Shown here: piece after piece, positions 1-41,883 of the stretch
Numbering within the stretch: position 1 is the first letter of the stretch
Layout of the letters: the number at the start of each line of letters is the position of its first letter
Source of the DNA: a virus
Direction: 5' to 3' (one strand)
Virus record (IMG/VR): IMGVR_UViG_3300046492_000081
Length of the DNA: 41,883 nucleotides
Notes under the pieces: generated by a model
What the model was told of the DNA's origin: nothing
Databases searched by the model: none
The model's input: only the letters and a program-made list of their open reading frames with translations
Made by a program: the position numbers and the translations under genes

Positions 1-127
1 GCAACCCACTTCTTAGCGCCGCCCCGGTCCCGGTCCGCCATGCGCTGTAGGTAGTCAATGCTGTCTAGGGCAAGCTCAGCCGCCATGTTCGCGTACCAAC
101 GCGTCAGGAACTTCTTAGGAAGCACGT
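1..127. repeat. Window-terminal direct repeat: 1-127 is identical to 41757-41883 (circular closure or assembly overlap)
   Basis: The two copies were compared base by base and are identical. The repeat lies inside the exonuclease ORF. Confidence 0.9.
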
Positions 128-224
128 CCACCACAGTGGTAACGCTGGGGTAGCGCTTCTCAGGGTCGGTCAACCGGAAGTAGACCCGGCTGCCGCCCTT
201 CTCATCATTCTTGACCTTCGCCAT
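1..224 (-). CDS. PD-(D/E)XK (Cas4/RecB-like) exonuclease, N-terminal segment; same gene as 41120..41883 across the circular junction
   Basis: ATG at 224 is preceded by a GGTGAGGA SD. The frame joins 41120..41883 (764+97 nt = 287 codons). Confidence 0.8.
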   Translation of the reverse strand, partial: MAKVKNDEKGGSRVYFRLTDPEKRYPSVTTVVDVLPKKFLTRWYANMAAELALDSIDYLQRMADRDRGGAKKWV

Positions 225-254
225 GTCCTCACCCTTCATCGTCGTCAGGGTGGG

Positions 255-272
255 TCTAGTGAGTCGAAGGCC
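255..272 (-). promoter_or_regulatory. Phage promoter-like motif, copy 1 (variant GGCCTTCGACTCACTAGA), upstream of the exonuclease gene
   Basis: Matches the 12-copy family. It sits 38 nt upstream of ATG 224 in gene orientation. Confidence 0.5.
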
Positions 273-276
273 CGTG

Positions 277-367
277 TGTAGGAATGTAGGAACTGAACCA
301 GGTCCCGGAATCTCTATAGAAACCCTTAGTGATTATCGAGAGTGGTGCAGAAACTACATTCCTACAT
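277..367. repeat. 91-bp inverted-repeat regulatory cassette A; paralogue at 24358-24448
   Basis: The arms are TGTAGGAATGTAG (277-289) and CTACATTCCTACA (354-366). The 61-bp core matches cassette B with no indels, roughly 48/61 by eye. Confidence 0.8.
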
Positions 368-449
368 TTTGGCTGGTCAGGGGTTCAGCGCTGTGGGGTT
401 GGCGTTCCACCTCCTACATGCGGCGCTGTACGCCCCTCAGACGGCATGA

Positions 450-485
450 GAAAGCCCCGTCCGACCACTGGGGCCAGACGGGGCT
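450..485 (-). terminator. Stem-loop terminator candidate at the end of the late operon
   Basis: AGCCCCGTC (453-461) pairs with GACGGGGCT (477-485). In minus sense the stem is followed by UUUCUC. It lies just after the stop of 507..728. Confidence 0.55.
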
Positions 486-506
486 AGAAGGCGCTCAGAC
501 AGGCGC

Positions 507-728
507 TCAGGGCTCCACAGGGATAACCACAGCCCCCCGGGCCACCCGTGCCGTTGCTCCTTCCGTGCTGCCACAGGGCACAGCGTCACAGACCATCAGG
601 CCACCAGGCAGCGGGCAACTGGGGTCATGGAACAGCGTGCGCGTGGTCTCATCCACCTTCATCAGCCTCATGGGCCGGACGTACCGGCAGACATGACACA
701 TGGTGGGCTGGTCTTCGTTCGCGGTCAT
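507..728 (-). CDS. Hypothetical Cys-rich 73-aa protein
   Basis: ATG 728 has a GGGGGAA SD. Contains CxxC plus three further Cys. GC3-rich. The longer ORF-track version reads through regulatory motifs. Confidence 0.6.
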   Translation of the reverse strand: MTANEDQPTMCHVCRYVRPMRLMKVDETTRTLFHDPSCPLPGGLMVCDAVPCGSTEGATARVARGAVVIPVEP

Positions 729-738
729 AACGTTCCCC

Positions 739-755
739 CTAGGGAGTCGAATGCC
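739..755 (-). promoter_or_regulatory. Phage promoter-like motif, copy 2
   Basis: GGCATTCGACTCCCTAG in gene sense, with the ATG at 728 beginning 17 nt after TTCGAC. Confidence 0.55.
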
Positions 756-778
756 ACTTACGGATTTTCGGAGGTGAC
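754..778. repeat. SD/anti-SD palindrome, copy a (imperfect)
   Basis: CCACTTACG GATTTT CGGAGGTGAC; abuts promoter motif copy 2. Confidence 0.7.
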
Positions 779-834
779 AACGCGGGAAGGCCCCGGGTCC
801 TGGGGGAACCTGGGGCCTTCCGGTCTGTGGTGTC

Positions 835-2169
835 TTACAGCGTGGCGGCAATCATGGCCGTGATGGCCTTCTTGGCCTCTTCCAGCTTCTTGCGCGCCGC
901 TTCCTTCGTGGCGTCCGTGGCGTTCTCGAAGTCATCCGGGTTGCCAGTCCCAATGTCCTTGAGGAGCTTGTCAGCCAGCTTCGTCACGCGCTCATCCGGC
1001 GTGGTGGTGTCCGCCGTGGTCTCGCCAGCGCCCTCCCCTTCGCCTTCGCCGCCCTCACCGGCACCCTCACCGGCACCACCAGCGGCCTCAAGCTCCTTGG
1101 CCTTCTGCTTTTCCTGGTAGGCAAGGCGCTTGCGCTCAGACTGACCGATGGTCGACGTGCCGTACGCCTTAGCGACGAACTCAGACGCGGGGACATCTTC
1201 CGGCTTGCCCTCAAGCACCTTCGCCACCCGGGCCCGGCGCTCCGCTGCCTCTTCCGTGTCCTCATCCAGCGACCGAAGCCACGCGGCACGGACGTCAGAG
1301 CGGTAGTCCTGAACCGAGCGCGTCAGCTTCTTGAGCGCCTGCTCATTGTCCCAGGTGTGTTCGAAGCCCTCACCGGCCATCTTGATGAGCGCCGTGCCTG
1401 CCTTCTTGGCAGCGTCCGAAGCAACCATCAGGTCAGGGTTGTCATCCTTGTTGGGGATGCGAGTGACCATGTCGAAGGCGACGGCCGCAACTTCCATGGC
1501 CACGTTGGAAGCCTTGAGGTTCAGGCGGACGCCCTCAGCCAGCTTCTCAGCGCCCATGGCTGCAAGCTCCTGAGTGCCTTCGTACTGGTCCCACGCCTTC
1601 TGAACAACCACGCCCTCAGCCGCCTTCTTGGCAACCTCCTTGGCCTTCGGCTTCTCAACCAGGGTGGCGGCTTCGGCCCACTGGTTGCGCTTCTCCTTCT
1701 TGGCCTTGATGGAGTCCTTGCCGCTCAGCGCGCTGATGATGGTCTCCGTCTCCTCCTTCAACTCCGCCAGCCCCTCAACGTTCTCCGCCTCAGCCAGAGA
1801 CCGGGCACGCTCAATGTTGGCGTCAATCTGCTCAAGGGCAGCCTTGCCATCCTCCGTGTTGACGTCCAGCTTCGCGGCGGTCTTCTCAGCCATGGTCTCT
1901 CCCGTGTTTCCGTTGGTGTTGCTGACAGACGGAACATTAGCAGACTCCGGGGCGTCCGTGTCTGCCACTTCCGAATTTTCGTAGGTGGTCTCTTCGGCAG
2001 CCTTCGCCAGCGCCTTGAGGCAGTTCGCGCAGTTCACGTCACCGCGCACTTCCCGGTAGCCCTCAGCCGCGCGGTTGCCGCCACAGATGGGAAGGGACAT
2101 GTAACCCTGGTGCTTCCGGGCCGCGTGAATCTTGCCGGTCCTGAGCTGAATGTTGACCATGGTGTCCAT
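835..2169 (-). CDS. Hypothetical 444-aa acidic, helical protein with an N-terminal Cys-rich motif; possible nested in-frame isoform from ATG 1893
   Basis: ATG 2169 follows a GAAGGGGCGGGG SD. N-terminus has C..C...CxxC; there is a Gly/Glu/Ala low-complexity tract near the C-terminus. A second strong SD (GGGAGAG) precedes the in-frame ATG at 1893. Confidence 0.75.
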   Translation of the reverse strand: MDTMVNIQLRTGKIHAARKHQGYMSLPICGGNRAAEGYREVRGDVNCANCLKALAKAAEETTYENSEVADTDAPESANVPSVSNTNGNTGETMAEKTAAKLDVNTEDGKAALEQIDANIERARSLAEAENVEGLAELKEETETIISALSGKDSIKAKKEKRNQWAEAATLVEKPKAKEVAKKAAEGVVVQKAWDQYEGTQELAAMGAEKLAEGVRLNLKASNVAMEVAAVAFDMVTRIPNKDDNPDLMVASDAAKKAGTALIKMAGEGFEHTWDNEQALKKLTRSVQDYRSDVRAAWLRSLDEDTEEAAERRARVAKVLEGKPEDVPASEFVAKAYGTSTIGQSERKRLAYQEKQKAKELEAAGGAGEGAGEGGEGEGEGAGETTADTTTPDERVTKLADKLLKDIGTGNPDDFENATDATKEAARKKLEEAKKAITAMIAATL

Positions 2170-2210
2170 GTCCCCGCCCCTTCGTTGTGTGCTTGCGTGA
2201 TCAGTATGGG

Positions 2211-2244
2211 GGGTGTCGGGACCTGGTTGCAAGTCCCGACACCC
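2211..2244 (-). terminator. 12-bp GC stem-loop without a U tail (attenuator or RNA-stability hairpin candidate)
   Basis: GGGTGTCGGGAC-N10-GTCCCGACACCC, immediately after palindrome b. Confidence 0.35.
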
Positions 2245-2265
2245 TACGGATTTTCGGAGGTGGTC
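2240..2265. repeat. SD/anti-SD palindrome, copy b (imperfect)
   Basis: CACCCTACG GATTTT CGGAGGTGGTC; overlaps the stop codon of 2264..2689. Confidence 0.7.
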
Positions 2266-2689
2266 AGGCGGCTTCGTTCCAACGCCGGTTCAGCGCCCAG
2301 TCAGAGAACACAGCGCCAACGTGGTACTGCCCGTACGAAGAGCCCTTGCCGTCGCTCACCTGAATGTACGCCGTGCCGTGCGTGTTGGTCCTGACCTCAA
2401 CGGTCAGCCCGAACTCATACGCCTGAGCCACAACCGCTGCCAGGCGCTCAGCCGGTACGTCCCGGTACTCAAGGCCCGAAGGACCACCCCCGCGCGCCGT
2501 GTAGACCTCACCCAGGTCAACCGTGACCTTGCCCATGTCAGTGCCCTTTCCGTGGAAGGCTGCCCAGCACTCAGCGGACTTGAGCGCCATGCCAGCCGTG
2601 TAGTAGCCCGGGGTGGCGAACAGGATGCGGTCACCTTCGCGGACCTGACCGAAGTGCTTGCCGCTGTTCTCCGTGACCGTGATGTTCAT
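2264..2689 (-). CDS. Hypothetical 141-aa protein
   Basis: ATG 2689 with an AAGGAG SD 9 nt upstream. GC3-rich. Confidence 0.65.
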   Translation of the reverse strand: MNITVTENSGKHFGQVREGDRILFATPGYYTAGMALKSAECWAAFHGKGTDMGKVTVDLGEVYTARGGGPSGLEYRDVPAERLAAVVAQAYEFGLTVEVRTNTHGTAYIQVSDGKGSSYGQYHVGAVFSDWALNRRWNEAA

Positions 2690-2757
2690 CCTGACCGCTC
2701 CTTCGTTGCTGTTGTTGTGTGCCCAGCTAAGCGCATGCCGCACCCCCGGCGCAACCC

Positions 2758-2783
2758 CCACCTACGATTTTTCGGAGGTGACC
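2758..2783. repeat. SD/anti-SD palindrome, copy c
   Basis: CCACCTACG ATTTTT CGGAGGTGAC. Confidence 0.7.
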
Positions 2784-2835
2784 CAACGCAAAAAGCCCCC
2801 CAGCAAGCCGGTCAGGGCTCACCAGGGGGCTTCGT

Positions 2836-3393
2836 TCAGCGCTGTCTCACAAGGAGATCAGTCACCGTGTGCAGATCAAAGACGCTGCCGCCGTTGATCA
2901 GGGTCTCATCCGCCGGGAAGGCGTTCAGATCGTTCTCACTGTCGTGTGTGTCAGTGCTCACAAGGTCAGGGCGCTTGATGCGGACCAGGATGAAGCCAGC
3001 CGCCTTGAGCGCTTCGGCTTCGTTCCCGTACCGGCAGTCAGTCACCACAACCGGCATGTTCCATCCGTCGGCAGCGCTGACCTTCTCCATCAGCACGCGC
3101 ACCCAGAAGTCAGGGTCAAGCTCACGCACGGTCTGACCCATGTGTTGGAGCGTCCGGCGGACTTCCGGGTAATTCTCCTTCGCGTAGTCCCAACCAACGT
3201 CAGCAATCAGGGACTCAAGCCGGACGCTGACGCCATAGCCGGTAGGGATGTACGGATTGACTTGCAGCGCCATCCGCTTGAGCGGGTCAGCGAACGCAAG
3301 CCGGGTAAATGCCCAGCGCTGGACCAGCCGCAAACCGGCCGTGTCCTTTCCGCTACGGGCCTTACCGATAAAGGCAATGTTCTGGTAGCTCAT
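2836..3393 (-). CDS. Deoxynucleoside monophosphate kinase-like P-loop protein
   Basis: N-terminal Walker A motif IGKARSGKD. Size and layout are typical of phage dNMP kinases. ATG 3393 follows a GGAGAGAG SD. Confidence 0.65.
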   Translation of the reverse strand: MSYQNIAFIGKARSGKDTAGLRLVQRWAFTRLAFADPLKRMALQVNPYIPTGYGVSVRLESLIADVGWDYAKENYPEVRRTLQHMGQTVRELDPDFWVRVLMEKVSAADGWNMPVVVTDCRYGNEAEALKAAGFILVRIKRPDLVSTDTHDSENDLNAFPADETLINGGSVFDLHTVTDLLVRQR

Positions 3394-3398
3394 ATTCA

Positions 3399-3433
3399 CT
3401 CTCTCCGTCCGGGGATTGCCCTTCGGGAGAGAG
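3399..3433 (-). promoter_or_regulatory. Hairpin sequestering the SD of 2836..3393
   Basis: In mRNA sense, CUCUCUCC (3433-3426) pairs with the SD GGAGAGAG (3406-3399), enclosing a 19-nt loop. Confidence 0.4.
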
Positions 3434-3450
3434 TGAGTGAGTCGAATGCC
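3431..3450 (-). promoter_or_regulatory. Phage promoter-like motif, copy 3
   Basis: GGCATTCGACTCACTCACTC in gene sense; overlaps the stop codon of 3450..3638. Confidence 0.55.
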
Positions 3451-3638
3451 TAGCCCCCTAGGAACACCTTGCAGGCGTCAAGAAGGGCATCAGCCGGGAA
3501 GCCAGGCACATAGCGCGACGCTAGCGGGATCACCACTATTGCCACGCCGTACAGCTTCCGCCGGTTAGCGACGAACCAGGACACTGCCCGGCTTACCTTG
3601 TCCAGCCACCCGGCATCAGGCGTGCTGTGATCACCCAT
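3450..3638 (-). CDS. Small membrane protein (holin-like, in the lysis cassette)
   Basis: 62 aa with one hydrophobic helix (LYGVAIVVIPLA). The SD GGAGGTGG is supplied by palindrome d. Confidence 0.6.
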   Translation of the reverse strand: MGDHSTPDAGWLDKVSRAVSWFVANRRKLYGVAIVVIPLASRYVPGFPADALLDACKVFLGG

Positions 3639-3639
3639 G

Positions 3640-3664
3640 GACCACCTCCGAAAAATCGTATGTA
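3640..3664. repeat. SD/anti-SD palindrome, copy d (degenerate anti-SD arm; the SD arm serves as the RBS of 3450..3638)
   Basis: GACCACCTCCG AAAAAT CGTATGTA on the plus strand. Confidence 0.65.
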
Positions 3665-3706
3665 CAGAGAGTCACGGCCGGCAAAACGCTCCGTGATAAT
3701 TGCAGG

Positions 3707-3949
3707 TCAGCGGGTCAGGAACGGGACGACTACGCCAACCAGGGCCCCTAGGGTCGCTGCCACGCCGGACGCACGCCACACCCGCTGTTCTAGCGAAGTG
3801 ACGCGCTCTTCCAGTGCTTCTAGCTCTTCCCGGGTGTCATCAAGCGATAGGCGCTCATCTAGCCGGATCACGGCATCAGAAAGCCGCCTCAGTTCGTCGT
3901 AAATCTCACGACTGGACACCCACGCGCCCCCACTTTCAGGCGTAGTCAT
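3707..3949 (-). CDS. Small membrane protein with a coiled-coil N-terminus and a C-terminal TM helix (holin or lysis accessory)
   Basis: 80 aa with C-terminal GVAATLGALVGVVVPFL. Lies directly downstream of the lysin. Confidence 0.6.
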   Translation of the reverse strand: MTTPESGGAWVSSREIYDELRRLSDAVIRLDERLSLDDTREELEALEERVTSLEQRVWRASGVAATLGALVGVVVPFLTR

Positions 3950-3958
3950 CGGGGCCCC

Positions 3959-4735
3959 TTACGGCTTGACGTTGAATCCATGCTTAGCGCCTAGGCGCGT
4001 CAGCGAAGTGGTGCCCGGAATACCGTCAGCATCCTTGCCGCTGTACCCCATTGCCTTCTGGTGCTTCTTGTACGCCTCAATGGTGGTGGTCCCGTAAGAC
4101 CCGTCACCGGCATACTTCGCGGCTAGGTAACCCTCAGCCTTGAGCGCCGCCTCAACTAGCTTCACGCCAGCCGCATAGGTCTGGTGCCCCTGAGCGGCCT
4201 TCGGGTCCAGCTTCGCGGCCTTGATGACCTCAGAGAGATCAACCGTGGGCTTAGCCGGGACAGCCGCCTTCTTGTACGCCGGACGGCCGAAGCCAAGGAT
4301 GACGTTCCGGCCACGCGTGCGCCGGTAGCAACCATCCCCGTTGCCCTGAGAACCGGCAGTGCCCGAAGACGTGTTGCCCTCAATGGTCTTAACGTCAGCA
4401 CCAGCCGCAGCATCAGCCGTGACTACGCCAACATGGTCAGCGACCGGGCCACCGTCCCAGGTGAAAAAGACAATGTCACCCTTCTTGACCGCGCTGCCCT
4501 TGCTGACCCACTGGCCACGCGCCTTGAACCAGTTCACATGCGACGGGCAGTAGGCGAAGTGACCGACAACATCAGCGTTGCCCGACTGGTCACCCCACAG
4601 CGAAACGGCCATGTCACACCACGGCTGGTGGTTCATGCCGTACCACTTGCCATGCTTCGTGTCGTTGTTCGCCCCTTCCTTGTAACCAACATCCTTGGAA
4701 GCGGCGGCAATCATCGCGTCAGCGGTAGAAGCCAT
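3959..4735 (-). CDS. Endolysin: N-terminal CHAP-like amidase/peptidase plus C-terminal peptidoglycan-binding domain
   Basis: Cys/His signature (QPWCDMAVS ... DHVGVV). C-terminal PG_binding_1-like segment (YGTTTIEAYKKHQKAMGYSGKDADGIPG). ATG 4735 follows a GAAGGGAAAA SD. Confidence 0.8.
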   Translation of the reverse strand: MASTADAMIAAASKDVGYKEGANNDTKHGKWYGMNHQPWCDMAVSLWGDQSGNADVVGHFAYCPSHVNWFKARGQWVSKGSAVKKGDIVFFTWDGGPVADHVGVVTADAAAGADVKTIEGNTSSGTAGSQGNGDGCYRRTRGRNVILGFGRPAYKKAAVPAKPTVDLSEVIKAAKLDPKAAQGHQTYAAGVKLVEAALKAEGYLAAKYAGDGSYGTTTIEAYKKHQKAMGYSGKDADGIPGTTSLTRLGAKHGFNVKP

Positions 4736-4786
4736 GGTTTTCCCTTCGATAGAAGACAGTCCCCCAGTAGTAACTAGGGAGTGGAA

Positions 4787-4814
4787 AGCCCCCGGGACCA
4801 GGTCCACGGGGGCT
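4787..4814 (-). terminator. GC-rich hairpin plus UUUCC tail between the tail genes and the lysis cassette
   Basis: AGCCCCCG...CGGGGGCT with an inner GGACC/GGTCC pairing. Confidence 0.45.
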
Positions 4815-4815
4815 A

Positions 4816-4840
4816 TCACTTACGGATTTTCGGAAGTGCC
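4816..4840. repeat. SD/anti-SD palindrome, copy e (imperfect)
   Basis: TCACTTACG GATTTT CGGAAGTGCC; touches the stop codon of 4840..5451. Confidence 0.7.
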
Positions 4841-5451
4841 TACAGGGACGTGAAGCACCCGTTAAAGCCAACCCATGCAGGCGTTGACTTCGTCTGGATG
4901 CCGTACAGGCGGAGGTATCCGGTAGTGGTGATGTCCATCTTGAGCGTGATTCGCTCCGACCCGGAGTCAGAGCACGGGACAGAGATAGTCCGCAGAGAAG
5001 CCGGGCGGGCAGTCGTCGGCAGCGCCGTGGTGTTCAGCTCAAAGTAAGACGGCAGCGAAGTGGGGTAAGAGCTACGGCTGATGCCGCCACGAAACATAAT
5101 CGTGTCTTCGCCGTACATGTTCACAACGCGGTACTGAAAGGTGCCCTGTGAGTTGCCGTTGTTGGTCCAGCCGGACGCTAGGCCAATGCTCTTCCACGTG
5201 TTCGTTCCGTACCCGAAGGCCACCCACGCCGTACCGTCGTACACGTCCAGCCGCCCAATGTCCTTGAGCCACGTCACCATTCCGGCAACCGGCTTCTTGA
5301 CAGTGGCACCACGGACCACAGCGGAAGCGAAGGTCATCACAACCTTCGGGGTAAGCCCGTCAACAATGCCCTGCCCCAGGGTCTGAGCGTTGGGCTTGTC
5401 AGTCAGGGTGGGGTACGTAACGCCCTGCCCGTAGGAGTCAGTTAGCGGCAT
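4840..5451 (-). CDS. Minor tail protein
   Basis: 203 aa in the tail-tip gene block. AAGGAGA SD. Confidence 0.65.
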   Translation of the reverse strand: MPLTDSYGQGVTYPTLTDKPNAQTLGQGIVDGLTPKVVMTFASAVVRGATVKKPVAGMVTWLKDIGRLDVYDGTAWVAFGYGTNTWKSIGLASGWTNNGNSQGTFQYRVVNMYGEDTIMFRGGISRSSYPTSLPSYFELNTTALPTTARPASLRTISVPCSDSGSERITLKMDITTTGYLRLYGIQTKSTPAWVGFNGCFTSL

Positions 5452-5463
5452 GGGTGGGTCTCC

Positions 5464-5979
5464 TTAGTAGTCAGTGGCAATCCACCCGAAGGTGGTCACG
5501 CTGTCAGTGGTCCGGCGGGACCGAAGTTCAAATGCCATGGTGCTTACGCTGGCAACAGCCCAGTTCAGCTCAGTACCCCCGGAACTGACCGAAGAGATAG
5601 GCGTTGCAACCACGGTGGGGGTGCTGGAAAACGCCTTCGGGAACGTCACGCTTACCGCTGTCCATGTGCCCGTGGTACCGCCCGAAGTGGGGGTTGTGGC
5701 CGAACCGGTCTGAATCCTGGGGGTTGTGGTGGTCCGCAGAGAACCGATACAGACCCACCCACCAGCGGAGCGCAATAGCTCAACGCTGTGCCCCACGGCA
5801 GGGGCCTGGTAGCTGGACAGCACGCGCACGCTGGGGTAGGTGTCGCCAGCCCTGGTTACGTCAACGGTGCCATCTGAGTTGACCACGCTGACCGTAGCCA
5901 TAAACGCGTTGGACTCAAGGACACCAGACCGCTTCACGGCATCCACAGACGCGTTCAGAAGGCCATCTAGTCCGCTCAT
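5464..5979 (-). CDS. Minor tail protein
   Basis: 171 aa; start overlaps the upstream stop. Thr/Ser-rich. Confidence 0.65.
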   Translation of the reverse strand: MSGLDGLLNASVDAVKRSGVLESNAFMATVSVVNSDGTVDVTRAGDTYPSVRVLSSYQAPAVGHSVELLRSAGGWVCIGSLRTTTTPRIQTGSATTPTSGGTTGTWTAVSVTFPKAFSSTPTVVATPISSVSSGGTELNWAVASVSTMAFELRSRRTTDSVTTFGWIATDY

Positions 5980-7103
5980 GAGGATTCGTCCGCCTTCCCG
6001 CTCACGGTGTTGATAGTGAAGCCCCCATTGCCCACGCTCAGCGGGATGGAGAAGCTATGGACCACGTGAATCTCAGGCAGGGCGGCAGCCCCGTAGTTCA
6101 CGCGGATACGGTCGCCAGCGTCTAGCGCGGCATTCGGGACGGCTTCCAGAGTCACCGTGCGGTTGGGTGCCCGGTACTTCGCCAGCAAGGCGTTAGCCGT
6201 CGCCTGAGCCTGGTTCGTGGTGGTCACCAGGGAAGAGCTGTAAGCCTTCGTCACCTTGCCGTACGGACCGCCGTAGTACAGCGGGTCACTGGTGCTGGTG
6301 ATGGTGGCCGTGCCCCGGACGGCAGGCTTGTTGTCAGCGCTGTTCTCCCCGGTAACGATCACCCGGTTGTAGACGCCATCCGCCGTCAGTTCCATGTTGG
6401 CGCTGACCATGACTCCGGCTTCACCCGCTGACACGTCCCAGACGGGCGTCACAGCCACGTTGAGGGGGTCCGGGATATCTACCAGCCGGAAGGTCCCGGC
6501 AGCGTCACAGAACAGCTCACAGCCCACGGAGTCAGCCACCTCACGGAAGCTGGTCCACGTGTCCGTGTTCGCATCCCACGTCTTCGTAGCCAGTGGCGTT
6601 GAAGCCCCCAGGGTCGACGCATCAACGAACGAAGCGCCCGGGATCACGTTGGGGATGAAGTAACCCAGGAAGGCGGCAGCGTTGGTATAGCCCTTCGTGC
6701 TGGTGGCAGAGTCCCACAGTGCACGCTTGAGCAGGATCTCAAGACCACTCGCCTGAATGGACAGCGGACCAGTGTGAATGTTGCCGCTGACACTGGTGAT
6801 GACGAACATCCCGGCGGGCACCCGCTCAACGGACCCGTCTAGGTACTGAATTCCGGTCTCAACGTAAAGGCGCTGCCCGTAGACAGCGAACTTGTCCGTG
6901 GCATTGACCGGGAACTGTGCGGGATCAGCAATGGAAAGGGACAGTGACCGCCGAACGTCACTGCCCCTATCCACGCTTACCGACCCGTCCGTAAAGGCAA
7001 TGTCCTCAGCAACGATGCTGCCGTTGTAAATGACATTGATCTTCGTGGAAAGGCCGTGATCCGTTGTCAGTGCCGGTAGCCACTTCGAGCTAACCGACTG
7101 CAT
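5976..7103 (-). CDS. Minor tail protein (baseplate or tail-tip component)
   Basis: 375 aa, positioned after the Dit-like gene. Confidence 0.65.
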   Translation of the reverse strand: MQSVSSKWLPALTTDHGLSTKINVIYNGSIVAEDIAFTDGSVSVDRGSDVRRSLSLSIADPAQFPVNATDKFAVYGQRLYVETGIQYLDGSVERVPAGMFVITSVSGNIHTGPLSIQASGLEILLKRALWDSATSTKGYTNAAAFLGYFIPNVIPGASFVDASTLGASTPLATKTWDANTDTWTSFREVADSVGCELFCDAAGTFRLVDIPDPLNVAVTPVWDVSAGEAGVMVSANMELTADGVYNRVIVTGENSADNKPAVRGTATITSTSDPLYYGGPYGKVTKAYSSSLVTTTNQAQATANALLAKYRAPNRTVTLEAVPNAALDAGDRIRVNYGAAALPEIHVVHSFSIPLSVGNGGFTINTVSGKADESS

Positions 7104-7104
7104 G

Positions 7105-9399
7105 TCACCCCTCAGTCAGGACCGAAGTCCACGTTTCGTGAGCGTTGAACAGCTCTTCCCACGTGGGGTAAGCCGTGCTGTCCATGATGGTCTGCCACGT
7201 GTTCGCGGCGCTGCCCTGTAGACCACCGTCAGGCCGGTCAACCTCAGTGATTGCCAGCGTCCAACGCCAGCCAGGAACACGGGCGTCAGGGTCCAGCGGC
7301 TCAACGTCCACATCACCAATGGACACGTACAAGTTGCCCTCAATCCCGTAGCCGGGCATGGCTTGCACCAGGGCAGCCGTGCCAGCGTCAAGGAGTGAGT
7401 CAAACAGGGCGTTAGCTTCCGGGTCCCAAATGAGAACCGTGATGCTGGACGTACGCCCGGCACGCGCCCCCGTGATGTGAACAGGGTTCTTCCGGCCCAC
7501 CACGTCATAGCGGGTAGACCGCGCTGCCCGGGACCACTTCAACGGCGCTTCCATCATGACCGTGGTGTTCAGCGCTGGCACACCCGGAGACTTGAACCAG
7601 GCGTAATCAGCATCCACCAACGTGGGAGCGTCGACAGTCTGAGTCAGGATGCGCGGGCCCTTCGTGGCACCCGTGCTACTGGTCCAACTGACCGAATACC
7701 AGACCTTCGACCCTAGGGGCGCTTCGTAGTCCTCAACGACCATGGTGGAGTACGGGTTAGGCGCTAGGTCCCAGGTGCGCCCGTAGGCACGCATGGAAGC
7801 CGCCTTGCCGGACTCATCCATTCGCGTGATGGTCACGTTAGACGCGCTTGAGCTGACGTCAGGAACGTAGTTCACAGTCAGCGTGATACTGCCGTCTTCA
7901 TTGCTGGTCACTAGCGTGTACTCGGCAACGGCTTCCATCAGGGTGACGTTGTCCGCCCACCAGTAATCCACTAGCGGGTTATCGGAGTTGACCTCAAACC
8001 CAACCTTCACGAACGCGGCACCTTCCGGGCACGTGCGCGTCTCAGAGTTGATCTGAGCCCACCAGTCGGCAGCCTGTTCAACGGCATAGAACTGGTCAGG
8101 GTTGTCAGCTAGGAACAGGTTCCCGGCAGCGTCATACCAGTCAACACGCGTGCGAACAGCGCTGGTTACCTTCTGCGCCGGATCAGTGTTGTGCCGGAAG
8201 ATGGTTGCCTTTACCTGGTAGGTGGTCCCCGGAGTCACAGGCACCAGCCGGTCAAGCGTCACGGTGGACGTACCCGGGGCAGCCTGCACCAGCTTCAAGG
8301 CAAAGTAGCCGTCAGTGATGGCGCTGGTGATCTGAGTCATGGACACGGTTCCGTTGTCCACCAGCCACGGAGGTAGATAACCCTCAGTGCTGTACTCCGC
8401 GTAACTCAGAAGGTTCCCGGCAGGGTTGGCGGACGCGTAGAGCTGTGCATCTTCAATGACGAAGACCTGCCCGGCAGCCGTAGCCTGTGGCCGAAAGAAC
8501 ACCTTGCACTGAGTGGCATTCACGCCCGTGGGCGCTGTAGCCGTAATGCCAATCCAGCTCGTGACGTTCACGCCAACCGAATAGGCAGTCTGTGTAACCG
8601 GGCCAACCTGGTTCCATGCAGCGTCATACCAGCGGAACTCTGCATACCAGGTGGTTGCAATCGAAGGCGAACGGGCCAGCGTATAGCTGGTGTACTCCTT
8701 GCCCGGGATGATGTTGATGAAGCTGTTAGTTCGGATCTCCTGAGACCCGGCGGCAGCGGAAGTCAGCTCAAGGGCGTAGAAGCCCATTCCGGCGGACAGA
8801 TTCCAGTTGCCCCGTGCCAGCGTCCCGCTGTCAACCTTCCACCCGGACGTGTCCTGTTCCATTGACGCCGTGTTGTAGCCGTAGATGTTTCCGGCACGAA
8901 CCAGGGCAGCGCCAACGTACACGTCATCCACGTTCACATACTCGCCAGCGGCAAGGCCGTTAACGAAGATGCGAAGAGCCCCAGACTTAGCGTTAGCCGG
9001 GGCAGTGCCCACAAGTCCTAGGTAGTTGACATTGAACCAACCGGACTGATTCGTAATGGGCAGGTTGCTGACCACCGTGCTGGAAATCAGGTTGCCAGCG
9101 GTGACAGCGTCATACCAAGAAATCTGAATCTGACCCGTGCGCCCGGCCGTAGCGGCACTAGTCCTCAGCGGAACACGGGCCACGTACTCAAGGCCAGCCG
9201 TGACATTGAAGCGCGGGGCATACCCGGTGACCTGCCCTGCCGCCGTTGCGGTGAGCTTTAGCGAATAGGTGCCAGACAGGAACTGACCGGTCACAACTGA
9301 CAGCGTGGTGTTATTCCCGGCATCAGTGCCCCACGCGTGGGTACCACCTTCGAACGTCGACGCGTTCTCAGCCAGAAGGTTAGCGTTCGTGTAAGCCAT
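7105..9399 (-). CDS. Minor tail protein with three tandem carbohydrate-binding-like repeats and a C-terminal distal-tail-like region
   Basis: 764 aa. Three repeats of about 150 aa each end in a W(Y)D-A...V..V/L motif. First large gene after the tape measure. Confidence 0.7.
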   Translation of the reverse strand: MAYTNANLLAENASTFEGGTHAWGTDAGNNTTLSVVTGQFLSGTYSLKLTATAAGQVTGYAPRFNVTAGLEYVARVPLRTSAATAGRTGQIQISWYDAVTAGNLISSTVVSNLPITNQSGWFNVNYLGLVGTAPANAKSGALRIFVNGLAAGEYVNVDDVYVGAALVRAGNIYGYNTASMEQDTSGWKVDSGTLARGNWNLSAGMGFYALELTSAAAGSQEIRTNSFINIIPGKEYTSYTLARSPSIATTWYAEFRWYDAAWNQVGPVTQTAYSVGVNVTSWIGITATAPTGVNATQCKVFFRPQATAAGQVFVIEDAQLYASANPAGNLLSYAEYSTEGYLPPWLVDNGTVSMTQITSAITDGYFALKLVQAAPGTSTVTLDRLVPVTPGTTYQVKATIFRHNTDPAQKVTSAVRTRVDWYDAAGNLFLADNPDQFYAVEQAADWWAQINSETRTCPEGAAFVKVGFEVNSDNPLVDYWWADNVTLMEAVAEYTLVTSNEDGSITLTVNYVPDVSSSASNVTITRMDESGKAASMRAYGRTWDLAPNPYSTMVVEDYEAPLGSKVWYSVSWTSSTGATKGPRILTQTVDAPTLVDADYAWFKSPGVPALNTTVMMEAPLKWSRAARSTRYDVVGRKNPVHITGARAGRTSSITVLIWDPEANALFDSLLDAGTAALVQAMPGYGIEGNLYVSIGDVDVEPLDPDARVPGWRWTLAITEVDRPDGGLQGSAANTWQTIMDSTAYPTWEELFNAHETWTSVLTEG

Positions 9400-9422
9400 T
9401 CAATTCCCCTTGAGAAGAGGCA

Positions 9423-9460
9423 GGGGTGACCACCTCCGGATTTTCGGAAGTGGCCACCCC
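9423..9460. repeat. SD/anti-SD palindrome, copy f (extended stem of about 17 bp)
   Basis: GGGGTGACCACCTCCG GATTTT CGGAAGTGGCCACCCC. Confidence 0.75.
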
Positions 9461-9466
9461 CACCAA

Positions 9467-9640
9467 CTACGCCCCTTCCTGTTCGGGGCCGCGTGGATCA
9501 ACACCGTTGTCAGCGCCAATGGTTGGCGTGGTGATGACCCCGGTACTGGTGTCCGACGGATACCCAATGACGGTTACGCCATCTTCGGTCTCCGTCACGT
9601 CCGTTACCGGGGTGCTTACGGTCTCGCCGTCTTCGGGCAT
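9467..9640 (-). CDS. Small 57-aa ORF (below the ORF-track cutoff) between the tape measure and minor tail genes
   Basis: Its ATG at 9640 directly abuts the tape measure TAA (TAAATG). 58 codons counted. GC3-rich. Confidence 0.5.
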   Translation of the reverse strand: MPEDGETVSTPVTDVTETEDGVTVIGYPSDTSTGVITTPTIGADNGVDPRGPEQEGA

Positions 9641-12600
9641 TTACAGAGTCCTTCCTAGGGCAGCCGGACCAGTCAGCCCGGTCTTGATACGTTCGTCAGC
9701 GCGCTGGTTCACGTACGCCTCAAAGGACCCACCCTCAGTCACCAGGACCAGGCGCGTACCGTCAGCGATTCCGCCACCCGTGTTGCCCTCAGTGCCCCGG
9801 GCTGCCAGCGTCGACATAATCGACCACTGAGCGGACGTGAGCACAGGCTCAGGCTTGCCGGACTCATTCACGCTGAGCGTGGCACCAGGCTGTAGCCAGC
9901 CCCCGGAGTCATAACCGCCGGAACGGTCATACGCGGCAGGCAGCGAACCGTAACGCGACATGGCATAGCGCATTGAGCTGTAGACGTTGGCAAGCGGGTC
10001 CCACACGCCCTTACTGCGGAGCTTCCCGGCGTAGGCGTTGAACGTGGGGTCAATCACCTGCATGAGACCCTTGGAAGGCGTCCCATTCTTAGCGTTGATA
10101 TCCCAATTGTTGATGGCCTTCGGGTTACCGCCGGACTCCTGATTCATGCGCCGAAGCACAGTGTTCAGGAGGTTGGACGGCTGACCGACCATCTGTAGCG
10201 CCTTGAGAACAACAGACTTCCACTGGGCAACGCCAGCGCCAGCCTTGTAATTCACGTTCGGCACCATCTTGCCGTCAGCCTTCTTGGCATACCCGAACAG
10301 CGAATCAACCACCTTCGTGGGAATCCGCTTGACGGACTTGCCCCACCCAGTGTTCAGCCCCGGAATCTTGTCAAGGAGCGGGTTGACCACGTTGTTGACA
10401 CCAGCACGCGCCGAAGACTCAAGGGTGTCCTTGAGCCACGAAGCGCCCTTCTTGATGCCGTTCCACGCGTCAGAGCCAACGCCCTTGATGGCCGAACCGG
10501 CAGAGCTGAGCCAACCGAAGATTCCGCCATCCTTGAACGCGGGCAGTCCCCCACCCATGGCCTTCTGAATGGCACCAACGCCACCCTTACGGGCCAGCGC
10601 GTTCATGCTGTTCACATAGCCCGGACCCATGGCACGCGTCCACTCAGGGCGCATCACAGCCTCACCGCCGGACAGCGCTGCAAGGTGGACGTCACGGCCC
10701 GGCGTGTAGCCAGGCAGAATGCCACCAGTAGCAAAGCCCTTCGGGTGAAACTCCTTGAGGGGGTCAGCGCCGAACGCGGTAGCTACCTTGTTCCAAACAC
10801 CAACGATGCCCTTGTTGTAGACGGTATTGATGATGAACCCAATGGGCTTCTTGGCAATGCTCTCTACCTTGCCCCACGCCTTACCAATCGCATCCTTCGC
10901 CGTACCGAAGGCGTCACCAACCAGGCTGACACCCTTCTTGACGGAATCAAACGCGGGCTTGAGTGCCTTGTTCCACAGCCACTTGCCCTTATCGGCAATC
11001 CAGTCAAACGCGGGCTTGATGCCCTTGTCATAGAGCCACTTCGCCGCCTGCCCCAGCGCCTTGAAGACGTCCATGATGAACTGAATGTAAGGCTTGACAA
11101 TCTTCTGCCACAGCCACACCACGATGTCACCAATGAACTTGAACGCGGGCTTAATGGCGTTGTTCCACAGCCACAGACCGGCGTTACCAACGGCCTTGAA
11201 CGCTGCCTGAACAATGTTCCGGAAGGTCTCCGACTTGTTGTAGGCAACGATGATTCCGGCCACCAGGGCAGCCAGCGCGATTGCCACCAGAACGAAGGGG
11301 TTCAGCGCCATGACAGCGTTGAGAATGCCCTGAGCCACAGCCCATGCATTCGTAAAGAACGTGGTCACCTTCGTCACGCCGTTGAAGATTGCCGTCTGAA
11401 TCGCTGCCGCCTTCACGGCCAGCGTGATACCGCCAATCAGAACAGCCAGACCGGCAAGGTACGGGGACCACTCCTGAACGAAGCTGACACCCCCACGGAC
11501 AGCGGGCAGGAAGTACGTGTTGATGGCATGGCCAACCCCACTGATAGCGGGTACCACGTACGTCCCCAGGACTGTCACAAGCCCCTGTTGCATGGTCCGG
11601 GTGAACACCTGTAGCTCATGCGACGGACCAGACCGAAGGGTCTTACCCATCTTGTCAGCCGCGCCACCCACCTTGCCCACAGCGTCAGTTGCCTTGCTGG
11701 GGTCCATGCTGAACAGCGCCTTACCCAGGTCTTCCGCCTGAGTACCGAACAGGGCCGTTGCGGCGGCGCTCTGCTTTACCGGGTCCTTCATCCCCCGGAG
11801 CCTGTCTAGCGTCACATCAAGGGCACCAGCGGCAGACTTCCCGCCCTTGCCAATCTTCTTGGCCATGTCGTCAGCGTTGAGCCCCAGCGCCTTGAATCCG
11901 GCCGCCGTTCCCGTGCTGCCGTCAATGGACCGGATGGAAAATTCCTTCATCGCGTCAGCGGCAATGTCCGCATCACGCGCGCCACCCTTGATGCCCTGCT
12001 GAATCAGCCCCAGTGCCGTGGTCCCGTCAAGGCCCAACTTCTGAAACTGACCGCCGTACTCATTGAAGGTGTCTAGAAGGTCGCCAGCCTTGTCAGCGCC
12101 GCCCTGAAAGCCCTTCGTGATGATGTCGAATGCCTGACCGCTGTTCTTCGCCAGCCCCGTACGCATCATCTGAGAGACAGCGTTAGTGACTCCGCCTAGA
12201 TCCTGGTCAAAGGTCCCGGCAACGTCACTCGCCTTCGTGGCGATTGCCTGTAGTTGCTTGTTGGTCGCACCAGGCGGAGCAATGCCGGACTGCATGACGG
12301 ACTTAATCGCGTCAGCCGCCGTCTGGAAGTCTTCCGTGACCCCCTGTGCGTAGAGCTTGCCAGCCACCTTGCCGTACTTCGCAGCATCCTTGCCGGACGC
12401 TCCTAGCTGAGCCTGTAGCTTGCTGGTGACGTTCGCCTGGTCAATGGCATCAGCCAGACCCTTAGCCACCAGGGCACCAGCGGCCAGACCGGCAGCGGCA
12501 GCACCTAGCTTTAGCTTGTCCTTGAGCCCACCCCCGGCGGCTTCGCCAGCGTCAGCACCAGCATCCCCCGCCGGTCCCACAATCTGTTCCCGTAGCTGAC

Positions 12601-12667
12601 GCGCGAAGCCCTGAATCTCAGGGACAATCGACACGTACGCAACGGCAATCTCAGGCGCGTTCGCCAT
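9641..12667 (-). CDS. Tape measure protein with a C-terminal lytic-transglycosylase-like motif
   Basis: 1008 aa immediately after G/G-T. Contains TM segments and four W(L)W-x-K-x-(I/L)KPAF repeats. Also has NQESGGNP...GLMQV. Confidence 0.9.
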   Translation of the reverse strand: MANAPEIAVAYVSIVPEIQGFARQLREQIVGPAGDAGADAGEAAGGGLKDKLKLGAAAAGLAAGALVAKGLADAIDQANVTSKLQAQLGASGKDAAKYGKVAGKLYAQGVTEDFQTAADAIKSVMQSGIAPPGATNKQLQAIATKASDVAGTFDQDLGGVTNAVSQMMRTGLAKNSGQAFDIITKGFQGGADKAGDLLDTFNEYGGQFQKLGLDGTTALGLIQQGIKGGARDADIAADAMKEFSIRSIDGSTGTAAGFKALGLNADDMAKKIGKGGKSAAGALDVTLDRLRGMKDPVKQSAAATALFGTQAEDLGKALFSMDPSKATDAVGKVGGAADKMGKTLRSGPSHELQVFTRTMQQGLVTVLGTYVVPAISGVGHAINTYFLPAVRGGVSFVQEWSPYLAGLAVLIGGITLAVKAAAIQTAIFNGVTKVTTFFTNAWAVAQGILNAVMALNPFVLVAIALAALVAGIIVAYNKSETFRNIVQAAFKAVGNAGLWLWNNAIKPAFKFIGDIVVWLWQKIVKPYIQFIMDVFKALGQAAKWLYDKGIKPAFDWIADKGKWLWNKALKPAFDSVKKGVSLVGDAFGTAKDAIGKAWGKVESIAKKPIGFIINTVYNKGIVGVWNKVATAFGADPLKEFHPKGFATGGILPGYTPGRDVHLAALSGGEAVMRPEWTRAMGPGYVNSMNALARKGGVGAIQKAMGGGLPAFKDGGIFGWLSSAGSAIKGVGSDAWNGIKKGASWLKDTLESSARAGVNNVVNPLLDKIPGLNTGWGKSVKRIPTKVVDSLFGYAKKADGKMVPNVNYKAGAGVAQWKSVVLKALQMVGQPSNLLNTVLRRMNQESGGNPKAINNWDINAKNGTPSKGLMQVIDPTFNAYAGKLRSKGVWDPLANVYSSMRYAMSRYGSLPAAYDRSGGYDSGGWLQPGATLSVNESGKPEPVLTSAQWSIMSTLAARGTEGNTGGGIADGTRLVLVTEGGSFEAYVNQRADERIKTGLTGPAALGRTL

Positions 12668-12670
12668 GAG

Positions 12671-13308
12671 TTATCCCCTTCGCGTTCGCTCCCTGAATGC
12701 CAACAGGGCAGCCGCCGTAATCTTCGCCTTCTTAGGGTCATCCATGCCGGGACGCGGGTACGGCTTAGGCGGCTTACTCTGCTCATGACGGGGCACGTCC
12801 TTGTTGGCGATTGCCCACGTCGTGTACTGAGTGCAGTCAACAAGGTCCGCTAGTAGGTAGTCCGTGGTGGACCACAGCGGCTTGCCCTTGTTGAGCGCCT
12901 GCCTGGTGGCTGACTCCGGGGGAAGACCCCAAATCAAGATGGTGAGCTTCCGGGGGCTGATCTTCCGTCGCCAGAAGTCAAGAAGATCAATCCCCCGGAA
13001 TGCTAGGTCAGCCTCAATCGCGTCCCCGTGTTCACGGAGCAACCCCAGAAGGCTTAGGAGTTTCCCGCACCAACCGACTTACCGGCCACCTCGAAGAACT
13101 TGCCTAGGTCCGCAACCTTCCGGTTGGAAGCGCGGAACGTCTTGTACTGGTCCTCACCTAGGAGCGCCTTGAGCGCGTGCGTCAGACGCTGGTCATCAAT
13201 GGCTTCAAGGACATCAAGGTCCCAGTCCTCAGCCGGGGGCACTTCGTAGTTGTCGCCGTTGAACTCAACAGCAATCGGGGTGCCTAGTGCATCGTTCTTC
13301 GTGGCCAT
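12671..13308 (-). CDS. Tail assembly chaperone G-T fusion made by a -1 frameshift at 13060-13066
   Basis: The T frame (12671..13042) has no independent SD and is entered from the G frame at the GGGAAAC site. Confidence 0.75.
13054..13308 (-). CDS. Tail assembly chaperone G
   Basis: 84 aa. ATG 13308 follows a GAGGAGA SD. Lies between the major tail and tape measure genes. Confidence 0.8.
   Translation of the reverse strand: MATKNDALGTPIAVEFNGDNYEVPPAEDWDLDVLEAIDDQRLTHALKALLGEDQYKTFRASNRKVADLGKFFEVAGKSVGAGNS
13060..13066 (-). promoter_or_regulatory. Programmed -1 ribosomal frameshift heptamer G GGA AAC
   Basis: The X XXY YYZ pattern is verified in the G frame, 2 codons before the TAA. The -1 frame continues as GKLLSLLGLLREHGD. 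Confidence 0.75.
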
Positions 13309-13345
13309 GTCGTGTCTCCTCAAGGGTGGTTGGTGGGTGGAATAG

Positions 13346-13383
13346 AGCGGGACCAGGCCCCCACCCAGAAGCCTGGTCCCGCT
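13346..13383 (-). terminator. 13-bp stem-loop after the major tail protein (attenuator or terminator candidate)
   Basis: AGCGGGACCAGGC-N12-GCCTGGTCCCGCT with a weak U tract. Confidence 0.45.
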
Positions 13384-13388
13384 GGTCT

Positions 13389-13416
13389 AGTCACCTCCGA
13401 AAAACCGGAGGTGGTC
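13389..13416. repeat. SD/anti-SD palindrome, copy g
   Basis: AGTCACCTCCG AAAAAC CGGAGGTGGTC. Confidence 0.75.
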
Positions 13417-13418
13417 AG

Positions 13419-13976
13419 TTACGCGGCAGCGTTCGCCGTGTCGTTGTCGTAATCGACGTACAGCGTGTCGTCCGAAGTCGGGTAGATGGTGATGGTCAGC
13501 TCAAACGCCTGTAGGTCAGCCTCAGACAGCGTGACCTCACCAACCGCCGTAACCTCACCCTGGGGGATGTGTCGACGCCGGGTAATGTCACCGTCCATCA
13601 GCTCAAGCACAAAGGAGCGCTTGTCAGACTTCGGAATCTTCACGGTTCGCGTGTTGGTACCGGCAGCCGTAACCACGGTGGAACCAGGGTTGACCAGACC
13701 GAACACGGTCAGGTTGTCCTCAAGGCACGTCACCGTGATAGAGCGCTTGTGCTTGCTCCGCTTCGTGCGAATGAGCTTGCCGCCCCACGCGTAGAAGTCG
13801 GACGAATCCTCATCCCGGGACTCAGACGCGCCATCCTCGCTCAGGAGACCAACGGCCTTCCATGCGGGAATGGTCGCCATGCCGTCATCAAGGGCAACGG
13901 GCAGTGCCGTAGCAACAGGGGCCGTCCATAGGTCAGCGCCCTCCCATAGACGGGGGTTTGCAGTGTTGCCGCTCAT
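13419..13976 (-). CDS. Major tail protein
   Basis: 185 aa. Lies directly upstream of the chaperone pair and is followed by hairpins. Confidence 0.75.
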   Translation of the reverse strand: MSGNTANPRLWEGADLWTAPVATALPVALDDGMATIPAWKAVGLLSEDGASESRDEDSSDFYAWGGKLIRTKRSKHKRSITVTCLEDNLTVFGLVNPGSTVVTAAGTNTRTVKIPKSDKRSFVLELMDGDITRRRHIPQGEVTAVGEVTLSEADLQAFELTITIYPTSDDTLYVDYDNDTANAAA

Positions 13977-14395
13977 GCGGTCTCCAATTCCGTTCCCCTG
14001 GTGGAGAACTCAACAGCGAATGAGTAACGCGGCTGGCCGGACACTGAGTCAGGCAGCCACATGGGGCCGGACACTTCGGCCACTTCATAGACAGTGGTGG
14101 TGCCCCGCTTGCCAGCCATAGCCAGCACGTACGCGCGCACCTTCGAACACAGAGCTTCTGCGCCCTCTTCGCTGTCAGACCAGCACTCAACATCAATGCG
14201 TGGCCGGTCAAGGATCAGGTTCCGGCGGATACCGCCTAGGCGCTCAATGCGCACGAACTCAGCCGGACGCGGGTTAGGCACCCGGGACACGGCAGTCACA
14301 CCAGGCAGCGCACTCCGGATGTACTGAATGGTGACCAGGACAGCGTCAGGGAAGACAACTACGGGCTTAGTCACCGGGATCAGCCGCCGCATCAA
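13973..14395 (-). CDS. Tail terminator / head-tail joining protein
   Basis: 140 aa; last gene of the connector block before the major tail gene. Confidence 0.6.
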   Translation of the reverse strand: MMRRLIPVTKPVVVFPDAVLVTIQYIRSALPGVTAVSRVPNPRPAEFVRIERLGGIRRNLILDRPRIDVECWSDSEEGAEALCSKVRAYVLAMAGKRGTTTVYEVAEVSGPMWLPDSVSGQPRYSFAVEFSTRGTELETA

Positions 14396-14636
14396 GGGCT
14401 AGCAGGAGATTCCGCCTGGTGGTGTCAGCGTGTGCGCCATCCTCATAGCCAGCGATCACAGCCGCACGTGCACGGGCAGGGCCAGACTGAGTGTCAACCT
14501 TCGTCTGAACCCCCACGCTCCGTAGGGCAGCGTCAACATCACGGGCCTTAGCCAAGATGACGCGCTGTGCACCTTCGGAGGTAGTCAGGCCCCGGATGAA
14601 GTCGAAGTTGTACCGGATACGAACCGGGCCGCTCAT
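14367..14636 (-). CDS. Head-tail connector complex protein
   Basis: 89 aa; overlapping start and stop codons couple it to its neighbours. Confidence 0.55.
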   Translation of the reverse strand: MSGPVRIRYNFDFIRGLTTSEGAQRVILAKARDVDAALRSVGVQTKVDTQSGPARARAAVIAGYEDGAHADTTRRNLLLALDAAADPGD

Positions 14637-14977
14637 CCACTCACCCTCTTCAATCGAGCCTCAGCGTGGTGCAGTCGACCCCGGACCTTGAACCGGCCAA
14701 CTTCCCCATCAACGGCCAGCGTTAGCCCCTCCCACTCAACGCGGTCAGTTGCCAGCGCCGGGAAGTCACGGCCCTTCGGAGTGATCAGCCGCCAACCTGT
14801 GATGACTGACGGCCGGTCCCCCACTGCCTCAGTCGACCCGTCCGGCTGGACCATCAGGCCCGGGTAAGGCGTACGCGTCGCGTTTGCCCAGTCCCGTTCG
14901 CTGGTGGTGTTGCCGTACTTATCGACCTTGAGCGGGGCACGGACCAGGGTTGCGGTCTCGCCAAAGAGCATGCTCAC
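14633..14977 (-). CDS. Head closure / head-tail adaptor protein
   Basis: 114 aa with an ATGA-type overlap. Confidence 0.6.
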   Translation of the reverse strand: MSMLFGETATLVRAPLKVDKYGNTTSERDWANATRTPYPGLMVQPDGSTEAVGDRPSVITGWRLITPKGRDFPALATDRVEWEGLTLAVDGEVGRFKVRGRLHHAEARLKRVSG

Positions 14978-15504
14978 AGGACACGCCCCACAGCGAAGGT
15001 CCGGCGGTACCGGCCGAGTAGGTCACGGTCCGCCTGTGACAGGGAAGCGCCGATGGTCTCAGCCGCGTACGTGACGCTGACCGCTCCAACGGTTTCCTGC
15101 CGTAGGTCATTGGGGTTGCTCAGAACGCGCTGAGCGGCTGTCAGAGCCACTGCCACGACGTCCCCGGGCACTGATGCGTACCCGTGCGTGAAAGTCACTG
15201 AGACGCGCTCACAGCCGCTCACGAAGAGCCGTTCTGTCTCGTCATCCCAGTCATGGTCAACCGGTATCCCGTCACGCGTCACAGCGTCGACAGAGACAAC
15301 CGGCCGAAGGGGCAGCCGGATCACGCCTTCAAAGGGCTTGCGCCTGAGCGTGGTTACCCGGCGTTGGAAGTCGTTACGGGCTTCCTTCCGGATGATCGCA
15401 GAGACCATGTCCAGCGTGGACGCTGCCGAAGCCGGAAGGGTGCCCGGATCAACTTGCATCCACCCGGCTAGGTCATCAACCGTGGCCAGCGGGGGCAGTG
15501 CCAT
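14974..15504 (-). CDS. Head-tail connector (gp6-like) protein
   Basis: 176 aa; first of the connector genes downstream of the capsid gene. Confidence 0.6.
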   Translation of the reverse strand: MALPPLATVDDLAGWMQVDPGTLPASAASTLDMVSAIIRKEARNDFQRRVTTLRRKPFEGVIRLPLRPVVSVDAVTRDGIPVDHDWDDETERLFVSGCERVSVTFTHGYASVPGDVVAVALTAAQRVLSNPNDLRQETVGAVSVTYAAETIGASLSQADRDLLGRYRRTFAVGRVL

Positions 15505-15520
15505 GGGACACCCTTCCTAG

Positions 15521-15673
15521 TTACTTCGTGGTCTGTTCGCCGCAGTCCTGACAGCGCGACACAGAAGCCTCAGAGCCATCCGGGCGGAGCGCCGTGAAGC
15601 ACTCCACCCGGGGGACCTTGCAAGCCTCAGCGTGCGGCAGATCAGGAGTTACGGCCTTTGCCTTCGGGGGCAA
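15521..15673 (-). CDS. Small 50-aa Cys-rich (zinc-ribbon-like) ORF, below the ORF-track cutoff
   Basis: TTG start at 15673, 7 nt after a GGAGG SD. C-x8-C ... CxxC pattern. 51 codons counted. Confidence 0.45.
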   Translation of the reverse strand: MPPKAKAVTPDLPHAEACKVPRVECFTALRPDGSEASVSRCQDCGEQTTK

Positions 15674-15685
15674 GAGCCAACCTCC

Positions 15686-16633
15686 TTACGCGTTGAGAAC
15701 GCCGGTCAGACGGGCCGCACCCTTGCCACCGAAGATGGCAAGACCCGTGTAGAACTCAAGACGCGTCCGGTAAACCGGCTTCGTGTCAAGCTCACCTAGG
15801 TCACGCACCTGAACGCCACCGTTGGTCAGACCGGTCACGGCCTGGTCACCCTCAGCGGTACCGAACTTGACCGCGTAGATGCTGGAAGCCGTGCCGGAAG
15901 CCGTGCCCTGAGTCTCCGTCTGCGGGATGATGTCCGCACCAGCCGCCGTCTGGCCAATGTCCAGAAGGGCAATGCCGTTGTACGTCGCAACCATCTTCTG
16001 AGTCAGGGCGTCACGGACCATCTCAACGCCACCCAGACGCCGGGCCGAAGACTTGATCTTGGCAATCACCTTCGCGTTGGTGTACAGCGCACCGTTGCCG
16101 CCGTTGATGCCGGGAACCTGAGCGATCAGCGCGTCTAGCGCGTCGAAGAAGTCGTGTCCACCAGCAACCGGGCCCATACCGTTGGTCGCTGCCGGGATCA
16201 CCTGAGCGCCGGTCAGACGCTTCTTGAGACCATCAAAGCCGTTCACGTCAACGGCCGTGTCACCGTTGATGAAGTGATCCTGAAACTTGTACGAAGCCGC
16301 CTTCACCTTCATACGGGTCTGCACCGCACGCTGATCGTTCAGGTTGCCGCGCGTCTGGACGATGAACCGGTCAACGTCAGCGTCACCACCCAGGATGACC
16401 AGCTTCTCAGACTTCGGGTTGACGGTACCGGTCGACTCAGAGTACGAACCGTTGACCGCGCGGAACTCAACGCCCGGTAGCGTCGCCTCTTCGTTGTACG
16501 CGTAGGCGTTGCCCTGAATCGTCAGGAACGGGATGCGGTCGAGTAGGGGGGACTCCTGAACGAAGGTCTCAAGGACACCACGCTGTAGGTCATCCTGAGA
16601 GAGCTTCGCGGCCTCAGCCAGAGTTAGGGACAT
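15686..16633 (-). CDS. Major capsid protein
   Basis: 315 aa, directly after the scaffold gene. AGGAGA SD. Confidence 0.85.
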   Translation of the reverse strand: MSLTLAEAAKLSQDDLQRGVLETFVQESPLLDRIPFLTIQGNAYAYNEEATLPGVEFRAVNGSYSESTGTVNPKSEKLVILGGDADVDRFIVQTRGNLNDQRAVQTRMKVKAASYKFQDHFINGDTAVDVNGFDGLKKRLTGAQVIPAATNGMGPVAGGHDFFDALDALIAQVPGINGGNGALYTNAKVIAKIKSSARRLGGVEMVRDALTQKMVATYNGIALLDIGQTAAGADIIPQTETQGTASGTASSIYAVKFGTAEGDQAVTGLTNGGVQVRDLGELDTKPVYRTRLEFYTGLAIFGGKGAARLTGVLNA

Positions 16634-16653
16634 GTCTTATCTCCTAGGTATGG

Positions 16654-16680
16654 GGTCACCTCCGAAAAACCGGAGGTGGT
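16654..16680. repeat. SD/anti-SD palindrome, copy h
   Basis: GGTCACCTCCG AAAAAC CGGAGGTGGT; touches the scaffold stop codon. Confidence 0.75.
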
Positions 16681-17261
16681 TACTTGCTGCCGTACGCCCG
16701 GCGCATGCGCTCTTCGGGGGTGGCAGGCTCAGGCTCAGTGGAAGGGGTCTTGCCCCCGCCAACATCACCCCACGGCTTCCCGCCGGACTCCTGAGCCGCT
16801 AGATACGGCCGGTCCTTGAGAAGCTGGTCAATGGCTGCCTTGATGGCGTCTTCGCCGTTGACCTCAGCGGGCTTGATGTACAGGAGCGCGTCAGACGGGT
16901 CATGTAGCCGCCCCTTGGCCTCAGCCTTGATGGTGGTCTCCGAAAGCTGAGCAGTGAACTCCGCCCGGATCTCCGCCTTGATGGCCTCAAGGTCCGTGCC
17001 CTTAACCGCAGCGTTCGAACGCCGTAGCCGGTCAGCCTCAGCCTTGAGGGTGTCGCGCTCCTTCTCGGCAGCCTTGCGGGCATCACGCTCCGCCTTGATT
17101 GCCTTCTTGCCAGCGTCGCCTAGCTCCGCCTCACCCGTGGTCTCAGTGCTGGTCTCAGCGCTGGTCTCCGTGGTGGTGCTGGTGCCGGTCTCCTCCGTGC
17201 TGGTGGACTCAGTCCCCTCAGCCGTGGTGCCCTCAGCGCTGGTGCTGGTGGTGTCGCTCAC
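16680..17261 (-). CDS. Capsid scaffolding protein
   Basis: 193 aa. Thr/Ser/Glu low-complexity N-terminus followed by a charged coiled coil. Lies upstream of the capsid gene. Confidence 0.75.
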   Translation of the reverse strand: MSDTTSTSAEGTTAEGTESTSTEETGTSTTTETSAETSTETTGEAELGDAGKKAIKAERDARKAAEKERDTLKAEADRLRRSNAAVKGTDLEAIKAEIRAEFTAQLSETTIKAEAKGRLHDPSDALLYIKPAEVNGEDAIKAAIDQLLKDRPYLAAQESGGKPWGDVGGGKTPSTEPEPATPEERMRRAYGSK

Positions 17262-17273
17262 TCGGAATCGCTC

Positions 17274-18944
17274 CTAGGTGATATAGCCATGCTTCCTAAG
17301 CAAGGCGAGTTGCAAGTCACGGTTGCCGTGGGCTTGCTTGAGAATCTGCTCAGGCATTAGGCGCGCTTCCTTCACGCGCTCATACCGACTACCGGCGGAC
17401 TTCTGGAAGCCCTGAGCCTTAAGCGCCTTAGCGCCAATGCCCCGCTTCGTGGTCCCCTCAGTGGTCACGCGCTTGCCTGTTGAGGTGGTAGCCATCCCGC
17501 GTCGCGCGTTCACTACCTGCCCCATGTCAGCCCCGTTCTCAAGGGCATCAGCCCCGGCAGTGCCGAAGCGCTTACGGCGCTCTTCGGGGGTCATTGCCTT
17601 GAAAAGGTCTTCGGGGCTCTGTGCGGTCTCCCGTGACTTCCATTCGTCATGGGTCATGGGCTCCATACCGCAATCACACTTCGGATGGCGCTTGAAGCCT
17701 TCCGAATACGTGTACTGCCGACCGGCCAAGATGATGCACCTTGAGCAAGCCGGTAGCTTGACCACCCGGACGTAGGCGACACAAGACGTGTTGGCAGTCA
17801 TCGCGACTGACGTAGCCGTGCGCGCGGTATCCGTGATCGTTGTTGCCACCATCCGGGCAAGCTGATTCAGTCCCATGACTGACGCCTGTTCCGGAGTAGC
17901 CCCCAGCGCAAGCGCGCGGGAAGTAGTAATGCCGGGCATGTACAGCATGGTTGCCAGCGACCGGCCATCAGCCGCCATACCGGCAAGCTGACTAGGGACC
18001 AACAGCCCGGCGGTACTGGACGCTGCGCCCTGACTGAGCATCGCGCTAGTCACGAACATCTCTGCGCCCTGAGCCGCTGACAGTTGGCCAAGGGTGACCG
18101 CGTTGAGGATGGCTAGACCGTTCTCCCCCTGCAAGGCAGACAGGATGCGGTCAGGTGCTATGTGGGTCCAAATCTCCTGTACGGCCGTTACAACGCCCCG
18201 GGACGTCCGGGCCACCTCTTCGTACCGGGCCTCAGCCAAACGCCGTGAGGCAGCCGTTGAGCTACCCGCACGGGCTTCTCTCAGGTTCGGCCGTGACTCC
18301 CCCGGCGCATCCGGCCTAGGGGTTGCCTTGATGGTGGCAGCGGGCTTCGTCGGGGGCTTCGGCTTCGCGTCCGGGAAAGGCTCACCCTTGGCAGTCAGGA
18401 TGTCCCGTAGCCGGTCCTTGCCCTCATCAGTGATGACGAATGACTGACCGCTGTACGCCTCAGCTTCGCGGCTGCCACCTAGCATGGACTTGCCGCCCCG
18501 GCCAACCTTCTTTAGGAAGCCTTCGGCAGCAAGTTCCCGGATGGCTTGCTGTTGCTTGCGCGACCGGTTACCCAGGTAGACGCGATAGGTCTTGCCGTCT
18601 TCCGCCACCTGTTCAGCGTGAAGCGCCTGCCGTAGGACTGATTCAACGTCCTCAGCATCCGGCGTGTACTTCCGGCCAGCGGCAGCGTTCGCCTTCCGCT
18701 TCTTGACTGCCTCATCCTTCTGGGCAGCCTTCTTGGCCTCAGCCGTAGCCGCATCCTTGGCCGCTGAGCGTGCCCGGGATTCACTGGCGTACTTCTCAGA
18801 CTCAGCCATGAGCCGCTGAGCTTCCGGACCAGAGTCATCCCACCCGGCTGCCTCAATGACAGCGTCTAGTTGGCGGTTGATCTCCTTGAGAGTGTCCAGA
18901 AGCTCAGCGTCAGTCATGTTCTTCGGAGACTTACGCCGTGCCAT
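17274..18944 (-). CDS. MuF-like (SPP1 gp7-type) head morphogenesis protein
   Basis: 556 aa directly after the portal gene. C-terminal region carries a CSRC...CDC cluster. Confidence 0.7.
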   Translation of the reverse strand: MARRKSPKNMTDAELLDTLKEINRQLDAVIEAAGWDDSGPEAQRLMAESEKYASESRARSAAKDAATAEAKKAAQKDEAVKKRKANAAAGRKYTPDAEDVESVLRQALHAEQVAEDGKTYRVYLGNRSRKQQQAIRELAAEGFLKKVGRGGKSMLGGSREAEAYSGQSFVITDEGKDRLRDILTAKGEPFPDAKPKPPTKPAATIKATPRPDAPGESRPNLREARAGSSTAASRRLAEARYEEVARTSRGVVTAVQEIWTHIAPDRILSALQGENGLAILNAVTLGQLSAAQGAEMFVTSAMLSQGAASSTAGLLVPSQLAGMAADGRSLATMLYMPGITTSRALALGATPEQASVMGLNQLARMVATTITDTARTATSVAMTANTSCVAYVRVVKLPACSRCIILAGRQYTYSEGFKRHPKCDCGMEPMTHDEWKSRETAQSPEDLFKAMTPEERRKRFGTAGADALENGADMGQVVNARRGMATTSTGKRVTTEGTTKRGIGAKALKAQGFQKSAGSRYERVKEARLMPEQILKQAHGNRDLQLALLRKHGYIT

Positions 18945-18952
18945 GGTGCCCC

Positions 18953-20374
18953 CTATTCAGCGGGGACAACATCCCCTGACGTGATATCCGGCTTCGGTCC
19001 GTACAGGGCGGCAATGCTTCCGCCGGTAATGGCGGCAGCCTGGTCATCCCGCATGGACTTCCAACGCTCAATCTCTTCCGGCGTGGTGTCCGGCATGCGC
19101 TCCCACAGGGCTTCATCCGGCACGTTGATTGCCTTGTACTTCGTCAGGGCATCCGCGTACTGAGCCTCAGAGCGGAACTGAGCGTCACGCCAGACGACAG
19201 ACCCCATGCTGATTGCCTCAGCGCGGGAAGCGTCGCCAGACGCCAACGCCTCAAGCCTCATCAGTTCGCGTAGCGCCGCGCCAAAATAGCGCTGTCTTTC
19301 TTGCACCTTCGCCACTAGCCCGGCTTCGGAAGCCACCAGGGCATCAGCGCTGATGTTGACCATTTCCCCGGTCAGGTAAGACGGGGGCGTGCGCGTCTGG
19401 GCAGCAATGTGCCGGACGGCAGTCTCAATCACGCTGGTGTAGTTGGTCAGGTCAGCGGCACTGAACTCCGCAATCTGTGCGCCTTCGCGCTCAAGCCAGA
19501 GAAGGCGGTCACGCCGGAACCGGTCAATGGGCAAATCCTCTTCCCCAATGACTTCGCCGTCCTGGTCAAGGATCTCCTTGGTTGGCCGGTCCATCCCCAG
19601 CACAGCACGCGCGGGCACGGCCCGTTCATCAGCCGCCGTCATCAGGTGAGCCCACAGGGTGTTCACGCTGTCCTGTAGCGGGGCAACGCTGGCAATCTCA
19701 CTGGTGGGCTTCCCGCGCAAGCGTGCACGGTTCTCAAGCGCCACCAGGGGCACCACCTTGAGCGGGTTAGGCAGCGTGCCAGCGGACACCCAACCAGACC
19801 CCCCGAAGGTGGCTGACAGTTCGTGTCCGTAGCCGTCTAGCTGACCGACCGTCCGCACCCACAGGTACACGGCATCCGGGTAGAACAGGCTGGCCCGTTC
19901 CTGGTCACCATCACGCCACAGCAGAAGACCAGCGCGACGAACACGGCGCTTGCCGGGAACGTAGTCAACGATGGCCTGCCGCACGTCGTGAAACGTGATC
20001 TCCGTATTGATGCCGTCCGGCTTCCAGACCAGACCGAAGGAGCGACCGGCAATCAGCGCCTCAAGGAAGGCTAGGCCAACCTCAACGTCAGCCTCATTCC
20101 GTCGCCACGCGTCCCACGCCTGTGGGTCAATCGTCCCGTCATTCAGGCGGAAGGCGATAGGCACCAGGCGCTCAACGGTCGCATCCGGGACCACCTGACA
20201 CCAGTTGTCAGAGAAGTCATCGAACAGCGAACCGGTCTGGCCCTTGAACTCCGGGGACGCGAACTTAAGCGGCACGTTCCCGTTGTAGTAGTTGGACCAG
20301 ACCTCAGCGGCACCAGCACGGCGCTTTAGCTTGCCGTACAGCCGGTTCAGGTCATCTAGTGGCGTCAGCGCCAT
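18953..20374 (-). CDS. Portal protein
   Basis: 473 aa directly downstream of TerL. ATG 20374 follows a GGGGAGGG SD. Confidence 0.85.
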   Translation of the reverse strand: MALTPLDDLNRLYGKLKRRAGAAEVWSNYYNGNVPLKFASPEFKGQTGSLFDDFSDNWCQVVPDATVERLVPIAFRLNDGTIDPQAWDAWRRNEADVEVGLAFLEALIAGRSFGLVWKPDGINTEITFHDVRQAIVDYVPGKRRVRRAGLLLWRDGDQERASLFYPDAVYLWVRTVGQLDGYGHELSATFGGSGWVSAGTLPNPLKVVPLVALENRARLRGKPTSEIASVAPLQDSVNTLWAHLMTAADERAVPARAVLGMDRPTKEILDQDGEVIGEEDLPIDRFRRDRLLWLEREGAQIAEFSAADLTNYTSVIETAVRHIAAQTRTPPSYLTGEMVNISADALVASEAGLVAKVQERQRYFGAALRELMRLEALASGDASRAEAISMGSVVWRDAQFRSEAQYADALTKYKAINVPDEALWERMPDTTPEEIERWKSMRDDQAAAITGGSIAALYGPKPDITSGDVVPAE

Positions 20375-20391
20375 GCGCCCTCCCCGGGTCG

Positions 20392-20416
20392 GCACCTACG
20401 GATTTTCGGAAGTGGT
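20392..20416. repeat. SD/anti-SD palindrome, copy i (imperfect)
   Basis: GCACCTACG GATTTT CGGAAGTGGT; touches the TerL stop codon. Confidence 0.7.
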
Positions 20417-22125
20417 TAAGCGGAAGCGGCACGCGCCTTCTTGAGGGGTCGACGTACGTAGCCGTCCATGGCCATCACGGCAGCGGCAATGCCATCAATG
20501 CGGGCACTGGACTTCTGCCGGTTCGGCTTGACGGGTCGGAAGTTGTCGTTGCCGTCCGTCAGGATCTCTACGCATGAGGCATGCCAGCGAAGCACGGGAT
20601 TCCCGCCATGCCGGATCTTGCCTTCACGCAACATGCGCTCAAGTTCCTTCGAACCAGGGCCCATGCCTAGGTAGGTCTGTGCGACCGGCACCAGGTCAAC
20701 GCCCCGGGTCTTATGGTCAACACGCTGCACAAGCTGACCGGCAAACATGCGGTCATAGCTGATGCGCTGGACATTCAACCGGCGGCAATCGTCAATGATC
20801 TGACGCTCAATCGCGGCATAGTCAATGGCGTCACCTTCGGTTAGCTGAATCCAGCCTTCCCGGACCCACAGCCGAAGCGGCACCTGTAGCTGTGCCTCAA
20901 GTTCGTCAACCCGCTCTTCTGGTAGCCAGAAGCGGGAGATCAACTCAAGCTCAACACCAGGCTGCCGGGACTCAACGGCCATGACCCACGCGGACATGTC
21001 CGACACGGCGGATAGGTCGACGCCACCCCACGCGCGCCGGTAACGGAACTTCTTGTCATCGACTTCGCCAGCGTTCGCGTCCCACATAGGCATGGGAAGC
21101 CAGCGGGTTGCAGCGCGCATGCGTCGATTCAGAGACAGGCGGCAGAACGTTGGGAAGTAAGAGGGGGTGGACTTCGCCTTAGCGGCTTCACGGCGCATGT
21201 ACGCCAGTGACGGGCTGGTGCCTAGACCAGGGTTGGCCTTGTACCAGGTGGCTTCGTCAAAGGGGTCATCAGATTCTTCCGCTGCCCAAATGACCCCGTA
21301 GTGACCAGGGTCATCAATGACGCCCTCAGATAGGCGACGCGTATAGACATGCTTTTCGTCATAGATCGAACCCTCTTCGCCTTCATCAGCAGTCGTGATG
21401 AAGACAACCAATGGCTGATCACGTGCGCCTGTGCCGGTCTCGATAGCGTCGACTAGGTCACGCTTCTTGTGAACGTGGACTTCGTCAACGATGGCCCCGG
21501 ACACGTTCAGTCCGTGGGCGGTCTCGGCAATCTTGGACAGCGCCCGGAAGACGCCACCAGTACGGGGCACCCGGATGACTCCGCGCAAGACCTCAACGCG
21601 TCCCTTGACGGCATTGGAAGTCAGCGCCATTCGCTTAGCGTCATCGAACACGCGCTCAGCCTGTGGCAGCGAACCAGCCGCCGCGTAGACTTCCGCACCG
21701 TGTTCCCGGTCAGCCAACAGGAGCGTGAGCCCAATGCCGGAAGACAGGGTTGACTTGCCGTTCTTACGCGGAACCTCAATCCAGACGGACCGGATCACGC
21801 GCACTTCCCGCTCAATCTCCGGGTCATACCACAGCCACCCGAAGACGGGGGCGATAACCCAGACGATTTGCCACGGGGCTAGCTTGAGGGGGCTTGAACC
21901 CCATCTGCCCTTCGTGTGCTTGAAAGACTCAGTGGCCTTGATGGCACGCCGGGCAGCGTCCACGTTGAAGTAGGCACCCGGTTGCTTGTCAGCCTGCATG
22001 GCCAGCACCAGGGGGCGAGACTGAGCCGCTGCCTGAATCTCTTCGGGCGAAAGTCCTAGCTCAATCAGCGCGTCATACGGGACCGGCAGCGCGTCTAGCG
22101 CCTCAGTCGAAAACGTCCCCGTCAT
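20416..22125 (-). CDS. Terminase large subunit
   Basis: 569 aa. Walker A-like VPRKNGKS, ATPase plus nuclease layout. ATG 22125 follows a GGGGGAGA SD. Confidence 0.9.
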   Translation of the reverse strand: MTGTFSTEALDALPVPYDALIELGLSPEEIQAAAQSRPLVLAMQADKQPGAYFNVDAARRAIKATESFKHTKGRWGSSPLKLAPWQIVWVIAPVFGWLWYDPEIEREVRVIRSVWIEVPRKNGKSTLSSGIGLTLLLADREHGAEVYAAAGSLPQAERVFDDAKRMALTSNAVKGRVEVLRGVIRVPRTGGVFRALSKIAETAHGLNVSGAIVDEVHVHKKRDLVDAIETGTGARDQPLVVFITTADEGEEGSIYDEKHVYTRRLSEGVIDDPGHYGVIWAAEESDDPFDEATWYKANPGLGTSPSLAYMRREAAKAKSTPSYFPTFCRLSLNRRMRAATRWLPMPMWDANAGEVDDKKFRYRRAWGGVDLSAVSDMSAWVMAVESRQPGVELELISRFWLPEERVDELEAQLQVPLRLWVREGWIQLTEGDAIDYAAIERQIIDDCRRLNVQRISYDRMFAGQLVQRVDHKTRGVDLVPVAQTYLGMGPGSKELERMLREGKIRHGGNPVLRWHASCVEILTDGNDNFRPVKPNRQKSSARIDGIAAAVMAMDGYVRRPLKKARAASA

Positions 22126-22588
22126 CGTCTCCCCCATTCTCAGGCGGCTGAATGCGCCCACGGGCAGACGGACTGAGTCCTAGCTCTCCGATATAGCGGG
22201 CAAGTTGTGAGCGGTACTGGCCTAGGACCGTGGTCCATCCGTTCTTCTGCCAGCCGCGTTCGCCTTGCATCAGCACGCCATCCCGGGACAAGGAACGCTC
22301 ACCCTGGTCAATGCGCGCGACACAGACGCAATAGTCAGTCAGGACCACAGTGTCAACAGCGCCGATACCGGCCGTGTACTTGAGCACTGGGATAACCCGG
22401 GACCACTCAGCGGACGCCACCTCACGGCAACGCTTGATGCCAGCGGCAGACCCCGGGAAGACAACAGCCCAGTCAGGCTCAGTCAGCTCAGCCGGGGGCG
22501 TCACAATGCCGGGGTTGACAGGGCGCTTGCCGGGGTTGCCCTCACGGACCACCTGTAGGGCGGGCTTCGTCCGTAGTGGGTCGGCCAT
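22103..22588 (-). CDS. Terminase small subunit (P27-like)
   Basis: 161 aa. ATG 22588 follows a GAAGGAGGTG SD. Overlaps the TerL start. Confidence 0.75.
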   Translation of the reverse strand: MADPLRTKPALQVVREGNPGKRPVNPGIVTPPAELTEPDWAVVFPGSAAGIKRCREVASAEWSRVIPVLKYTAGIGAVDTVVLTDYCVCVARIDQGERSLSRDGVLMQGERGWQKNGWTTVLGQYRSQLARYIGELGLSPSARGRIQPPENGGDDDGDVFD

Positions 22589-22720
22589 GAGGGCACCTCC
22601 TTCACGCTCAGTCATCCCGCGCAAACGGGTCAGGTTGCGGCGCTAGCTTTTTGCCTCCCTGCCGAGTGTCTGTGGGCACGGGAGGGGGTCACCCCCCAGG
22701 TGGGTGGTCACACAGCGCGA
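22589..22720. other. Non-coding gap upstream of TerS; candidate cos region
   Basis: The HNH-(gene)-gap-TerS-TerL order is typical of HNH-dependent cos packaging. The gap contains GGGGG-TGA-CCCCC and a bulged CCTCCC(G)TGCC/GGCAGGGAGG hairpin. The cleavage site cannot be read from the sequence. Confidence 0.3.
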
Positions 22721-23053
22721 TCAGGTCACCCGAACGGCCAGCAAGGTCAGCGACACGTTGTCAACATCCAGTGCAACGGCCTGCCCATAGTCACCAGGGG
22801 CGAACGGACCGAACGCCTTAGACGTGTTGGCAGGCACACTGACCACGCGTGGTGTCACGGGCTGCCCGTCCACGGTCCTGGTCAAGCTGATGGTCACGTT
22901 GTATGCAGTGTCAACGCTTGTGTTGCGAACGATCAGACCAACGCGACCATCATTAGGCAGCGTGTGACCATTGAGCGTGTCACCAACCAGCGCATCAGGC
23001 ATGACAGTGCCATCACGTGTGACAGCAACAACAGGGATCTCTACCCTTGCCAC
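22721..23053 (-). CDS. Hypothetical 110-aa protein
   Basis: GTG start at 23053 directly after the HNH TGA. GAGAGGAG SD. Confidence 0.6.
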   Translation of the reverse strand: MARVEIPVVAVTRDGTVMPDALVGDTLNGHTLPNDGRVGLIVRNTSVDTAYNVTISLTRTVDGQPVTPRVVSVPANTSKAFGPFAPGDYGQAVALDVDNVSLTLLAVRVT

Positions 23054-23416
23054 TCACTTACTCCTCTCAGCGTGCCAACCACCAGGCTGATGCCGGGCGG
23101 TCTCCTTGTTATGACAGGGGGCACATAGGGGTCTCAGGTGGGTGGGGGTATCAGGGTCAACACCCCGGGCTATCAGCTCACGGCGTGATAGGGGGTGGTG
23201 GTCAGCAACAGTGGCCTGTGCAGTGCAGAGCACGCACCAGGGATGCGCGTACAGGTACGCCTTACGTATGCGCTGCCAGCGGGTAGACCCATACTGGCCA
23301 GCCCCACGCTCCTTGCGTATCTGCCAGTCCTGAGCCCTGTGAGCCTCACAGCGACCACCAGAGACAAGCTCCGGGCAGCCGGGCACAGAGCACGGGTTAC
23401 GCGGCCTAGACGGCAT
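23054..23416 (-). CDS. HNH endonuclease (terminase-associated)
   Basis: 120 aa. CxxC...H-N...CxxCH motifs (DHHPLSRRE...CAPCHNKE). ATG 23416 uses the SD arm of palindrome j. Confidence 0.85.
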   Translation of the reverse strand: MPSRPRNPCSVPGCPELVSGGRCEAHRAQDWQIRKERGAGQYGSTRWQRIRKAYLYAHPWCVLCTAQATVADHHPLSRRELIARGVDPDTPTHLRPLCAPCHNKETARHQPGGWHAERSK

Positions 23417-23418
23417 GT

Positions 23419-23445
23419 GGTCACCTCCGAAAATCCGTAGGTGCC
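23419..23445. repeat. SD/anti-SD palindrome, copy j (the SD arm is the RBS of the HNH gene)
   Basis: GGTCACCTCCG AAAATC CGTAGGTGCC. Confidence 0.7.
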
Positions 23446-23450
23446 GATTG

Positions 23451-23522
23451 AGCCCCCTGGTGGATTCGAACCACCGCACCATGTTTACGAGACATGTGCT
23501 CTGCCCATTGAGCTAAGGGGGC
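23451..23522 (-). tRNA. tRNA-Thr (anticodon CGU)
   Basis: Hand-folded cloverleaf. 7-bp acceptor GCCCCCT/AGGGGGC, anticodon loop CTCGTAA, T-arm GGTGG-TTCGAAT-CCACC. Confidence 0.85.
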
Positions 23523-23526
23523 GAAG

Positions 23527-23607
23527 TCCGCTGGGAGGGATTCGAACCCCCACGCCGTAAGGCATCCGGGTCTAAGCCGGACGTGTCTTCCGTTCCACCA
23601 CCAGCGG
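23527..23607 (-). tRNA. tRNA-Leu (anticodon UAG), class II with a 13-nt variable arm
   Basis: Acceptor CCGCTGG/CCAGCGG, D-arm GTGG-AACGGAAG-ACAC, anticodon loop CTTAGAC, T-loop TTCGAAT. Confidence 0.8.
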
Positions 23608-23688
23608 GCACGCTGTGCGGTCTCCCCTTTAGCTCAGGGCTCCGTCTACACAGCGGCAGGGCAGGGCATTACCGGCAACGCCCCGCAG

Positions 23689-23761
23689 TAGGTCAGGTGG
23701 GACTTGAACCCACAGCATCCCGGTTAAGAGCCGGACACTCTACCAATTGAGCTACTGACCT
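23689..23761 (-). tRNA. tRNA-Lys (anticodon CUU)
   Basis: Acceptor AGGTCAG/CTGACCT, anticodon loop CTCTTAA, T-arm GTGGG-TTCAAGT-CCCAC. Confidence 0.85.
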
Positions 23762-23834
23762 AGGCGGCAAGGGAACCTCTATCACCCATTGCCAATGCGC
23801 ACCCTGAACCATTACTTACGTGCGCTTCCTATCG

Positions 23835-23907
23835 CTGTCCCGGCTGGATTCGAACCAGCAACCCCCGGGGTAACAACCCGGCGCTCTGCCCATTGAGCTA
23901 CGTGACA
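23835..23907 (-). tRNA. tRNA-Asn (anticodon GUU)
   Basis: Acceptor TGTCACG/CGGGACA with one A-G mismatch and a U1-A72 pair. Anticodon loop TTGTTAC. T-arm GCTGG-TTCGAAT-CCAGC. Confidence 0.8.
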
Positions 23908-24016
23908 TTGAGGGTTACTCGCCGCTCACTTTGCTTGTGACTAGCAAGCCAGTGTGAGCCGGTTTCACCCAGGGTGCTTATCGTCGGTCCGGTCAGGGAC
24001 CTATTGTGAGCACCAG

Positions 24017-24101
24017 TGCCGCATCAAGGATTTGAACCAAGGACTTCCCCTCACCCATGGGCCCATGGTGGGGGCGCTCTTCCAGACTGAGCTAATGCGG
24101 C
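24017..24101 (-). pseudogene. Degenerate tRNA-like element (85 nt) with an aberrant anticodon arm
   Basis: The 7-bp acceptor (GCCGCAT/ATGCGGC) and D-arm are perfect. The anticodon arm is replaced by a 28-nt hairpin around CCATGGGCCCATGG. The T-stem has two U-U mismatches. Confidence 0.55.
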
Positions 24102-24104
24102 AAG

Positions 24105-24178
24105 CGCTTCGTACCGGATTCGAACCGGTGACCTTCGCCTTGACAAGGCGCTGCCCTAAGCCACTAGGCCAACGAAGC
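24105..24178 (-). tRNA. tRNA-Asp (anticodon GUC)
   Basis: Acceptor GCTTCGT/ACGAAGC, anticodon loop TTGTCAA, T-arm ACCGG-TTCGAAT-CCGGT. Confidence 0.8.
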
Positions 24179-24309
24179 AAGCGGCTTCGCCTTGCAACCC
24201 GGGGAGAGAAGCCAGGGAAGGCGAAGCCATGTGAGGGGCAGGGTCCATCTGTCCGCCGGACCTTCGAGTCAGTTCTACGTGCGCGGGAAACCCCTGCCCT
24301 CAAGATGTA

Positions 24310-24327
24310 TCTAGTGAGTCGAATGCC
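24310..24327 (-). promoter_or_regulatory. Phage promoter-like motif, copy 4, about 130 nt upstream of the tRNA array and late operon
   Basis: GGCATTCGACTCACTAGA in gene sense. Confidence 0.55.
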
Positions 24328-24357
24328 AACGCGCCGGGGCCTGATCCTGGGGCGCTG

Positions 24358-24448
24358 TGTAGGAATGTAGGAAGTGAGTGAGGTCTCTGAATCCCTATAG
24401 AAACCCTTATGGATTATGAAGAGTGATACAGAAACTACATTCCTACAT
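24358..24448. repeat. 91-bp inverted-repeat regulatory cassette B; paralogue of 277-367
   Basis: Same 13-bp arms and the same 91-bp span. The cores align without gaps. Confidence 0.8.
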
Positions 24449-24515
24449 TTATGCAGGTCAGATGGGGTGTTAGAAGCCTGGCACTCAGCCCCCTCATGCA
24501 CGCTGAACGCACGAA

Positions 24516-24547
24516 GGGCGGGCACCAGCCGAAGCCAGCACCCGCCC
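24516..24547 (-). terminator. Strand-specific terminator after the int operon (14-bp stem with G-U pairs, UUCG loop)
   Basis: Minus-sense RNA GGGCGGGUGCUGGC-UUCG-GCUGGUGCCCGCCC followed by UUCGUGCGUU. The four wobble pairs would be C-A mismatches on the other strand. Confidence 0.6.
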
Positions 24548-24559
24548 CAGTGACTCAGA

Positions 24560-24769
24560 TCACTCAGCCGTCAGATACCGCACAGCCCGAACGGCCCTCT
24601 TGAGCCCTTCCAGACCGCCCAGCACGTCTACGCACTCTTGGCACGTGTCGCACAGTCCCCCGTCTTCCTGCCCAATGCGGATGCCGCAGACAGCGCACTT
24701 GTACTTACGCATGCCAGCCCGGTACGCCCGTGCCTCAGCGGCAAGCTCCTCATTCGTCTTGTCTCTCAT
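24560..24769 (-). CDS. Small 69-aa Zn-ribbon protein downstream of int
   Basis: CxxC...CxxC motif. ATG 24769 follows a GGAGTGGTGGG SD. Confidence 0.6.
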   Translation of the reverse strand: MRDKTNEELAAEARAYRAGMRKYKCAVCGIRIGQEDGGLCDTCQECVDVLGGLEGLKRAVRAVRYLTAE

Positions 24770-24820
24770 CCCACCACTCCGCTTGTCATGCACACACTGT
24801 CACCGTCTGATTGCACTGAG

Positions 24821-26389
24821 CTACATACGGGCTTCGGCTTCCACCTCATCATTCACGGCCATGAGCGCATCAGCCGCCGCATCAAAGAACGGGTCACGGA
24901 TCTCAAGCGATACCCGGCGTTCGTCCAGCGTGCGCCAACCCCCAGCGGTACCGGCCAAGACATCCAGCCGTGCCCCAGCGTTGGTCAGCATCTTCCGCCT
25001 TCCAGCCGTGTCCGCCTTGACCCACTTTTCATCGTAGGTGCGGCCGGTCCTGATCTCTTCCATGCGGGCTTCAACCTTCTCCCTGGTCTCAAGCTCCGCC
25101 AGCCGGGCGTCAAGGGCGTCAGCGCGGGTCTGCCACGCCTTCTGAGCGGCGCTGGACTTCTGCCGCCCCTGTTGCGCCTGGTGGGCTTCGAACTCCGCCA
25201 GAGTGGCGTCAATCTCCGGCTGTGGGTCATACCCGGGAATGATGCGCGTGGACGTGATCTCAAGCCCACCCAGGATGCGAAGGAACTCACGGGTCACGTA
25301 CTCATCAACCCAGTCAGCGCGGATGTTCATGGGGTGCTTGCAGACCACGCCCCGGGACGCTGCACCACAACGGTACGTAGGCCGCTGACCGGGCTTGCCC
25401 TCTTGCCGGTTCAGGTACATCTTGCTGCCGCACGAAGAGCAGTGAGCAATGCCGAACAGGAGCGCGTTGGTGTCCTTCCTGACTGAGCTTTTCACGGTCC
25501 GCTCATCCAGAAGGGCACCCACAGCATCAAACTCAGCGCGGGTAAGGATGGGCTCACGGGTGGCCATTACCGGCACACCTTCGCTGTCACGCACGGGGAG
25601 TTTGCCGCTGAGCTTCCAGCCGATCAGCGTTTCAGAGCGCATGATGCGCGTAATGGTGGTGGCATTCCATCCCGTCGGCTTCTTGACTTCCCGCCCCTTG
25701 AATGCGGACCAGTGGTCAGACGGGGAGGGGACGTTATCGGCATTCAGCGCGAACACAATTGCATTCGCTGTCTCGCCTTCAAGAAGCGCCTTGATGATGC
25801 GCTCAATGACCTTTACGGCGTCCGGGTCCTGAACCAGGGTCCAGCCGCCACCTTCGAGCGGGGCAGGCATGTAGCCGTACGGCGCACGGGAACCACGCCA
25901 GCGGTAAGCCATCATGCGCATTGCCGCCTGAGCGCCGATCACGCGTTCCCGGATGGAGTGGGCTTCCATCTGAGCCGCGAAGGCGAAGAGCGTGACCATG
26001 AGCTGTGACATGGGGTCCAGCGGGTTGCGGAAGTCCAGCACCAGGCGACCGCCGGGCCCCTCAGCGAAGACGATCATCTTCCGTTCGTCGCGTGCCCACT
26101 TCGCAAGCTCATGCATGTCATCCATGGACCGGATGGCACGGTCAAACCGCCAGAACACCAGGGCGTCAAAGTCATCCGGGCGACGAAGCCAGGCACCCAG
26201 CTCCGGGCGCTGGAAGGGTGTTGTCTTGCTTGCGCTGACTCCTAGGTCAACGGCCTTCCGGTCGGCAAGGTCAATGCCCAGTGCCCCGGCTGCCCCGTCG
26301 TTGGCGTTCTGCTGACGTTCAGGGCTGGTGGTCTCGTCAGTCAGTACGGACAGACGAAGGCAGGACACGCCCCGGAGGTGAGAGTTCAT
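24821..26389 (-). CDS. int: Large serine recombinase (Bxb1-type integrase)
   Basis: N-terminal catalytic motif LRLSVLTDETTSPERQ. Resolvase core, recombinase domain, Cys4 zinc ribbon (CSSCGSK...CGAASRGVVC) and a C-terminal coiled coil. Confidence 0.9.
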   Translation of the reverse strand: MNSHLRGVSCLRLSVLTDETTSPERQQNANDGAAGALGIDLADRKAVDLGVSASKTTPFQRPELGAWLRRPDDFDALVFWRFDRAIRSMDDMHELAKWARDERKMIVFAEGPGGRLVLDFRNPLDPMSQLMVTLFAFAAQMEAHSIRERVIGAQAAMRMMAYRWRGSRAPYGYMPAPLEGGGWTLVQDPDAVKVIERIIKALLEGETANAIVFALNADNVPSPSDHWSAFKGREVKKPTGWNATTITRIMRSETLIGWKLSGKLPVRDSEGVPVMATREPILTRAEFDAVGALLDERTVKSSVRKDTNALLFGIAHCSSCGSKMYLNRQEGKPGQRPTYRCGAASRGVVCKHPMNIRADWVDEYVTREFLRILGGLEITSTRIIPGYDPQPEIDATLAEFEAHQAQQGRQKSSAAQKAWQTRADALDARLAELETREKVEARMEEIRTGRTYDEKWVKADTAGRRKMLTNAGARLDVLAGTAGGWRTLDERRVSLEIRDPFFDAAADALMAVNDEVEAEARM

Positions 26390-26397
26390 AGGGCGTG

Positions 26398-26414
26398 GTG
26401 AGTGAGTCGAATGC
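26398..26414 (-). promoter_or_regulatory. Phage promoter-like motif, copy 5, 16 nt upstream of the int ATG with no SD
   Basis: GCATTCGACTCACTCAC-CACGCCCT-ATG. Confidence 0.5.
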
Positions 26415-26462
26415 TTCGTGCCGCTGACCAGGGCTTTTGCCATCATCGCGGGGGCTCCCTAG

Positions 26463-26512
26463 AACACCTAGTTGGGAGCTTTCGGAGATCCGAAAGCTAC
26501 TGACTTACAGTT
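26463..26512. other. Candidate attP core for the serine integrase
   Basis: Perfect 10-bp inverted repeat AGCTTTCGGA-GA-TCCGAAAGCT (26477-26498), about 90 bp upstream of int in a non-coding gap. Confidence 0.45.
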
Positions 26513-26619
26513 CTAGCACATAGCCCCTGGTCAGGGCAGGGTTTCAGACCAACGGCAGGAGCACCAGGCCCCCGAATCAGCGCCCCCACGGGTGCCCCCG
26601 GCTACCTACCCTTGACGCC

Positions 26620-26949
26620 ATGACTACTGAGCCCAGCAACCTTCGCCGCCTTCCATGGAACAGCCCGGAAGGGACAGCGGACTACGCGCCACACGGCCTT
26701 GTGGACCACATTGCCGACCGCACGGAAGCGGACATCATCGGACGGGCCCGGAACGATGCTGCATACGCCCTGGTGATGTCTCAGCGCCCCGGGGTGTCGA
26801 CGGAAGAACTCTGCCGCCTGGTGTCGAAGTTGGCGGGGCACGTGAGGGACGTAACCAGCGTGGCGGACATGCGGGAAGAGCGCTTGAACTCCCCTGCCGC
26901 GAAAGCCCTTGAAGGTGCCTTGCGCGCTGCACTGGGACAGCCCGGATAG
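26620..26949 (+). CDS. Hypothetical 109-aa protein; the only plus-strand gene
   Basis: GC3-rich ORF. The antisense 26602..27045 ORF looks like Arg-rich shadow sequence. There is no SD, so the transcript may be leaderless. Followed by a terminator. Confidence 0.6.
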   Translation: MTTEPSNLRRLPWNSPEGTADYAPHGLVDHIADRTEADIIGRARNDAAYALVMSQRPGVSTEELCRLVSKLAGHVRDVTSVADMREERLNSPAAKALEGALRAALGQPG

Positions 26950-26971
26950 GCCAGCCGGTAGGGTCAGCAGG

Positions 26972-27002
26972 AGCCCCAGGGACACAGCCCGTCCCTGGGG
27001 CT
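26972..27002. terminator. Bidirectional 12-bp stem-loop between convergent genes
   Basis: AGCCCCAGGGAC-N7-GTCCCTGGGGCT. Confidence 0.6.
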
Positions 27003-27115
27003 TCTGTATGCCCGCCTGAGCGCCTACGGGAAGAGCCCCGACCAACCGCCGGGGGAAGCGGTCAGACGGGGCTCAGGAACCCACCTACGGGCGCTGATGG
27101 CCAGTGGTGGGCTGG

Positions 27116-27343
27116 TCACTCCTTCCGGGTAACGCGTGCATGGTCCGTGACGACACGGCGGAACAGATCATGACCCGTCCGGCCGGTATGGCGAAGGCAC
27201 CAGTCCTGTGCGGCTTCCTGGTCATCCGTGGGCCCTGATGTCCCCTCACAGTCCGGCTTGCCGACACAGAACACTTCGAAGACCCATCCACCCTCAGCCA
27301 CGTGCCGGATGGAGTGATCAACGAACCGCATGACCGTGCTCAC
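27116..27343 (-). CDS. Hypothetical 75-aa protein
   Basis: ATGA overlap with the upstream gene. Cys/His-containing. Confidence 0.6.
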   Translation of the reverse strand: MSTVMRFVDHSIRHVAEGGWVFEVFCVGKPDCEGTSGPTDDQEAAQDWCLRHTGRTGHDLFRRVVTDHARVTRKE

Positions 27344-27660
27344 GCTGCCCCCTCAGTGAGCCCAGCGTGCAACGCCACCTGTTCCGCTACGGCCTTGTGG
27401 AGACCAACCCAGGTGCCCGCATCAACGGTCTGGGCAAGCTCCTTGGCCGGTTCGCCGTGCTTCTCCTTGAGCCTTTCCACGGGCCAAGGGGCGGTTGCGT
27501 ACCAGTGAGCCGCGTTCTCCCGGGACGGCTTTGAGCAGAAGGAAGCCCACCCGGCAGGCAGGGGCGTGGTAACAGAGATCTCCGCTTGCCCCTGGTCCCG
27601 GGTGGGCTCAGAGTCAAGCGACCTTCTCAGCGCGCGTGTGGCGCTGTCCGCTTGGGTCAT
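27340..27660 (-). CDS. Hypothetical 106-aa protein
   Basis: GC3-rich ORF in an operon context. Confidence 0.6.
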   Translation of the reverse strand: MTQADSATRALRRSLDSEPTRDQGQAEISVTTPLPAGWASFCSKPSRENAAHWYATAPWPVERLKEKHGEPAKELAQTVDAGTWVGLHKAVAEQVALHAGLTEGAA

Positions 27661-27723
27661 TTTGCTGTTGTCCTAACGCGTGGTCAGGTCCGGCCCATTA
27701 CCGGACCAATGTGACCAGGGTAA

Positions 27724-27939
27724 CTAGCCGTCAGCGACCGTGTCAGTACCTTCGTCAACCACATAAACCGTGTGCCCCACCTGTACGGAGTCCGCCCCAC
27801 CTTGCAGCGCTGCCGCCCCGGCTGACGAAGCCTCAGAAAGTTCATCCTTCGCGAAGTGGTACCAGCCCTGTGCGCTGTCCAGTAGGTCAGTCACCAGCTC
27901 TTCGCGCGTGCCGCTCTTCCGCATGGGTTCAAGTGCCAT
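27724..27939 (-). CDS. Hypothetical 71-aa acidic protein
   Basis: GC3-rich ORF. Confidence 0.55.
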   Translation of the reverse strand: MALEPMRKSGTREELVTDLLDSAQGWYHFAKDELSEASSAGAAALQGGADSVQVGHTVYVVDEGTDTVADG

Positions 27940-27962
27940 GGCGGAAGGCTACCCAGACAGCG

Positions 27963-28439
27963 TCAGGCGGCTTCTGTGACCACGGGAGGACTGGGGAGCG
28001 GGACCAGGTCCGGCACCACCTTCACGGGGCCCACACGGGCGCTGAACCGCTTCGTATGGAACAGCTCACCGGTCTTGACGTAGTAGTCCCTGATGGCTTC
28101 ACGCCAGCCGCACATGTACTCACCCACGGGCACGTACTCACGGCGGACCGGGCACCACTCCCACTCACGGATTCCCAGCACCATCCCCGTTGAGCGACCA
28201 CGGGCGTAGATGCGGAACCGCTCCCCCAGCTTCTGACTGGCAATCACCCGCGCGACAGTCCGGCCGTATGTCTGCACCAGGGCGCGGCACTCCCCCGCGT
28301 TATAGGCGTACTCCTGAGCCAGCGTTCCCGGGTATCCGGGCAGCTCACCCCATGACCAGCCGCCAGCGGGAAGAGGTCTGGACACACGCAAAAACAGGTG
28401 AACATGCGCAATGGGTCCAAGATCAACAAACGTGATCAT
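27963..28439 (-). CDS. Hypothetical 158-aa protein
   Basis: ATG 28439 follows a GAGGGGGG SD. The ORF-track N-terminal extension runs into lower-GC non-coding DNA. Confidence 0.6.
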   Translation of the reverse strand: MITFVDLGPIAHVHLFLRVSRPLPAGGWSWGELPGYPGTLAQEYAYNAGECRALVQTYGRTVARVIASQKLGERFRIYARGRSTGMVLGIREWEWCPVRREYVPVGEYMCGWREAIRDYYVKTGELFHTKRFSARVGPVKVVPDLVPLPSPPVVTEAA

Positions 28440-28680
28440 GAACGCAACCCCCCTCAGTCCGGACACGGTGTGTGTGTTCACACATGCTAAGCGGAGTTGT
28501 TGAATCCACAAGTTCAATATGAAGCCTTGACGGAGACCTGTGACCATTCCGTGAAGATTCGTAATGATCAAAACCCCAGCACACCCGCTGACTCCTCAGA
28601 CTCGCACAGGCGTTCGAAGTCATGCAAATGGATTCGTTTGCTCACCATACGAACCAGTCATGCCCATGCCATTACGGGGA
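28440..28680 (-). promoter_or_regulatory. Lower-GC intergenic region downstream of a terminator; likely promoter/operator region for the 27116-28439 cassette
   Basis: About 240 bp with no credible ORF. Contains the TGTGTG-AA-CACACA palindrome about 40 nt upstream of the ATG and TTGAA-N8-TTCAA. No phage-type promoter motif is present. Confidence 0.35.
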
Positions 28681-28690
28681 CATAAAGAAA

Positions 28691-28710
28691 GGCCCCCCTT
28701 CCGGGGGGCC
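28691..28710 (-). terminator. Rho-independent terminator (minus strand)
   Basis: GGCCCCCC-GGAA-GGGGGGCC in minus sense, followed by UUUCUUUAU. Confidence 0.75.
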
Positions 28711-28727
28711 CTTCTCATTCTCAGGTA

Positions 28728-28952
28728 CTAGCTCATGCGCCCGTAGAAGTCCGTGCACGGCTGGCAAGCGTTGATCTTGCCGACCGGGCCACAGTCCAGA
28801 ACGTTCACAGCGGGAGTGCCCTGAGTCTGGTGCATGAGGCTGTACCGGCACACAGCCCGTGCCGCTACCTCCTTCGCGTACTCAGCGGCTTCCCCGTGGT
28901 CCTTGCCCAGCGCGCGCCCGGTCTCGAAGGCTGCCGCGTAGATGCTGGTCAT
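28728..28952 (-). CDS. Hypothetical 74-aa protein
   Basis: ATG 28952 follows a GAAGGGAAA SD. Confidence 0.6.
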   Translation of the reverse strand: MTSIYAAAFETGRALGKDHGEAAEYAKEVAARAVCRYSLMHQTQGTPAVNVLDCGPVGKINACQPCTDFYGRMS

Positions 28953-29009
28953 TCTGTTTCCCTTCGTTGTGGTGGGGCACCAGCTAAGCACCAGCGCCCC
29001 ACCCATGGC

Positions 29010-29037
29010 AACCACTTACGGATTTTCGGAGGTGGTC
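29010..29037. repeat. SD/anti-SD palindrome, copy k
   Basis: AACCACTTACG GATTTT CGGAGGTGGTC. Followed in gene sense by the GGTGGGGC...GCCCCACC hairpin (28971-29003). Confidence 0.7.
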
Positions 29038-29230
29038 AGTCCTCCCCATCCTCCTGCCGCCATGCGGGGACAATGCCCGACATGGAAGCCCACAGCCAGC
29101 GCGCCTCAGTCTCCTGCATGCTGATGGTGATGGGTCCGCGCACCCGGTCAACGGCCATGATCTCAACGGACCGGTCAGGGTGCTCATGCACCGTGAAAAC
29201 CTGAGTGATGTCTAGCTTGATGTGCGGCAT
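29036..29230 (-). CDS. Hypothetical 64-aa protein
   Basis: GC3-rich ORF. Confidence 0.55.
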   Translation of the reverse strand: MPHIKLDITQVFTVHEHPDRSVEIMAVDRVRGPITISMQETEARWLWASMSGIVPAWRQEDGED

Positions 29231-29240
29231 GATCTCTCCC

Positions 29241-29447
29241 CTACGGCTTCAAGGTAACGCGCGGGCCGACTCTATCAGTGTGGGTGTCCGGGCGGTCAAC
29301 CACAGGCTCAGCGGTGACCACGGGGCACATGACCGGGCAGTCATTCAGCGTGGGTGCCTCAGCCGGACTAGCGCTGATCACAGCCGCACTCAGGCAAGCC
29401 GTGCCCCCCACCAGGGCGCTCACTACGATGGCACGAACGTTCATCAC
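29241..29447 (-). CDS. Small secreted or membrane-anchored 68-aa protein
   Basis: Signal-peptide-like N-terminus MMNVRAIVVSALVGGTACLSAAVISA. Confidence 0.55.
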   Translation of the reverse strand: MMNVRAIVVSALVGGTACLSAAVISASPAEAPTLNDCPVMCPVVTAEPVVDRPDTHTDRVGPRVTLKP

Positions 29448-29689
29448 TTAAATCCCCTCTTGACCCATGCAACGCATGCCTGCCACGAACTCTTTCGCTC
29501 TTCGTCTTCCAAGAGCCCAATCTGACAGTCAAGTTGGAGCTTGAGGCCAGCGGCATAGAAGTGAGGAATCCGGATCACCTTACGGACATTGCCCATGGTG
29601 ACAACCTCAATGTGAGCCCACTTGAAGCCCTCTTCTCCGTCCACCAGTTCAACGCTGGCAATCCTCTTGATGGTCTCACTGTGCGCCAT
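29444..29689 (-). CDS. Hypothetical 81-aa protein
   Basis: ATGA overlap with the downstream gene. Confidence 0.55.
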   Translation of the reverse strand: MAHSETIKRIASVELVDGEEGFKWAHIEVVTMGNVRKVIRIPHFYAAGLKLQLDCQIGLLEDEERKSSWQACVAWVKRGFK

Positions 29690-29749
29690 GCTGGCCCCTT
29701 CTCCGGGGGGAGACTGAACAGCCCTCAGTCTCCCCCACCTAGCTAACCG

Positions 29750-29845
29750 TCAGTGCTTGACCCACACGAAGATGTGCGCATGCTTCGGGTTGCCGTCGCA
29801 CGTCTTGCCGTGTGCCTTGCAGCGAAGCTCAGTCAGGTCCGTCAT
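29750..29845 (-). CDS. Possible 31-aa ORF
   Basis: ATG 29845 follows GAAGGGCAAG. 32 codons. Weak support. Confidence 0.25.
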   Translation of the reverse strand: MTDLTELRCKAHGKTCDGNPKHAHIFVWVKH

Positions 29846-29911
29846 CGTCTTGCCCTTCGTCGTTGGTGCCTTACGGGGCTAACTATGCATCTTCGTAGGT
29901 GGCCACGTCCA

Positions 29912-29938
29912 GTCACCTCCGGATTTTCGGAGGTGGTC
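29912..29938. repeat. SD/anti-SD palindrome, copy l (perfect)
   Basis: GTCACCTCCG GATTTT CGGAGGTGGTC. Confidence 0.75.
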
Positions 29939-29995
29939 AAAGCAAGAAAGCCCGGCGGGCACATGGCCTACCGGGCAAACTCACTGGTCAGGGGC

Positions 29996-30415
29996 TCAGC
30001 GACCCGAAGGGCGCTCATACGTTGTGTCGGGGGTCACAAGCCGTCTGATGCCTGCCGCCCGTATCAGAGTCCAGCAAGCCGGGCAAGGTTCCCGCGTGGT
30101 GTACAGCGTGCTGCCGGGCAACTCCCCTGGTGGCGTATGCCTGATGGCGTTCCGCTCAGCGTGGTCAGCGGTGCAGTTGCTGTAATCGCTGTCCGGCGGG
30201 CACTGTTCGGCGCTCAGGCGACCCCGGGGGCATGCTCCTGCCGACTCACAGCCGGGCACACCAGCCGGGGCACCGTTGTAACCAGTCCCCCTCACTTCGT
30301 TGTTGGCATTCACCAGGATGGCACCCACATGGCTACGTGTGCAGTCCGCCCGGCTGGCAGCCCACTCAGCACCAGCCAGGAAGTACGCATCCCAGGAAGG
30401 GCGCTCAGCGGTCAC
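29996..30415 (-). CDS. dCMP (deoxycytidylate) deaminase
   Basis: Zinc-binding motifs HAERNA and PCPAC at canonical spacing. 139 aa. Confidence 0.85.
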   Translation of the reverse strand: MTAERPSWDAYFLAGAEWAASRADCTRSHVGAILVNANNEVRGTGYNGAPAGVPGCESAGACPRGRLSAEQCPPDSDYSNCTADHAERNAIRHTPPGELPGSTLYTTREPCPACWTLIRAAGIRRLVTPDTTYERPSGR

Positions 30416-30731
30416 CTAGCGCCACCCAGAATGCGTTAGAGACTGCCGGGTGAATGACCAGCGTTCGGCCACCCTGAATGCGAAGCCTGCCGCCCTCAAC
30501 GTAAACCTGAATGTGCTGGTCCCACCCCTTCCCCGGGAAGGCGAATTGCACGCGGGCATTGTTCGGAAGCGGCTGATCATCGCTGCCGTAATTCAGCACG
30601 TGGGTATTGGTGTCCCCCACATCAGAGCGAAGGTCCGCATTCATGCGCTCAAGCTCACGGATCTTCCGGCGCGCGTCGCTGAGTTGTTCCTGAGCCCACT
30701 TCGGTAGGCGCGATTCCCTGGGGTCAGCCAT
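30405..30731 (-). CDS. Hypothetical 108-aa protein
   Basis: GC3-rich ORF with coupled start and stop codons. Confidence 0.6.
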   Translation of the reverse strand: MADPRESRLPKWAQEQLSDARRKIRELERMNADLRSDVGDTNTHVLNYGSDDQPLPNNARVQFAFPGKGWDQHIQVYVEGGRLRIQGGRTLVIHPAVSNAFWVALGDR

Positions 30732-30966
30732 TCGGGGTCTCCTTCGCGTACTCAGTGCACACGGTCACAATGTGCGTGCCGGTCACAACCTTGCCGTTGA
30801 CGAACGTCGTGTAAGGCACAAGCTGTGTGGTGTAGTCAAGGCACTCCGGGCCGTCTTCACAGCCGGTCAGGCTCAGCGCCCCCATGGCTGCCAGTCCGGC
30901 AAGCATCATGGCGCGTGCGTTGCGTCCCTGAACGAAGTAGTTCGATACCGTGCGGCGCTCACTCAT
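30724..30966 (-). CDS. Putative lipoprotein (80 aa)
   Basis: Signal peptide with lipobox LSLTGC. ATG 30966 overlaps the ThyX stop codon. Confidence 0.6.
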
Positions 30967-31663
30967 AGGGGGTCTCCGGGATGTCCTGAACACTGTTAGG
31001 GGCAACGGCAGTTAGGCGCTCAAGCACCAGTGCGGCGAACTCACGGATCTCAGCGTCAGCGGCTACGTGGTGGCGCTTACCGAGCACGTCACGCCATGCC
31101 CGAAGGTTGCCGGTCACCACCATGTCTACGGGGGCAGCGTTGGGCAGCACAGCCCTTGCAGCTTCCCGGGCAGTCTTGCGCTTGAGTCCGGCAGCCGTCA
31201 GCCGCTCAAACAGCTCTGTGTACGCGTCCCGGGCCTCTTCGTAGGCAACCCGCACCAGGTGCTCAGCCTCAGTGTCACGGGCGGCAGGAGGGATCACAGG
31301 GGCCGTGTCTTCGTAACTCACGTACCGCTGACTGACCACGCTGAAAGACAGGTGCCTGTGACGCGTCAGCTCAGCCAACAGCGCACGCGAGACACCACGC
31401 ACCAGGAACGATGCGGAAGCATGCTCCAACACGCTGTAGTGCCCCTGAGCAAGGATGTTGGCCATGTAGTCCCGGTTTGCTGCCGTAGCCGGGTTGGGAC
31501 GGTTGAAGCTCAGGTAACACAGCCGCCCGGCGGTCTCAGCCAGCCCGTCAGCGTCCGTGACAGACCAGGGGTCAGCATCCTCCGGGCCGTACGCGTCGAA
31601 GCCGTACACGCGCTCTAGAAGGTCCGCATCAAGCGTTGTGGTTGCCAGTAGGTCAACGTTCAA
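30959..31663 (-). CDS. thyX: FAD-dependent thymidylate synthase ThyX
   Basis: ThyX signature [17 protein letters not shown] start at 31663 follows a GGAGAAGGAGAGAG SD. The ORF-track extension reads through palindrome m. Confidence 0.85.
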
Positions 31664-31694
31664 GGTTCTCTCTCCTTCTCCGGTACCACCACAA

Positions 31695-31726
31695 GGGGCC
31701 ACCTCCGAAAATCCGGAGGTGACCCC
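31695..31726. repeat. SD/anti-SD palindrome, copy m (perfect, with extended GGGG/CCCC flanks)
   Basis: GGGGCCACCTCCG AAAATC CGGAGGTGACCCC. Confidence 0.75.
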
Positions 31727-31734
31727 AACAGTCA

Positions 31735-31911
31735 TCAGACGAAGTCCGCGCCCCACTCAAGGAACTTCGCAAGGTCAAGCACTTCGTTCGGGTCAGGGTT
31801 CACGAACCCTGCCTTACGTATCTCAGCGGTTGCGATGCGGTACACATCTACCCGGTCAGCTACTACCCCGGTAGGAGTCGGGTCCTCAATCGACCCATCA
31901 AGCCGCGCCAT
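31735..31911 (-). CDS. Small 58-aa ORF, below the ORF-track cutoff
   Basis: The ATG at 31911 overlaps the upstream TGA (TGATG). 59 codons counted. GC3-rich. Confidence 0.5.
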
Positions 31912-32117
31912 CAGCGCACTCCCCCGCCGTACGTGTCAGCGAACCGAAGGCCATCGTTGATGCGAAGCACGCCGATCAGGTCCCGAGCCTCTTCGAGCGG
32001 CAGCGTCACAGTGCTGATGGTCTCGCCTTCGGGGTTCCGGGTCTGAAACTCCGTCTTGCCGTCCGCCTGCCCCGTGGTCTTGACCCGGTAACCGTTGGTG
32101 AGCTTGTACGTGGCCAC
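31911..32117 (-). CDS. Hypothetical 68-aa protein
   Basis: GTG start at 32117 follows an AAGGAG SD, downstream of promoter motif copy 6. Confidence 0.6.
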   Translation of the reverse strand: MATYKLTNGYRVKTTGQADGKTEFQTRNPEGETISTVTLPLEEARDLIGVLRINDGLRFADTYGGGVR

Positions 32118-32141
32118 TGAAAAACTCCTTTGTTTCGGTCT

Positions 32142-32171
32142 CTTCGAAGTGGTGCTAGGGAGTCGAATGCC
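32142..32171 (-). promoter_or_regulatory. Phage promoter-like motif, copy 6 (full 30-nt form)
   Basis: GGCATTCGAC-N12-CTTCGAAG; overlaps the 3' end and stop codon of the HNH gene. Confidence 0.6.
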
Positions 32172-32418
32172 AACCAGCGGCCCACTGGGCAAGCGTCTGG
32201 TCAGACTTGCTGAGGTTGCATGGGGCGCACGCCGGGATGACGTTGGACAGCACGTCACGGCCACCCCGGGCAATGGGCTTGATGTGGTCTAGGTGCTCCG
32301 CTGGTGCGTCGCAGTAGGCGCAGAGTCCGCCCCACCGCGCGAAGACCTCAGAGCGCTTGTAAGGGGCCGGTCTGACCCGTCGCTGAGACAGGTACAGACC
32401 GGCGTACAGGGGTTGCAC
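32155..32418 (-). CDS. HNH endonuclease (87 aa)
   Basis: CAYC...HLDHIKPIARGG...NVIPACAPCNLSK. GTG start abuts the sigma-gene stop codon. Confidence 0.85.
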   Translation of the reverse strand: MQPLYAGLYLSQRRVRPAPYKRSEVFARWGGLCAYCDAPAEHLDHIKPIARGGRDVLSNVIPACAPCNLSKSDQTLAQWAAGWHSTP

Positions 32419-33345
32419 TTACTTGCGTCCACCACGGCCAAGGTTGATGGCGGCAGCCTCAGTGAGTTCCTTCGCCTCAACCTCATCCTTGGCAACGGCC
32501 TTGATGTACCGCTTCGCGAACGCCTTGTGACCCTTCACGCGGGCATCACGCGCCGGGATGATGTCCAGACCCAACGCGGCAGCCAGCCCGGGAAGGTCAC
32601 CAGCGTCCCCCGTGCCGTAGCACTGCACATCACCAATGCCGTACGAGAGACGAAGGGCGTTGGCCTGGTTGTCGCTCATGGTGGCAAGGATGGCGTTCAC
32701 AATGGCGTGCTTCTGCCGCCGCTCTTCGCTGGTGATGTCCTCAGCGGTGACCAGGTCATCCGGCACACCCAGGGAAGAGGCAAGCCCCTCAGCCAGGCTG
32801 TAAGACGCCTGGTAGTCCCCCTGAGACACGGAACCGGCAGACGGGCCATCCACGGTCACAGCCGGGGCGTCAAGGCTTGCAGCGCCCTGCCACGCCATCC
32901 GGGCTGCCTGTGCACGGTCCGCGCTGAGTCGACGTCCCTTCGGGGGCACGGTCTGAGCGAACTTCTCGGCAAGGTAGACATCCCCGTCAGCCTTCTCAAG
33001 CATGGACGCGAACACCTTCAAGGCGTCTTCGTCAGCGCCCTGGTTGCGGGCTTCCCGGACCTTGTCCTTGAGCGCGTTCTCAATGGTTGCCCACATGAAC
33101 GCGTAGAAGGCATCCACGGTGTCACCCTCGAAGCGGGGCAGGGCTTCGAACATGGCAAGCGCGCCGTCCTGCCGGAAGTCTTCCCGGAAGTCCTCAAAGC
33201 GCATCCCGTTCTGAGTCATGCGACGGGCGGCAGCGTCAGCCAGCTTCTCAATGCGGCCGGTCATGGCTTCGTTGACAGCCTCAAGCCCGGCAAAGCCGTT
33301 CGTCTGAGCGTCAGCGATCAGGGCAAGGGTCAGGGTCTCGGTCAT
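32419..33345 (-). CDS. ECF-like RNA polymerase sigma factor candidate (308 aa)
   Basis: Region-2-like DFRQDGALAMFEALPRFEGDTVDAFYAFMWATIENALKD. Region-4-like MSDNQANALRLSYGIG...LAAALGLD...ARDARVKGHKAF. ATG 33345 follows a GGAAGGAAA SD. Confidence 0.6.
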   Translation of the reverse strand: MTETLTLALIADAQTNGFAGLEAVNEAMTGRIEKLADAAARRMTQNGMRFEDFREDFRQDGALAMFEALPRFEGDTVDAFYAFMWATIENALKDKVREARNQGADEDALKVFASMLEKADGDVYLAEKFAQTVPPKGRRLSADRAQAARMAWQGAASLDAPAVTVDGPSAGSVSQGDYQASYSLAEGLASSLGVPDDLVTAEDITSEERRQKHAIVNAILATMSDNQANALRLSYGIGDVQCYGTGDAGDLPGLAAALGLDIIPARDARVKGHKAFAKRYIKAVAKDEVEAKELTEAAAINLGRGGRK

Positions 33346-33380
33346 GGCTGGTGTTTCCTTCCGGTTGCTCACTCGGGTTT

Positions 33381-33399
33381 GAGTGAGTGAGTCGAATGC
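33381..33399 (-). promoter_or_regulatory. Phage promoter-like motif, copy 7, upstream of the sigma gene
   Basis: GCATTCGACTCACTCACTC followed by the hairpin CTCACTC-N6-GAGTGAG. Confidence 0.55.
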
Positions 33400-33803
33400 T
33401 CGGAAGGGGCCTGACCGGGTACCGGATCTCATGTGACGTGGGGCACACCCTGTTTTAGGCATGGGGGTGCCGCAGTAGGTCACGTGGGAGACAGAGCGGG
33501 TTAGACCCCTTGAGCGGGGTTCCGCTTGTCCGAAGATCCGGCCGGGCGCTTCGGCTTTGCTGGTCCTGAGTACATACGTTTTTGCGTAGGTCCGCAACGC
33601 CGTTGCGCGCTGAACCAACTGCTAGACCTGGGGCCGGGCCGAACGGTTGCACGTCGATTCGAAGGCGTAACCAGGCTCATCCCTTGGATGTACCGGTTTG
33701 GCATATGCACGGGGTGCAAAGATCCTTCGTTACATAGGCAACGGTCCTTAGTTGCACCGTCAGGCAACCGACCTAAAGAATCTTGGAAACTTTGCCTCCG
33801 GTA

Positions 33804-33828
33804 CCACCTCCGAAAATCCGGAGGTGAC
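33804..33828. repeat. SD/anti-SD palindrome, copy n (perfect)
   Basis: CCACCTCCG AAAATC CGGAGGTGAC. Confidence 0.75.
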
Positions 33829-33877
33829 CGCCCGTGAACCAGCCAGCCACAGGCGGTCACCATGGGTGTGACCGGGG

Positions 33878-35782
33878 TTACACGTCAGCGCCGTACAGGC
33901 TGCCCCATGAGCGCTTCCCAATCTCAGCCTCAGCCGTAATGGGCACCCCGAACAGGTCGAAGGTCATGCACTCCTGAATGGTGGCGGCAATGTCCGTTGC
34001 TTCCGCCTTCGGGACACTTGCAAGCACTTCGTCATGAATCGGCAGGCGGAGGTACGGCAACATGCCGCGCTCTTCCAGCGTGATCAGACTCTGTCCCAGA
34101 CAGTCACGGGCAACGGACTGGCAGGCGTAGTTCACCACGGCGTACATGCGCTCACGGTCCAGCGGAAGGCGACGGCCCGTAACGCTCAGGTGGACCATGC
34201 CAGTCTCGTGAGCTTCGCGCTGCCAGCGGTTAGACATGCGCTTGATTTCAGGGAACACGCGGTCATACTCAGCGAACGTCCGGCGCATGTCTTCCGGGTC
34301 AGCTCCGGTCTGCCGGGCAACGCCCTTGTACCCACCCCCGTAGACCTTGCCGAAGCCAGCGCCCTTGAACATCTTGCGGTCAGCCTTCGTGGCACCAGGG
34401 CCCTTGACCAGACGCGCCGTGTACATGTGGATGTCAAACCCGTTCGGGTATTCATCCTTCGGGTACGCGTCCGCGTTCTGAAACCCGTGCTTCATCCGCT
34501 TCACGTCAGCCAGCGCGGCAAGGACACGCATCTCAACGGCACTGAAGTCAGTGGACACCATGACGTGTCCCTCTTCGGCCATCAGCGCACGCCGGATCAT
34601 GTAGTCACCAGACGGCAGCGTTTGAAGCGCCGGACGGGTCACGCTCATACGTCCCGTGCGCGCCTGCATGCTGTTGATGAACGGGTGAATCCGGCCGTCA
34701 GAGTCCATCGTTTCAAGGAAGGTGCCCGTGTAGGCAGAGCGCCACTTACCGGCACGCTTGCTCTTGATGATGGCTTCGGCAAGGGGGTTGGGCTTGCGCC
34801 GGTTCATGCGCTCACCAGACTGGAAGTCAAGGTCAGCGAAGCGGTGCAACACAGCCTTGTCTACCTTGAGCGCCCCGGTTGCCGTCAGCTCATCCGGCTG
34901 CCACTCCTCCCCCATGCCCGCAAGGGCTTCCCGGAGCTGTGCAGGAGCGTTCACGTTGGTCACCCCGTAGCGGAGCGCCTTAGCTTCGAACACGGCTGCC
35001 TCTTCGGCAAGTTGAGCGTCAAGCCCCTTCGTGTACGGCACGTCAAGGACCATGCCCGTTCGCTGCATGATGGCGCAGATACGGGCTATCTCGTGTTCGT
35101 ACTGAATCAGCCGGGGGCGCACTTCCAACATGTCAAGCTCACGGTCAAGACAGGAGTCAAGCCGGGCAGCAAAGATGGGGTCAAGTCCCGCGTACAGAAG
35201 GTAAGTCGGGTGCCACAGGTCGATACCCGCCCACCCGGTTGCCTTCGTGAGCTTGAGCGACCGGAAGACGGCCGTCAGGTCTCCCTGAGTGTCCGGGGCC
35301 TTCGGGTCCACGTACCACGCCATGAGGGGTTTGAGGGCAGTGCCCCGCCCACCTTCCTGGGGCTGCCGGGGGTCGACTAGACCGGCCTTGAGACGCGTGT
35401 CAATGGTCTTCGGTGCCATGGCCTCAATGGAGCCGTTGAAGCCGTCCCCGGACGCGTGCCGGTCAATCACAGCCCAGTCAAAGGGCGCGTTGTGAATCTG
35501 AAACTTCGTGATGAAGTCAAGGGCACGCCGGGCGTAGTGCTGGAAGTAGCCACCCAGTTCCCACAGGATCACCCACCCGGTATGCCGGTCACCAAACTGG
35601 ACCGTGCGAAGCCGGTAGGTGGGGCTGTAGATGTCAAGCCCCGTGGTCTCCGTGTCCAGCGCAATGGGGCCACGCTTGTTGGCCTCAACAACCCAGCGCT
35701 TGAACTCCTCAAGGTCATCAAGGTTCTCAGGCACCTTGACAGTCACCGGGTCACCGGCAATGGCGTAAGGGAACGTCTTCAT
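33878..35782 (-). CDS. Family A DNA polymerase with a 3'-5' exonuclease domain
   Basis: Exo motif DTETTGL. Pol motifs DFSAVEMRVLA, RKMFKGAGFGKVYGGG and PIHDEV. ATG 35782 follows a GGGAGGAGAG SD. Confidence 0.9.
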   Translation of the reverse strand: MKTFPYAIAGDPVTVKVPENLDDLEEFKRWVVEANKRGPIALDTETTGLDIYSPTYRLRTVQFGDRHTGWVILWELGGYFQHYARRALDFITKFQIHNAPFDWAVIDRHASGDGFNGSIEAMAPKTIDTRLKAGLVDPRQPQEGGRGTALKPLMAWYVDPKAPDTQGDLTAVFRSLKLTKATGWAGIDLWHPTYLLYAGLDPIFAARLDSCLDRELDMLEVRPRLIQYEHEIARICAIMQRTGMVLDVPYTKGLDAQLAEEAAVFEAKALRYGVTNVNAPAQLREALAGMGEEWQPDELTATGALKVDKAVLHRFADLDFQSGERMNRRKPNPLAEAIIKSKRAGKWRSAYTGTFLETMDSDGRIHPFINSMQARTGRMSVTRPALQTLPSGDYMIRRALMAEEGHVMVSTDFSAVEMRVLAALADVKRMKHGFQNADAYPKDEYPNGFDIHMYTARLVKGPGATKADRKMFKGAGFGKVYGGGYKGVARQTGADPEDMRRTFAEYDRVFPEIKRMSNRWQREAHETGMVHLSVTGRRLPLDRERMYAVVNYACQSVARDCLGQSLITLEERGMLPYLRLPIHDEVLASVPKAEATDIAATIQECMTFDLFGVPITAEAEIGKRSWGSLYGADV

Positions 35783-35805
35783 TGGGTCTCTCCTCCCACG
35801 CAAAA

Positions 35806-35836
35806 GGGCCACCTCCGAAAATCCGGAAGTGACCCC
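35806..35836. repeat. SD/anti-SD palindrome, copy o, between promoter copy 8 and the polymerase SD
   Basis: GGGCCACCTCCG AAAATC CGGAAGTGACCCC. Confidence 0.75.
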
Positions 35837-35854
35837 ATGCGGTATGCGGTTGTG

Positions 35855-38290
35855 TCAGTCCTGAGCGAAGATGCCCGGACCCGTCTTCGAAGTGGCGCTA
35901 GGGAGTCGAATGCCTACCAGGGCCATCCCCTTAGCCGTACGCGTGCGAGTGATGCCGCGCTCTTCCATGGCCCCGTAGAACGCGCGACGGGTCCAACGCT
36001 CCTTGGCAGGCAGGTTCTCAGCCTCACACCAGTCAAGGTAAGCGTTGAACGCTTCGCCACCATCCATGCGGGCAGAGTCATCCGCCACCAGGACACCCGG
36101 GAAGAAACCCGCCAGCGCGTCACTGGTCTCCTTGTACTCCTTCGTGGCAGCGCTGATGCTGGCAGGGTCTTGCAGCCCGTCACGGAACCACTCAACAGCC
36201 CCACGGACAGCCCACGCGGCAATACCCTTCGCTTCGGCTTCCAGCTTCTTGTCAAGGCTGTAGTCCCGCTCATGCGGAGCAAAGAACCGGGTAAAGGGAA
36301 TCATCTTGACGCGTCGCCAGAGACCTTCGTCCTGACCCCGGAACTTCGGCTTATGGTTCGTCGCCAGCATGAGCAGAAACGAAGGCTTGAATTCGAAGAA
36401 CTCTTGCCGAAGGAACCGGGCGGCAATCATGTCCTTGCCCGTGACACGCTTGAGCACAGCCTCAGACATGGGCTTGCCGGACTCACCCTCAGACGCCATC
36501 ACCAGGCGGCTACCGCGCAAGGCGGCAATGTCGTTAGGGATGCCGCCATTCGCCTTCTCTTCGAACGTGGCAAAGGGCGTGGTCTTGCTGATGGTCCGGA
36601 ACACACTGGACAGCGTGTCAGTCAGGACACTCTTGCCGTTCGCACCCTTCCCCCACAGCACACAGAAACACTGCTCATCCGTGTAGCCCGTGATGCCGTA
36701 GCCAATGATGCGCTGCATGTACGGCACAAGGTCAGGGTTGTCCGGGAAGACCTCAGTCATGAACTGTTCCCAGCGGGGGCAGGTGGCAGCCGGGTCATAC
36801 TCGATGTCAAGGCAGTACGTCAACATGTCAGCCTTGTCATGCGCCCGGAGCTTCCCAGTGCGAAGGTTCACGGTGCCGTTGCGGAAGCTCAGAAGGTGCG
36901 GCCGGTTGTCGAAGTCAGACGCCTCAACGTAGACCGTGGGGACCGAACGAAGCTCAGTCATCAGGTCATTGATGCGCGTGGTCATGGTGAACCCACGGGC
37001 TTCCTTGACCTTGCCAGCCAGCACCAGGGCAGCGCCCATGCGGTGAATCTCCTGACGCACCTTGACCTCAGAACGGGACCAGGTACGGCCGTTCCACACG
37101 TAGAAACCCAGACCAGGCGCGAACTTGATACGGCCATCGGACCAGGCAACCAGCGCGTGAGCGTTCATGGCGTCCGTGTCGCCGTAGCGCTCAAGGAGAC
37201 CAGCCAGGATGCGGGCAGCCTCATTGCCCTGGTCCCGGCTGACAATGTCCGCCCCGGTCGCTTCGCTCAACTCTTCGCTGACGGCTTCCCGTTGGGCCTC
37301 TTCCGGCTTCGCTACCGGCTTCGCAGACTTCACGGCCTTGTGCAGAGCCAGCGCAAACGCCATGGGGGCAGACTCGCGCCACTCAGTCAGGTCCGTCTTC
37401 GGCCCCAGCTTCGGAATGGGCAGCGCGTAGACCGGGATGCCGTACGCCTTGAGCCCTTCGGCAAGCGCCATGTTGAAGCCCTGCCCGGCAGAGTCCACAT
37501 CACCACACGCAATGACCTGTGAGCCCTTGAGACCAGCGGCAAGCTCAGCCAGAAGGTCAGGGTTGGACACCAGGGCAGCGCCCCGGACCATCACCACGTC
37601 ATACCCCACGGAAACCGCTGTAAGCCCGTCTCCGGGCCCCTCAGTGACCAGGGTGACCCCGTAGCCGCCCTGACCCCGGAACACGCCGTACGGGGACCAG
37701 CGGAAGCCTTCCGGGTTGCGCAGAGACAGCCAACGCCCCGGGCACTCCCCCGTGATGTCACGCCCCTGCAAGCCACGCGGCATACCGACGAAGTCACACA
37801 GCGGAACAGTCACCCGGGGGAACGCCTTGAAGGAGCGCGTCAGGTACGGGAAGGGGTCATTCACATCCGGCCCGTCATACCCGATACCCAGTTCATACGC
37901 CGTGTCAGCGTCCATGCCGAAGCGGTCAGCAAGGTAGTCCCGGGCACGCTCCTGCCACTCCCCCTCTTCGGGCAGCCGGTCACGCGCGTCATCAACGTAG
38001 CCAGCAAGGGCGGCAGTCTGAGCAACACCCACAATGGCGGGCTTCTCCTTCGGGACCGTAGCGCCCTCACCATCAGCGTTGAACAGGTCCGGCCACGTCA
38101 GGCCAGCCGCCTTGACCACGTCACCCGTGGGGCAGCCGACACGGCACGTGATGCGGACCTTGTTGTCATCCCCACGCCAGATACGTAGCGACGGGTCAGA
38201 GTCTCCGTGCGACGGGCACAGGGTGATGTACCCGCCGTCTTCGTGCTCACTCACACCTTCGAAGTGGTCCAGCAACTCAACGAACAGCAC
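35855..38290 (-). CDS. Bifunctional DNA primase/helicase (CHC2 Zn-finger, Toprim and SF3/D5-type NTPase)
   Basis: CPSHGDSDPS...CRVGC, Toprim acidic motifs, Walker A GKGANGKS. GTG start at 38290 follows an AGGAAGG SD. Confidence 0.85.
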   Translation of the reverse strand: MLFVELLDHFEGVSEHEDGGYITLCPSHGDSDPSLRIWRGDDNKVRITCRVGCPTGDVVKAAGLTWPDLFNADGEGATVPKEKPAIVGVAQTAALAGYVDDARDRLPEEGEWQERARDYLADRFGMDADTAYELGIGYDGPDVNDPFPYLTRSFKAFPRVTVPLCDFVGMPRGLQGRDITGECPGRWLSLRNPEGFRWSPYGVFRGQGGYGVTLVTEGPGDGLTAVSVGYDVVMVRGAALVSNPDLLAELAAGLKGSQVIACGDVDSAGQGFNMALAEGLKAYGIPVYALPIPKLGPKTDLTEWRESAPMAFALALHKAVKSAKPVAKPEEAQREAVSEELSEATGADIVSRDQGNEAARILAGLLERYGDTDAMNAHALVAWSDGRIKFAPGLGFYVWNGRTWSRSEVKVRQEIHRMGAALVLAGKVKEARGFTMTTRINDLMTELRSVPTVYVEASDFDNRPHLLSFRNGTVNLRTGKLRAHDKADMLTYCLDIEYDPAATCPRWEQFMTEVFPDNPDLVPYMQRIIGYGITGYTDEQCFCVLWGKGANGKSVLTDTLSSVFRTISKTTPFATFEEKANGGIPNDIAALRGSRLVMASEGESGKPMSEAVLKRVTGKDMIAARFLRQEFFEFKPSFLLMLATNHKPKFRGQDEGLWRRVKMIPFTRFFAPHERDYSLDKKLEAEAKGIAAWAVRGAVEWFRDGLQDPASISAATKEYKETSDALAGFFPGVLVADDSARMDGGEAFNAYLDWCEAENLPAKERWTRRAFYGAMEERGITRTRTAKGMALVGIRLPSATSKTGPGIFAQD
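35885..35914 (-). promoter_or_regulatory. Phage promoter-like motif, copy 8 (full 30-nt form), inside the 3' end of the primase gene
   Basis: GGCATTCGAC-N12-CTTCGAAG. Confidence 0.6.
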
Positions 38291-38309
38291 TGTTCAGCCT
38301 TCCTGTTGT

Positions 38310-38339
38310 CTTCGAAGGGATGTGAGTGAGTCGAATGCC
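38310..38339 (-). promoter_or_regulatory. Phage promoter-like motif, copy 9 (full 30-nt form), upstream of the primase gene
   Basis: GGCATTCGAC-N12-CTTCGAAG, then 9 nt to the SD. Confidence 0.6.
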
Positions 38340-38345
38340 TGCCCC

Positions 38346-38792
38346 TCAGAACGGGTAGCCGGAACCGGCTGCAAGCCCGGGGTCAGGGCCAAACGTCAGC
38401 GACCACTCAGCAAGGGTCTTCGCGCCCTTGCTCAGGTTGCATCGCTGGCACGCGGGCACAATGTTGGACTCAACGTCAGCCCCTCCCTTGCTCAGGGGCT
38501 CAACGTGGTCAAGGTGCGTGGCGTGGTCACCGCAGTAGGCACACGCGTACTTCCAGCGGGCAAGGATGGCTGTGCGGCTGTACGCCACATGTTCCACCCC
38601 GTAGGACTCTGCCCGGCGCTTGTGCGTGATCTCATGGCGCTTGTCAGGGCTCAGCCGGGCGTAATAGCCCTTGATGTGCTGACGCTGACGGTTGCGGCGG
38701 CATGAGGCACAGGCGCTAGACGGCTTCTTGGCCTTCCCAGCTAGGAAAGACTCAGCGGGCTTCCCCCGCCCGCATAGTCGACAGACTTTCAC
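38346..38792 (-). CDS. HNH endonuclease (148 aa)
   Basis: CAYCGDHATHLDHVEPLSKGG...NIVPACQRCNLSK; paralogous to 32155..32418. Confidence 0.85.
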   Translation of the reverse strand: MKVCRLCGRGKPAESFLAGKAKKPSSACASCRRNRQRQHIKGYYARLSPDKRHEITHKRRAESYGVEHVAYSRTAILARWKYACAYCGDHATHLDHVEPLSKGGADVESNIVPACQRCNLSKGAKTLAEWSLTFGPDPGLAAGSGYPF

Positions 38793-38908
38793 CAGACCCC
38801 CAATGCGAAGCCAAGGAACCAGCCCAGTGCAAACCCCAGGGGCTGAATGAGAATGCAGACGAACAGTTGAAGCGGACGGACACGAACCGGCTTACGCCTG
38901 TGGCTCAT
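38789..38908 (-). CDS. Possible 39-aa membrane peptide, below the ORF-track cutoff
   Basis: MSHRRKPVRVRPLQLFVCILIQPLGFALGWFLGFALGVW. The start lies inside the upstream gene's 3' end. GTGA overlap with the HNH start. Confidence 0.35.
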   Translation of the reverse strand: MSHRRKPVRVRPLQLFVCILIQPLGFALGWFLGFALGVW

Positions 38909-39074
38909 GAACCCACCTGACATCAGCGCCACGGGTCACAGCCACGAAGAGGGCATCCGCGTAACGGGCCCAATCCTTACGGGAGTTGACACCCGGGCGA
39001 AGCCAAATGGTCACCCCTTCGGACGCTGCCCGCACGTCCCCAATGGCAGGGGCAGAGTCAGGAGACAGGATCAC
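38892..39074 (-). CDS. Hypothetical 60-aa protein
   Basis: GTG start at 39074 uses the SD arm of palindrome p. GTGA overlap with the upstream stop codon. Confidence 0.55.
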   Translation of the reverse strand: MILSPDSAPAIGDVRAASEGVTIWLRPGVNSRKDWARYADALFVAVTRGADVRWVHEPQA

Positions 39075-39388
39075 TCGCCCACCTCCGGATTTTCGGAAGT
39101 GACCTCAACGAAGTTCGGAGTCACCAGGCGCACATGTTCCGTGGTAATCCACTGAGCGGCAGCCGTCTTGCGCTTCACAAAGCCGGACTCAATCCCAGTG
39201 GGCTGAACCTTGAGCACGGGCACCAACACAGCGCCTACGCCCTCAACTTGAGCCTGTTTGGCAGTGGCCTCAAGGACCACAGCGTCAGCCATCCTGACCC
39301 GGTTCCCCTGACGTGCCGAGTAGGCCACCAGGTCCCCGGGGTGTAGTTCGTTGCCCGCGTAATCCGTGACAACGCCACGCTTAGCCAT
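39071..39388 (-). CDS. Hypothetical 105-aa protein
   Basis: TAGGAGG SD. The C-terminal codons read through palindrome p. Confidence 0.6.
   Translation of the reverse strand: MAKRGVVTDYAGNELHPGDLVAYSARQGNRVRMADAVVLEATAKQAQVEGVGAVLVPVLKVQPTGIESGFVKRKTAAAQWITTEHVRLVTPNFVEVTSENPEVGE
39078..39104. repeat. SD/anti-SD palindrome, copy p (inside the coding 3' end; its SD arm is the RBS of the next gene)
   Basis: CCCACCTCCG GATTTT CGGAAGTGACC. Confidence 0.75.
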
Positions 39389-39453
39389 GTCAGTACCTCC
39401 TAACGCCTCAAGCCCCGCACCCAGTGCATGAGCACCAGGGGCGGGGCAAGGGG

Positions 39454-39708
39454 TCAGGCAGTGAACTCAGGCAGCGTCTCAGTCTGGGGCTCAGGCGTGC
39501 GCTCATCCTCGTACACGCTGATGAGCTTGACCGGTCCCGTGGTGTCCAGCTTCCGGGCCTCAACGTTCCGACCCTTGCCAGACGACTTCACGCCGGGCAG
39601 GTGGTCAACGGACTTCCGGGCAAGGTCGACGCCGGGCGCAATCACCACAGCGGACACGAACTCACCAGGCTGGACAGCGTCAGTGCGGGAAACTTCGTAG
39701 ATGGCCAT
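39454..39708 (-). CDS. Hypothetical 84-aa protein
   Basis: AGGAGAG SD. Confidence 0.6.
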   Translation of the reverse strand: MAIYEVSRTDAVQPGEFVSAVVIAPGVDLARKSVDHLPGVKSSGKGRNVEARKLDTTGPVKLISVYEDERTPEPQTETLPEFTA

Positions 39709-39720
39709 GCGTGTTCTCTC

Positions 39721-39888
39721 CTAGGAGTATTCGGGGTCGCCGGTAGGTTCGTCATCCATTTGGAAGCGTCTACGGCGTTCGTGAATTACAGCCTTCGCGG
39801 CTTCGGGCGGGAATGACCACAGGGGCTGACGAACAGTCTCGTCATCAGCCCCCGCCAGCACAGCCGCCCAATTGATGGGCTCAGTCAC
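39721..39888 (-). CDS. Possible 55-aa ORF, below the ORF-track cutoff
   Basis: GTG start at 39888, 2 nt after the upstream TAG. 56 codons. Weak SD. Confidence 0.35.
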   Translation of the reverse strand: MTEPINWAAVLAGADDETVRQPLWSFPPEAAKAVIHERRRRFQMDDEPTGDPEYS

Positions 39889-39890
39889 GA

Positions 39891-40592
39891 CTACCGCTCT
39901 TCGGCAATCGCGTCAGCGTAGGAACCCAGCACGGTCATGACCGGCTTCTTGTACTTGACCAGCTCACCGTCATCCGTGGTGAACTCCTCCTGCACAATCT
40001 CAACGCGCACCAGGGCCTCACCCTCAATGCCGTCAAGGGCTTCCTTGACCTCATGCACGGTCTCAGCGAACTGCCACGCCGTAGCAATCCAACGGCCCAC
40101 ACCCAGTTCGTAGCCCAGACCGGCAAGGCGGAAGGTGACCACCACGTTCGGACCAGGGGCCTTGCCCGCGCGGCTCTTCGCCTTGCGCTCCTTGAGAGTG
40201 CCAGTGCAGCCGCACAGCTCACCACGGTCATCCGGCATCAGGGAGCGGACACCATCACACTCATGGATGGGAAGGCCGTTCGGACCCCACTGCATGAACT
40301 TGTCCTCAATGGCGTCAGCGCCGGTAAGCACAAGCTCAACGACAGAAGCGTCAGTCAGGATCTCAAAGTCATGCTCCTTCTCCGGGAACTTGAGCGCCGG
40401 GGTTCCACCCATCAGCTCTGCAATGCCCTTCGCCGTGTCCTCACCGGCTGCCAGTACGCGCCACTTGCCGAGAGAGACCGGCTTGCGCTTCGCATTCTGC
40501 ATGCCAGTGCGGAACTGGTAGGCGTACTCAGGGCGGGCAAACTTCGCCTCGCGCTCTTCGCGCTCCGGGTCGTGAAAGATGCTCTTGTCCAT
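39891..40592 (-). CDS. Hypothetical 233-aa protein; possible recombination or DNA-binding partner of the exonuclease
   Basis: The function is suggested only by its position near the PD-(D/E)XK exonuclease. Contains a CDG...CGC cluster. Confidence 0.6.
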   Translation of the reverse strand: MDKSIFHDPEREEREAKFARPEYAYQFRTGMQNAKRKPVSLGKWRVLAAGEDTAKGIAELMGGTPALKFPEKEHDFEILTDASVVELVLTGADAIEDKFMQWGPNGLPIHECDGVRSLMPDDRGELCGCTGTLKERKAKSRAGKAPGPNVVVTFRLAGLGYELGVGRWIATAWQFAETVHEVKEALDGIEGEALVRVEIVQEEFTTDDGELVKYKKPVMTVLGSYADAIAEER

Positions 40593-40685
40593 GCGGGATC
40601 TCCCCTACTTCGAATGTCTGCGAATCTCAGGGGGAAGGGCGGGAATTTCTCGGCCCTGTGGCCGGTTCTGAAACCGCCGTTCCCC

Positions 40686-40715
40686 CTTCGAAGCTGGTCT
40701 AGGGGGTCGAATGCC
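40686..40715 (-). promoter_or_regulatory. Phage promoter-like motif, copy 10 (full 30-nt form)
   Basis: GGCATTCGACCCCCTAGACCAGCTTCGAAG. Confidence 0.6.
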
Positions 40716-40753
40716 AGCCCCTAGCCGCTGTGTTTCTCGCCTTACAAACGGGG

Positions 40754-40771
40754 TCTAGAGAGTCGAATGCC
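40754..40771 (-). promoter_or_regulatory. Phage promoter-like motif, copy 11 (tandem with copy 10, 56 bp apart)
   Basis: GGCATTCGACTCTCTAGA. Confidence 0.5.
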
Positions 40772-40839
40772 AGCGCCGTAGGCAGGGCCAGAACGCAGAA
40801 AAGCCCCCCAGTCCGTGAGGACCAGGGGGCTTCGCTGTA

Positions 40840-41067
40840 CTACTTCGTGGCAGCCTTCGCGGAGCTGGTAGCCGGGAACACCAGAAGGTATGCCAGGAAC
40901 ACCAGCCAGCCGGACGCGCTGTAGGACAGTGCCGGGATGGCAGGGGCCGCGTTGTGCAGCGCACCAGCAACCAGCATCACGGCCCATGTCTGCAAGCTCA
41001 GCAGGAGCATCGTGCCAAGGAAGAACACGACGAACGCGGCGTAGGCGGCTTTGTTGTCAGCCTTCAA
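40840..41067 (-). CDS. Small membrane protein (75 aa, two TM helices)
   Basis: TTG start at 41067 follows an AAGGAGAG SD. Contains two hydrophobic stretches. Confidence 0.6.
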   Translation of the reverse strand: MKADNKAAYAAFVVFFLGTMLLLSLQTWAVMLVAGALHNAAPAIPALSYSASGWLVFLAYLLVFPATSSAKAATK

Positions 41068-41090
41068 GGGGGTCTCTCCTTTGTTGGGGT

Positions 41091-41120
41091 CTTCGAAGCT
41101 GGTCTAGGGGGTCGAATGCC
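41091..41120 (-). promoter_or_regulatory. Phage promoter-like motif, copy 12 (full 30-nt form; identical to copy 10)
   Basis: GGCATTCGACCCCCTAGACCAGCTTCGAAG; overlaps the exonuclease stop codon. Confidence 0.6.
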
Positions 41121-41883
41121 TAGCCCCGTCGCTCCGTCCCCGTGGTGATGAGCTTGCTACCGGCCAGCGGCTTCCCCAGAACCTTCCGGCTGCCCTCACG
41201 CTCCCAATCAACCGTCTTGCGAAGGTGCAGGAACACCCCGAAGGCAGCGCGCATCTCAGGGGCGTAGACGGGCACCAGGGACCAGCCGTCAGGGGTCACG
41301 TGAAGCACCACAGCGCCATCAAACGCGGGCATGGGCTCTTCGGTACCGTCCGGGTCAATGATGCGGTCAGCGAAGGCGTAAGCGGCCATCTGCAAGGCCA
41401 CGGAAGGCCACACGGACTTAGACGTCTTCCAGTCGGCAATCACGTCCACCCACACGGCGTTACCGCTGACGTTGTCCGGGTCCAGCGCCCACGTGCCATC
41501 GTCGTTGAGCACCACGCGCAACCGTAGCCACGCGTCGAATGAACCGGCGTACTGATAGGTGTCGGACCAGGCCACGTCTTCGGCACGCACAAGGACCGGC
41601 TTCACGGTGGCCATGAACTCAGCGAACATGGCGTGATACGGGACCATGTCCGGGTGCAACCGGCCGATTCGCTGCCCACGCATCATGCGCTCAAACAGGT
41701 CATGGGCCTTGCTGCCAATCTTGCTGCGGTCATTGGTGTACCGCCACGCTGCCCCGGCAACCCACTTCTTAGCGCCGCCCCGGTCCCGGTCCGCCATGCG
41801 CTGTAGGTAGTCAATGCTGTCTAGGGCAAGCTCAGCCGCCATGTTCGCGTACCAACGCGTCAGGAACTTCTTAGGAAGCACGT
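41120..41883 (-). CDS. PD-(D/E)XK (Cas4/RecB-like) exonuclease, C-terminal 254 codons; the N-terminus continues at 128..224 across the junction
   Basis: D...DVIADWKTSK and QMAAY motifs typical of RecB/Cas4-family nucleases. Confidence 0.8.
   Translation of the reverse strand, partial: VLPKKFLTRWYANMAAELALDSIDYLQRMADRDRGGAKKWVAGAAWRYTNDRSKIGSKAHDLFERMMRGQRIGRLHPDMVPYHAMFAEFMATVKPVLVRAEDVAWSDTYQYAGSFDAWLRLRVVLNDDGTWALDPDNVSGNAVWVDVIADWKTSKSVWPSVALQMAAYAFADRIIDPDGTEEPMPAFDGAVVLHVTPDGWSLVPVYAPEMRAAFGVFLHLRKTVDWEREGSRKVLGKPLAGSKLITTGTERRG

Follow-up and report, generated by a model that had tools for sequence, protein, structure and literature searches.

The window, that is, the whole stretch of 41,883 nucleotides that was analysed, is the circularly permuted genome of a phiC31-like siphophage, with Streptomyces phage Rowa as its nearest relative. 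The sequence GCATTCGAC occurs in it 12 times, always on the minus (gene) strand, where 0.33 occurrences are expected. The repeated motif family described in an earlier sequence-only reading is therefore real. An exhaustive scan of both strands with a weight matrix of 17 columns, which that reading had proposed as a check, identified 13 full copies of the form GGCATTCGAC-TCMCTAG, with scores of 22.9-30.1 (18-29.6 when each copy was left out of the matrix in turn). All 13 copies were on the gene strand and none was antisense, as had been described. The score distribution was bimodal. The next match below the 13 copies scored 10.4, the best antisense match scored 10.5, and Markov-simulated genomes reached a mean maximum of 11. 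The match with a score of 10.4 is a bare GGCATTCGAC on the minus strand inside the tape-measure gene (12125-12134), already recognized earlier as lacking the rest of the motif; it was rejected as a family member because the second motif half is absent.

Each of the 13 copies, all on the minus strand, precedes either a start codon or the tRNA array; counted from motif position 1, the start codon mostly follows after 48-55 nt. The dNMP kinase gene is preceded by a copy at 3420-3450, with a CGAAGG box at motif positions 26-31, the primase gene by a copy at 38309-38339, and the DNA polymerase gene by a copy at 35884-35914 within the 3' end of the primase ORF. Copies with AGCATTCGAC are found upstream of the sigma gene (33370-33400) and at the integrase gene (26385-26415). 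The copy at 24297-24327 heads an array of six tRNA genes. Like this copy, the one at 242-272, a GGCCTTCGAC variant, follows a duplicated AT-rich block; it had been listed at 255-272, and is present there as the variant GGCCTTCGACTCACTAG at 256-272. A copy at 725-755 lies downstream of the repressor gene, with an ATG from motif position 28 and an operator palindrome adjoining it on the upstream side. Two copies in tandem (40741-40771, then 40685-40715) precede the gene starting at 40592, and there is a terminator-like hairpin just upstream of the first. The second of the pair (40686-40715) is identical over 30 nt to the copy at 41090-41120 (41091-41120), confirming an earlier observation; the latter carries CTTCGAAG and shares bases with the exonuclease stop codon. 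The copy at 32141-32171 likewise shares bases with a stop codon, that of the HNH gene. Altogether, four copies (3450, 41120, 32171 and 35914) overlap the 3' end of the preceding ORF, so that the placement and the overlaps reported earlier hold, and terminator-like hairpins lie directly 5' of several copies.

The remaining copy (4760-4790) contains a degenerate block, GGCTTTCCACTCCCTAG, at 4774-4790, 55 nt upstream of the lysin start, and scored 22.9. The same variant is kept at the same place in Rowa. The sequence-only reading had missed this copy, while all 12 that it listed were recovered. Its statement that the terminase-to-lysin block is free of copies needs amendment, since the additional copy lies at the lysin edge.

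The arrangement GGCATTCGAC-N12-CTTCGAAG, proposed earlier as a fixed 30-nt layout, was found five times against zero expected. The layout would be better described as a 17-bp block, GG-CATT-CGACTCMCT-AG, followed by 8 variable bases and a second box, Y-G-A-A-R (pyrimidine-G-A-A-purine), at positions 26-30. In this form it is seen in most copies and is not limited to five. The second box is conserved at the same positions in both the Rowa clade and the phiC31 clade. A pyrimidine-purine step at 26/27 is present in 11 of the 13 window copies (p = 1.3e-5), and a pyrimidine occupies position 26 in 57/62 Rowa-clade and 47/59 phiC31-clade copies. Positions -45 to -1 relative to the block showed no conserved sequence. 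Consistent with the earlier statement that canonical hexamers are missing, sigma-70 consensus promoters had no match in 24000-41883 and 1-5200, where 2.7 were expected.

We read the Y-G-A-A-R box as the likely site of transcription start. Short-leader genes have their Shine-Dalgarno sequence (SD) at motif positions 27-34, which argues for a start at or before 27. The integrases of the window and of phage Vash are 58% identical from residue 1, and each gene lies behind its own phage's variant of the motif, with the ATG exactly at position 27 (26389 in the window) and no SD. However, in three copies whose ATG lies at 27-29, positions 17-23 form a good SD, and this would agree better with transcription from around position 17.

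Comparison with phages of the phiC31/phiBT1 type, also suggested earlier, showed that the parallel with phiC31 is a real sequence relationship. phiC31, phiBT1, Vash and TG1 each have a strand-specific motif, GG-N4-CGACTCCCT, at the same syntenic positions as the window, Rowa has copies at these positions as well, and the frame GG-N4-CGACTC-N-CT is present in about 15 further prophage or IMG/VR relatives. In phiC31, CCGGGTTGCCGACTCCCTTAC precedes gp46, gp52, gp1, gp2, gp3, gp9a, gp11, gp12, gp13, gp25 and the tRNA, in each case on the gene strand. Syntenic copies in the window, Rowa and phiC31 precede the genes for the dNMP kinase, exonuclease, primase, DNA polymerase, gp12 homologue and tRNA. 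The window thus shares with phiC31 the CGACTCCCT core, GG at positions 1-2, the strand bias, the syntenic genes and Y-G-A-A-R at 26-30. It also has the same companion set, namely a homologue of repressor c (Pfam Phage_Repressor_c, 4e-72), a multicopy palindromic operator (14 copies) and a gp12 homologue. The two phages differ at positions 3-6 (TTGC in phiC31, CATT in the window) and at the 3' end of the block (CTTAC versus CTAG or CTCA), phiC31 has a copy before gp46 whereas the window has none inside the tail-gene block, and the operators, CACCTCCGAAAATCCGGAGGTG in the window and CCTACTCACGTGAGTAGG in phiC31, are unrelated.

The core is therefore common to the window and its relatives, and the N4 tetranucleotide is lineage-specific. 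phiC31 (TTGC) and phiBT1 (TCAC) differ in it although they share the operator and are both annotated with hosts of the S. lividans/coelicolor type, indicating that the motif tracks the phage and not the host. The early promoters of phiC31 are reportedly conserved sequences of about 20 bp upstream of early genes, and the phiC31 motif is said to have been mapped experimentally as such promoters.

The gene at 32419-33345 (minus strand) encodes a protein of 308 aa (32422-33345) that had been suspected to be the specificity factor. It is a sigma-70-family protein according to Pfam (Sigma70_r2, 28.3 bits, cut-off 24), PHROG ("RNA polymerase sigma factor", E 1e-108), predicted fold and homology to phiC31 gp12 (E 1e-51). 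The AlphaFold model (pLDDT 81) has a disordered linker at residues 157-190. In a Foldseek search of the PDB, all top matches were sigma factors (SigB, SigA, sigma S) with 280-310 aligned columns, covering the protein almost completely; TM-scores were low (0.25-0.35) because the domain arrangement differs. The overall fold is predicted to be sigma2-linker-sigma4. The gene is present in every relative and always follows a motif copy at a distance of about 55 nt. The N-terminal half of the protein is conserved in both clades, and the only columns in which the CATT promoter class differs from the CAAT class include N226 and R232 of region 4.1, a covariation that is confounded by shared ancestry, since the compared lineages are non-independent.

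The motif copy of the sigma gene itself lies inside a covarying hairpin that sequesters the SD of this gene. Directly upstream of the copy is an anti-SD, CCCCTTCCG (33401-33409, minus strand), complementary to the SD CGGAAGG (33357-33363, minus strand). The pairing is significant in 18 of 25 lineages, and the paired sequences covary. As the hairpin pairs anti-SD with SD, efficient translation would be possible only from transcripts that start at the motif.

We consider it probable, on balance, that all 13 copies serve as promoters specific to the phage and represent the phiC31 early-promoter family in the Rowa clade, used by host core RNA polymerase together with a phage sigma. The reader of the motif is most likely the sigma factor encoded by the phage itself. 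The holoenzyme would bind the 17-bp block and start transcription at the purine at position 27, placing the block at about -26 to -10, without a -35 hexamer. The CGACTCMCT core is common to the whole phage family, and the lineage-specific tetranucleotide at 3-6 probably sets which phage sigma is accepted. Most genes would then have leaders of 22-30 nt, while transcripts of the integrase gene and of some small genes would have no leader. Partial reading of a block at -26 to -10 by region 4 does not fit, however, since region 4 of sigma-70 usually contacts the -35 position.

Phage sigma-family proteins that move host core polymerase to non-host-like promoters are familiar from SPO1 (gp28, gp33/34) and T4 (gp55), and T4 late promoters likewise consist of a single block without a -35 element. 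In the T4 genes e and soc, a late promoter lies within a hairpin that occludes the ribosome-binding site, as the promoter of the sigma gene would here. Unlike in SPO1 and T4, the motif is found in front of early genes, the sigma gene among the genes so preceded, and its 17-bp block lies further upstream of the predicted start and has no sequence similarity to theirs. If transcription starts at 27, GG about 25-26 nt and the conserved C(T) about 12-13 nt upstream recall the -24/-12 promoters of sigma-54, which also lack a -35 element, and TGGCA(C) resembles nGGCAT; however, the -12 GC is absent (TCMCT), and the phiC31-clade variants do not resemble TGGCAC. A sigma-54 promoter (GG-N10-GC) was rejected, as positions 13-14 are MC and the phage factor belongs to the sigma-70 family. 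The start-associated sequences (SAS) of Cluster K mycobacteriophages are also conserved, sense-strand, multicopy motifs upstream of many phage genes. They reportedly include the SD and end up only 3-8 bp away from the start codon, whereas the motif described here is about 50 nt upstream of the start and does not include the SD.

Alternatively, the same phage sigma would read a conventional two-box promoter, in which region 4 binds GGCATTCG at 3-8 as the -35 element, CGAAGR at 26-31 is the -10 element, and transcription starts near 37-38. The two elements would be separated by 17 nt, the -35 hexamer would include the lineage-variable N4, and the class-specific sigma residues are in region 4.1, where N226 aligns with R554 of E. 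coli sigma-70 in our alignment. The joint conservation of Y-G-A-A-R and of the N-terminal half of sigma in both clades would also agree with this arrangement, and five genes starting at 39-42 would be leaderless. Nevertheless, we regard it as unlikely. The most conserved part of the motif, CGACTCMCT, would fall in the spacer, and start codons at 27-29, including that of the integrase in two clades, would precede the transcript. Moreover, the strong SD (GGAGG, AAGGGG) at 27-34 of short-leader genes implies that this region is transcribed, and CGAAG is present in only 6 of the 13 window copies.

The lineage-specific N4 bears on another explanation, in which the block is bound by a phage-encoded activator, in the style of the T4 MotA box, or a match to a host alternative sigma, and is transcribed by host holoenzyme. 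The gp12-type sigma could then serve late promoters instead, perhaps late genes only; in SPO1 and T4, early-gene sigmas driving later gene classes are the rule. Such an arrangement would solve a bootstrapping problem. With the sigma gene behind its own motif copy and its SD occluded in read-through RNA, the first sigma molecules need another route, and no host-type promoter to supply them was found in 24000-41883 and 1-5200. In addition, TAG at 15-17 is similar to how the -10 consensus of Streptomyces HrdB (TAGRRT) begins, in its first half. Still, this explanation is improbable: phages that share a host carry different N4 tetranucleotides, the phiC31 clade has no TAG at 15-17, the tRNA/late-side copy bears the same block, and k-mer surveys gave no other candidate promoter family for the sigma.

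It is very unlikely that the motif acts in RNA, as a site for an endoribonuclease or other RNA-binding factor at which a polycistronic early RNA is cut upstream of each gene. The restriction to the sense strand and the fixed distance to start codons would fit, a cut between anti-SD and SD would also activate sigma translation, and S1-type mapping cannot separate processed from primary ends. On the other hand, read-through RNA should be scarce at copies that sit after terminator-like hairpins, the tRNA array begins with a copy, no conserved RNA structure is formed by the motif itself, and a co-evolving sigma is present whereas a dedicated RNase candidate is absent. A promoter for a T7-like single-subunit RNA polymerase, suggested by the contiguous block of about 17 bp and by CGACTCACTA in the copies at 242-272 and 24297-24327, which equals 10 nt of the T7 consensus TAATACGACTCACTATAG, is effectively refuted, as no such polymerase gene exists among the large ORFs (those above 450 aa are all assigned, to tape measure, primase, Pol I, terminase, portal, a capsid-module and a tail-module protein) or in the Rowa annotation.

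Promoters read by the phage's own sigma thus remain the favoured explanation. The kind of element is already known from the early promoters of phiC31, and what is new is the member found in this phage. The comparisons support viewing the repeated motif as the form that the unusual promoters of phiC31 early genes take in this Streptomyces phage.

The word GCATTCGAC occurs 12 times in the window, always on the minus strand, which carries all of its genes, where 0.33 occurrences would be expected. The 30-nt layout GGCATTCGAC-N12-CTTCGAAG is found five times with none expected, and two of the five copies are identical, as the sequence-only reading had claimed. A mismatch-tolerant search identified the copy at 256-272 as the variant GGCCTTCGAC and added a copy overlooked in this reading: GGCTTTCCACTCCCTAG, at 4774-4790, a short way ahead of the lysin gene. 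When both strands were scanned with a weight matrix of 17 columns, the scores split cleanly into 13 matches at 22.9-30.1, raising the proposed family of 12 copies to 13, and a next best of 10.4; the antisense strand held no comparable match. The score of 10.4 belongs to a half-copy in the tape measure gene, which had rightly been described as lacking the rest of the motif and falls outside the family. All 13 copies point in gene sense and lie upstream of a gene or the tRNA array, as proposed, and 4 of the 13 overlap the end of the preceding reading frame. The terminase-to-lysin block, said to be free of copies, is not so at its lysin edge but otherwise contains no full match. Information content is highest over motif positions 1-17 and rises again, to a lesser degree, at 24-31.

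Since gene order continues across its ends, the window is a complete genome in circularly permuted form. Its genes run from terminase to lysin and on through dNMP kinase, a repressor c homologue, exonuclease, primase, DNA polymerase I and a sigma-like gene to a group of small genes, followed by a serine integrase, six tRNAs and the HNH genes. The nearest deposited phage is Streptomyces phage Rowa (83% identity across the early region), which has the window version of the motif at each syntenic position, including the unusual GGCTTTCCAC copy before the lysin gene.

A parallel with the early promoters of phiC31 had been suggested, and it extends to the sequences themselves. phiC31 has no GCATTCGAC copy at a comparable position. 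Among its strand-specific words, GGGTTGCCGACTCCCTTAC is the most over-represented; it is located upstream of gp46, gp52, gp1, gp2, gp3, gp9a, gp11, gp12, gp13, gp25 and the tRNA. Aligned on CGAC, the two motifs have G1, G2 and C7-T15 in common, the latter being the highly conserved core CGACTCMCT, and differ at positions 3-6. The variant is GTCACCGACTCCCTT in phiBT1 and Vash and GTCGCCGACTCCCTT in TG1; prophage and IMG/VR relatives have GGCAAT-, GGCCAT-, GGCGAT-, GGGGGT- or GGTAAC-CGACTC, and the more distant relatives Sebastisaurus, Nesbitt and Attoomi have different motifs at equivalent positions. The relatives' motifs were found by a core-anchored search, as naive strand-biased 9-mer discovery was swamped by coding k-mers; the diversity of a 36-sequence protein alignment was too high for a locus search. 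Ingham et al. reportedly mapped "novel early promoters" of phiC31 in 1993, which we take to be the GGGTTGCCGACTCCCTTAC-type sequences. No promoter features are annotated in GenBank AJ006589 and X76288. The sequence comparison supports placing the window element among phiC31-type early promoters, as a version whose sequence is specific to its lineage; such a motif is to be expected in a phiC31-like phage.

Several copies lie directly 3' of terminator-like hairpins, one copy heads the tRNA array, and the motif variant goes with the phage rather than with the host or the gene. In agreement with the earlier remark that the motif lacks TTGACA/TAnnnT-like hexamers, no sigma-70 consensus promoter was found for the motif-headed genes (24000-41883 and 1-5200). 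Together these observations argue for promoters at the DNA level rather than RNA sites, and thus support the promoter interpretation. A canonical sigma-70 promoter was rejected for want of matches, and a T7-type promoter because no single-subunit RNA polymerase gene is present. For the latter reason, the identity of CGACTCACTA (256-272, 24311-24327) to 10 nt of the T7 class III promoter consensus is probably a coincidence.

Non-identical motif copies were pooled by clade (Rowa-like, n = 62; phiC31-like, n = 59). A pyrimidine occupies position 26 in 57/62 and 47/59 copies, respectively, and G is the base at position 27 in 50/62 and 41/59; in the phiC31-like pool, 58/59 have a purine there. Positions 28-29 are mostly A, and positions 18-25 are variable and unlike between the clades. 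As the box is conserved in both pools, the CTTCGAAG element is the strongest form of a family-wide Y-G-A-A-R box; CGAAG itself is present in 6 of the 13 window copies. Of these 13, 11 have a pyrimidine-purine step at 26/27 (p = 1.3e-5 at that position), the only position between 18 and 44 to stand out among them.

Start codons most often lie 50-59 nt from motif position 1 (60 of 108 cases), with small clusters at 26-28 and 38-39. Genes of the 38-39 cluster have a strong SD at positions 27-34 (GAAGGAGGG, AAAGGGG, TAGGGGG), so this region should be transcribed. The integrases of the window and Vash, 58% identical starting at the first residue, are each encoded behind their own phage's motif variant (AGCATTCGACTCACTC and CGTCACCGACTCCCTT, respectively), with the ATG exactly at position 27 and without an SD (window 26387-26389; Vash, 29905-29907). 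In three more genes the ATG lies at positions 27-29. In combination, the SD at 27-34, the SD-less integrase ATGs, the other ATGs and the pyrimidine-purine step suggest that transcription probably starts at position 27, which would put the 17-bp block at about -26 to -10. Three genes with an SD at 17-23 would fit a start near position 17-19, but this ranks lower, since it accounts for neither the conserved box nor the SD-less integrase ATGs; a start near position 37-38 is a further rival.

Given the ATG at position 27 and the missing SD, the integrase mRNA is predicted to be leaderless. The deposited Vash annotation places the integrase start 14 codons later, and both phages also have an in-frame upstream start with an SD. 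Separately, DNA-level conservation of CAGGTCAGCGG, upstream of int, extends to phages whose integrases are unrelated.

The 308-residue product of 32422-33345 passes Pfam Sigma70_r2 and the PHROG "RNA polymerase sigma factor", and is 35% identical to phiC31 gp12 (E 1e-51). An identical protein is encoded on an IMG/VR contig, and the family is large among Streptomyces phages and prophages. The AlphaFold model (pLDDT 81) shows two helical domains with a disordered linker between them, and its PDB matches are sigma factors only. Across clades the N-terminal half is conserved and the C-terminal, region-4-like domain more variable. Only four alignment columns separate the sigmas of phages with CATT and with CAAT at positions 3-6, three of them in region 4 (N226, R232, T/Y245). 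In one lineage (L024), region 4 is CAAT-like overall, yet has N226 and R232, and the promoters are CATT. This is suggestive of a link between N226/R232 and specificity for positions 3-6, in a comparison confounded by relatedness.

Every lineage has a motif copy about 55 nt ahead of its sigma gene, and the 9-18 nt immediately before that copy are complementary to the sigma SD. In the window the SD is at 33357-33363 and the anti-SD at 33401-33409, just upstream of the promoter copy; the relatives' loci (L002-L038) have it at the equivalent place. The pairing covaries over about 20 lineages (CCTTCCGG with CCGGAAGG, CCCTCCGG with CCGGAGGG, CCCTAGGTC with GACCTAGGG, GTCTCCCT with AGGGAGAC, CTCCTTCGG with CCGAAGGAG), as does an inner hairpin (CTCACTC/GAGTGAG). 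RNAalifold found no structure in a MAFFT alignment of the leaders, which is not structure-aware; per-sequence folds and duplex energies against shuffles were used in its place. Minimum-energy folds of the read-through leader contain the outer stem in most lineages, and the anti-SD/SD duplex energy is better than that of shuffles (p < 0.05) in 18 of 25. RNA starting between the two arms would have its sigma SD freed. In T4, late genes e and soc follow the same anti-SD hairpin logic, with the SD freed in RNA started between the hairpin arms. The hairpin fits a 5' end made at the motif; taken alone, it is compatible with both initiation and cleavage. We know of no description of a sigma promoter inside an SD-sequestering hairpin for the phiC31-like family. 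In the dNMP kinase leader (3400-3436), TCACTCTCTCC (motif positions 15-25) can pair with the SD-covering GGAGAGAGTGA, likewise in Rowa.

No host-type promoter for the first sigma synthesis was found in 24000-41883 and 1-5200, and places to look for its source are two AT-rich blocks and the gap at 33400-33878. The AT-rich block, about 115 bp, is duplicated on the minus strand (about 273-400 and about 24328-24470), directly upstream of the promoter copies at 272 and 24327, contains inverted TGTAGGAATGTAG / CTACATTCCTACA and occurs at both equivalent sites in Rowa; it may serve as a control region or as an entry site for host polymerase. The gap, about 480 nt of non-coding DNA between the DNA polymerase and sigma genes, contains several blocks conserved in 8 lineages and has similar-sized counterparts in phiC31, TG1, Vash, Nesbitt and Attoomi. 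It had no Rfam match and may be a structured RNA, a replication origin or a regulatory region.

Two further elements were noted. A 22-bp imperfect palindrome, CAC[CT]TCCGAAAATCCG[GT]A[GA]GTG, is present in 14 copies on both strands genome-wide, mostly at gene ends (first base of the 12-nt core at 772, 2258, 4834, 9448, 13396, 16661, 20410, 23426, 29030, 29931, 31704, 33809, 35814 and 39097). By position it corresponds to the phiC31 CIR operator CCTACTCACGTGAGTAGG, so the repressor c homologue (835-2232) presumably binds it. Two copies adjoin the promoter copies at 755 and 4790; the CTTCGAAG box resembles half of the palindrome, but one base out of register. In the phiC31 clade, motif copies before tail gene gp46 and before the tRNA have a distinct downstream sequence, CATATAGGTAGGGGGT, in common (12978 and 40569 in L002, with equivalents in L009, Vash and L012), and may make up a subclass of late promoters within the family. 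A similar tail, AT-rich and then G-rich, follows the window tRNA copy (ATACATCTTGAGGGCAGGGG).

In a joint reading, which we put forward tentatively and consider rather unlikely to hold in full, a phage sigma of the sigma-70 family would read a contiguous element from about -26 to -10 without a -35 box, a geometry closer to that of sigma-54 than of sigma-70. Positions 3-6 would act as a lineage-specific 4-bp address matched by region-4.1 residues, giving orthogonal pairs, and each sigma gene would be locked by its anti-SD hairpin, with sigma made only from motif-initiated transcripts.

As far as we know, no experiment has yet identified what reads the unusual early promoters of phiC31. The window and its relatives make this old question testable, as they predict a gp12-type sigma as the reader, a start at motif position 27 and specificity set by positions 3-6. 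Natural sigma/promoter variants that work in Streptomyces, an industrially important genus, could supply orthogonal expression switches. If the joint reading is true, Streptomyces phages and prophages would hold a natural set of mutually orthogonal sigma/promoter pairs (CATT, CAAT, CCAT, CGAT, TTGC, TCAC, TCGC and others), and the anti-SD-locked sigma gene would constitute a self-reinforcing lytic switch.

Follow-up and report, generated by a model that had tools for sequence, protein, structure and literature searches.

Paired inverted iteron arrays as candidate replication origins in a phiC31-like Streptomyces phage

Genome setting and structure of the two elements

The window, by which is meant the whole stretch of 41,883 nucleotides that was analysed, is identical at its two ends over 127 bp (1-127 and 41757-41883) and is on this basis a genome of 41,756 bp that is circular or was assembled as a circle. 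Its GC content is 0.62, and almost every gene is on the minus strand. The nearest sequenced relative is Streptomyces phage Rowa, at approximately 82% nucleotide identity. The gene order of phiC31 is kept: structural genes, lysis, dNMP kinase, c-type repressor, Cas4-type exonuclease, and primase-helicase are followed by DNA polymerase, sigma factor, serine integrase, tRNAs, and terminase. Judged by its sequence, the source is a phiC31-like Streptomyces phage, a siphovirus.

In Streptomyces genetics, phiC31 and its relatives serve as workhorse phages. No description of a replication origin for this family was found in the searchable literature, older subscription papers being outside our reach. 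The GC skew along the genome is monotonic and, since nearly all genes share one strand, it is uninformative on the position of an origin.

Two intergenic elements are the subject of this analysis. The first, element A (277-367), lies between the c-type repressor gene (835-2232, Pfam Phage_Repressor_c) and the gene of a Cas4-family exonuclease, which is the first gene downstream and spans the junction of the circle, with its 5' part at 1-233 on the minus strand and the remainder at 41120-41756. The second, element B (24358-24448), precedes a cluster of six tRNA genes (Asp, Gly, Asn, Lys, Leu, and Thr; 23450-24178, minus strand), the first genes downstream and the start of the late operon.

Each element consists of an iteron array, an AT-rich core, and an inverted iteron array. 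In A, two TGTAG iterons at 277-281 and 285-289, with a spacing of 8 bp, form the array at 277-292 on the plus strand, and the inverted array at 351-366 on the minus strand holds two more, read as CTACA at 354-358 and 362-366. The iterons of B are at 24358-24362 and 24366-24370 (plus strand), and at 24435-24439 and 24443-24447 (minus strand). An exact 13-mer, TGTAGGAATGTAG, occurs four times in the genome and nowhere else, once per arm: at 277-289 (+), 354-366 (-), 24358-24370 (+), and 24435-24447 (-). One arm per element is TGTAGGAA twice (277-292 in A); the other, on the opposite strand, is TGTAGGAA followed by TGTAGTTT, so that only the pentamer is repeated there. A single auxiliary iteron, TGTAGGA, is found at 412-418 on the minus strand, and relatives have a pentamer of the matching type at the same place.

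The two arrays face each other across a core of about 60 bp that is AT-rich and weakly palindromic. Core GC is 0.47 in A (293-350, with the conserved block CTATAGAAACCCTTAG and weak dyad symmetry) and 0.41 in B, against 0.62 for the genome. A and B align without gaps at 78 of 91 positions, and at 52 of the 65 between the 13-mers; the block CTATAGAAACCCTTA is common to both cores. A strict scan for this architecture (a tandem 5-mer with an inverted tandem partner 30-120 bp away) finds only A and B in the whole genome, and only two sites in phage Rowa too. A similar four-unit scan gave zero matches in 16 element-negative loci totalling about 270 kb. The architecture is far from chance.

The placement of the elements is also the same. 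Read in gene sense, on the minus strand, the order in both copies is hairpin terminator, element, promoter motif, and gene. A GC-rich hairpin at 453-485 (minus strand, z -3.6), conserved in relatives, lies just upstream of A and is the likely terminator of the repressor-side transcript; its counterpart upstream of B, at 24515-24548 (minus strand, z -3.7), likely terminates transcription after the integrase-side genes. A simple terminator scanner misses both hairpins because they lack a T-run. On the other side, a phage-type promoter motif (GGCCTTCGACTCACTAGA in gene sense) is found at 255-272 on the minus strand, 4 bp from A, where it heads the Cas4-exonuclease or early operon, and again at 24310-24327 on the minus strand, 30 bp from B, where it heads the tRNA cluster and the late operon.

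The promoter motif, which in gene sense reads TTCGACTC(A/C)CTAG, has 14 copies in the genome, where 1.8 would be expected, and all are on one strand, in gene orientation. The sites, in plus-strand coordinates, include 255, 738, 3433, 4773, 24310, 26398, 32154, 33383, 35897, 38322, 40698, 40754, and 41103. The perfect copies are the two that adjoin A and B. The motif is probably recognised by the sigma factor that the phage encodes (32419-33618). A T7-like promoter was considered because the gene-sense motif TTCGACTCACTAGA is near the T7 promoter, and was dropped, the phage being a phiC31-like siphovirus with its own sigma factor; the resemblance to the T7 promoter core CGACTCACTATAG is likely a coincidence. 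No host sigma-70-type promoter was found inside the element, and a TAGTTT hexamer resembling a -10 box is present only in TGTAG-type phages.

These results bear out much of what a first-pass annotation of the window had described, namely two paralogous 91-bp elements with identical 13-bp inverted arms, a conserved core block common to both, an extra half-site, and the layout of terminator, element, promoter, and gene. Its estimate of about 48 matches in 61 core positions compares with the computed 52 in 65. Its view of each arm as a tandem 8-mer holds for one of the two arms.

Some further features of the surroundings may be recorded. A conserved motif, CTGACC(A/T)G(G/C), is found at 378-386 and 24459-24467; in most iteron classes, 6-8 bp separate it from the outer side of the upstream array. 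After the terminator comes an ACAGCG motif. Between the repressor gene and A there is an ORF of 73 amino acids (507-728, minus strand) that is rich in cysteine (CxxC ... C ... CxxxxC) and has its own promoter motif and operator. It has no match in Pfam or PHROGs, and small zinc-ribbon-like ORFs fill the same slot in many relatives.

Conservation among related phages

phiC31, phiBT1, TG1, Lilbooboo, Shaeky, and Rowa each have two elements, in positions syntenic with those of A and B. A wider sample, reached via the exonuclease or primase genes, comprised 45 Streptomyces and Kitasatospora prophage loci and about 150 IMG/VR loci. Most sampled loci have copy A, which was found in approximately 100 prophage and IMG/VR loci, and in six IMG/VR contigs a second copy with the same iteron lies 15-19 kb away. 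In total, more than 100 related phages and prophages have the same architecture in these two places, built on at least seven different 5-mers.

The arm sequence varies between phages and is identical across all arms within one phage. The classes seen are TGTAG, TGCAG, GTGAC/GTGAT, ATGAC, CTGAC, GTGGC, and GAGTG. What is kept is a 5-6-mer, present 2-4 times per arm at intervals of 7-9 bp (mostly 8 bp). Kept as well are arrays that face inwards and a distance of about 90-97 bp between their outer ends.

Across 65 distinct elements, the mean GC of the core is 0.44, compared to 0.66 in the flanks, and the core sequence is partly conserved across iteron types. Dyad symmetry of the core is modest (mean z 1.9 in 63 relatives). 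Inversion of the core relative to its flanks was considered, and 3 of 63 cores score better when reversed; the motif is quasi-palindromic, and inversion is therefore not claimed.

Two observations bear on whether the arms are read as protein-binding sites or as a base-paired stem. Firstly, in the loci L009, L012, and L013 and in phiBT1, the 3-bp spacers are non-complementary between the arms and the pentamers are intact, which favours iterons read by a protein over a stem. Secondly, the imbalance between G:T and A:C pairs in the core is accounted for by base composition alone, and there is therefore no strand-specific signal of an RNA.

The element is not always present. In 9 of 49 prophage loci, terminator and promoter are in place and copy A is missing, and only the downstream copy is visible in four IMG/VR contigs. 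Given these cases, one copy may be sufficient. In the A-less prophage clade (L019, L021, L023, L024, L044, L055, L056, L018, and L042) the terminator is directly followed by the promoter, at a site about 330 bp before position 8001 of these loci. Most A-less prophages have an unusual primase-helicase wing, RVIKRAGV. A further specificity class is seen in L133, where a B-type element with CGGTG iterons (7055-7159) adjoins a tRNA-Leu gene; within the structural region, 50 nt of this phage are exactly matched in one contig of the A-less clade.

Similar inward-pointing tandem repeats (GGAACGGTG, CGGTGTTT, and CGGTGTGA) are found in the viral contigs L254-L265, for example at 7181-7258 in L254 and 6437-6517 in L256. 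No homologue of the primase-helicase considered below was found within the segments covered of these contigs. A layout of inward tandem repeats may be a common design of phage origins.

Candidate binding proteins

The c repressor was considered as the protein that binds the arms, and was rejected: the palindrome that forms its operators is another one, and is not coupled to iteron type. The window holds a multi-copy intergenic palindrome, CACCTCCGGATTTTCGGAGGTG, at about 18 sites (e.g., 757-785, 2243-2271, 9433-9461, 20395-20423, 29916-29944, 31699-31723, and 33805-33833). By comparison with phiC31, whose palindrome CCTACTCACGTGAGTAGG was recovered at 15 sites, it is likely the counterpart of the phiC31 repressor operators, or CIRs. 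The element arms are unrelated to CACCTCCGGATTTTCGGAGGTG and do not belong to the CIR operators. Across relatives, palindrome type and iteron type vary independently: L018, for example, combines the palindrome of phiC31 with the absence of copy A, and the palindromes of TGTAG-type phages are of several kinds.

A small DNA-binding protein encoded beside A was likewise considered and rejected. The product of the gene that follows the exonuclease is a membrane protein, and the upstream Cys-rich ORFs do not track iteron type. Neither Pfam nor PHROGs names a regulator among the genes near A, and family profiling and tests on discordant taxa, covering 8 kb either side, found none that co-varies with iteron type.

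The protein that does co-vary is a primase-helicase of 811 amino acids (35855-38290, minus strand), the proposed initiator, which comprises Toprim, D5_N, SF3 ATPase, and C-terminal winged helix domains. Pfam identifies Toprim, D5_N, and DUF5906. It belongs to the P4-family primases by TIGR01613 (260.6 bits, with a cutoff of 108.7), and BLASTP aligns it to the alpha protein of P4 over residues 160-704 (E 1e-13), which cover Toprim, D5_N, and helicase. It is also homologous to PriRep5 of SaPI5 (PDB 7OLA). An AlphaFold (AF2) model of residues 660-811 (pLDDT 81) predicts a winged helix with a beta-hairpin wing. The winged helix spans residues ~735-795 (35906-36088, minus strand) and the wing hairpin residues 781-795. 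The best fold match in the PDB is the DNA-binding domain of RFX1 (probability 1.0, target TM 0.70), with a weak E-value of 0.024; the solved origin-binding domain of P4 is absent from the fold-search matches of this model. In RFX1, itself a winged helix, the wing is the part that reads DNA.

Of the approximately 800 columns of the protein, those best associated with iteron class are 789, 784, and 786, first in 38 and then in 81 distinct homologues whose iteron class is assigned. All three residues lie at the tip of the wing and are R784, A786, and M789 in this phage. At residue 789, M accompanies TGTAG (19 of 20), N accompanies TGCAG (4 of 4), I or V accompanies xTGAC or GTGGC (55 of 55), and Q accompanies GAGTG (2 of 2). 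At residue 786 the usual partner of GTGAC is N, that of ATGAC is M or A, and that of CTGAC is E. Among pairs of proteins matched at 60-80% identity over residues 1-770, 786 and 789 are both shared in 0-5% of pairs from different classes, compared to about 50% of pairs from the same class. Taxa whose clade and iteron disagree follow the iteron, as in L017, which is of GTGAY type within the Rowa-like clade, and in the TGCAG group within the phiC31-like clade. The same pairings of residue and iteron recur in a further 80 loci (L174-L253, with contigs that partly overlap).

This co-variation suggests that the wing of the primase-helicase, through residues 784, 786, and 789, reads the pentamers. 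The wing is not the sole correlate, since residues 261 and 283 of the Toprim domain likewise track iteron type in clade-discordant taxa, which may reflect a second contact or co-adapted priming. The idea that the whole C-terminal domain is a hypervariable specificity module was abandoned: the domain is 59-68% identical across iteron types and the signal resides in a few wing residues.

The first-pass annotation had proposed that the half-sites serve an oligomeric regulator at a looping operator for the choice between lysis and lysogeny. The first part stands, since the half-sites, in two inverted pairs, are clearly repeats of the protein-binding type and are very likely bound by an oligomer. 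The second is not supported. In its general form, this explanation makes the element an operator or enhancer: an oligomeric phage regulator would occupy the four half-sites, draw the DNA into a loop or wrap it, and control the adjacent early and late promoters. Both copies do lie directly upstream of the two perfect promoter motifs, which head the early and late operons, and the partial conservation of the core across iteron types is in keeping with such a role. However, the repressor has another family of operators, no DNA-binding regulator was found to be encoded nearby, and the distance between element and promoter ranges in the family from about 4 to about 230 bp. The nine loci that have lost A still have terminator and promoter, and iteron type tracks the wing of the primase-helicase. 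A purely transcriptional operator or enhancer is therefore improbable.

Candidate origins and known systems

We consider it likely, on this comparative evidence, that A and B are iteron-type replication origins of the phiC31-like phage, or an origin and a helper site resembling the crr of P4. A role as a lysogeny switch is improbable. Both copies have at least two short iterons on each side (TGTAG twice per side), with the two sets opposed, an AT-rich centre, and, in the same genome, an SF3 helicase with a C-terminal winged helix. The match of specificity between iteron and initiator is one of co-variation only. Neither copy adjoins the gene of the initiator, as A lies approximately 3.7 kb upstream of its start and B approximately 11.4 kb downstream of its end.

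Other SF3 helicase initiators, SaPI Rep and P4 alpha among them, suggest by analogy that hexamers would assemble on each side of the core. The AT-rich core would then melt and the helicase would load itself, with the Toprim domain providing the primers. A hairpin formed by the melted core during initiation is compatible with this origin model. One candidate origin heads the early operon and the other the late operon, and the distance from each to a consensus promoter of the phage sigma factor ranges from a few bases to some tens. Each element occupies the gap between a terminator and the strongest phage promoters, and is taken to be untranscribed. This placement probably shields the assembly from read-through, and it may couple the firing of the origin to the activity of the promoter. 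The conserved core and the proximity of the promoter would also suit transcription, and the elements may have a dual role beside replication.

A more speculative proposal, which we regard as rather unlikely, carries this coupling further. Helicase loading at B, or the passage of a fork, would license the late genes, as with the replication clamp of T4, or promoter firing would activate the origin; in addition, residues 784, 786, and 789 would form a simple amino acid-to-base code that determines the specificity of the origin and could be reprogrammed.

The primase-helicase might instead bind A and B without any role in initiation, the elements being a platform that sequesters or titrates the protein, or that blocks transcription or forks. 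Co-variation tells which protein binds and not what follows, and the crr of P4 is needed in cis, yet is annotated apart from the origin. Set against this, both copies have the full layout of an origin, with inverted arrays and an AT-rich centre of fixed length, and the genome has no other iteron cluster to serve as the real origin. Such a binding platform is distinctly improbable.

In an Rfam search only tRNAs reach the gathering score, and the sole match at 200-520 is at chance level (E 0.27) and outside the element. It is highly improbable that A and B act as folded nucleic acid in which the arms would form the stem, whether as a long RNA hairpin (a small RNA or a processing or attenuation signal, in line with the transcribed RNA suggested in the first-pass annotation) or as a DNA cruciform or single-strand hairpin. 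The whole element does fold as a single long hairpin, whichever strand is taken (-37 and -40 kcal/mol, z about -5.6), with the modest dyad symmetry of the core in addition, but its position between terminator and promoter makes transcription improbable, tandem identical pentamers in an arm would be pointless for a stem, the non-complementary spacers argue against pairing, and base composition accounts for the imbalance of pairs in the core.

If the origin interpretation is correct, it locates the origins of a whole phage family, and it accounts for a conserved non-coding element that could be taken for an immunity operator. The link between wing residues and DNA specificity could define replication incompatibility groups, and could allow orthogonal phage-derived replicons for actinomycetes.

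Among known systems, the repressor operators of phiC31 itself resemble the elements in being short, phage-specific inverted repeats in intergenic positions near early promoters, in the same phage family. However, CIRs are single palindromes of about 17-22 bp in about 15-18 copies (CCTACTCACGTGAGTAGG in phiC31 and CACCTCCGGATTTTCGGAGGTG in the window), and their sequence is unlike the iterons.

The core origin of SV40 has four pentanucleotides in two inverted pairs with an adjoining AT-rich tract, on which the SF3 helicase large T antigen forms two hexamers. The likeness to A and B lies in the inverted pairs of pentamers, the AT-rich tract, and the type of helicase. SV40 differs in that it is a eukaryotic virus with an unrelated origin-binding domain, and its pentamers are contiguous, whereas those of A and B are separated by a 60-bp core.

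A parallel within the protein family is P4, in whose record two loci, ori and crr, are marked as holding 8-bp iterons for the alpha primase-helicase, with both orientations represented. Alpha and the window protein are members of one family, as seen from TIGR01613 and from the BLASTP alignment over Toprim, D5_N, and helicase. The ori of P4 lies about 2.1 kb from alpha, and adjacency to the initiator gene is therefore not a strict rule of the family; ori and crr together are a precedent for two iteron loci per genome. The loci of P4 differ from each other, ori having type 1 and type 2 repeats and crr two 120-bp direct repeats, whereas A and B are a near-identical 91-bp unit. The C-terminal DNA-binding domains of alpha and of the window protein cannot be aligned at the sequence level.

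The origins of SaPIs have penta- or hexanucleotide iterons, read by the C-terminal winged helix of Rep, around an AT-rich centre (PMC9371898). At least two iterons lie on each side, in opposite directions, and two hexamers are thought to load, one per side (PMC9371898). A and B agree with this layout in every particular, with at least two iterons per side, the AT-rich centre, and the opposed directions. The initiator, for A and B the proposed one, is in both cases an SF3 helicase, fused to a primase in PriRep5, of which the window protein is a homologue by sequence, and a C-terminal winged helix sets an iteron specificity that differs between relatives, as the wing of the window protein is predicted to do. 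The differences concern number, placement, host, and type of mobile element. A SaPI has a single origin immediately downstream of rep, with 6-12 iterons; the window has one copy 3.7 kb upstream of the primase-helicase gene and another 11.4 kb downstream, with 4-5 iterons each, and each lies between a terminator and a phage promoter in the genome of a temperate Streptomyces siphovirus.

Follow-up and report, generated by a model that had tools for sequence, protein, structure and literature searches.

Results

The window analysed here, the whole 41,883-nt viral DNA of IMG/VR record IMGVR_UViG_3300046492_000081, is the complete, circularly assembled genome of a phiC31-family Streptomyces phage, with its genes on the minus strand and in an order syntenic with phage Rowa and with phiC31. 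The product of its repressor gene (Table 1) is 52% identical to the Rowa "immunity repressor," and its similarity to phiC31 c is weak but significant. Within this reading frame, an in-frame internal ATG at 1893 is preceded by a Shine-Dalgarno (SD) sequence, and the 352-aa short form starting there would match the Pfam domain. Directly downstream of c, also on the minus strand, is a small ORF rich in Cys (507-728). The sigma-factor-like gene stands outside the palindrome family described below and provides context for the regulatory circuit.

The window was scanned for the palindrome CACCTCCG-N6-CGGAGGTG with up to 3 mismatches, and 100 shuffles served as control. The scan gave 17 matches, against a shuffle mean of 0.65 (maximum 3). 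All 16 copies listed in an earlier note on this DNA were recovered at their places, but that list had overlooked a 17th, inside the repressor ORF. As the note had held, the copies avoid genes: 15 of 17 lie outside them in a genome of which 88.4% is annotated sequence (binomial P ~1e-12). They also often touch stop codons, with six (20414, 16678, 13413, 4838, 2262 and 29034; coding minus strand) starting 1–5 nt past the upstream stop. The spacer does occur in both orientations, AAAATC-like relative to transcription in 10 copies and GATTTT-like in 7. Second GC-rich hairpins are indeed present after the copies at 2241, 4817, 13392 and 29013. No palindrome was found in the roughly 5.5-kb integrase-proximal region of the window, Rowa or phiC31, and no Rfam family matches the palindromes.

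The three cases in which the GGAGGTG arm had been proposed to be the ribosome-binding site (RBS) of the next gene are all correct; the starts at 39074 (GTG), 23416 (ATG) and 3638 (ATG) lie 5, 5 and 4 nt past the arm, and in alignments with the Rowa homologues they fall on residue 1. The arms had also been described as perfect SD sequences, which is true of only some: of the window's 34 half-sites, 15 differ from CACCTCCG. Only these 3 of 17 palindromes lie at a start codon; the other 14 are elsewhere, where the downstream genes have their own SD.

A second repeated sequence, the promoter-like motif GGCATTCGACTCCCTAG, has 11 sense-strand copies in the window versus 0.14 expected, all on the minus strand. 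Counterparts were seen in Rowa and in phiC31 (repeat family D3), where the repeated sequence presumably represents the early promoters. The product of the sigma-like gene is the presumed reader of these motifs. Only 3 of the 17 palindromes lie within 70 nt of one.

Table 1. Palindromes, promoter-like motifs and regulatory genes in the window (a dot marks features given without a strand)
Feature	Position	Strand	Remarks
Promoter-like motif GGCATTCGACTCCCTAG, copy abutting palindrome	739..755	-	Counterpart of repeated phiC31 sequence GGGTTGCCGACTCCCTTAC
Further GGCATTCGACTCCCTAG copies	256-272, 3434-3450, 4774-4790, 24311-24327, 32155-32171	-	
Further GGCATTCGACTCCCTAG copies	35898-35914, 38323-38339, 40699-40715, 40755-40771, 41104-41120	-	
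Operator-type palindrome between repressor gene and next gene	755..776	.	Shares one base with early-promoter-like motif 739-755(-); Rowa orthologous site at 21733
Repressor gene, phiC31 c homologue, 444 aa	835..2169	-	Pfam PF25746, E=3.7e-72 over residues 104-442
Palindrome inside repressor ORF, encodes TYENSEV	1966..1987	.	73 nt upstream of internal ATG at 1893; Rowa equivalent in same place (20512, TSENPDV), adjoining 41-aa indel
Palindrome upstream of repressor start 2169	2241..2262	.	93 nt before ATG (Rowa: 94 nt); 1 nt past preceding gene's stop, then GC-rich hairpin
Palindrome between dNMP kinase and gp25-like genes	2759..2780	.	Hairpin with T-run precedes
Degenerate palindrome, TACATACG arm	3643..3664	.	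GGAGGTG arm is RBS of gp23-like gene (ATG 3638)
Palindrome 1 nt past gp20-like stop	4817..4838	.	Then hairpin, then promoter-like motif 4774-4790(-) upstream of lysin gene
Palindrome between tape-measure region and gp17-like gene	9431..9452	.	Tip of long hairpin: 12 extra outer pairs, -41.5 kcal/mol over 54 nt; Rowa orthologue (12716) also extended, with different outer-stem sequence
Perfect palindrome 5 nt past major tail protein stop	13392..13413	.	Then 12-bp GC-rich hairpin
Perfect palindrome 1 nt past scaffold stop	16657..16678	.	Upstream of major capsid gene, which has own SD
Palindrome 1 nt past large terminase stop	20393..20414	.	Upstream of portal gene, which has own SD
Palindrome 7 nt past last tRNA of cluster	23422..23443	.	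GGAGGTG arm is RBS of HNH gene (ATG 23416)
Palindrome 1 nt past gp53-like stop	29013..29034	.	Hairpin follows
Perfect palindrome past dCMP deaminase gene	29914..29935	.	Second, degenerate copy 11 nt downstream, about 29879-29902
Perfect palindrome upstream of thyX	31700..31721	.	5 extra outer pairs, T-rich tail
Sigma-factor-like gene, counterpart of phiC31 gp12	32419..33345	-	Pfam Sigma70_r2; 78% identity to Rowa gp42
Perfect palindrome past DNA polymerase gene	33805..33826	.	Starts roughly 530-nt region upstream of sigma-like gene
Palindrome between primase and polymerase genes	35810..35831	.	5 extra outer pairs, TTTTG tail; 67 nt downstream of promoter-like motif 35898-35914(-)
Palindrome inside 3' end of gp36-like gene	39080..39101	.	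GGAGGTG arm is RBS of gp37-like gene (GTG 39074, overlapping gp36 stop); kept in Rowa at 26353

The copies share an invariant skeleton, CAC.T.CG-N6-CG.A.GTG. The only half-site positions that vary freely are 4 and 6, both of which lie inside the GGAGG/CCTCC core; the SD and anti-SD likeness depends on these two positions. The A/T-rich, asymmetric centre has a polarity of its own, and in 19 of 20 cases the GGAT side carries A at position 6. An intact stem of 8–9 bp (-11 to -15 kcal/mol) is possible in 8 of 17 copies, whereas disruptive mismatches (C.A, C.U or A.G) affect 9 copies in the window and 13 in Rowa, out of 17 in each genome. The arms vary independently of one another; symmetric sites number 7 of 34 versus 11.8 expected, and disagreements between arms are slightly above expectation (37 versus 31.0 +/- 3.0 in shuffles). 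What is conserved is thus not the pairing of the hairpin. The window and Rowa have 16 of 17 palindrome positions in common, and the arms are 91% identical while the flanks are 42% identical. The spacer is flipped at 6 of the 16 orthologous sites. With this and the 10:7 split within the window, polarity is random, unlike that of a promoter, terminator or RBS, which would be fixed.

Nine database phages were compared (phiC31, phiBT1, Lilbooboo, TG1, Heather, Nesbitt, Dubu, Rowa and the window). Each has its own lineage-specific palindrome in about 9–17 copies, and the copies lie at the same junctions in all except Dubu and, less completely, Nesbitt. These shared junctions follow terL, the tape-measure region and the primase and polymerase genes, surround the capsid gene, and precede the lysin gene and the terminal HNH gene. 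Of the family members examined, only Nesbitt and Dubu lack a palindrome after terL. Upstream of c, a copy was found in six relatives, at a distance of 65–102 nt; Dubu has none upstream of c. Palindromes inside c occur in phiC31 (+499), phiBT1 (+184), TG1 (+457), Rowa (+302) and the window (+183). The internal site persists in coding sequence beside the 41-aa indel, ahead of a conserved in-frame ATG. In all lineages whose c gene is long, palindromes both flank and enter it.

Among 12 IMG/VR relatives, with repressor identities of 39–62%, six keep CAC.T.CG-N6-CG.A.GTG in at least 4 copies, with positions 4 and 6 varying, and in four of those six (L119, L121, L128 and L129) most arms are without SD-like bases. 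In close relatives that share the 22-bp skeleton, the arms are CACATACG/CGTATGTG, which bear no SD likeness, and three other relatives have CACCTAC-N7/8-GTAGGTG. Across about 20 phages of the same host genus, the sequence of the palindrome changes as the repressor diverges. The exact 22-mer also occurs in host DNA, in single copies at hairpin tips in Streptomyces chromosomes, after tRNA and protein genes; at least 60 actinobacterial loci carry it, nearly all in Streptomyces. Repressor operators as a model leave these chromosomal copies unexplained.

Discussion

The unconserved pairing, the family-wide layout and the variable SD core together indicate that the sites are most likely repressor operators of the type of the phiC31 CIRs ("conserved inverted repeats"), to which repressor c of that phage is reported to bind. 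We put at roughly 0.85 the probability that the phage's own phiC31-type repressor has the 17 palindromes as its operators. The earlier note had raised such operators as an alternative, and a c homologue is indeed encoded, with palindromes at the phiC31 CIR junctions, including those upstream of and inside c. Related phages have palindromes at equivalent junctions, and their sequence shifts with repressor divergence. The link between repressor and palindrome is one that we infer from homology, position and co-variation. A control system of this type is already known in related phages.

In such a system, the repressor, probably mainly as the short form from the ATG at 1893, would bind each site as a symmetric oligomer, reading the invariant skeleton around its A/T-rich N6. 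Binding 93 nt upstream of c and at the internal site (+183) could autoregulate repressor synthesis, and the site abutting the promoter-like motif at 739-755 could block an early promoter. The other sites lie at junctions along the early and late (virion structural) genes, often beside or inside terminator-like hairpins; there, the bound repressor may keep the prophage silent, either as a roadblock or by nucleating a repressor–DNA complex.

A reader other than c is one rival. Another phage protein, for which the small Cys-rich ORF beside c would be a candidate, or a host factor that also reads the chromosomal copies might bind the sites, and the number of Streptomyces loci with an exact copy, as well as the indirect nature of the link to c, leave room for this. 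Nevertheless, the palindrome follows the repressor lineage in phages of a single host genus, and therefore a phage-encoded reader fits better than a conserved host factor. The sites also flank and enter c wherever c is long, and the phiC31 repressor is reported to bind its own CIRs. A different reader thus seems unlikely.

The palindromes could alternatively act without any sequence-specific protein, as transcription terminators or as mRNA-stabilising or processing hairpins at gene ends. They lie at 3' gene ends, often 1 nt past the stop; three copies in the window and at least three in Rowa are the tips of 13–20-bp hairpins whose outer stems co-vary and whose tails are T-rich; and the host copies, too, are hairpin tips behind tRNA and protein genes. 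At 9431 (Rowa 12716) and 35810 (Rowa 29633), the outer stems differ in sequence with pairing kept, and such re-pairing despite divergence suggests that these few places have a further role, in RNA or as terminators. As a general account, this seems quite unlikely. Most copies have neither an outer extension nor a U-tract, stems are broken in about half, copies also occur inside c and before promoters, and a terminator scan found no excess and flagged none of the palindrome copies. Moreover, sequence conservation would not be required of a plain hairpin, yet here the skeleton and A/T-rich centre are conserved and the flanks are not.

The headline of the earlier note was translational control, in which each copy forms an mRNA hairpin whose anti-SD mimic masks a strong SD and thereby controls how the downstream gene is translated. 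Three copies (39080, 23422 and 3643) do supply the RBS of the next gene, an intact stem is possible in nearly half, and at 39080 translation of the upstream ORF runs through the stem to a stop that overlaps the next start, which makes local coupling plausible. But as the general role this proposal is not supported and now appears highly improbable. Most copies lie away from start codons, upstream of genes with SDs of their own; disruptive mismatches are common, with no compensatory pairing within genomes; the variable positions fall inside the GGAGG core; and neither most arms in four of the six skeleton-keeping relatives nor the phiC31-type palindromes at the same junctions are SD-like. Further, the palindrome is identical on both strands and its spacer orientation is random. 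The anti-SD arm is no independent observation, as it arises automatically in any palindrome containing GGAGGTG. The resemblance to SD and anti-SD sequences is thus most likely incidental, judging from the half-sites, although three copies serve as real RBSs.

That the palindromes are module-boundary sequences promoting recombination between related phages has almost no likelihood. The sites do coincide with the borders of gene modules, several blastn blocks shared by the window and Rowa stop at one (1988, 2262, 23445 and 29034 to 29935) and the spacer flips suggest exchange between copies, but homologous recombination usually needs more than 22 bp, block ends are expected anyway where conserved islands sit in diverged spacers, and neither the copies around c nor the pattern of half-site degeneracy is explained.

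The closest known counterpart of the operators proposed here is the CIR system of phiC31, reportedly the subject of work by Ingham et al. in 1994, Wilson et al. in 1995 and Smith et al. in 1999. In both phages, a repressor with the PF25746 domain accompanies about 16–17 dispersed, mostly intergenic palindromes at the same junctions, with one upstream of c and another within c, before an in-frame internal start; some form the tips of terminator-like hairpins. Separated from its mirror image by 8 bp and at the same distance from the dyad, the outer hexamer ACCT[A/C]C matches phiC31 ACCTAC-TCACGTGA-GTAGGT. The central 8 bp differ, being GAAAATCC/GGATTTTC in the window, where the centre is A/T-rich, asymmetric and polar, and the phiC31 genome has no copy of the window motif. 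One half-site position is A in phiC31 and mostly C in the window, which creates the GGAGG appearance.

Stoperators have been described for R4-like Streptomyces phages (PMC10276819). The window sites resemble these and the stoperators of cluster A mycobacteriophages in being many genome-wide repressor sites, mostly in short intergenic gaps and off promoters, and stoperators are thought to halt transcription through the prophage. They are, however, asymmetric sequences of 13–14 bp, which keep one fixed direction with respect to transcription and have an unrelated small repressor as their reader, whereas the sites here are palindromic, lie in either orientation and would belong to a c homologue.

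Two further kinds of element invite comparison. As in SD-sequestering mRNA hairpins (translational operators and RNA thermometers), a GGAGG arm can pair with a CCUCC arm, and three copies are real RBSs, but the pairing in the window is not conserved, the position relative to start codons is not fixed and the SD bases vary. Like intrinsic terminators and dispersed palindromic repeats of the REP kind, the copies follow stop codons, and a subset are long GC-rich hairpins with T-rich tails. Most copies, in contrast, have no stable stem or U-tract, and the conserved skeleton and A/T-rich centre point to sequence-specific recognition.

Results

Number and placement of the palindromes

A scan of the window for CACCTCCG-N6-CGGAGGTG, allowing at most three mismatches, returned 17 copies against 0.65 expected. 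All 16 copies listed in the earlier note were among them, together with a further copy inside the gene for the homologue of the phiC31 repressor c. The intergenic bias claimed there also holds, as 15 of the 17 lie outside genes though 88% of the genome is annotated (P ~1e-12). Its descriptions of copies adjoining upstream stop codons, of three that serve as ribosome-binding sites and of four trailed by another hairpin proved accurate, as did that of a spacer in both orientations, which we count at 10:7 relative to transcription. The copies stand at gene junctions: after terL, around the capsid gene, after the tape-measure region, before the lysin gene, after the primase and polymerase genes and before the terminal HNH gene. 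These are the junctions occupied by the conserved inverted repeats (CIRs) of phiC31. The integrase-proximal 5–6 kb contains no copy in the window (the surrounding 5.5 kb, 23444–29012), and the same is true of Rowa, the closest Streptomyces phage, and of phiC31. Rfam searches at the sites returned tRNAs only and no matching family. The perfect copy at 29914–29935 is followed 11 nt downstream by a second, degenerate palindrome, which is conserved in Rowa (35524).

Because the first 127 bases of the window recur exactly at its end (1–127 and 41757–41883, 100% identical), it is a circularly assembled genome; the overlap is 127 bp and the unique length 41,756 bp. Identity to Rowa, the closest database relative, is 84% across the structural genes, and several IMG/VR metagenome contigs hold near-identical fragments of the window (99.2–99.8%). 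By tblastn the Rowa proteins are fully syntenic with the window but run in the opposite direction, which places essentially all window genes on the minus strand. The order dNMP kinase, repressor, exonuclease, primase, polymerase, sigma-like factor, thyX, dCMP deaminase, integrase, tRNAs, HNH is common to phiC31 and Rowa, and hence to the window. The Rowa genome ends map to a single window position, probably the window phage's own physical end (cos). A literature search found no paper on Rowa or its palindromes.

The capsid protease is 556 aa long, versus 324 aa in Rowa, with ~229 extra N-terminal residues directly after the portal gene, and the large serine integrase (Resolvase, Recombinase and Zn-ribbon domains) is without detectable similarity to the Rowa integrase. 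A 106-bp direct repeat has one copy upstream of the exonuclease gene and another, 85% identical, beside the tRNA cluster, each just downstream of a promoter-like motif; it also matches Rowa 41012–41116.

The repressor gene and the promoter-like motif

The product of the c homologue matches Pfam PF25746, "Streptomyces phage repressor protein c" (E=3.7e-72, residues 104–442), and is 52% identical to the annotated immunity repressor of Rowa; its gene sits between the dNMP kinase and exonuclease genes, the position of c in phiC31. A PDB search found no solved structure of any homologue. The N-terminal 57 residues of the long form share 44% identity with the N-terminus of phiC31 c, and residues ~5–54 carry the motif PxCGGNRAxEGY...C..C.

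One palindrome lies 93 nt upstream of c, compared with 94 nt in Rowa and 65–102 nt in the six relatives where such a copy was found. Another lies within the gene, at +183, and internal copies recur among the phages with a long c gene (phiC31 +499, phiBT1 +184, TG1 +457, Rowa +302), so that the layout of one upstream and one internal copy is the same in the window and these four phages. The internal copy, which encodes TYENSEV in the window and TSENPDV in Rowa, adjoins a 41-residue indel. Downstream of it is an in-frame ATG with a Shine-Dalgarno (SD) sequence at 1893 (GETMAEKT), conserved in Rowa, and the Pfam domain begins there. phiC31 has the same arrangement, and there nested repressor isoforms are produced from internal promoters. 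We infer that a shorter isoform, 352 aa from M93 (ATG 1893) against 444 aa for the long form, is used here as well. The part that it would lack looks like a small Cys-containing module.

A second repeated sequence, GGCATTCGACTCCCTAG, occurs 11 times in the window against 0.14 expected, always on the coding strand, and 11 times in Rowa. It resembles the repeated phiC31 sequence GGGTTGCCGACTCCCTTAC (family D3), which we take to be early promoters read with the sigma-like gp12, and it is likely the counterpart of the phiC31 early-promoter consensus; the window also encodes a gp12 counterpart. The palindrome starting at 755 shares one base with such a motif, that at 4817 lies 27 nt upstream of one and that at 35810 is 67 nt downstream of one. 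The other palindromes have no promoter-like motif nearby and would act as roadblock or nucleation sites. A generic promoter scan of the window gave no enrichment and flagged no palindrome.

Palindromes and other features of the window and related genomes
Feature	Sequence	Coordinates	Strand or source
phiC31, phiBT1, Lilbooboo palindrome	CCTACTCACGTGAGTAGG		de novo search
TG1 palindrome	GCACTCACGTGAGTGY		de novo search
Heather palindrome	CCTRCTCTYAAGAGTRG		de novo search
Nesbitt palindrome	CACCACCTCACGTGAGGTGGTG		de novo search
Dubu palindrome	GGGAGAGGTYCTCTCCGG		de novo search
Rowa and window palindrome	CACCTCCG-N6-CGGAGGTG		de novo search
Palindrome upstream of c		2241-2262	
Palindrome within c		1966-1987	
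Palindromes near promoter-like motifs		755-776, 4817-4838, 35810-35831	
Second, degenerate palindrome	CACCTACG-AAGATG-CATAGTTA	~29879-29902	
Promoter-like motif	GGCATTCGACTCCCTAG	256-272, 739-755, 3434-3450, 4774-4790, 24311-24327, 32155-32171, 35898-35914, 38323-38339, 40699-40715, 40755-40771, 41104-41120	minus
Repressor c homologue		835-2169	minus
Repressor motif, residues ~5-54		2008-2157	minus
gp12 counterpart		32419-33345	minus
Capsid protease ORF		17274-18944	minus
Large serine integrase		24821-26446	minus
Six-tRNA gene cluster		23451-24178	minus
106-bp direct repeat		275-380, 24356-24461	
Probable cos		22655/22656	
Example host copies		L068:4629-4650, L025:6920-6941, L041:2621-2642	among loci L020-L113

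Half-site variation and the SD/anti-SD reading

Between the window and Rowa, 16 of the 17 palindrome positions are shared, and identity is 91% in the arms, 72% in the spacers and 42% in the 20-nt flanks. Half-site positions 1–3, 5, 7 and 8 are almost invariant in both phages; position 4 alternates between C and T and position 6 between C and A, with the two arms varying independently within each genome. Symmetric sites number 7 of 34 in the two phages together, against 11.8 expected from shuffled half-sites; exactly one half deviates in 23 of the 34, and arm disagreements total 37, against 31.0 +/- 3.0 for shuffled half-sites. In the window, the copy at 16657 is a perfect site, that at 755 an asymmetric one and that at 3643 a degenerate one. 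At 6 of the 16 orthologous sites the spacer has opposite orientations in the two phages. The sites also have a built-in polarity, position-6 A (CACCTACG) falling on the GGAT side of the spacer (the left half in ...CG-GATTTT-CG...) in 19 of 20 cases (Fisher P=0.017 in the window, 9e-5 in Rowa), and two IMG/VR relatives (L119 and L121) show a position-4 asymmetry at every site. The operators appear to favour unlike half-sites.

This pattern bears directly on the headline of the earlier note, in which each palindrome would be an mRNA hairpin whose anti-SD mimic masks an SD. As the role of the family that proposal is not supported. Changes in one arm are not compensated in the other, and C.A, C.U or A.G mismatches disrupt 9 of 17 copies in the window and 13 of 17 in Rowa; predicted stem stabilities range from -0.8 to -14.7 kcal/mol. 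Selection is on DNA half-sites, not on pairing. An SD arm lies 4–10 nt upstream of a start codon at only 3 of the 17 copies, and the SD core is not conserved in relatives, where the arms of four loci (L119, L121, L128 and L129) read CACATACG, CGTATGTG or CGTACGTG. The bases that form GGAGG/CCTCC in the window are the two freely varying half-site positions, and the anti-SD arm follows automatically because a palindrome that contains GGAGGTG must also contain its complement. The SD likeness is incidental, and any SD/anti-SD effect is at most local, at the three copies serving as ribosome-binding sites for the genes that start at 39074, 23416 and 3638.

Hairpins and terminator-like copies

Three window copies (9431, 31700 and 35810) are the tips of much longer hairpins and have four T in the next 8 nt; the remaining 14 lack this combination. 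In Rowa at least three copies (12716, 25691 and 29633) likewise crown longer hairpins with T-rich tails, and the outer stems of the orthologous pairs 9431/12716 and 35810/29633 have different sequences yet still pair. Extended stems of this kind often flank the phiC31, phiBT1 and TG1 palindromes too. Terminator scans of the window found no excess and flagged none of the 17 copies. Some of the operators, a minority of the copies, thus sit within terminator-like hairpins, an arrangement that fits the operator model and may assist it.

Copies in Streptomyces chromosomes

A search for host copies that demanded perfect arms (exact 22-mers) found single copies in ~67 high-GC actinobacterial loci, nearly all Streptomyces, usually at the tip of a long hairpin. 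A terminator-like hairpin directly after tRNA-Arg(CCU) is crowned by the 22-mer in at least 45 genomes, and such hairpins also follow an aspC-like gene (7) and tRNA-Pro(CGG) (2). Their outer stems differ between species. At one locus (L068) the tRNA-Arg hairpin precedes a tyrosine integrase gene and a pSAM2-type RepSA gene, an integrative element; most other tRNA-Arg loci share with L068 a conserved downstream flank with repeated CTGACATC motifs. Among 112 metagenome flanks 3' of tRNA-Arg(CCU), other genera dominate, and the sole Streptomyces-like flank bears the palindrome with a 7-nt spacer. A BLAST comparison of the host tRNA-Arg hairpin with plasmids and phages gave matches to the tRNA part alone, as in the RP3 attP core. 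A further 28 matches to the 22-mer fall in unrelated low-GC phyla, and hairpins in which GGAGGTG pairs with CACCTCC are evidently a common bacterial feature. The phage has a comparable order, since one palindrome copy lies 7 nt after the last gene of its six-tRNA cluster, resembling the host succession of tRNA and then hairpin.

These copies raise the idea that the palindrome is a signal shared by phage and host rather than only a private operator. We consider this improbable; the reading of the phage copies is unchanged because their degeneracy pattern and their link to c are specific. Were both sets bound by the prophage repressor or by a host protein, a lysogen might adjust a rare-codon tRNA or the neighbouring integrative element. 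On the same reading, phage sites within long co-varying hairpins might serve as DNA operators and RNA terminators at once.

Discussion

We put at about 85% the probability that the palindromes, a strongly non-random feature, form the CIR-type operator set of a phiC31-family repressor, a judgement drawn from sequence comparison. The earlier note had offered such operators as its alternative, and the c homologue, the 17 repeats, the copies upstream of and inside c and the phiC31 junctions all favour it; binding by the repressor is predicted. A role as recombination boundaries was considered and set aside.

Several consequences would follow. First, the repressor, 17 operators and 11 early-promoter-like motifs would make up an immunity circuit for Rowa-like Streptomyces phages and their metagenomic relatives, and Rowa and the window phage are predicted to be homo-immune. 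Second, across ~20 phiC31-family genomes the outer hexamers and spacing are kept and variation falls in the central 8 bp and at two half-site positions, so the operator series is natural material for studying specificity change in a repressor without a solved structure, and could supply orthogonal repressor/operator pairs for engineering Streptomyces. Finally, two degenerate positions in a palindrome bound by protein can give it a striking SD/anti-SD resemblance, and such resemblances call for caution.

Comparison with known systems

De novo palindrome searches covered nine phages with a c homologue (phiC31, phiBT1, Lilbooboo, TG1, Heather, Nesbitt, Dubu, Rowa and the window phage), and each has a lineage-specific, multi-copy palindrome. 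The same junctions are occupied in all of them except Dubu, less completely in Nesbitt. The site upstream of the Nesbitt repressor gene (19873) is a hybrid, with one half of Nesbitt type (CACCTCAC) and the other of phiC31 type (GTGAGTAG). Among twelve IMG/VR loci encoding relatives of the window repressor (39–62% identity), six carry the skeleton CAC.T.CG-(A/T-rich N6)-CG.A.GTG in at least four copies, the arms being mostly CACATACG, CACGTACG, CGTATGTG or CGTACGTG; a copy lies upstream of the c match at ~90–105 nt in three (L119, L121 and L129) and at ~300 nt in two (L120 and L128). Three other loci carry CACCTAC-N8-GTAGGTG or CACCTAC-N7-GTAGGTG.

The stoperators of cluster A and R4-like phages are asymmetric and lie in one orientation to transcription, whereas the window sites are palindromic, with spacers in both orientations. 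The closer likeness is to phiC31, which has 16 copies of its own palindrome, core CTACTCACGTGAGTAG, the CIR operators bound by repressor c. A scan of phiC31 found zero copies of the window motif. The two repeats differ in the central 8 bp and share only the outer hexamer ACCT[A/C]C and the spacing: phiC31 has ACCTAC/GTAGGT, 8 bp apart, and the window ACCT[C/A]C, with 29% of half-sites in the window and Rowa literally ACCTAC. Identity to the CIR sequence is not expected across immunity types; the palindromes of TG1, Heather, Nesbitt and Dubu also diverge. The system is a known one; what differs is the central sequence and the built-in asymmetry of the sites.

Follow-up and report, generated by a model that had tools for sequence, protein, structure and literature searches.

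The gene on the minus strand at positions 32419–33345 of the 41,883-nt stretch analysed here, referred to as the window, encodes a protein of 308 aa that by its profile matches and modelled fold is a sigma-70-family member, and an ordinary member of the known gp12 family of phage phiC31. We give about two chances in three to the reading that this phage sigma factor directs the host polymerase to about 13 phage promoters, one of them its own. The annotation of the gene as a sigma factor is routine, and the interesting residue is the geometry of the promoter motif. The source is a phiC31-like Streptomyces phage with a c-type repressor gene.

32419–33345, minus strand: sigma-factor gene, 308 aa, an open reading frame read from the sequence with profile and fold evidence
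33356–33362, minus strand: ribosome-binding site GGAAGGA of the sigma gene, predicted from the sequence and kept in relatives, 10 nt upstream of the ATG
Residues ~18–100: domain 2
Residues ~104–160: conserved middle domain with three helices
Residues ~160–200: linker, modelled with low confidence
Residues ~201–285: domain 4-like helix-turn-helix, with a C-terminal helix next
883–2157, minus strand: phiC31-type repressor c gene (Pfam Phage_Repressor_c, E=2.3e-69)

Relatives and gene surroundings

In tblastn the sigma protein matches proteins of phages phiC31, phiBT1, TG1, Vash and Rowa. The orthologue is gp42 of Streptomyces phage Rowa, with 78% identity over the full length, and the TG1 homologue is also full length with 36% identity, while gp12 of phiC31 and phiBT1 are alike in the N-terminal half with about 50% identity. 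RefSeq already names Rowa gp42 and phiC31 gp12 sigma factor, so the gene is less new than the earlier note had presented it. Full-text searches of the open literature returned nothing on the function of phiC31 gp12 or any other family member, on the early promoters and the factor reading them, or on Rowa, and GenBank entries AJ006589 and X76288 carry no annotated promoter or transcript features.

Downstream of the sigma gene lies an HNH endonuclease gene, followed by small ORFs with no family match. A T7-like polymerase system was considered and rejected, as family searches found no single-subunit RNA polymerase gene in this phage genome; the primase of the phage consists of Toprim and D5_N.

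The motif and its copies in the window

A motif with the consensus GGCATTCGACTCmCT, extended in the longer block GGCATT-CGACTC-mCTAGACC, is present in about 13 copies, every one on the gene strand and before genes or operons, and these precede most of the non-structural genes and the late operon. The copies, all on the minus strand, are the following.

41106–41119: after the exonuclease gene, before a small ORF
40757–40770: first of two tandem copies spaced by 56 nt, ahead of the gp32-like gene
40701–40714: second of the tandem pair before the gp32-like gene
38325–38338: before the primase/helicase gene
35900–35913: before polA, within the 3' end of the primase gene
33381–33400: the sigma gene's own copy (aGCATT-CGAC-TCACTCACTC), CGAC at 33394–33391, putative promoter from -26 to -7
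32157–32170: ahead of the following small gene and within the HNH gene's 3' end
26401–26414: before the serine-integrase gene, whose ATG (26389) lies exactly 16 nt after CGAC
24313–24326: before six tRNA genes and the terminase/structural (late) operon
4776–4789: degenerate copy (GCTTTCCACTCCCT) before the lysin gene, kept in Rowa
3436–3449: before the dNMP kinase gene
741–754: following the repressor gene, with the next gene's ATG 17 nt after CGAC
258–271: before the exonuclease gene

The 19-mer GCATTCGACTCACTCACTC that had been reported upstream of the sigma gene is found at 33381–33399 on the minus strand, with an identical copy at 3431–3449 before the dNMP kinase gene and two further copies with 2 mismatches elsewhere in the window, where 0.01 are expected by chance. 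At the dNMP kinase copy an inverted repeat, CACTCTCTCC/GGAGAGAGTG, spans the ribosome-binding site. Rowa carries the motif at the same sites as the window, and phiC31, Vash and Shaeky have cognate variants sharing the core CGACTC. The observation of the earlier note that a phage-encoded sigma factor is directly preceded by the motif can be extended to the whole family, as most of about 50 related loci have a lineage-specific variant 40–60 nt upstream of their sigma gene.

Transcription start and promoter geometry

The spacing of sequence elements suggests, as the most likely transcription start, a purine 17 nt downstream of CGAC; in 12 of the 13 copies in the window this position holds a purine. 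Counted from CGAC, the sequence GAR peaks at exactly 16 nt, with 18 occurrences in 37 sites and 22 in 50 where other offsets give 0–8, and three long ORFs have their ATG at exactly this distance. In a start-codon scan using a stricter motif core there are no start codons 19–22 nt after CGAC, and isolated ones are found again from 23 nt. The integrase ATG at 16 nt implies a leaderless mRNA, and start codons at this distance point to a promoter that lacks a -35 element and consists of a single block between -26 and -7. The alternative that the GAR at 16 nt is the -10 element of a -35/-10 promoter was rejected, since three real start codons would then fall inside the promoter; this reading would also sever the ribosome-binding sites in several lineages.

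33374, minus strand: putative transcription start of the sigma gene, G as the 17th nt after CGAC, which would give a 5'UTR of 29 nt
33368–33387, minus strand: inverted repeat CTCACTC-aaaccc-GAGTGAG, reaching from the motif's 3' part to the first bases of the putative transcript

The arms of the latter repeat differ by lineage with the complementarity retained, and in 15 of 50 loci it stands out from shuffled sequences at p<=0.05. A contiguous block without a -35 element is atypical for a sigma factor with an intact domain 4, and the flank that co-varies with domain 4 (see below) lies about 9–10 bp nearer the start than canonical geometry allows.

Co-variation of the motif with the sigma protein

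Natural domain swaps are seen in loci L028, L061 and L063, which share domains 2 and 3 (84–95% identity) and also the motif's 3' half; they diverge in the C-terminal domain (39–46% identity) and in the 5' flank, GCGTT in L028 versus G(C/G)TAAC in L061 and L063. In partial Mantel tests over 42 loci the 5' flank follows domain 4 when domain 2 is given (r=0.47, p=0.0005) and shows no significant association with domain 2 when domain 4 is given (r=0.02), and the 3' flank follows domain 2 when polA is given (r=0.44, p=0.0005), with r=0.06–0.12 for the polA control; such significance is overstated on related sequences, and the independent swap events are few. The co-variation in the 42 loci supports recognition of the promoter by the sigma factor and autoregulation, and this comparative link between protein and motif makes the self-amplifying loop, proposed in the earlier note as positive feedback, plausible.

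The best surviving alternative, which we regard as unlikely, is that the protein is a genuine sigma factor serving another set of genes and that the motif is read by some other factor, for example the housekeeping holoenzyme of the host, alone or aided by a phage activator. The part from -12 to -7 is TAGACC or TAGGGC in many copies, near the Streptomyces host -10 consensus TAnnnT, and the type-A copies are host -10-like; the missing -35 and the non-canonical position of the domain 4-correlated flank would also fit, and some promoter must function before any phage sigma is made. Against this, the two halves of the motif co-vary with the sigma domains more than with the neighbouring polA, the domain swaps agree, and the motif is the only other abundant strand-specific element in these genomes and precedes the sigma gene family-wide. 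The early promoters of phiC31 were moreover reportedly found by Ingham and co-workers in 1993 to be inactive in uninfected cells.

Domains and fold of the sigma protein

The resemblance to sigma-70 region 2 described in the earlier note is real, and both segments quoted there are present, at residues ~55–93 and ~225–275. Pfam Sigma70_r2 (PF04542) matches residues 38–100 at 31.8 bits, above its gathering score of 24, with E=1.3e-7, and is found in 54 of 55 family members. The D-x-x-Q-x-G...R-F motif of region 2 is kept across the family alignment, with Q59, R71 and F72 of the core-binding motif in regions 2.1–2.2 invariant or nearly so. PHROG 15865 "RNA polymerase sigma factor", which is the phiC31 gp12 family, matches the protein with E=1.3e-108, and PHROG 234 "late sigma" with E=0.23. 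Of the PDB sequences matched by the family profile, all at E<0.1 and all except one up to E=1 are sigma factors, the best region 2 matches being FliA and 8x6g_H, a 256-aa sigma chain in the S. aureus SigB-dependent open complex.

The likeness to region 4 stands in part. Pfam gives no region 4 match in the protein, whole or as an isolated segment. The family profile matches region 3.2–4 of SigA/RpoD among PDB sequences, weakly, with E between 0.005 and 0.05, Sigma70_r4 or r4_2 matches occur in 2+2 of the 55 family members, and the AlphaFold model (pLDDT 83) has four helices at residues 201–284 and aligns with sigma factors over its full length.

Structure prediction, which the earlier note had proposed as a check, gave a fold that matches only sigma factors. 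In Foldseek against PDB each of the 28 matches at E<=0.001 is either a sigma factor or a polymerase complex that contains one, with about 280–310 aligned columns, and among phage proteins (BFVD) the matches over about 300 columns are likewise only sigma factors. The best full-length matches are the three-domain sigma factors SigB, SigA and RpoS, with SigB first, represented at the top by B. subtilis SigB (9a50_A) and S. aureus SigB (8x6g_H). Residues ~104–160 are the most conserved part of the family alignment and form three helices in the model. This middle domain is by position and fold compatible with sigma domain 3; taken alone it gave no sigma match as a profile against PDB sequences, no Pfam match, and nothing significant in Foldseek against PDB with its own AlphaFold model (pLDDT 72).

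It is improbable that the protein mimics a sigma factor without initiating transcription, as a decoy on the core polymerase for host shut-off or as a helix-turn-helix DNA-binding regulator. Some homologues carry just the annotation "DNA binding protein", and sequence searches hardly pick up regions 3 and 4, but the order and length of the three domains are maintained in over 140 homologues, the melting/recognition segment of region 2 is retained, and the co-variation of domain 2 with the -10-like part of the motif is unexpected for a decoy.

Most improbable is the ECF (group 4) sigma factor of the earlier note, with two domains and an unusually long linker of about 130 aa: an autoregulated promoter is typical of ECF sigmas and NCBIfam TIGR02937 "sigma70-ECF" scores 42.8 bits, just below its cut-off of 42.9, but the ~125 aa between regions 2 and 4 include the conserved three-helix domain, none of the best full-length folds is an ECF sigma, no anti-sigma gene adjoins the sigma gene in a family search of the neighbours (usual for ECF sigmas, not universal), and TIGR02937 is a general model of the sigma-70 superfamily covering region 2 and region 4, whose match here ends before the helix-turn-helix. 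The same model matches 52 of the 55 family members at E<=0.001, and the gene should not be annotated as ECF. The cut-offs of all NCBIfam sigma subfamilies are far above the score of the protein.

The leader and the repressor repeats

The sigma gene is separated from polA by the long non-coding leader of roughly 530 bp seen earlier, which measures 532 bp.

33346–33877, minus strand: non-coding leader, 532 bp, from the polA stop (33878) to the sigma ATG (33345)
33805–33826: perfect 22-bp inverted repeat CACCTCCGAAAATCCGGAGGTG, at a distance of 52 nt from the polA stop, position kept in relatives
33656–33668, minus strand: ACGCCTTCGAATC, the most conserved block of the leader, 9 of 11 bases like the motif core
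33572–33591, minus strand: degenerate second copy of the inverted repeat (ACCTACGCAAAAACGTATGT), from the alignment
33422–33555, minus strand: conserved part of the leader RNA, probably structured

The ORFs in the leader have no protein-family match, and indels in the alignment with Rowa break their reading frames. Among 66 loci the majority have a gap of 290–536 nt, mostly 415–536 nt, between polA and sigma. Scans for consensus sigma-70 promoters in four leaders (window, Rowa, a third relative and phiC31) found none that might set off the loop from the host side, as the earlier note had suggested.

The 22-bp inverted repeat is present in 16 copies in the window with 0 expected, and the one at 33805–33826 is a candidate operator for the phiC31-type c repressor, a candidate terminator hairpin, or both; the operator reading takes the repressor operators of phiC31 as its model. 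In relatives the second copy is flanked by TTGACC ... T.TACT, and the phiC31 leader likewise has two such repeats. The two operator-like repeats indicate that something regulated by the repressor is likely to be located in the leader. An operator role for the CGACTC motif itself was rejected, as the separate 22-bp repeat takes that role by analogy with phiC31.

The helices predicted in the leader RNA at 33422–33555 are GCCGAAG/CTTCGG(C), the long-range CCGGATCT/AGATCCGG, GGCA/TGCC and TGTG/CACA. One pair shows CG/AU/UA covariation, and locus L012 has the compensatory CCGGAACT/AGTTCCGG; the covariation found by RNAalifold is modest, 2 of 26 pairs, and Rfam has no match to the leader.

Proposed mechanism

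According to our preferred reading, the phage sigma would take the place of the host sigma on the Streptomyces core RNA polymerase and steer it to the about 13 promoters with GGCATT-CGACTC-mCTAGACC. Domain 2 would bind the core and read the lineage-specific 3' part of the motif in the -10 region, the invariant middle domain, at the place of domain 3, would read the invariant core CGACTC at about -20 to -15, and the lineage-specific 5' flank would be paired with the C-terminal domain, as suggested by the co-variation. The first sigma molecules would have to come from elsewhere, by read-through or from a start in the 532-bp leader, and could then amplify their own synthesis from the motif copy directly before the gene. 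The operator-like repeats in the leader may tie this loop to the decision between lysis and lysogeny via the phiC31-type repressor.

A bolder proposal, which we put forward tentatively and rather doubt, is that sigma factors of the gp12 family read a compact contiguous promoter non-canonically, with the middle domain on CGACTC and the domain 4-like module on the 5–6 bases immediately before it, nearer to the start than any known -35 element by about one helical turn, that these modules are exchangeable between phages, and that together with the self-promoter and the operator-studded, structured leader they are the long-sought switch that activates the lytic promoters of phiC31-type phages. Exchangeable modules would, if true, be naturally orthogonal sigma/promoter pairs.

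Comparison with known systems

In size and three-domain order the phage sigma is similar to the group 3 sigmas (SigB/SigF/FliA/WhiG), which are also its best structural matches, yet its scores are far under the subfamily cut-offs, with 14.2 bits versus 234 for TIGR02980 (SigBFG) and 14 bits versus 190 for TIGR02479 (FliA_WhiG). The phage middle domain fits sigma domain 3 in position and in its three helices and has no sigma match on its own, and the promoters of group 3 sigmas are bipartite with -35 and -10 elements, whereas the putative phage promoter is a single block.

The promoters of T7-type phages are, as here, a contiguous phage-specific block of about 20 bp that recurs in front of operons. 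Ten bases in a row of the T7 class III promoter are the same as the core CGACTCACTA, most likely by coincidence; the T7 start is 9 nt after CGAC and the putative start here 17 nt.

T4 gp55 (late TATAAATA) and phiEco32 gp36 are phage sigma factors with a single promoter element, and gp28 and gp34 of SPO1 are also phage sigmas. In all of them a phage sigma redirects the host core to phage-specific promoters, as is proposed here, and the putative single block without a -35 is similar to the T4 late and phiEco32 cases. None of these proteins has a detectable sequence relationship to the present sigma, which for its part keeps a domain 4-like helix-turn-helix that apparently co-varies with the promoter. 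The phage described here is also, unlike T4, phiEco32 and SPO1, temperate, with the motif before early-type genes, the integrase gene and the late operon.

The closest comparison is with phiC31, the model temperate phage of Streptomyces, whose early promoters, as known from the early 1990s on, differ from those of the host and are active only in infected cells. If the gp12 family reads these promoters, the lytic switch of many Streptomyces phages and prophages would be open to direct tests, the lineage-specific and apparently modular sigma/promoter pairs could serve as orthogonal expression tools in Streptomyces, and the compact geometry would be of interest for the mechanism of transcription. 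The present phage shares with this family (phiC31, phiBT1, TG1 and Rowa) the gene order primase, polA, long non-coding gap and sigma, a c-type repressor, operator-like inverted repeats of a like kind, and a motif with the core CGACTC including a copy before the sigma gene. It differs from phiC31 in the sigma protein, which in the phiC31 type is about 390 aa with an insertion of about 85 aa after the middle domain and here 308 aa, in the motif flanks, GGCATT...CTAGACC here and GGTTGC...CCTTAC in phiC31, and in the operator-like repeat, CACCTCCGAAAATCCGGAGGTG here and CCTACTCACGTGAGTAGG in phiC31.

Genome organization

The sequence is the nearly complete genome (41.9 kb) of a temperate Streptomyces siphophage, with Streptomyces phage Rowa (Rowavirus) as its nearest deposited relative at about 80% nucleotide identity, relative to which the window is reverse-complemented and circularly permuted. 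All genes are on the minus strand and follow the order of the phiC31 group: dNMP kinase, repressor (Pfam Phage_Repressor_c, E=2e-69), exonuclease, primase/helicase, DNA polymerase I (polA), a long gap and the sigma gene, followed by HNH, ThyX, dCMP deaminase, integrase, tRNAs, and the terminase and structural genes. The exonuclease gene is split over the window ends (1-228 and 41123-41883, minus strand) and continues from start to end, which shows that the phage genome was assembled in circularly permuted form. The integrase has no tblastn match to that of Rowa, a comparison that suggests an exchange of the integration module. The six tRNA genes, a set that differs from that of Rowa, lie between a copy of the putative promoter motif (24313-24326) and the terminase genes.

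23450-24178, minus strand: six tRNA genes (Thr-cgt, Leu-tag, Lys-ctt, Asn-gtt, Gly-acc, Asp-gtc)
24821-26389, minus strand: large serine integrase (Resolvase, Recombinase and Zn_ribbon_recom domains)

The sigma gene

The ORF at 32419-33345 (minus strand), proposed in the earlier note, is real, with an ATG preceded by GGAAGGA and a product of 308 aa whose N-terminus MTETLTL is common to homologues of equal length. The profile search suggested there as a check gave a match to Pfam Sigma70_r2 above the gathering score (E=1.3e-7), and PHROG 15865 "RNA polymerase sigma factor" is matched at E=1e-108. With NCBIfam TIGR02937 the protein reaches 42.8 bits, short of the cut-off of 42.9, and 52 of 55 relatives match this model at E<=0.001; the remaining NCBIfam matches are all to sigma families. 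When PDB sequences were searched with a profile built from 55 homologues, every hit below E=0.1 was a sigma factor, and up to E=1 there was a single exception. Region 2 matched FliA as well as a 256-aa sigma chain without a name, from the S. aureus SigB-dependent open complex (8x6g_H), and residues 174-274 matched region 3.2-4 of SigA/RpoD. The AlphaFold model (pLDDT 83) has fold matches over about 300 columns to sigma factors only, in the PDB and among viral models, the best in the PDB being SigB of B. subtilis (E=9e-6). Within the family, the D-x-x-Q-x-G...R-F signature of region 2.1-2.2, known for its part in core binding, varies little or not at all. The product is thus almost certainly a member of the sigma-70 family.

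More than 140 homologues were found, almost all from Streptomyces phages or prophages, and tblastn matches include Rowa gp42 (78%), Vash, Shaeky, TG1, phiBT1 gp12, phiC31 gp12, AbbeyMikolon and Attoomi, most of which RefSeq already lists as "RNA polymerase sigma factor"; the gene is a further member of this annotated family. The order polA, a gap of 290-536 nt and the sigma gene is found in most of 66 IMG/VR loci.

Family conservation peaks within what had been described as an unusually long linker, in the stretch ...QTVPPKGRRLSADRAxAARLAWQG..SLD (P135, R139, A145, A147, A148 and R149 are invariant), which folds as three helices. In the predicted fold this middle domain is followed by a low-confidence stretch and a four-helix module resembling domain 4. 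The middle domain alone has no sigma match by profile or fold search, so the case for homology to domain 3 comes from its position and the full-length alignments.

The putative promoter motif and its copies

The 19-mer reported before the sigma gene is present at 33381-33399; the window also has one identical copy, at 3431-3449, and two that nearly match, where 0.01 are expected. About 13 copies of GGCATT-CGACTC-(A/C)CT(A/C).. lie on the gene strand, preceding the genes for primase, polA, sigma, integrase, dNMP kinase, exonuclease and several small genes, as well as the tRNA/late operon and, as a degenerate copy, the lysin gene. The sites are the same in Rowa, and the motif reads GGGTTGC-CGACTC-CCTTAC in phiC31, GTCAC-CGACTC-CCTTAC in Vash and CTTTAC-CnACTC-ACTCAC in Shaeky. 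In most of about 50 distinct related loci a lineage-specific variant is located 40-60 nt before the sigma start codon. The information is packed into a single contiguous block of 17-18 bp, with no second conserved block farther upstream of the copies.

Two copies (35900-35913 and 32157-32170, minus strand) lie within the 3' ends of the primase and HNH endonuclease genes and are kept in Rowa, indicating that the motif is maintained against coding constraints. A tandem pair 56 nt apart (40701-40714 and 40757-40770, minus strand) precedes a gp32-like gene, also in Rowa. Just upstream of the copies before the exonuclease gene and the tRNA/late operon there is a direct repeat, TTCCTACATTCCTACAC (about 278-294 and 24357-24373, minus strand), with similar repeats, CTTCCTACACTTCTACAC, in Rowa. 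The motif core CGACTCACTA, at 33385-33394 and in other copies (e.g. 24313-24326 and 258-271), equals a run of 10 bases in the class III promoter of T7 (TAATACGACTCACTATAG); the genome has no single-subunit RNA polymerase gene, and the identity is therefore probably coincidental.

Sigma domains and motif flanks

The family is mosaic. Three related IMG/VR loci, L028, L061 and L063, are near-identical in domains 2 and 3 (84-95% identity) and share the motif 3' part CGACTCnACAG, and have three different C-terminal domains (39-46% identity). Their 5' flanks are GCGTT (at both L028 copies) versus GCTAAC in L061 and GGTAAC in L063, the latter two one base apart. L063 and a further locus, L046, have the same C-terminal type and the same GGTAAC flank, but differ in domain 2 and in the motif 3' part (GACAGAG versus GCTAGAG). 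Such genes, with the same identity ranges and unrelated C-terminal domains, occur among L028-L030, L061-L063, L035 and L046, and their sequences point to recombination at the domain boundary.

In partial Mantel tests over 42 loci, which are liberal for related sequences and include few independent swap events, the 5' flank followed domain 4 with either domain 2 (r=0.47, p=0.0005) or polA (r=0.45, p=0.0005) controlled for, and had no significant link to domain 2 once domain 4 was controlled for (r=0.02), the 3' flank followed domain 2 given polA (r=0.44, p=0.0005), and polA given the sigma domain reached r=0.06-0.12. The motif adjoins the 5' end of the gene but its flank follows the 3'-encoded domain, so simple linkage is no explanation. 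The mosaics and the tests together support recognition of the motif by the sigma factor. The invariant CGACTC would parallel the invariant middle domain.

Probable transcription start and promoter geometry

Counted by distance downstream of CGAC, GAR triplets peak at exactly 16 nt, with 18 of 37 lineages and 22 of 50 genome copies; every other offset has 0-8. At this position the 13 window copies have G in 11 cases and A in one, with a pyrimidine immediately before it in 12. Three long ORFs have their ATG exactly there, those of the window integrase, the Vash integrase (counting an in-frame upstream ATG) and Rowa gp27, and in the gp27-like gene of the window the ATG is one base further on. No start codons are found 19-22 nt after CGAC, isolated ones recur from 23 nt, and the main mode is 35-47 nt. 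The simplest reading of these sequences is that +1 is the 17th nucleotide after CGAC, which places the motif block at -26 to -7. The ATG of the window integrase then coincides with the start expected from motif copy 26401-26414, as in Vash, implying a leaderless mRNA; leaderless mRNAs are common in Streptomyces.

With a single block the -10-like sequences are TAGACC, TAGGGC, CAGAGC, TCACTC and TTACCC, and the flank following domain 4, at -26 to -21, would lie nearer to the start, by about one helical turn, than the canonical -35 position. Canonical spacing is regained if the flank with CGAC is taken as -35 and GAR as -10, but three start codons would then fall inside the promoter, and several lineages would lose ribosome-binding sites from their transcripts. 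We prefer the single-block promoter, which does not account for the placement of the C-terminal domain.

At the sigma copy the motif 3' part is complementary to bases at and after the presumed start (CTCACTC-aaaccc-GAGTGAG), and this is kept in other lineages with other sequences (GCTCTC/GAGAGC, CTCGCTC/GAGCGAG, CGACTTC/GAAGTCG, GGCTCACC/GGTGAGCC and GACTCCCT/AGGGAGTC), with p<=0.05 against shuffles in 15 of 50 loci. The repeat could form a hairpin in read-through RNA or act as a DNA-level element, and in the Vash type it might occlude the ribosome-binding site. At the dNMP kinase copy (3393-3449, minus strand) the motif 3' part is paired with the ribosome-binding site of that gene through an inverted repeat of 10 bp, CACTCTCTCC ... 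GGAGAGAGTG.

The leader and its repeats

The long non-coding leader claimed earlier, at about 530 bp, measures 532 bp to the polA stop. Its ORFs match no protein family and its alignment to Rowa has frame-breaking indels. Conservation extends to its length and to several blocks within it. A perfect copy, CACCTCCGAAAATCCGGAGGTG, of a 22-bp inverted repeat, CACCTCCG-AAAATC-CGGAGGTG, opens the leader; the window has 16 copies of this repeat in both orientations (0 expected), and a second, degenerate copy follows in the leader.

22-bp repeat, copies 1-8: 755-776, 1966-1987, 2241-2262, 2759-2780, 4817-4838, 9431-9452, 13392-13413, 16657-16678
22-bp repeat, copies 9-16: 20393-20414, 23422-23443, 29013-29034, 29914-29935, 31700-31721, 33805-33826, 35810-35831, 39080-39101
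Degenerate copy in the leader: about 33572-33591

A phiC31-type repeat stands at the same place in the leaders of two relatives, and the phiC31 leader has two copies of its own repeat; these repeats are the operators of repressor c. By analogy, the 22-bp repeat is likely the counterpart of the conserved inverted repeats bound by this repressor in phiC31. Many copies lie at gene ends and may thus double as terminators.

Conservation in the 3' third of the leader exceeds that of the coding sequence, and this part has helices with some compensatory changes. The leader matches no Rfam family, and a scan for the sigma-70 consensus found no promoter in it; a host-recognised promoter there, as suggested in the earlier note, may or may not exist. 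Its most conserved block, ACGCCTTCGAATC (33656-33668, minus strand), has 9 of 11 bases as the motif core and could be a variant or decoy site.

A proposed lytic switch

The first sigma molecules would come from some initial transcription, either by read-through or from a start within the operator-guarded leader. With the host core polymerase they would then fire the motif promoters including their own, and such self-activation would give a switch-like commitment to lytic growth, while in the lysogen the repressor would hold the trigger off. We give this full model, with trigger, sigma-driven motif promoters, autoactivation and repressor control, a probability of about 0.65. Older, non-open phiC31 literature aside, two things may be new: the comparative evidence tying the family to lytic promoters that are conserved, and the odd geometry of the promoters. 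The factor had been called ECF-like, a label that does not suit it: no anti-sigma candidate is found among the adjacent genes, and the conserved three-helix middle domain gives it the three-domain layout of group 1-3 sigma factors.
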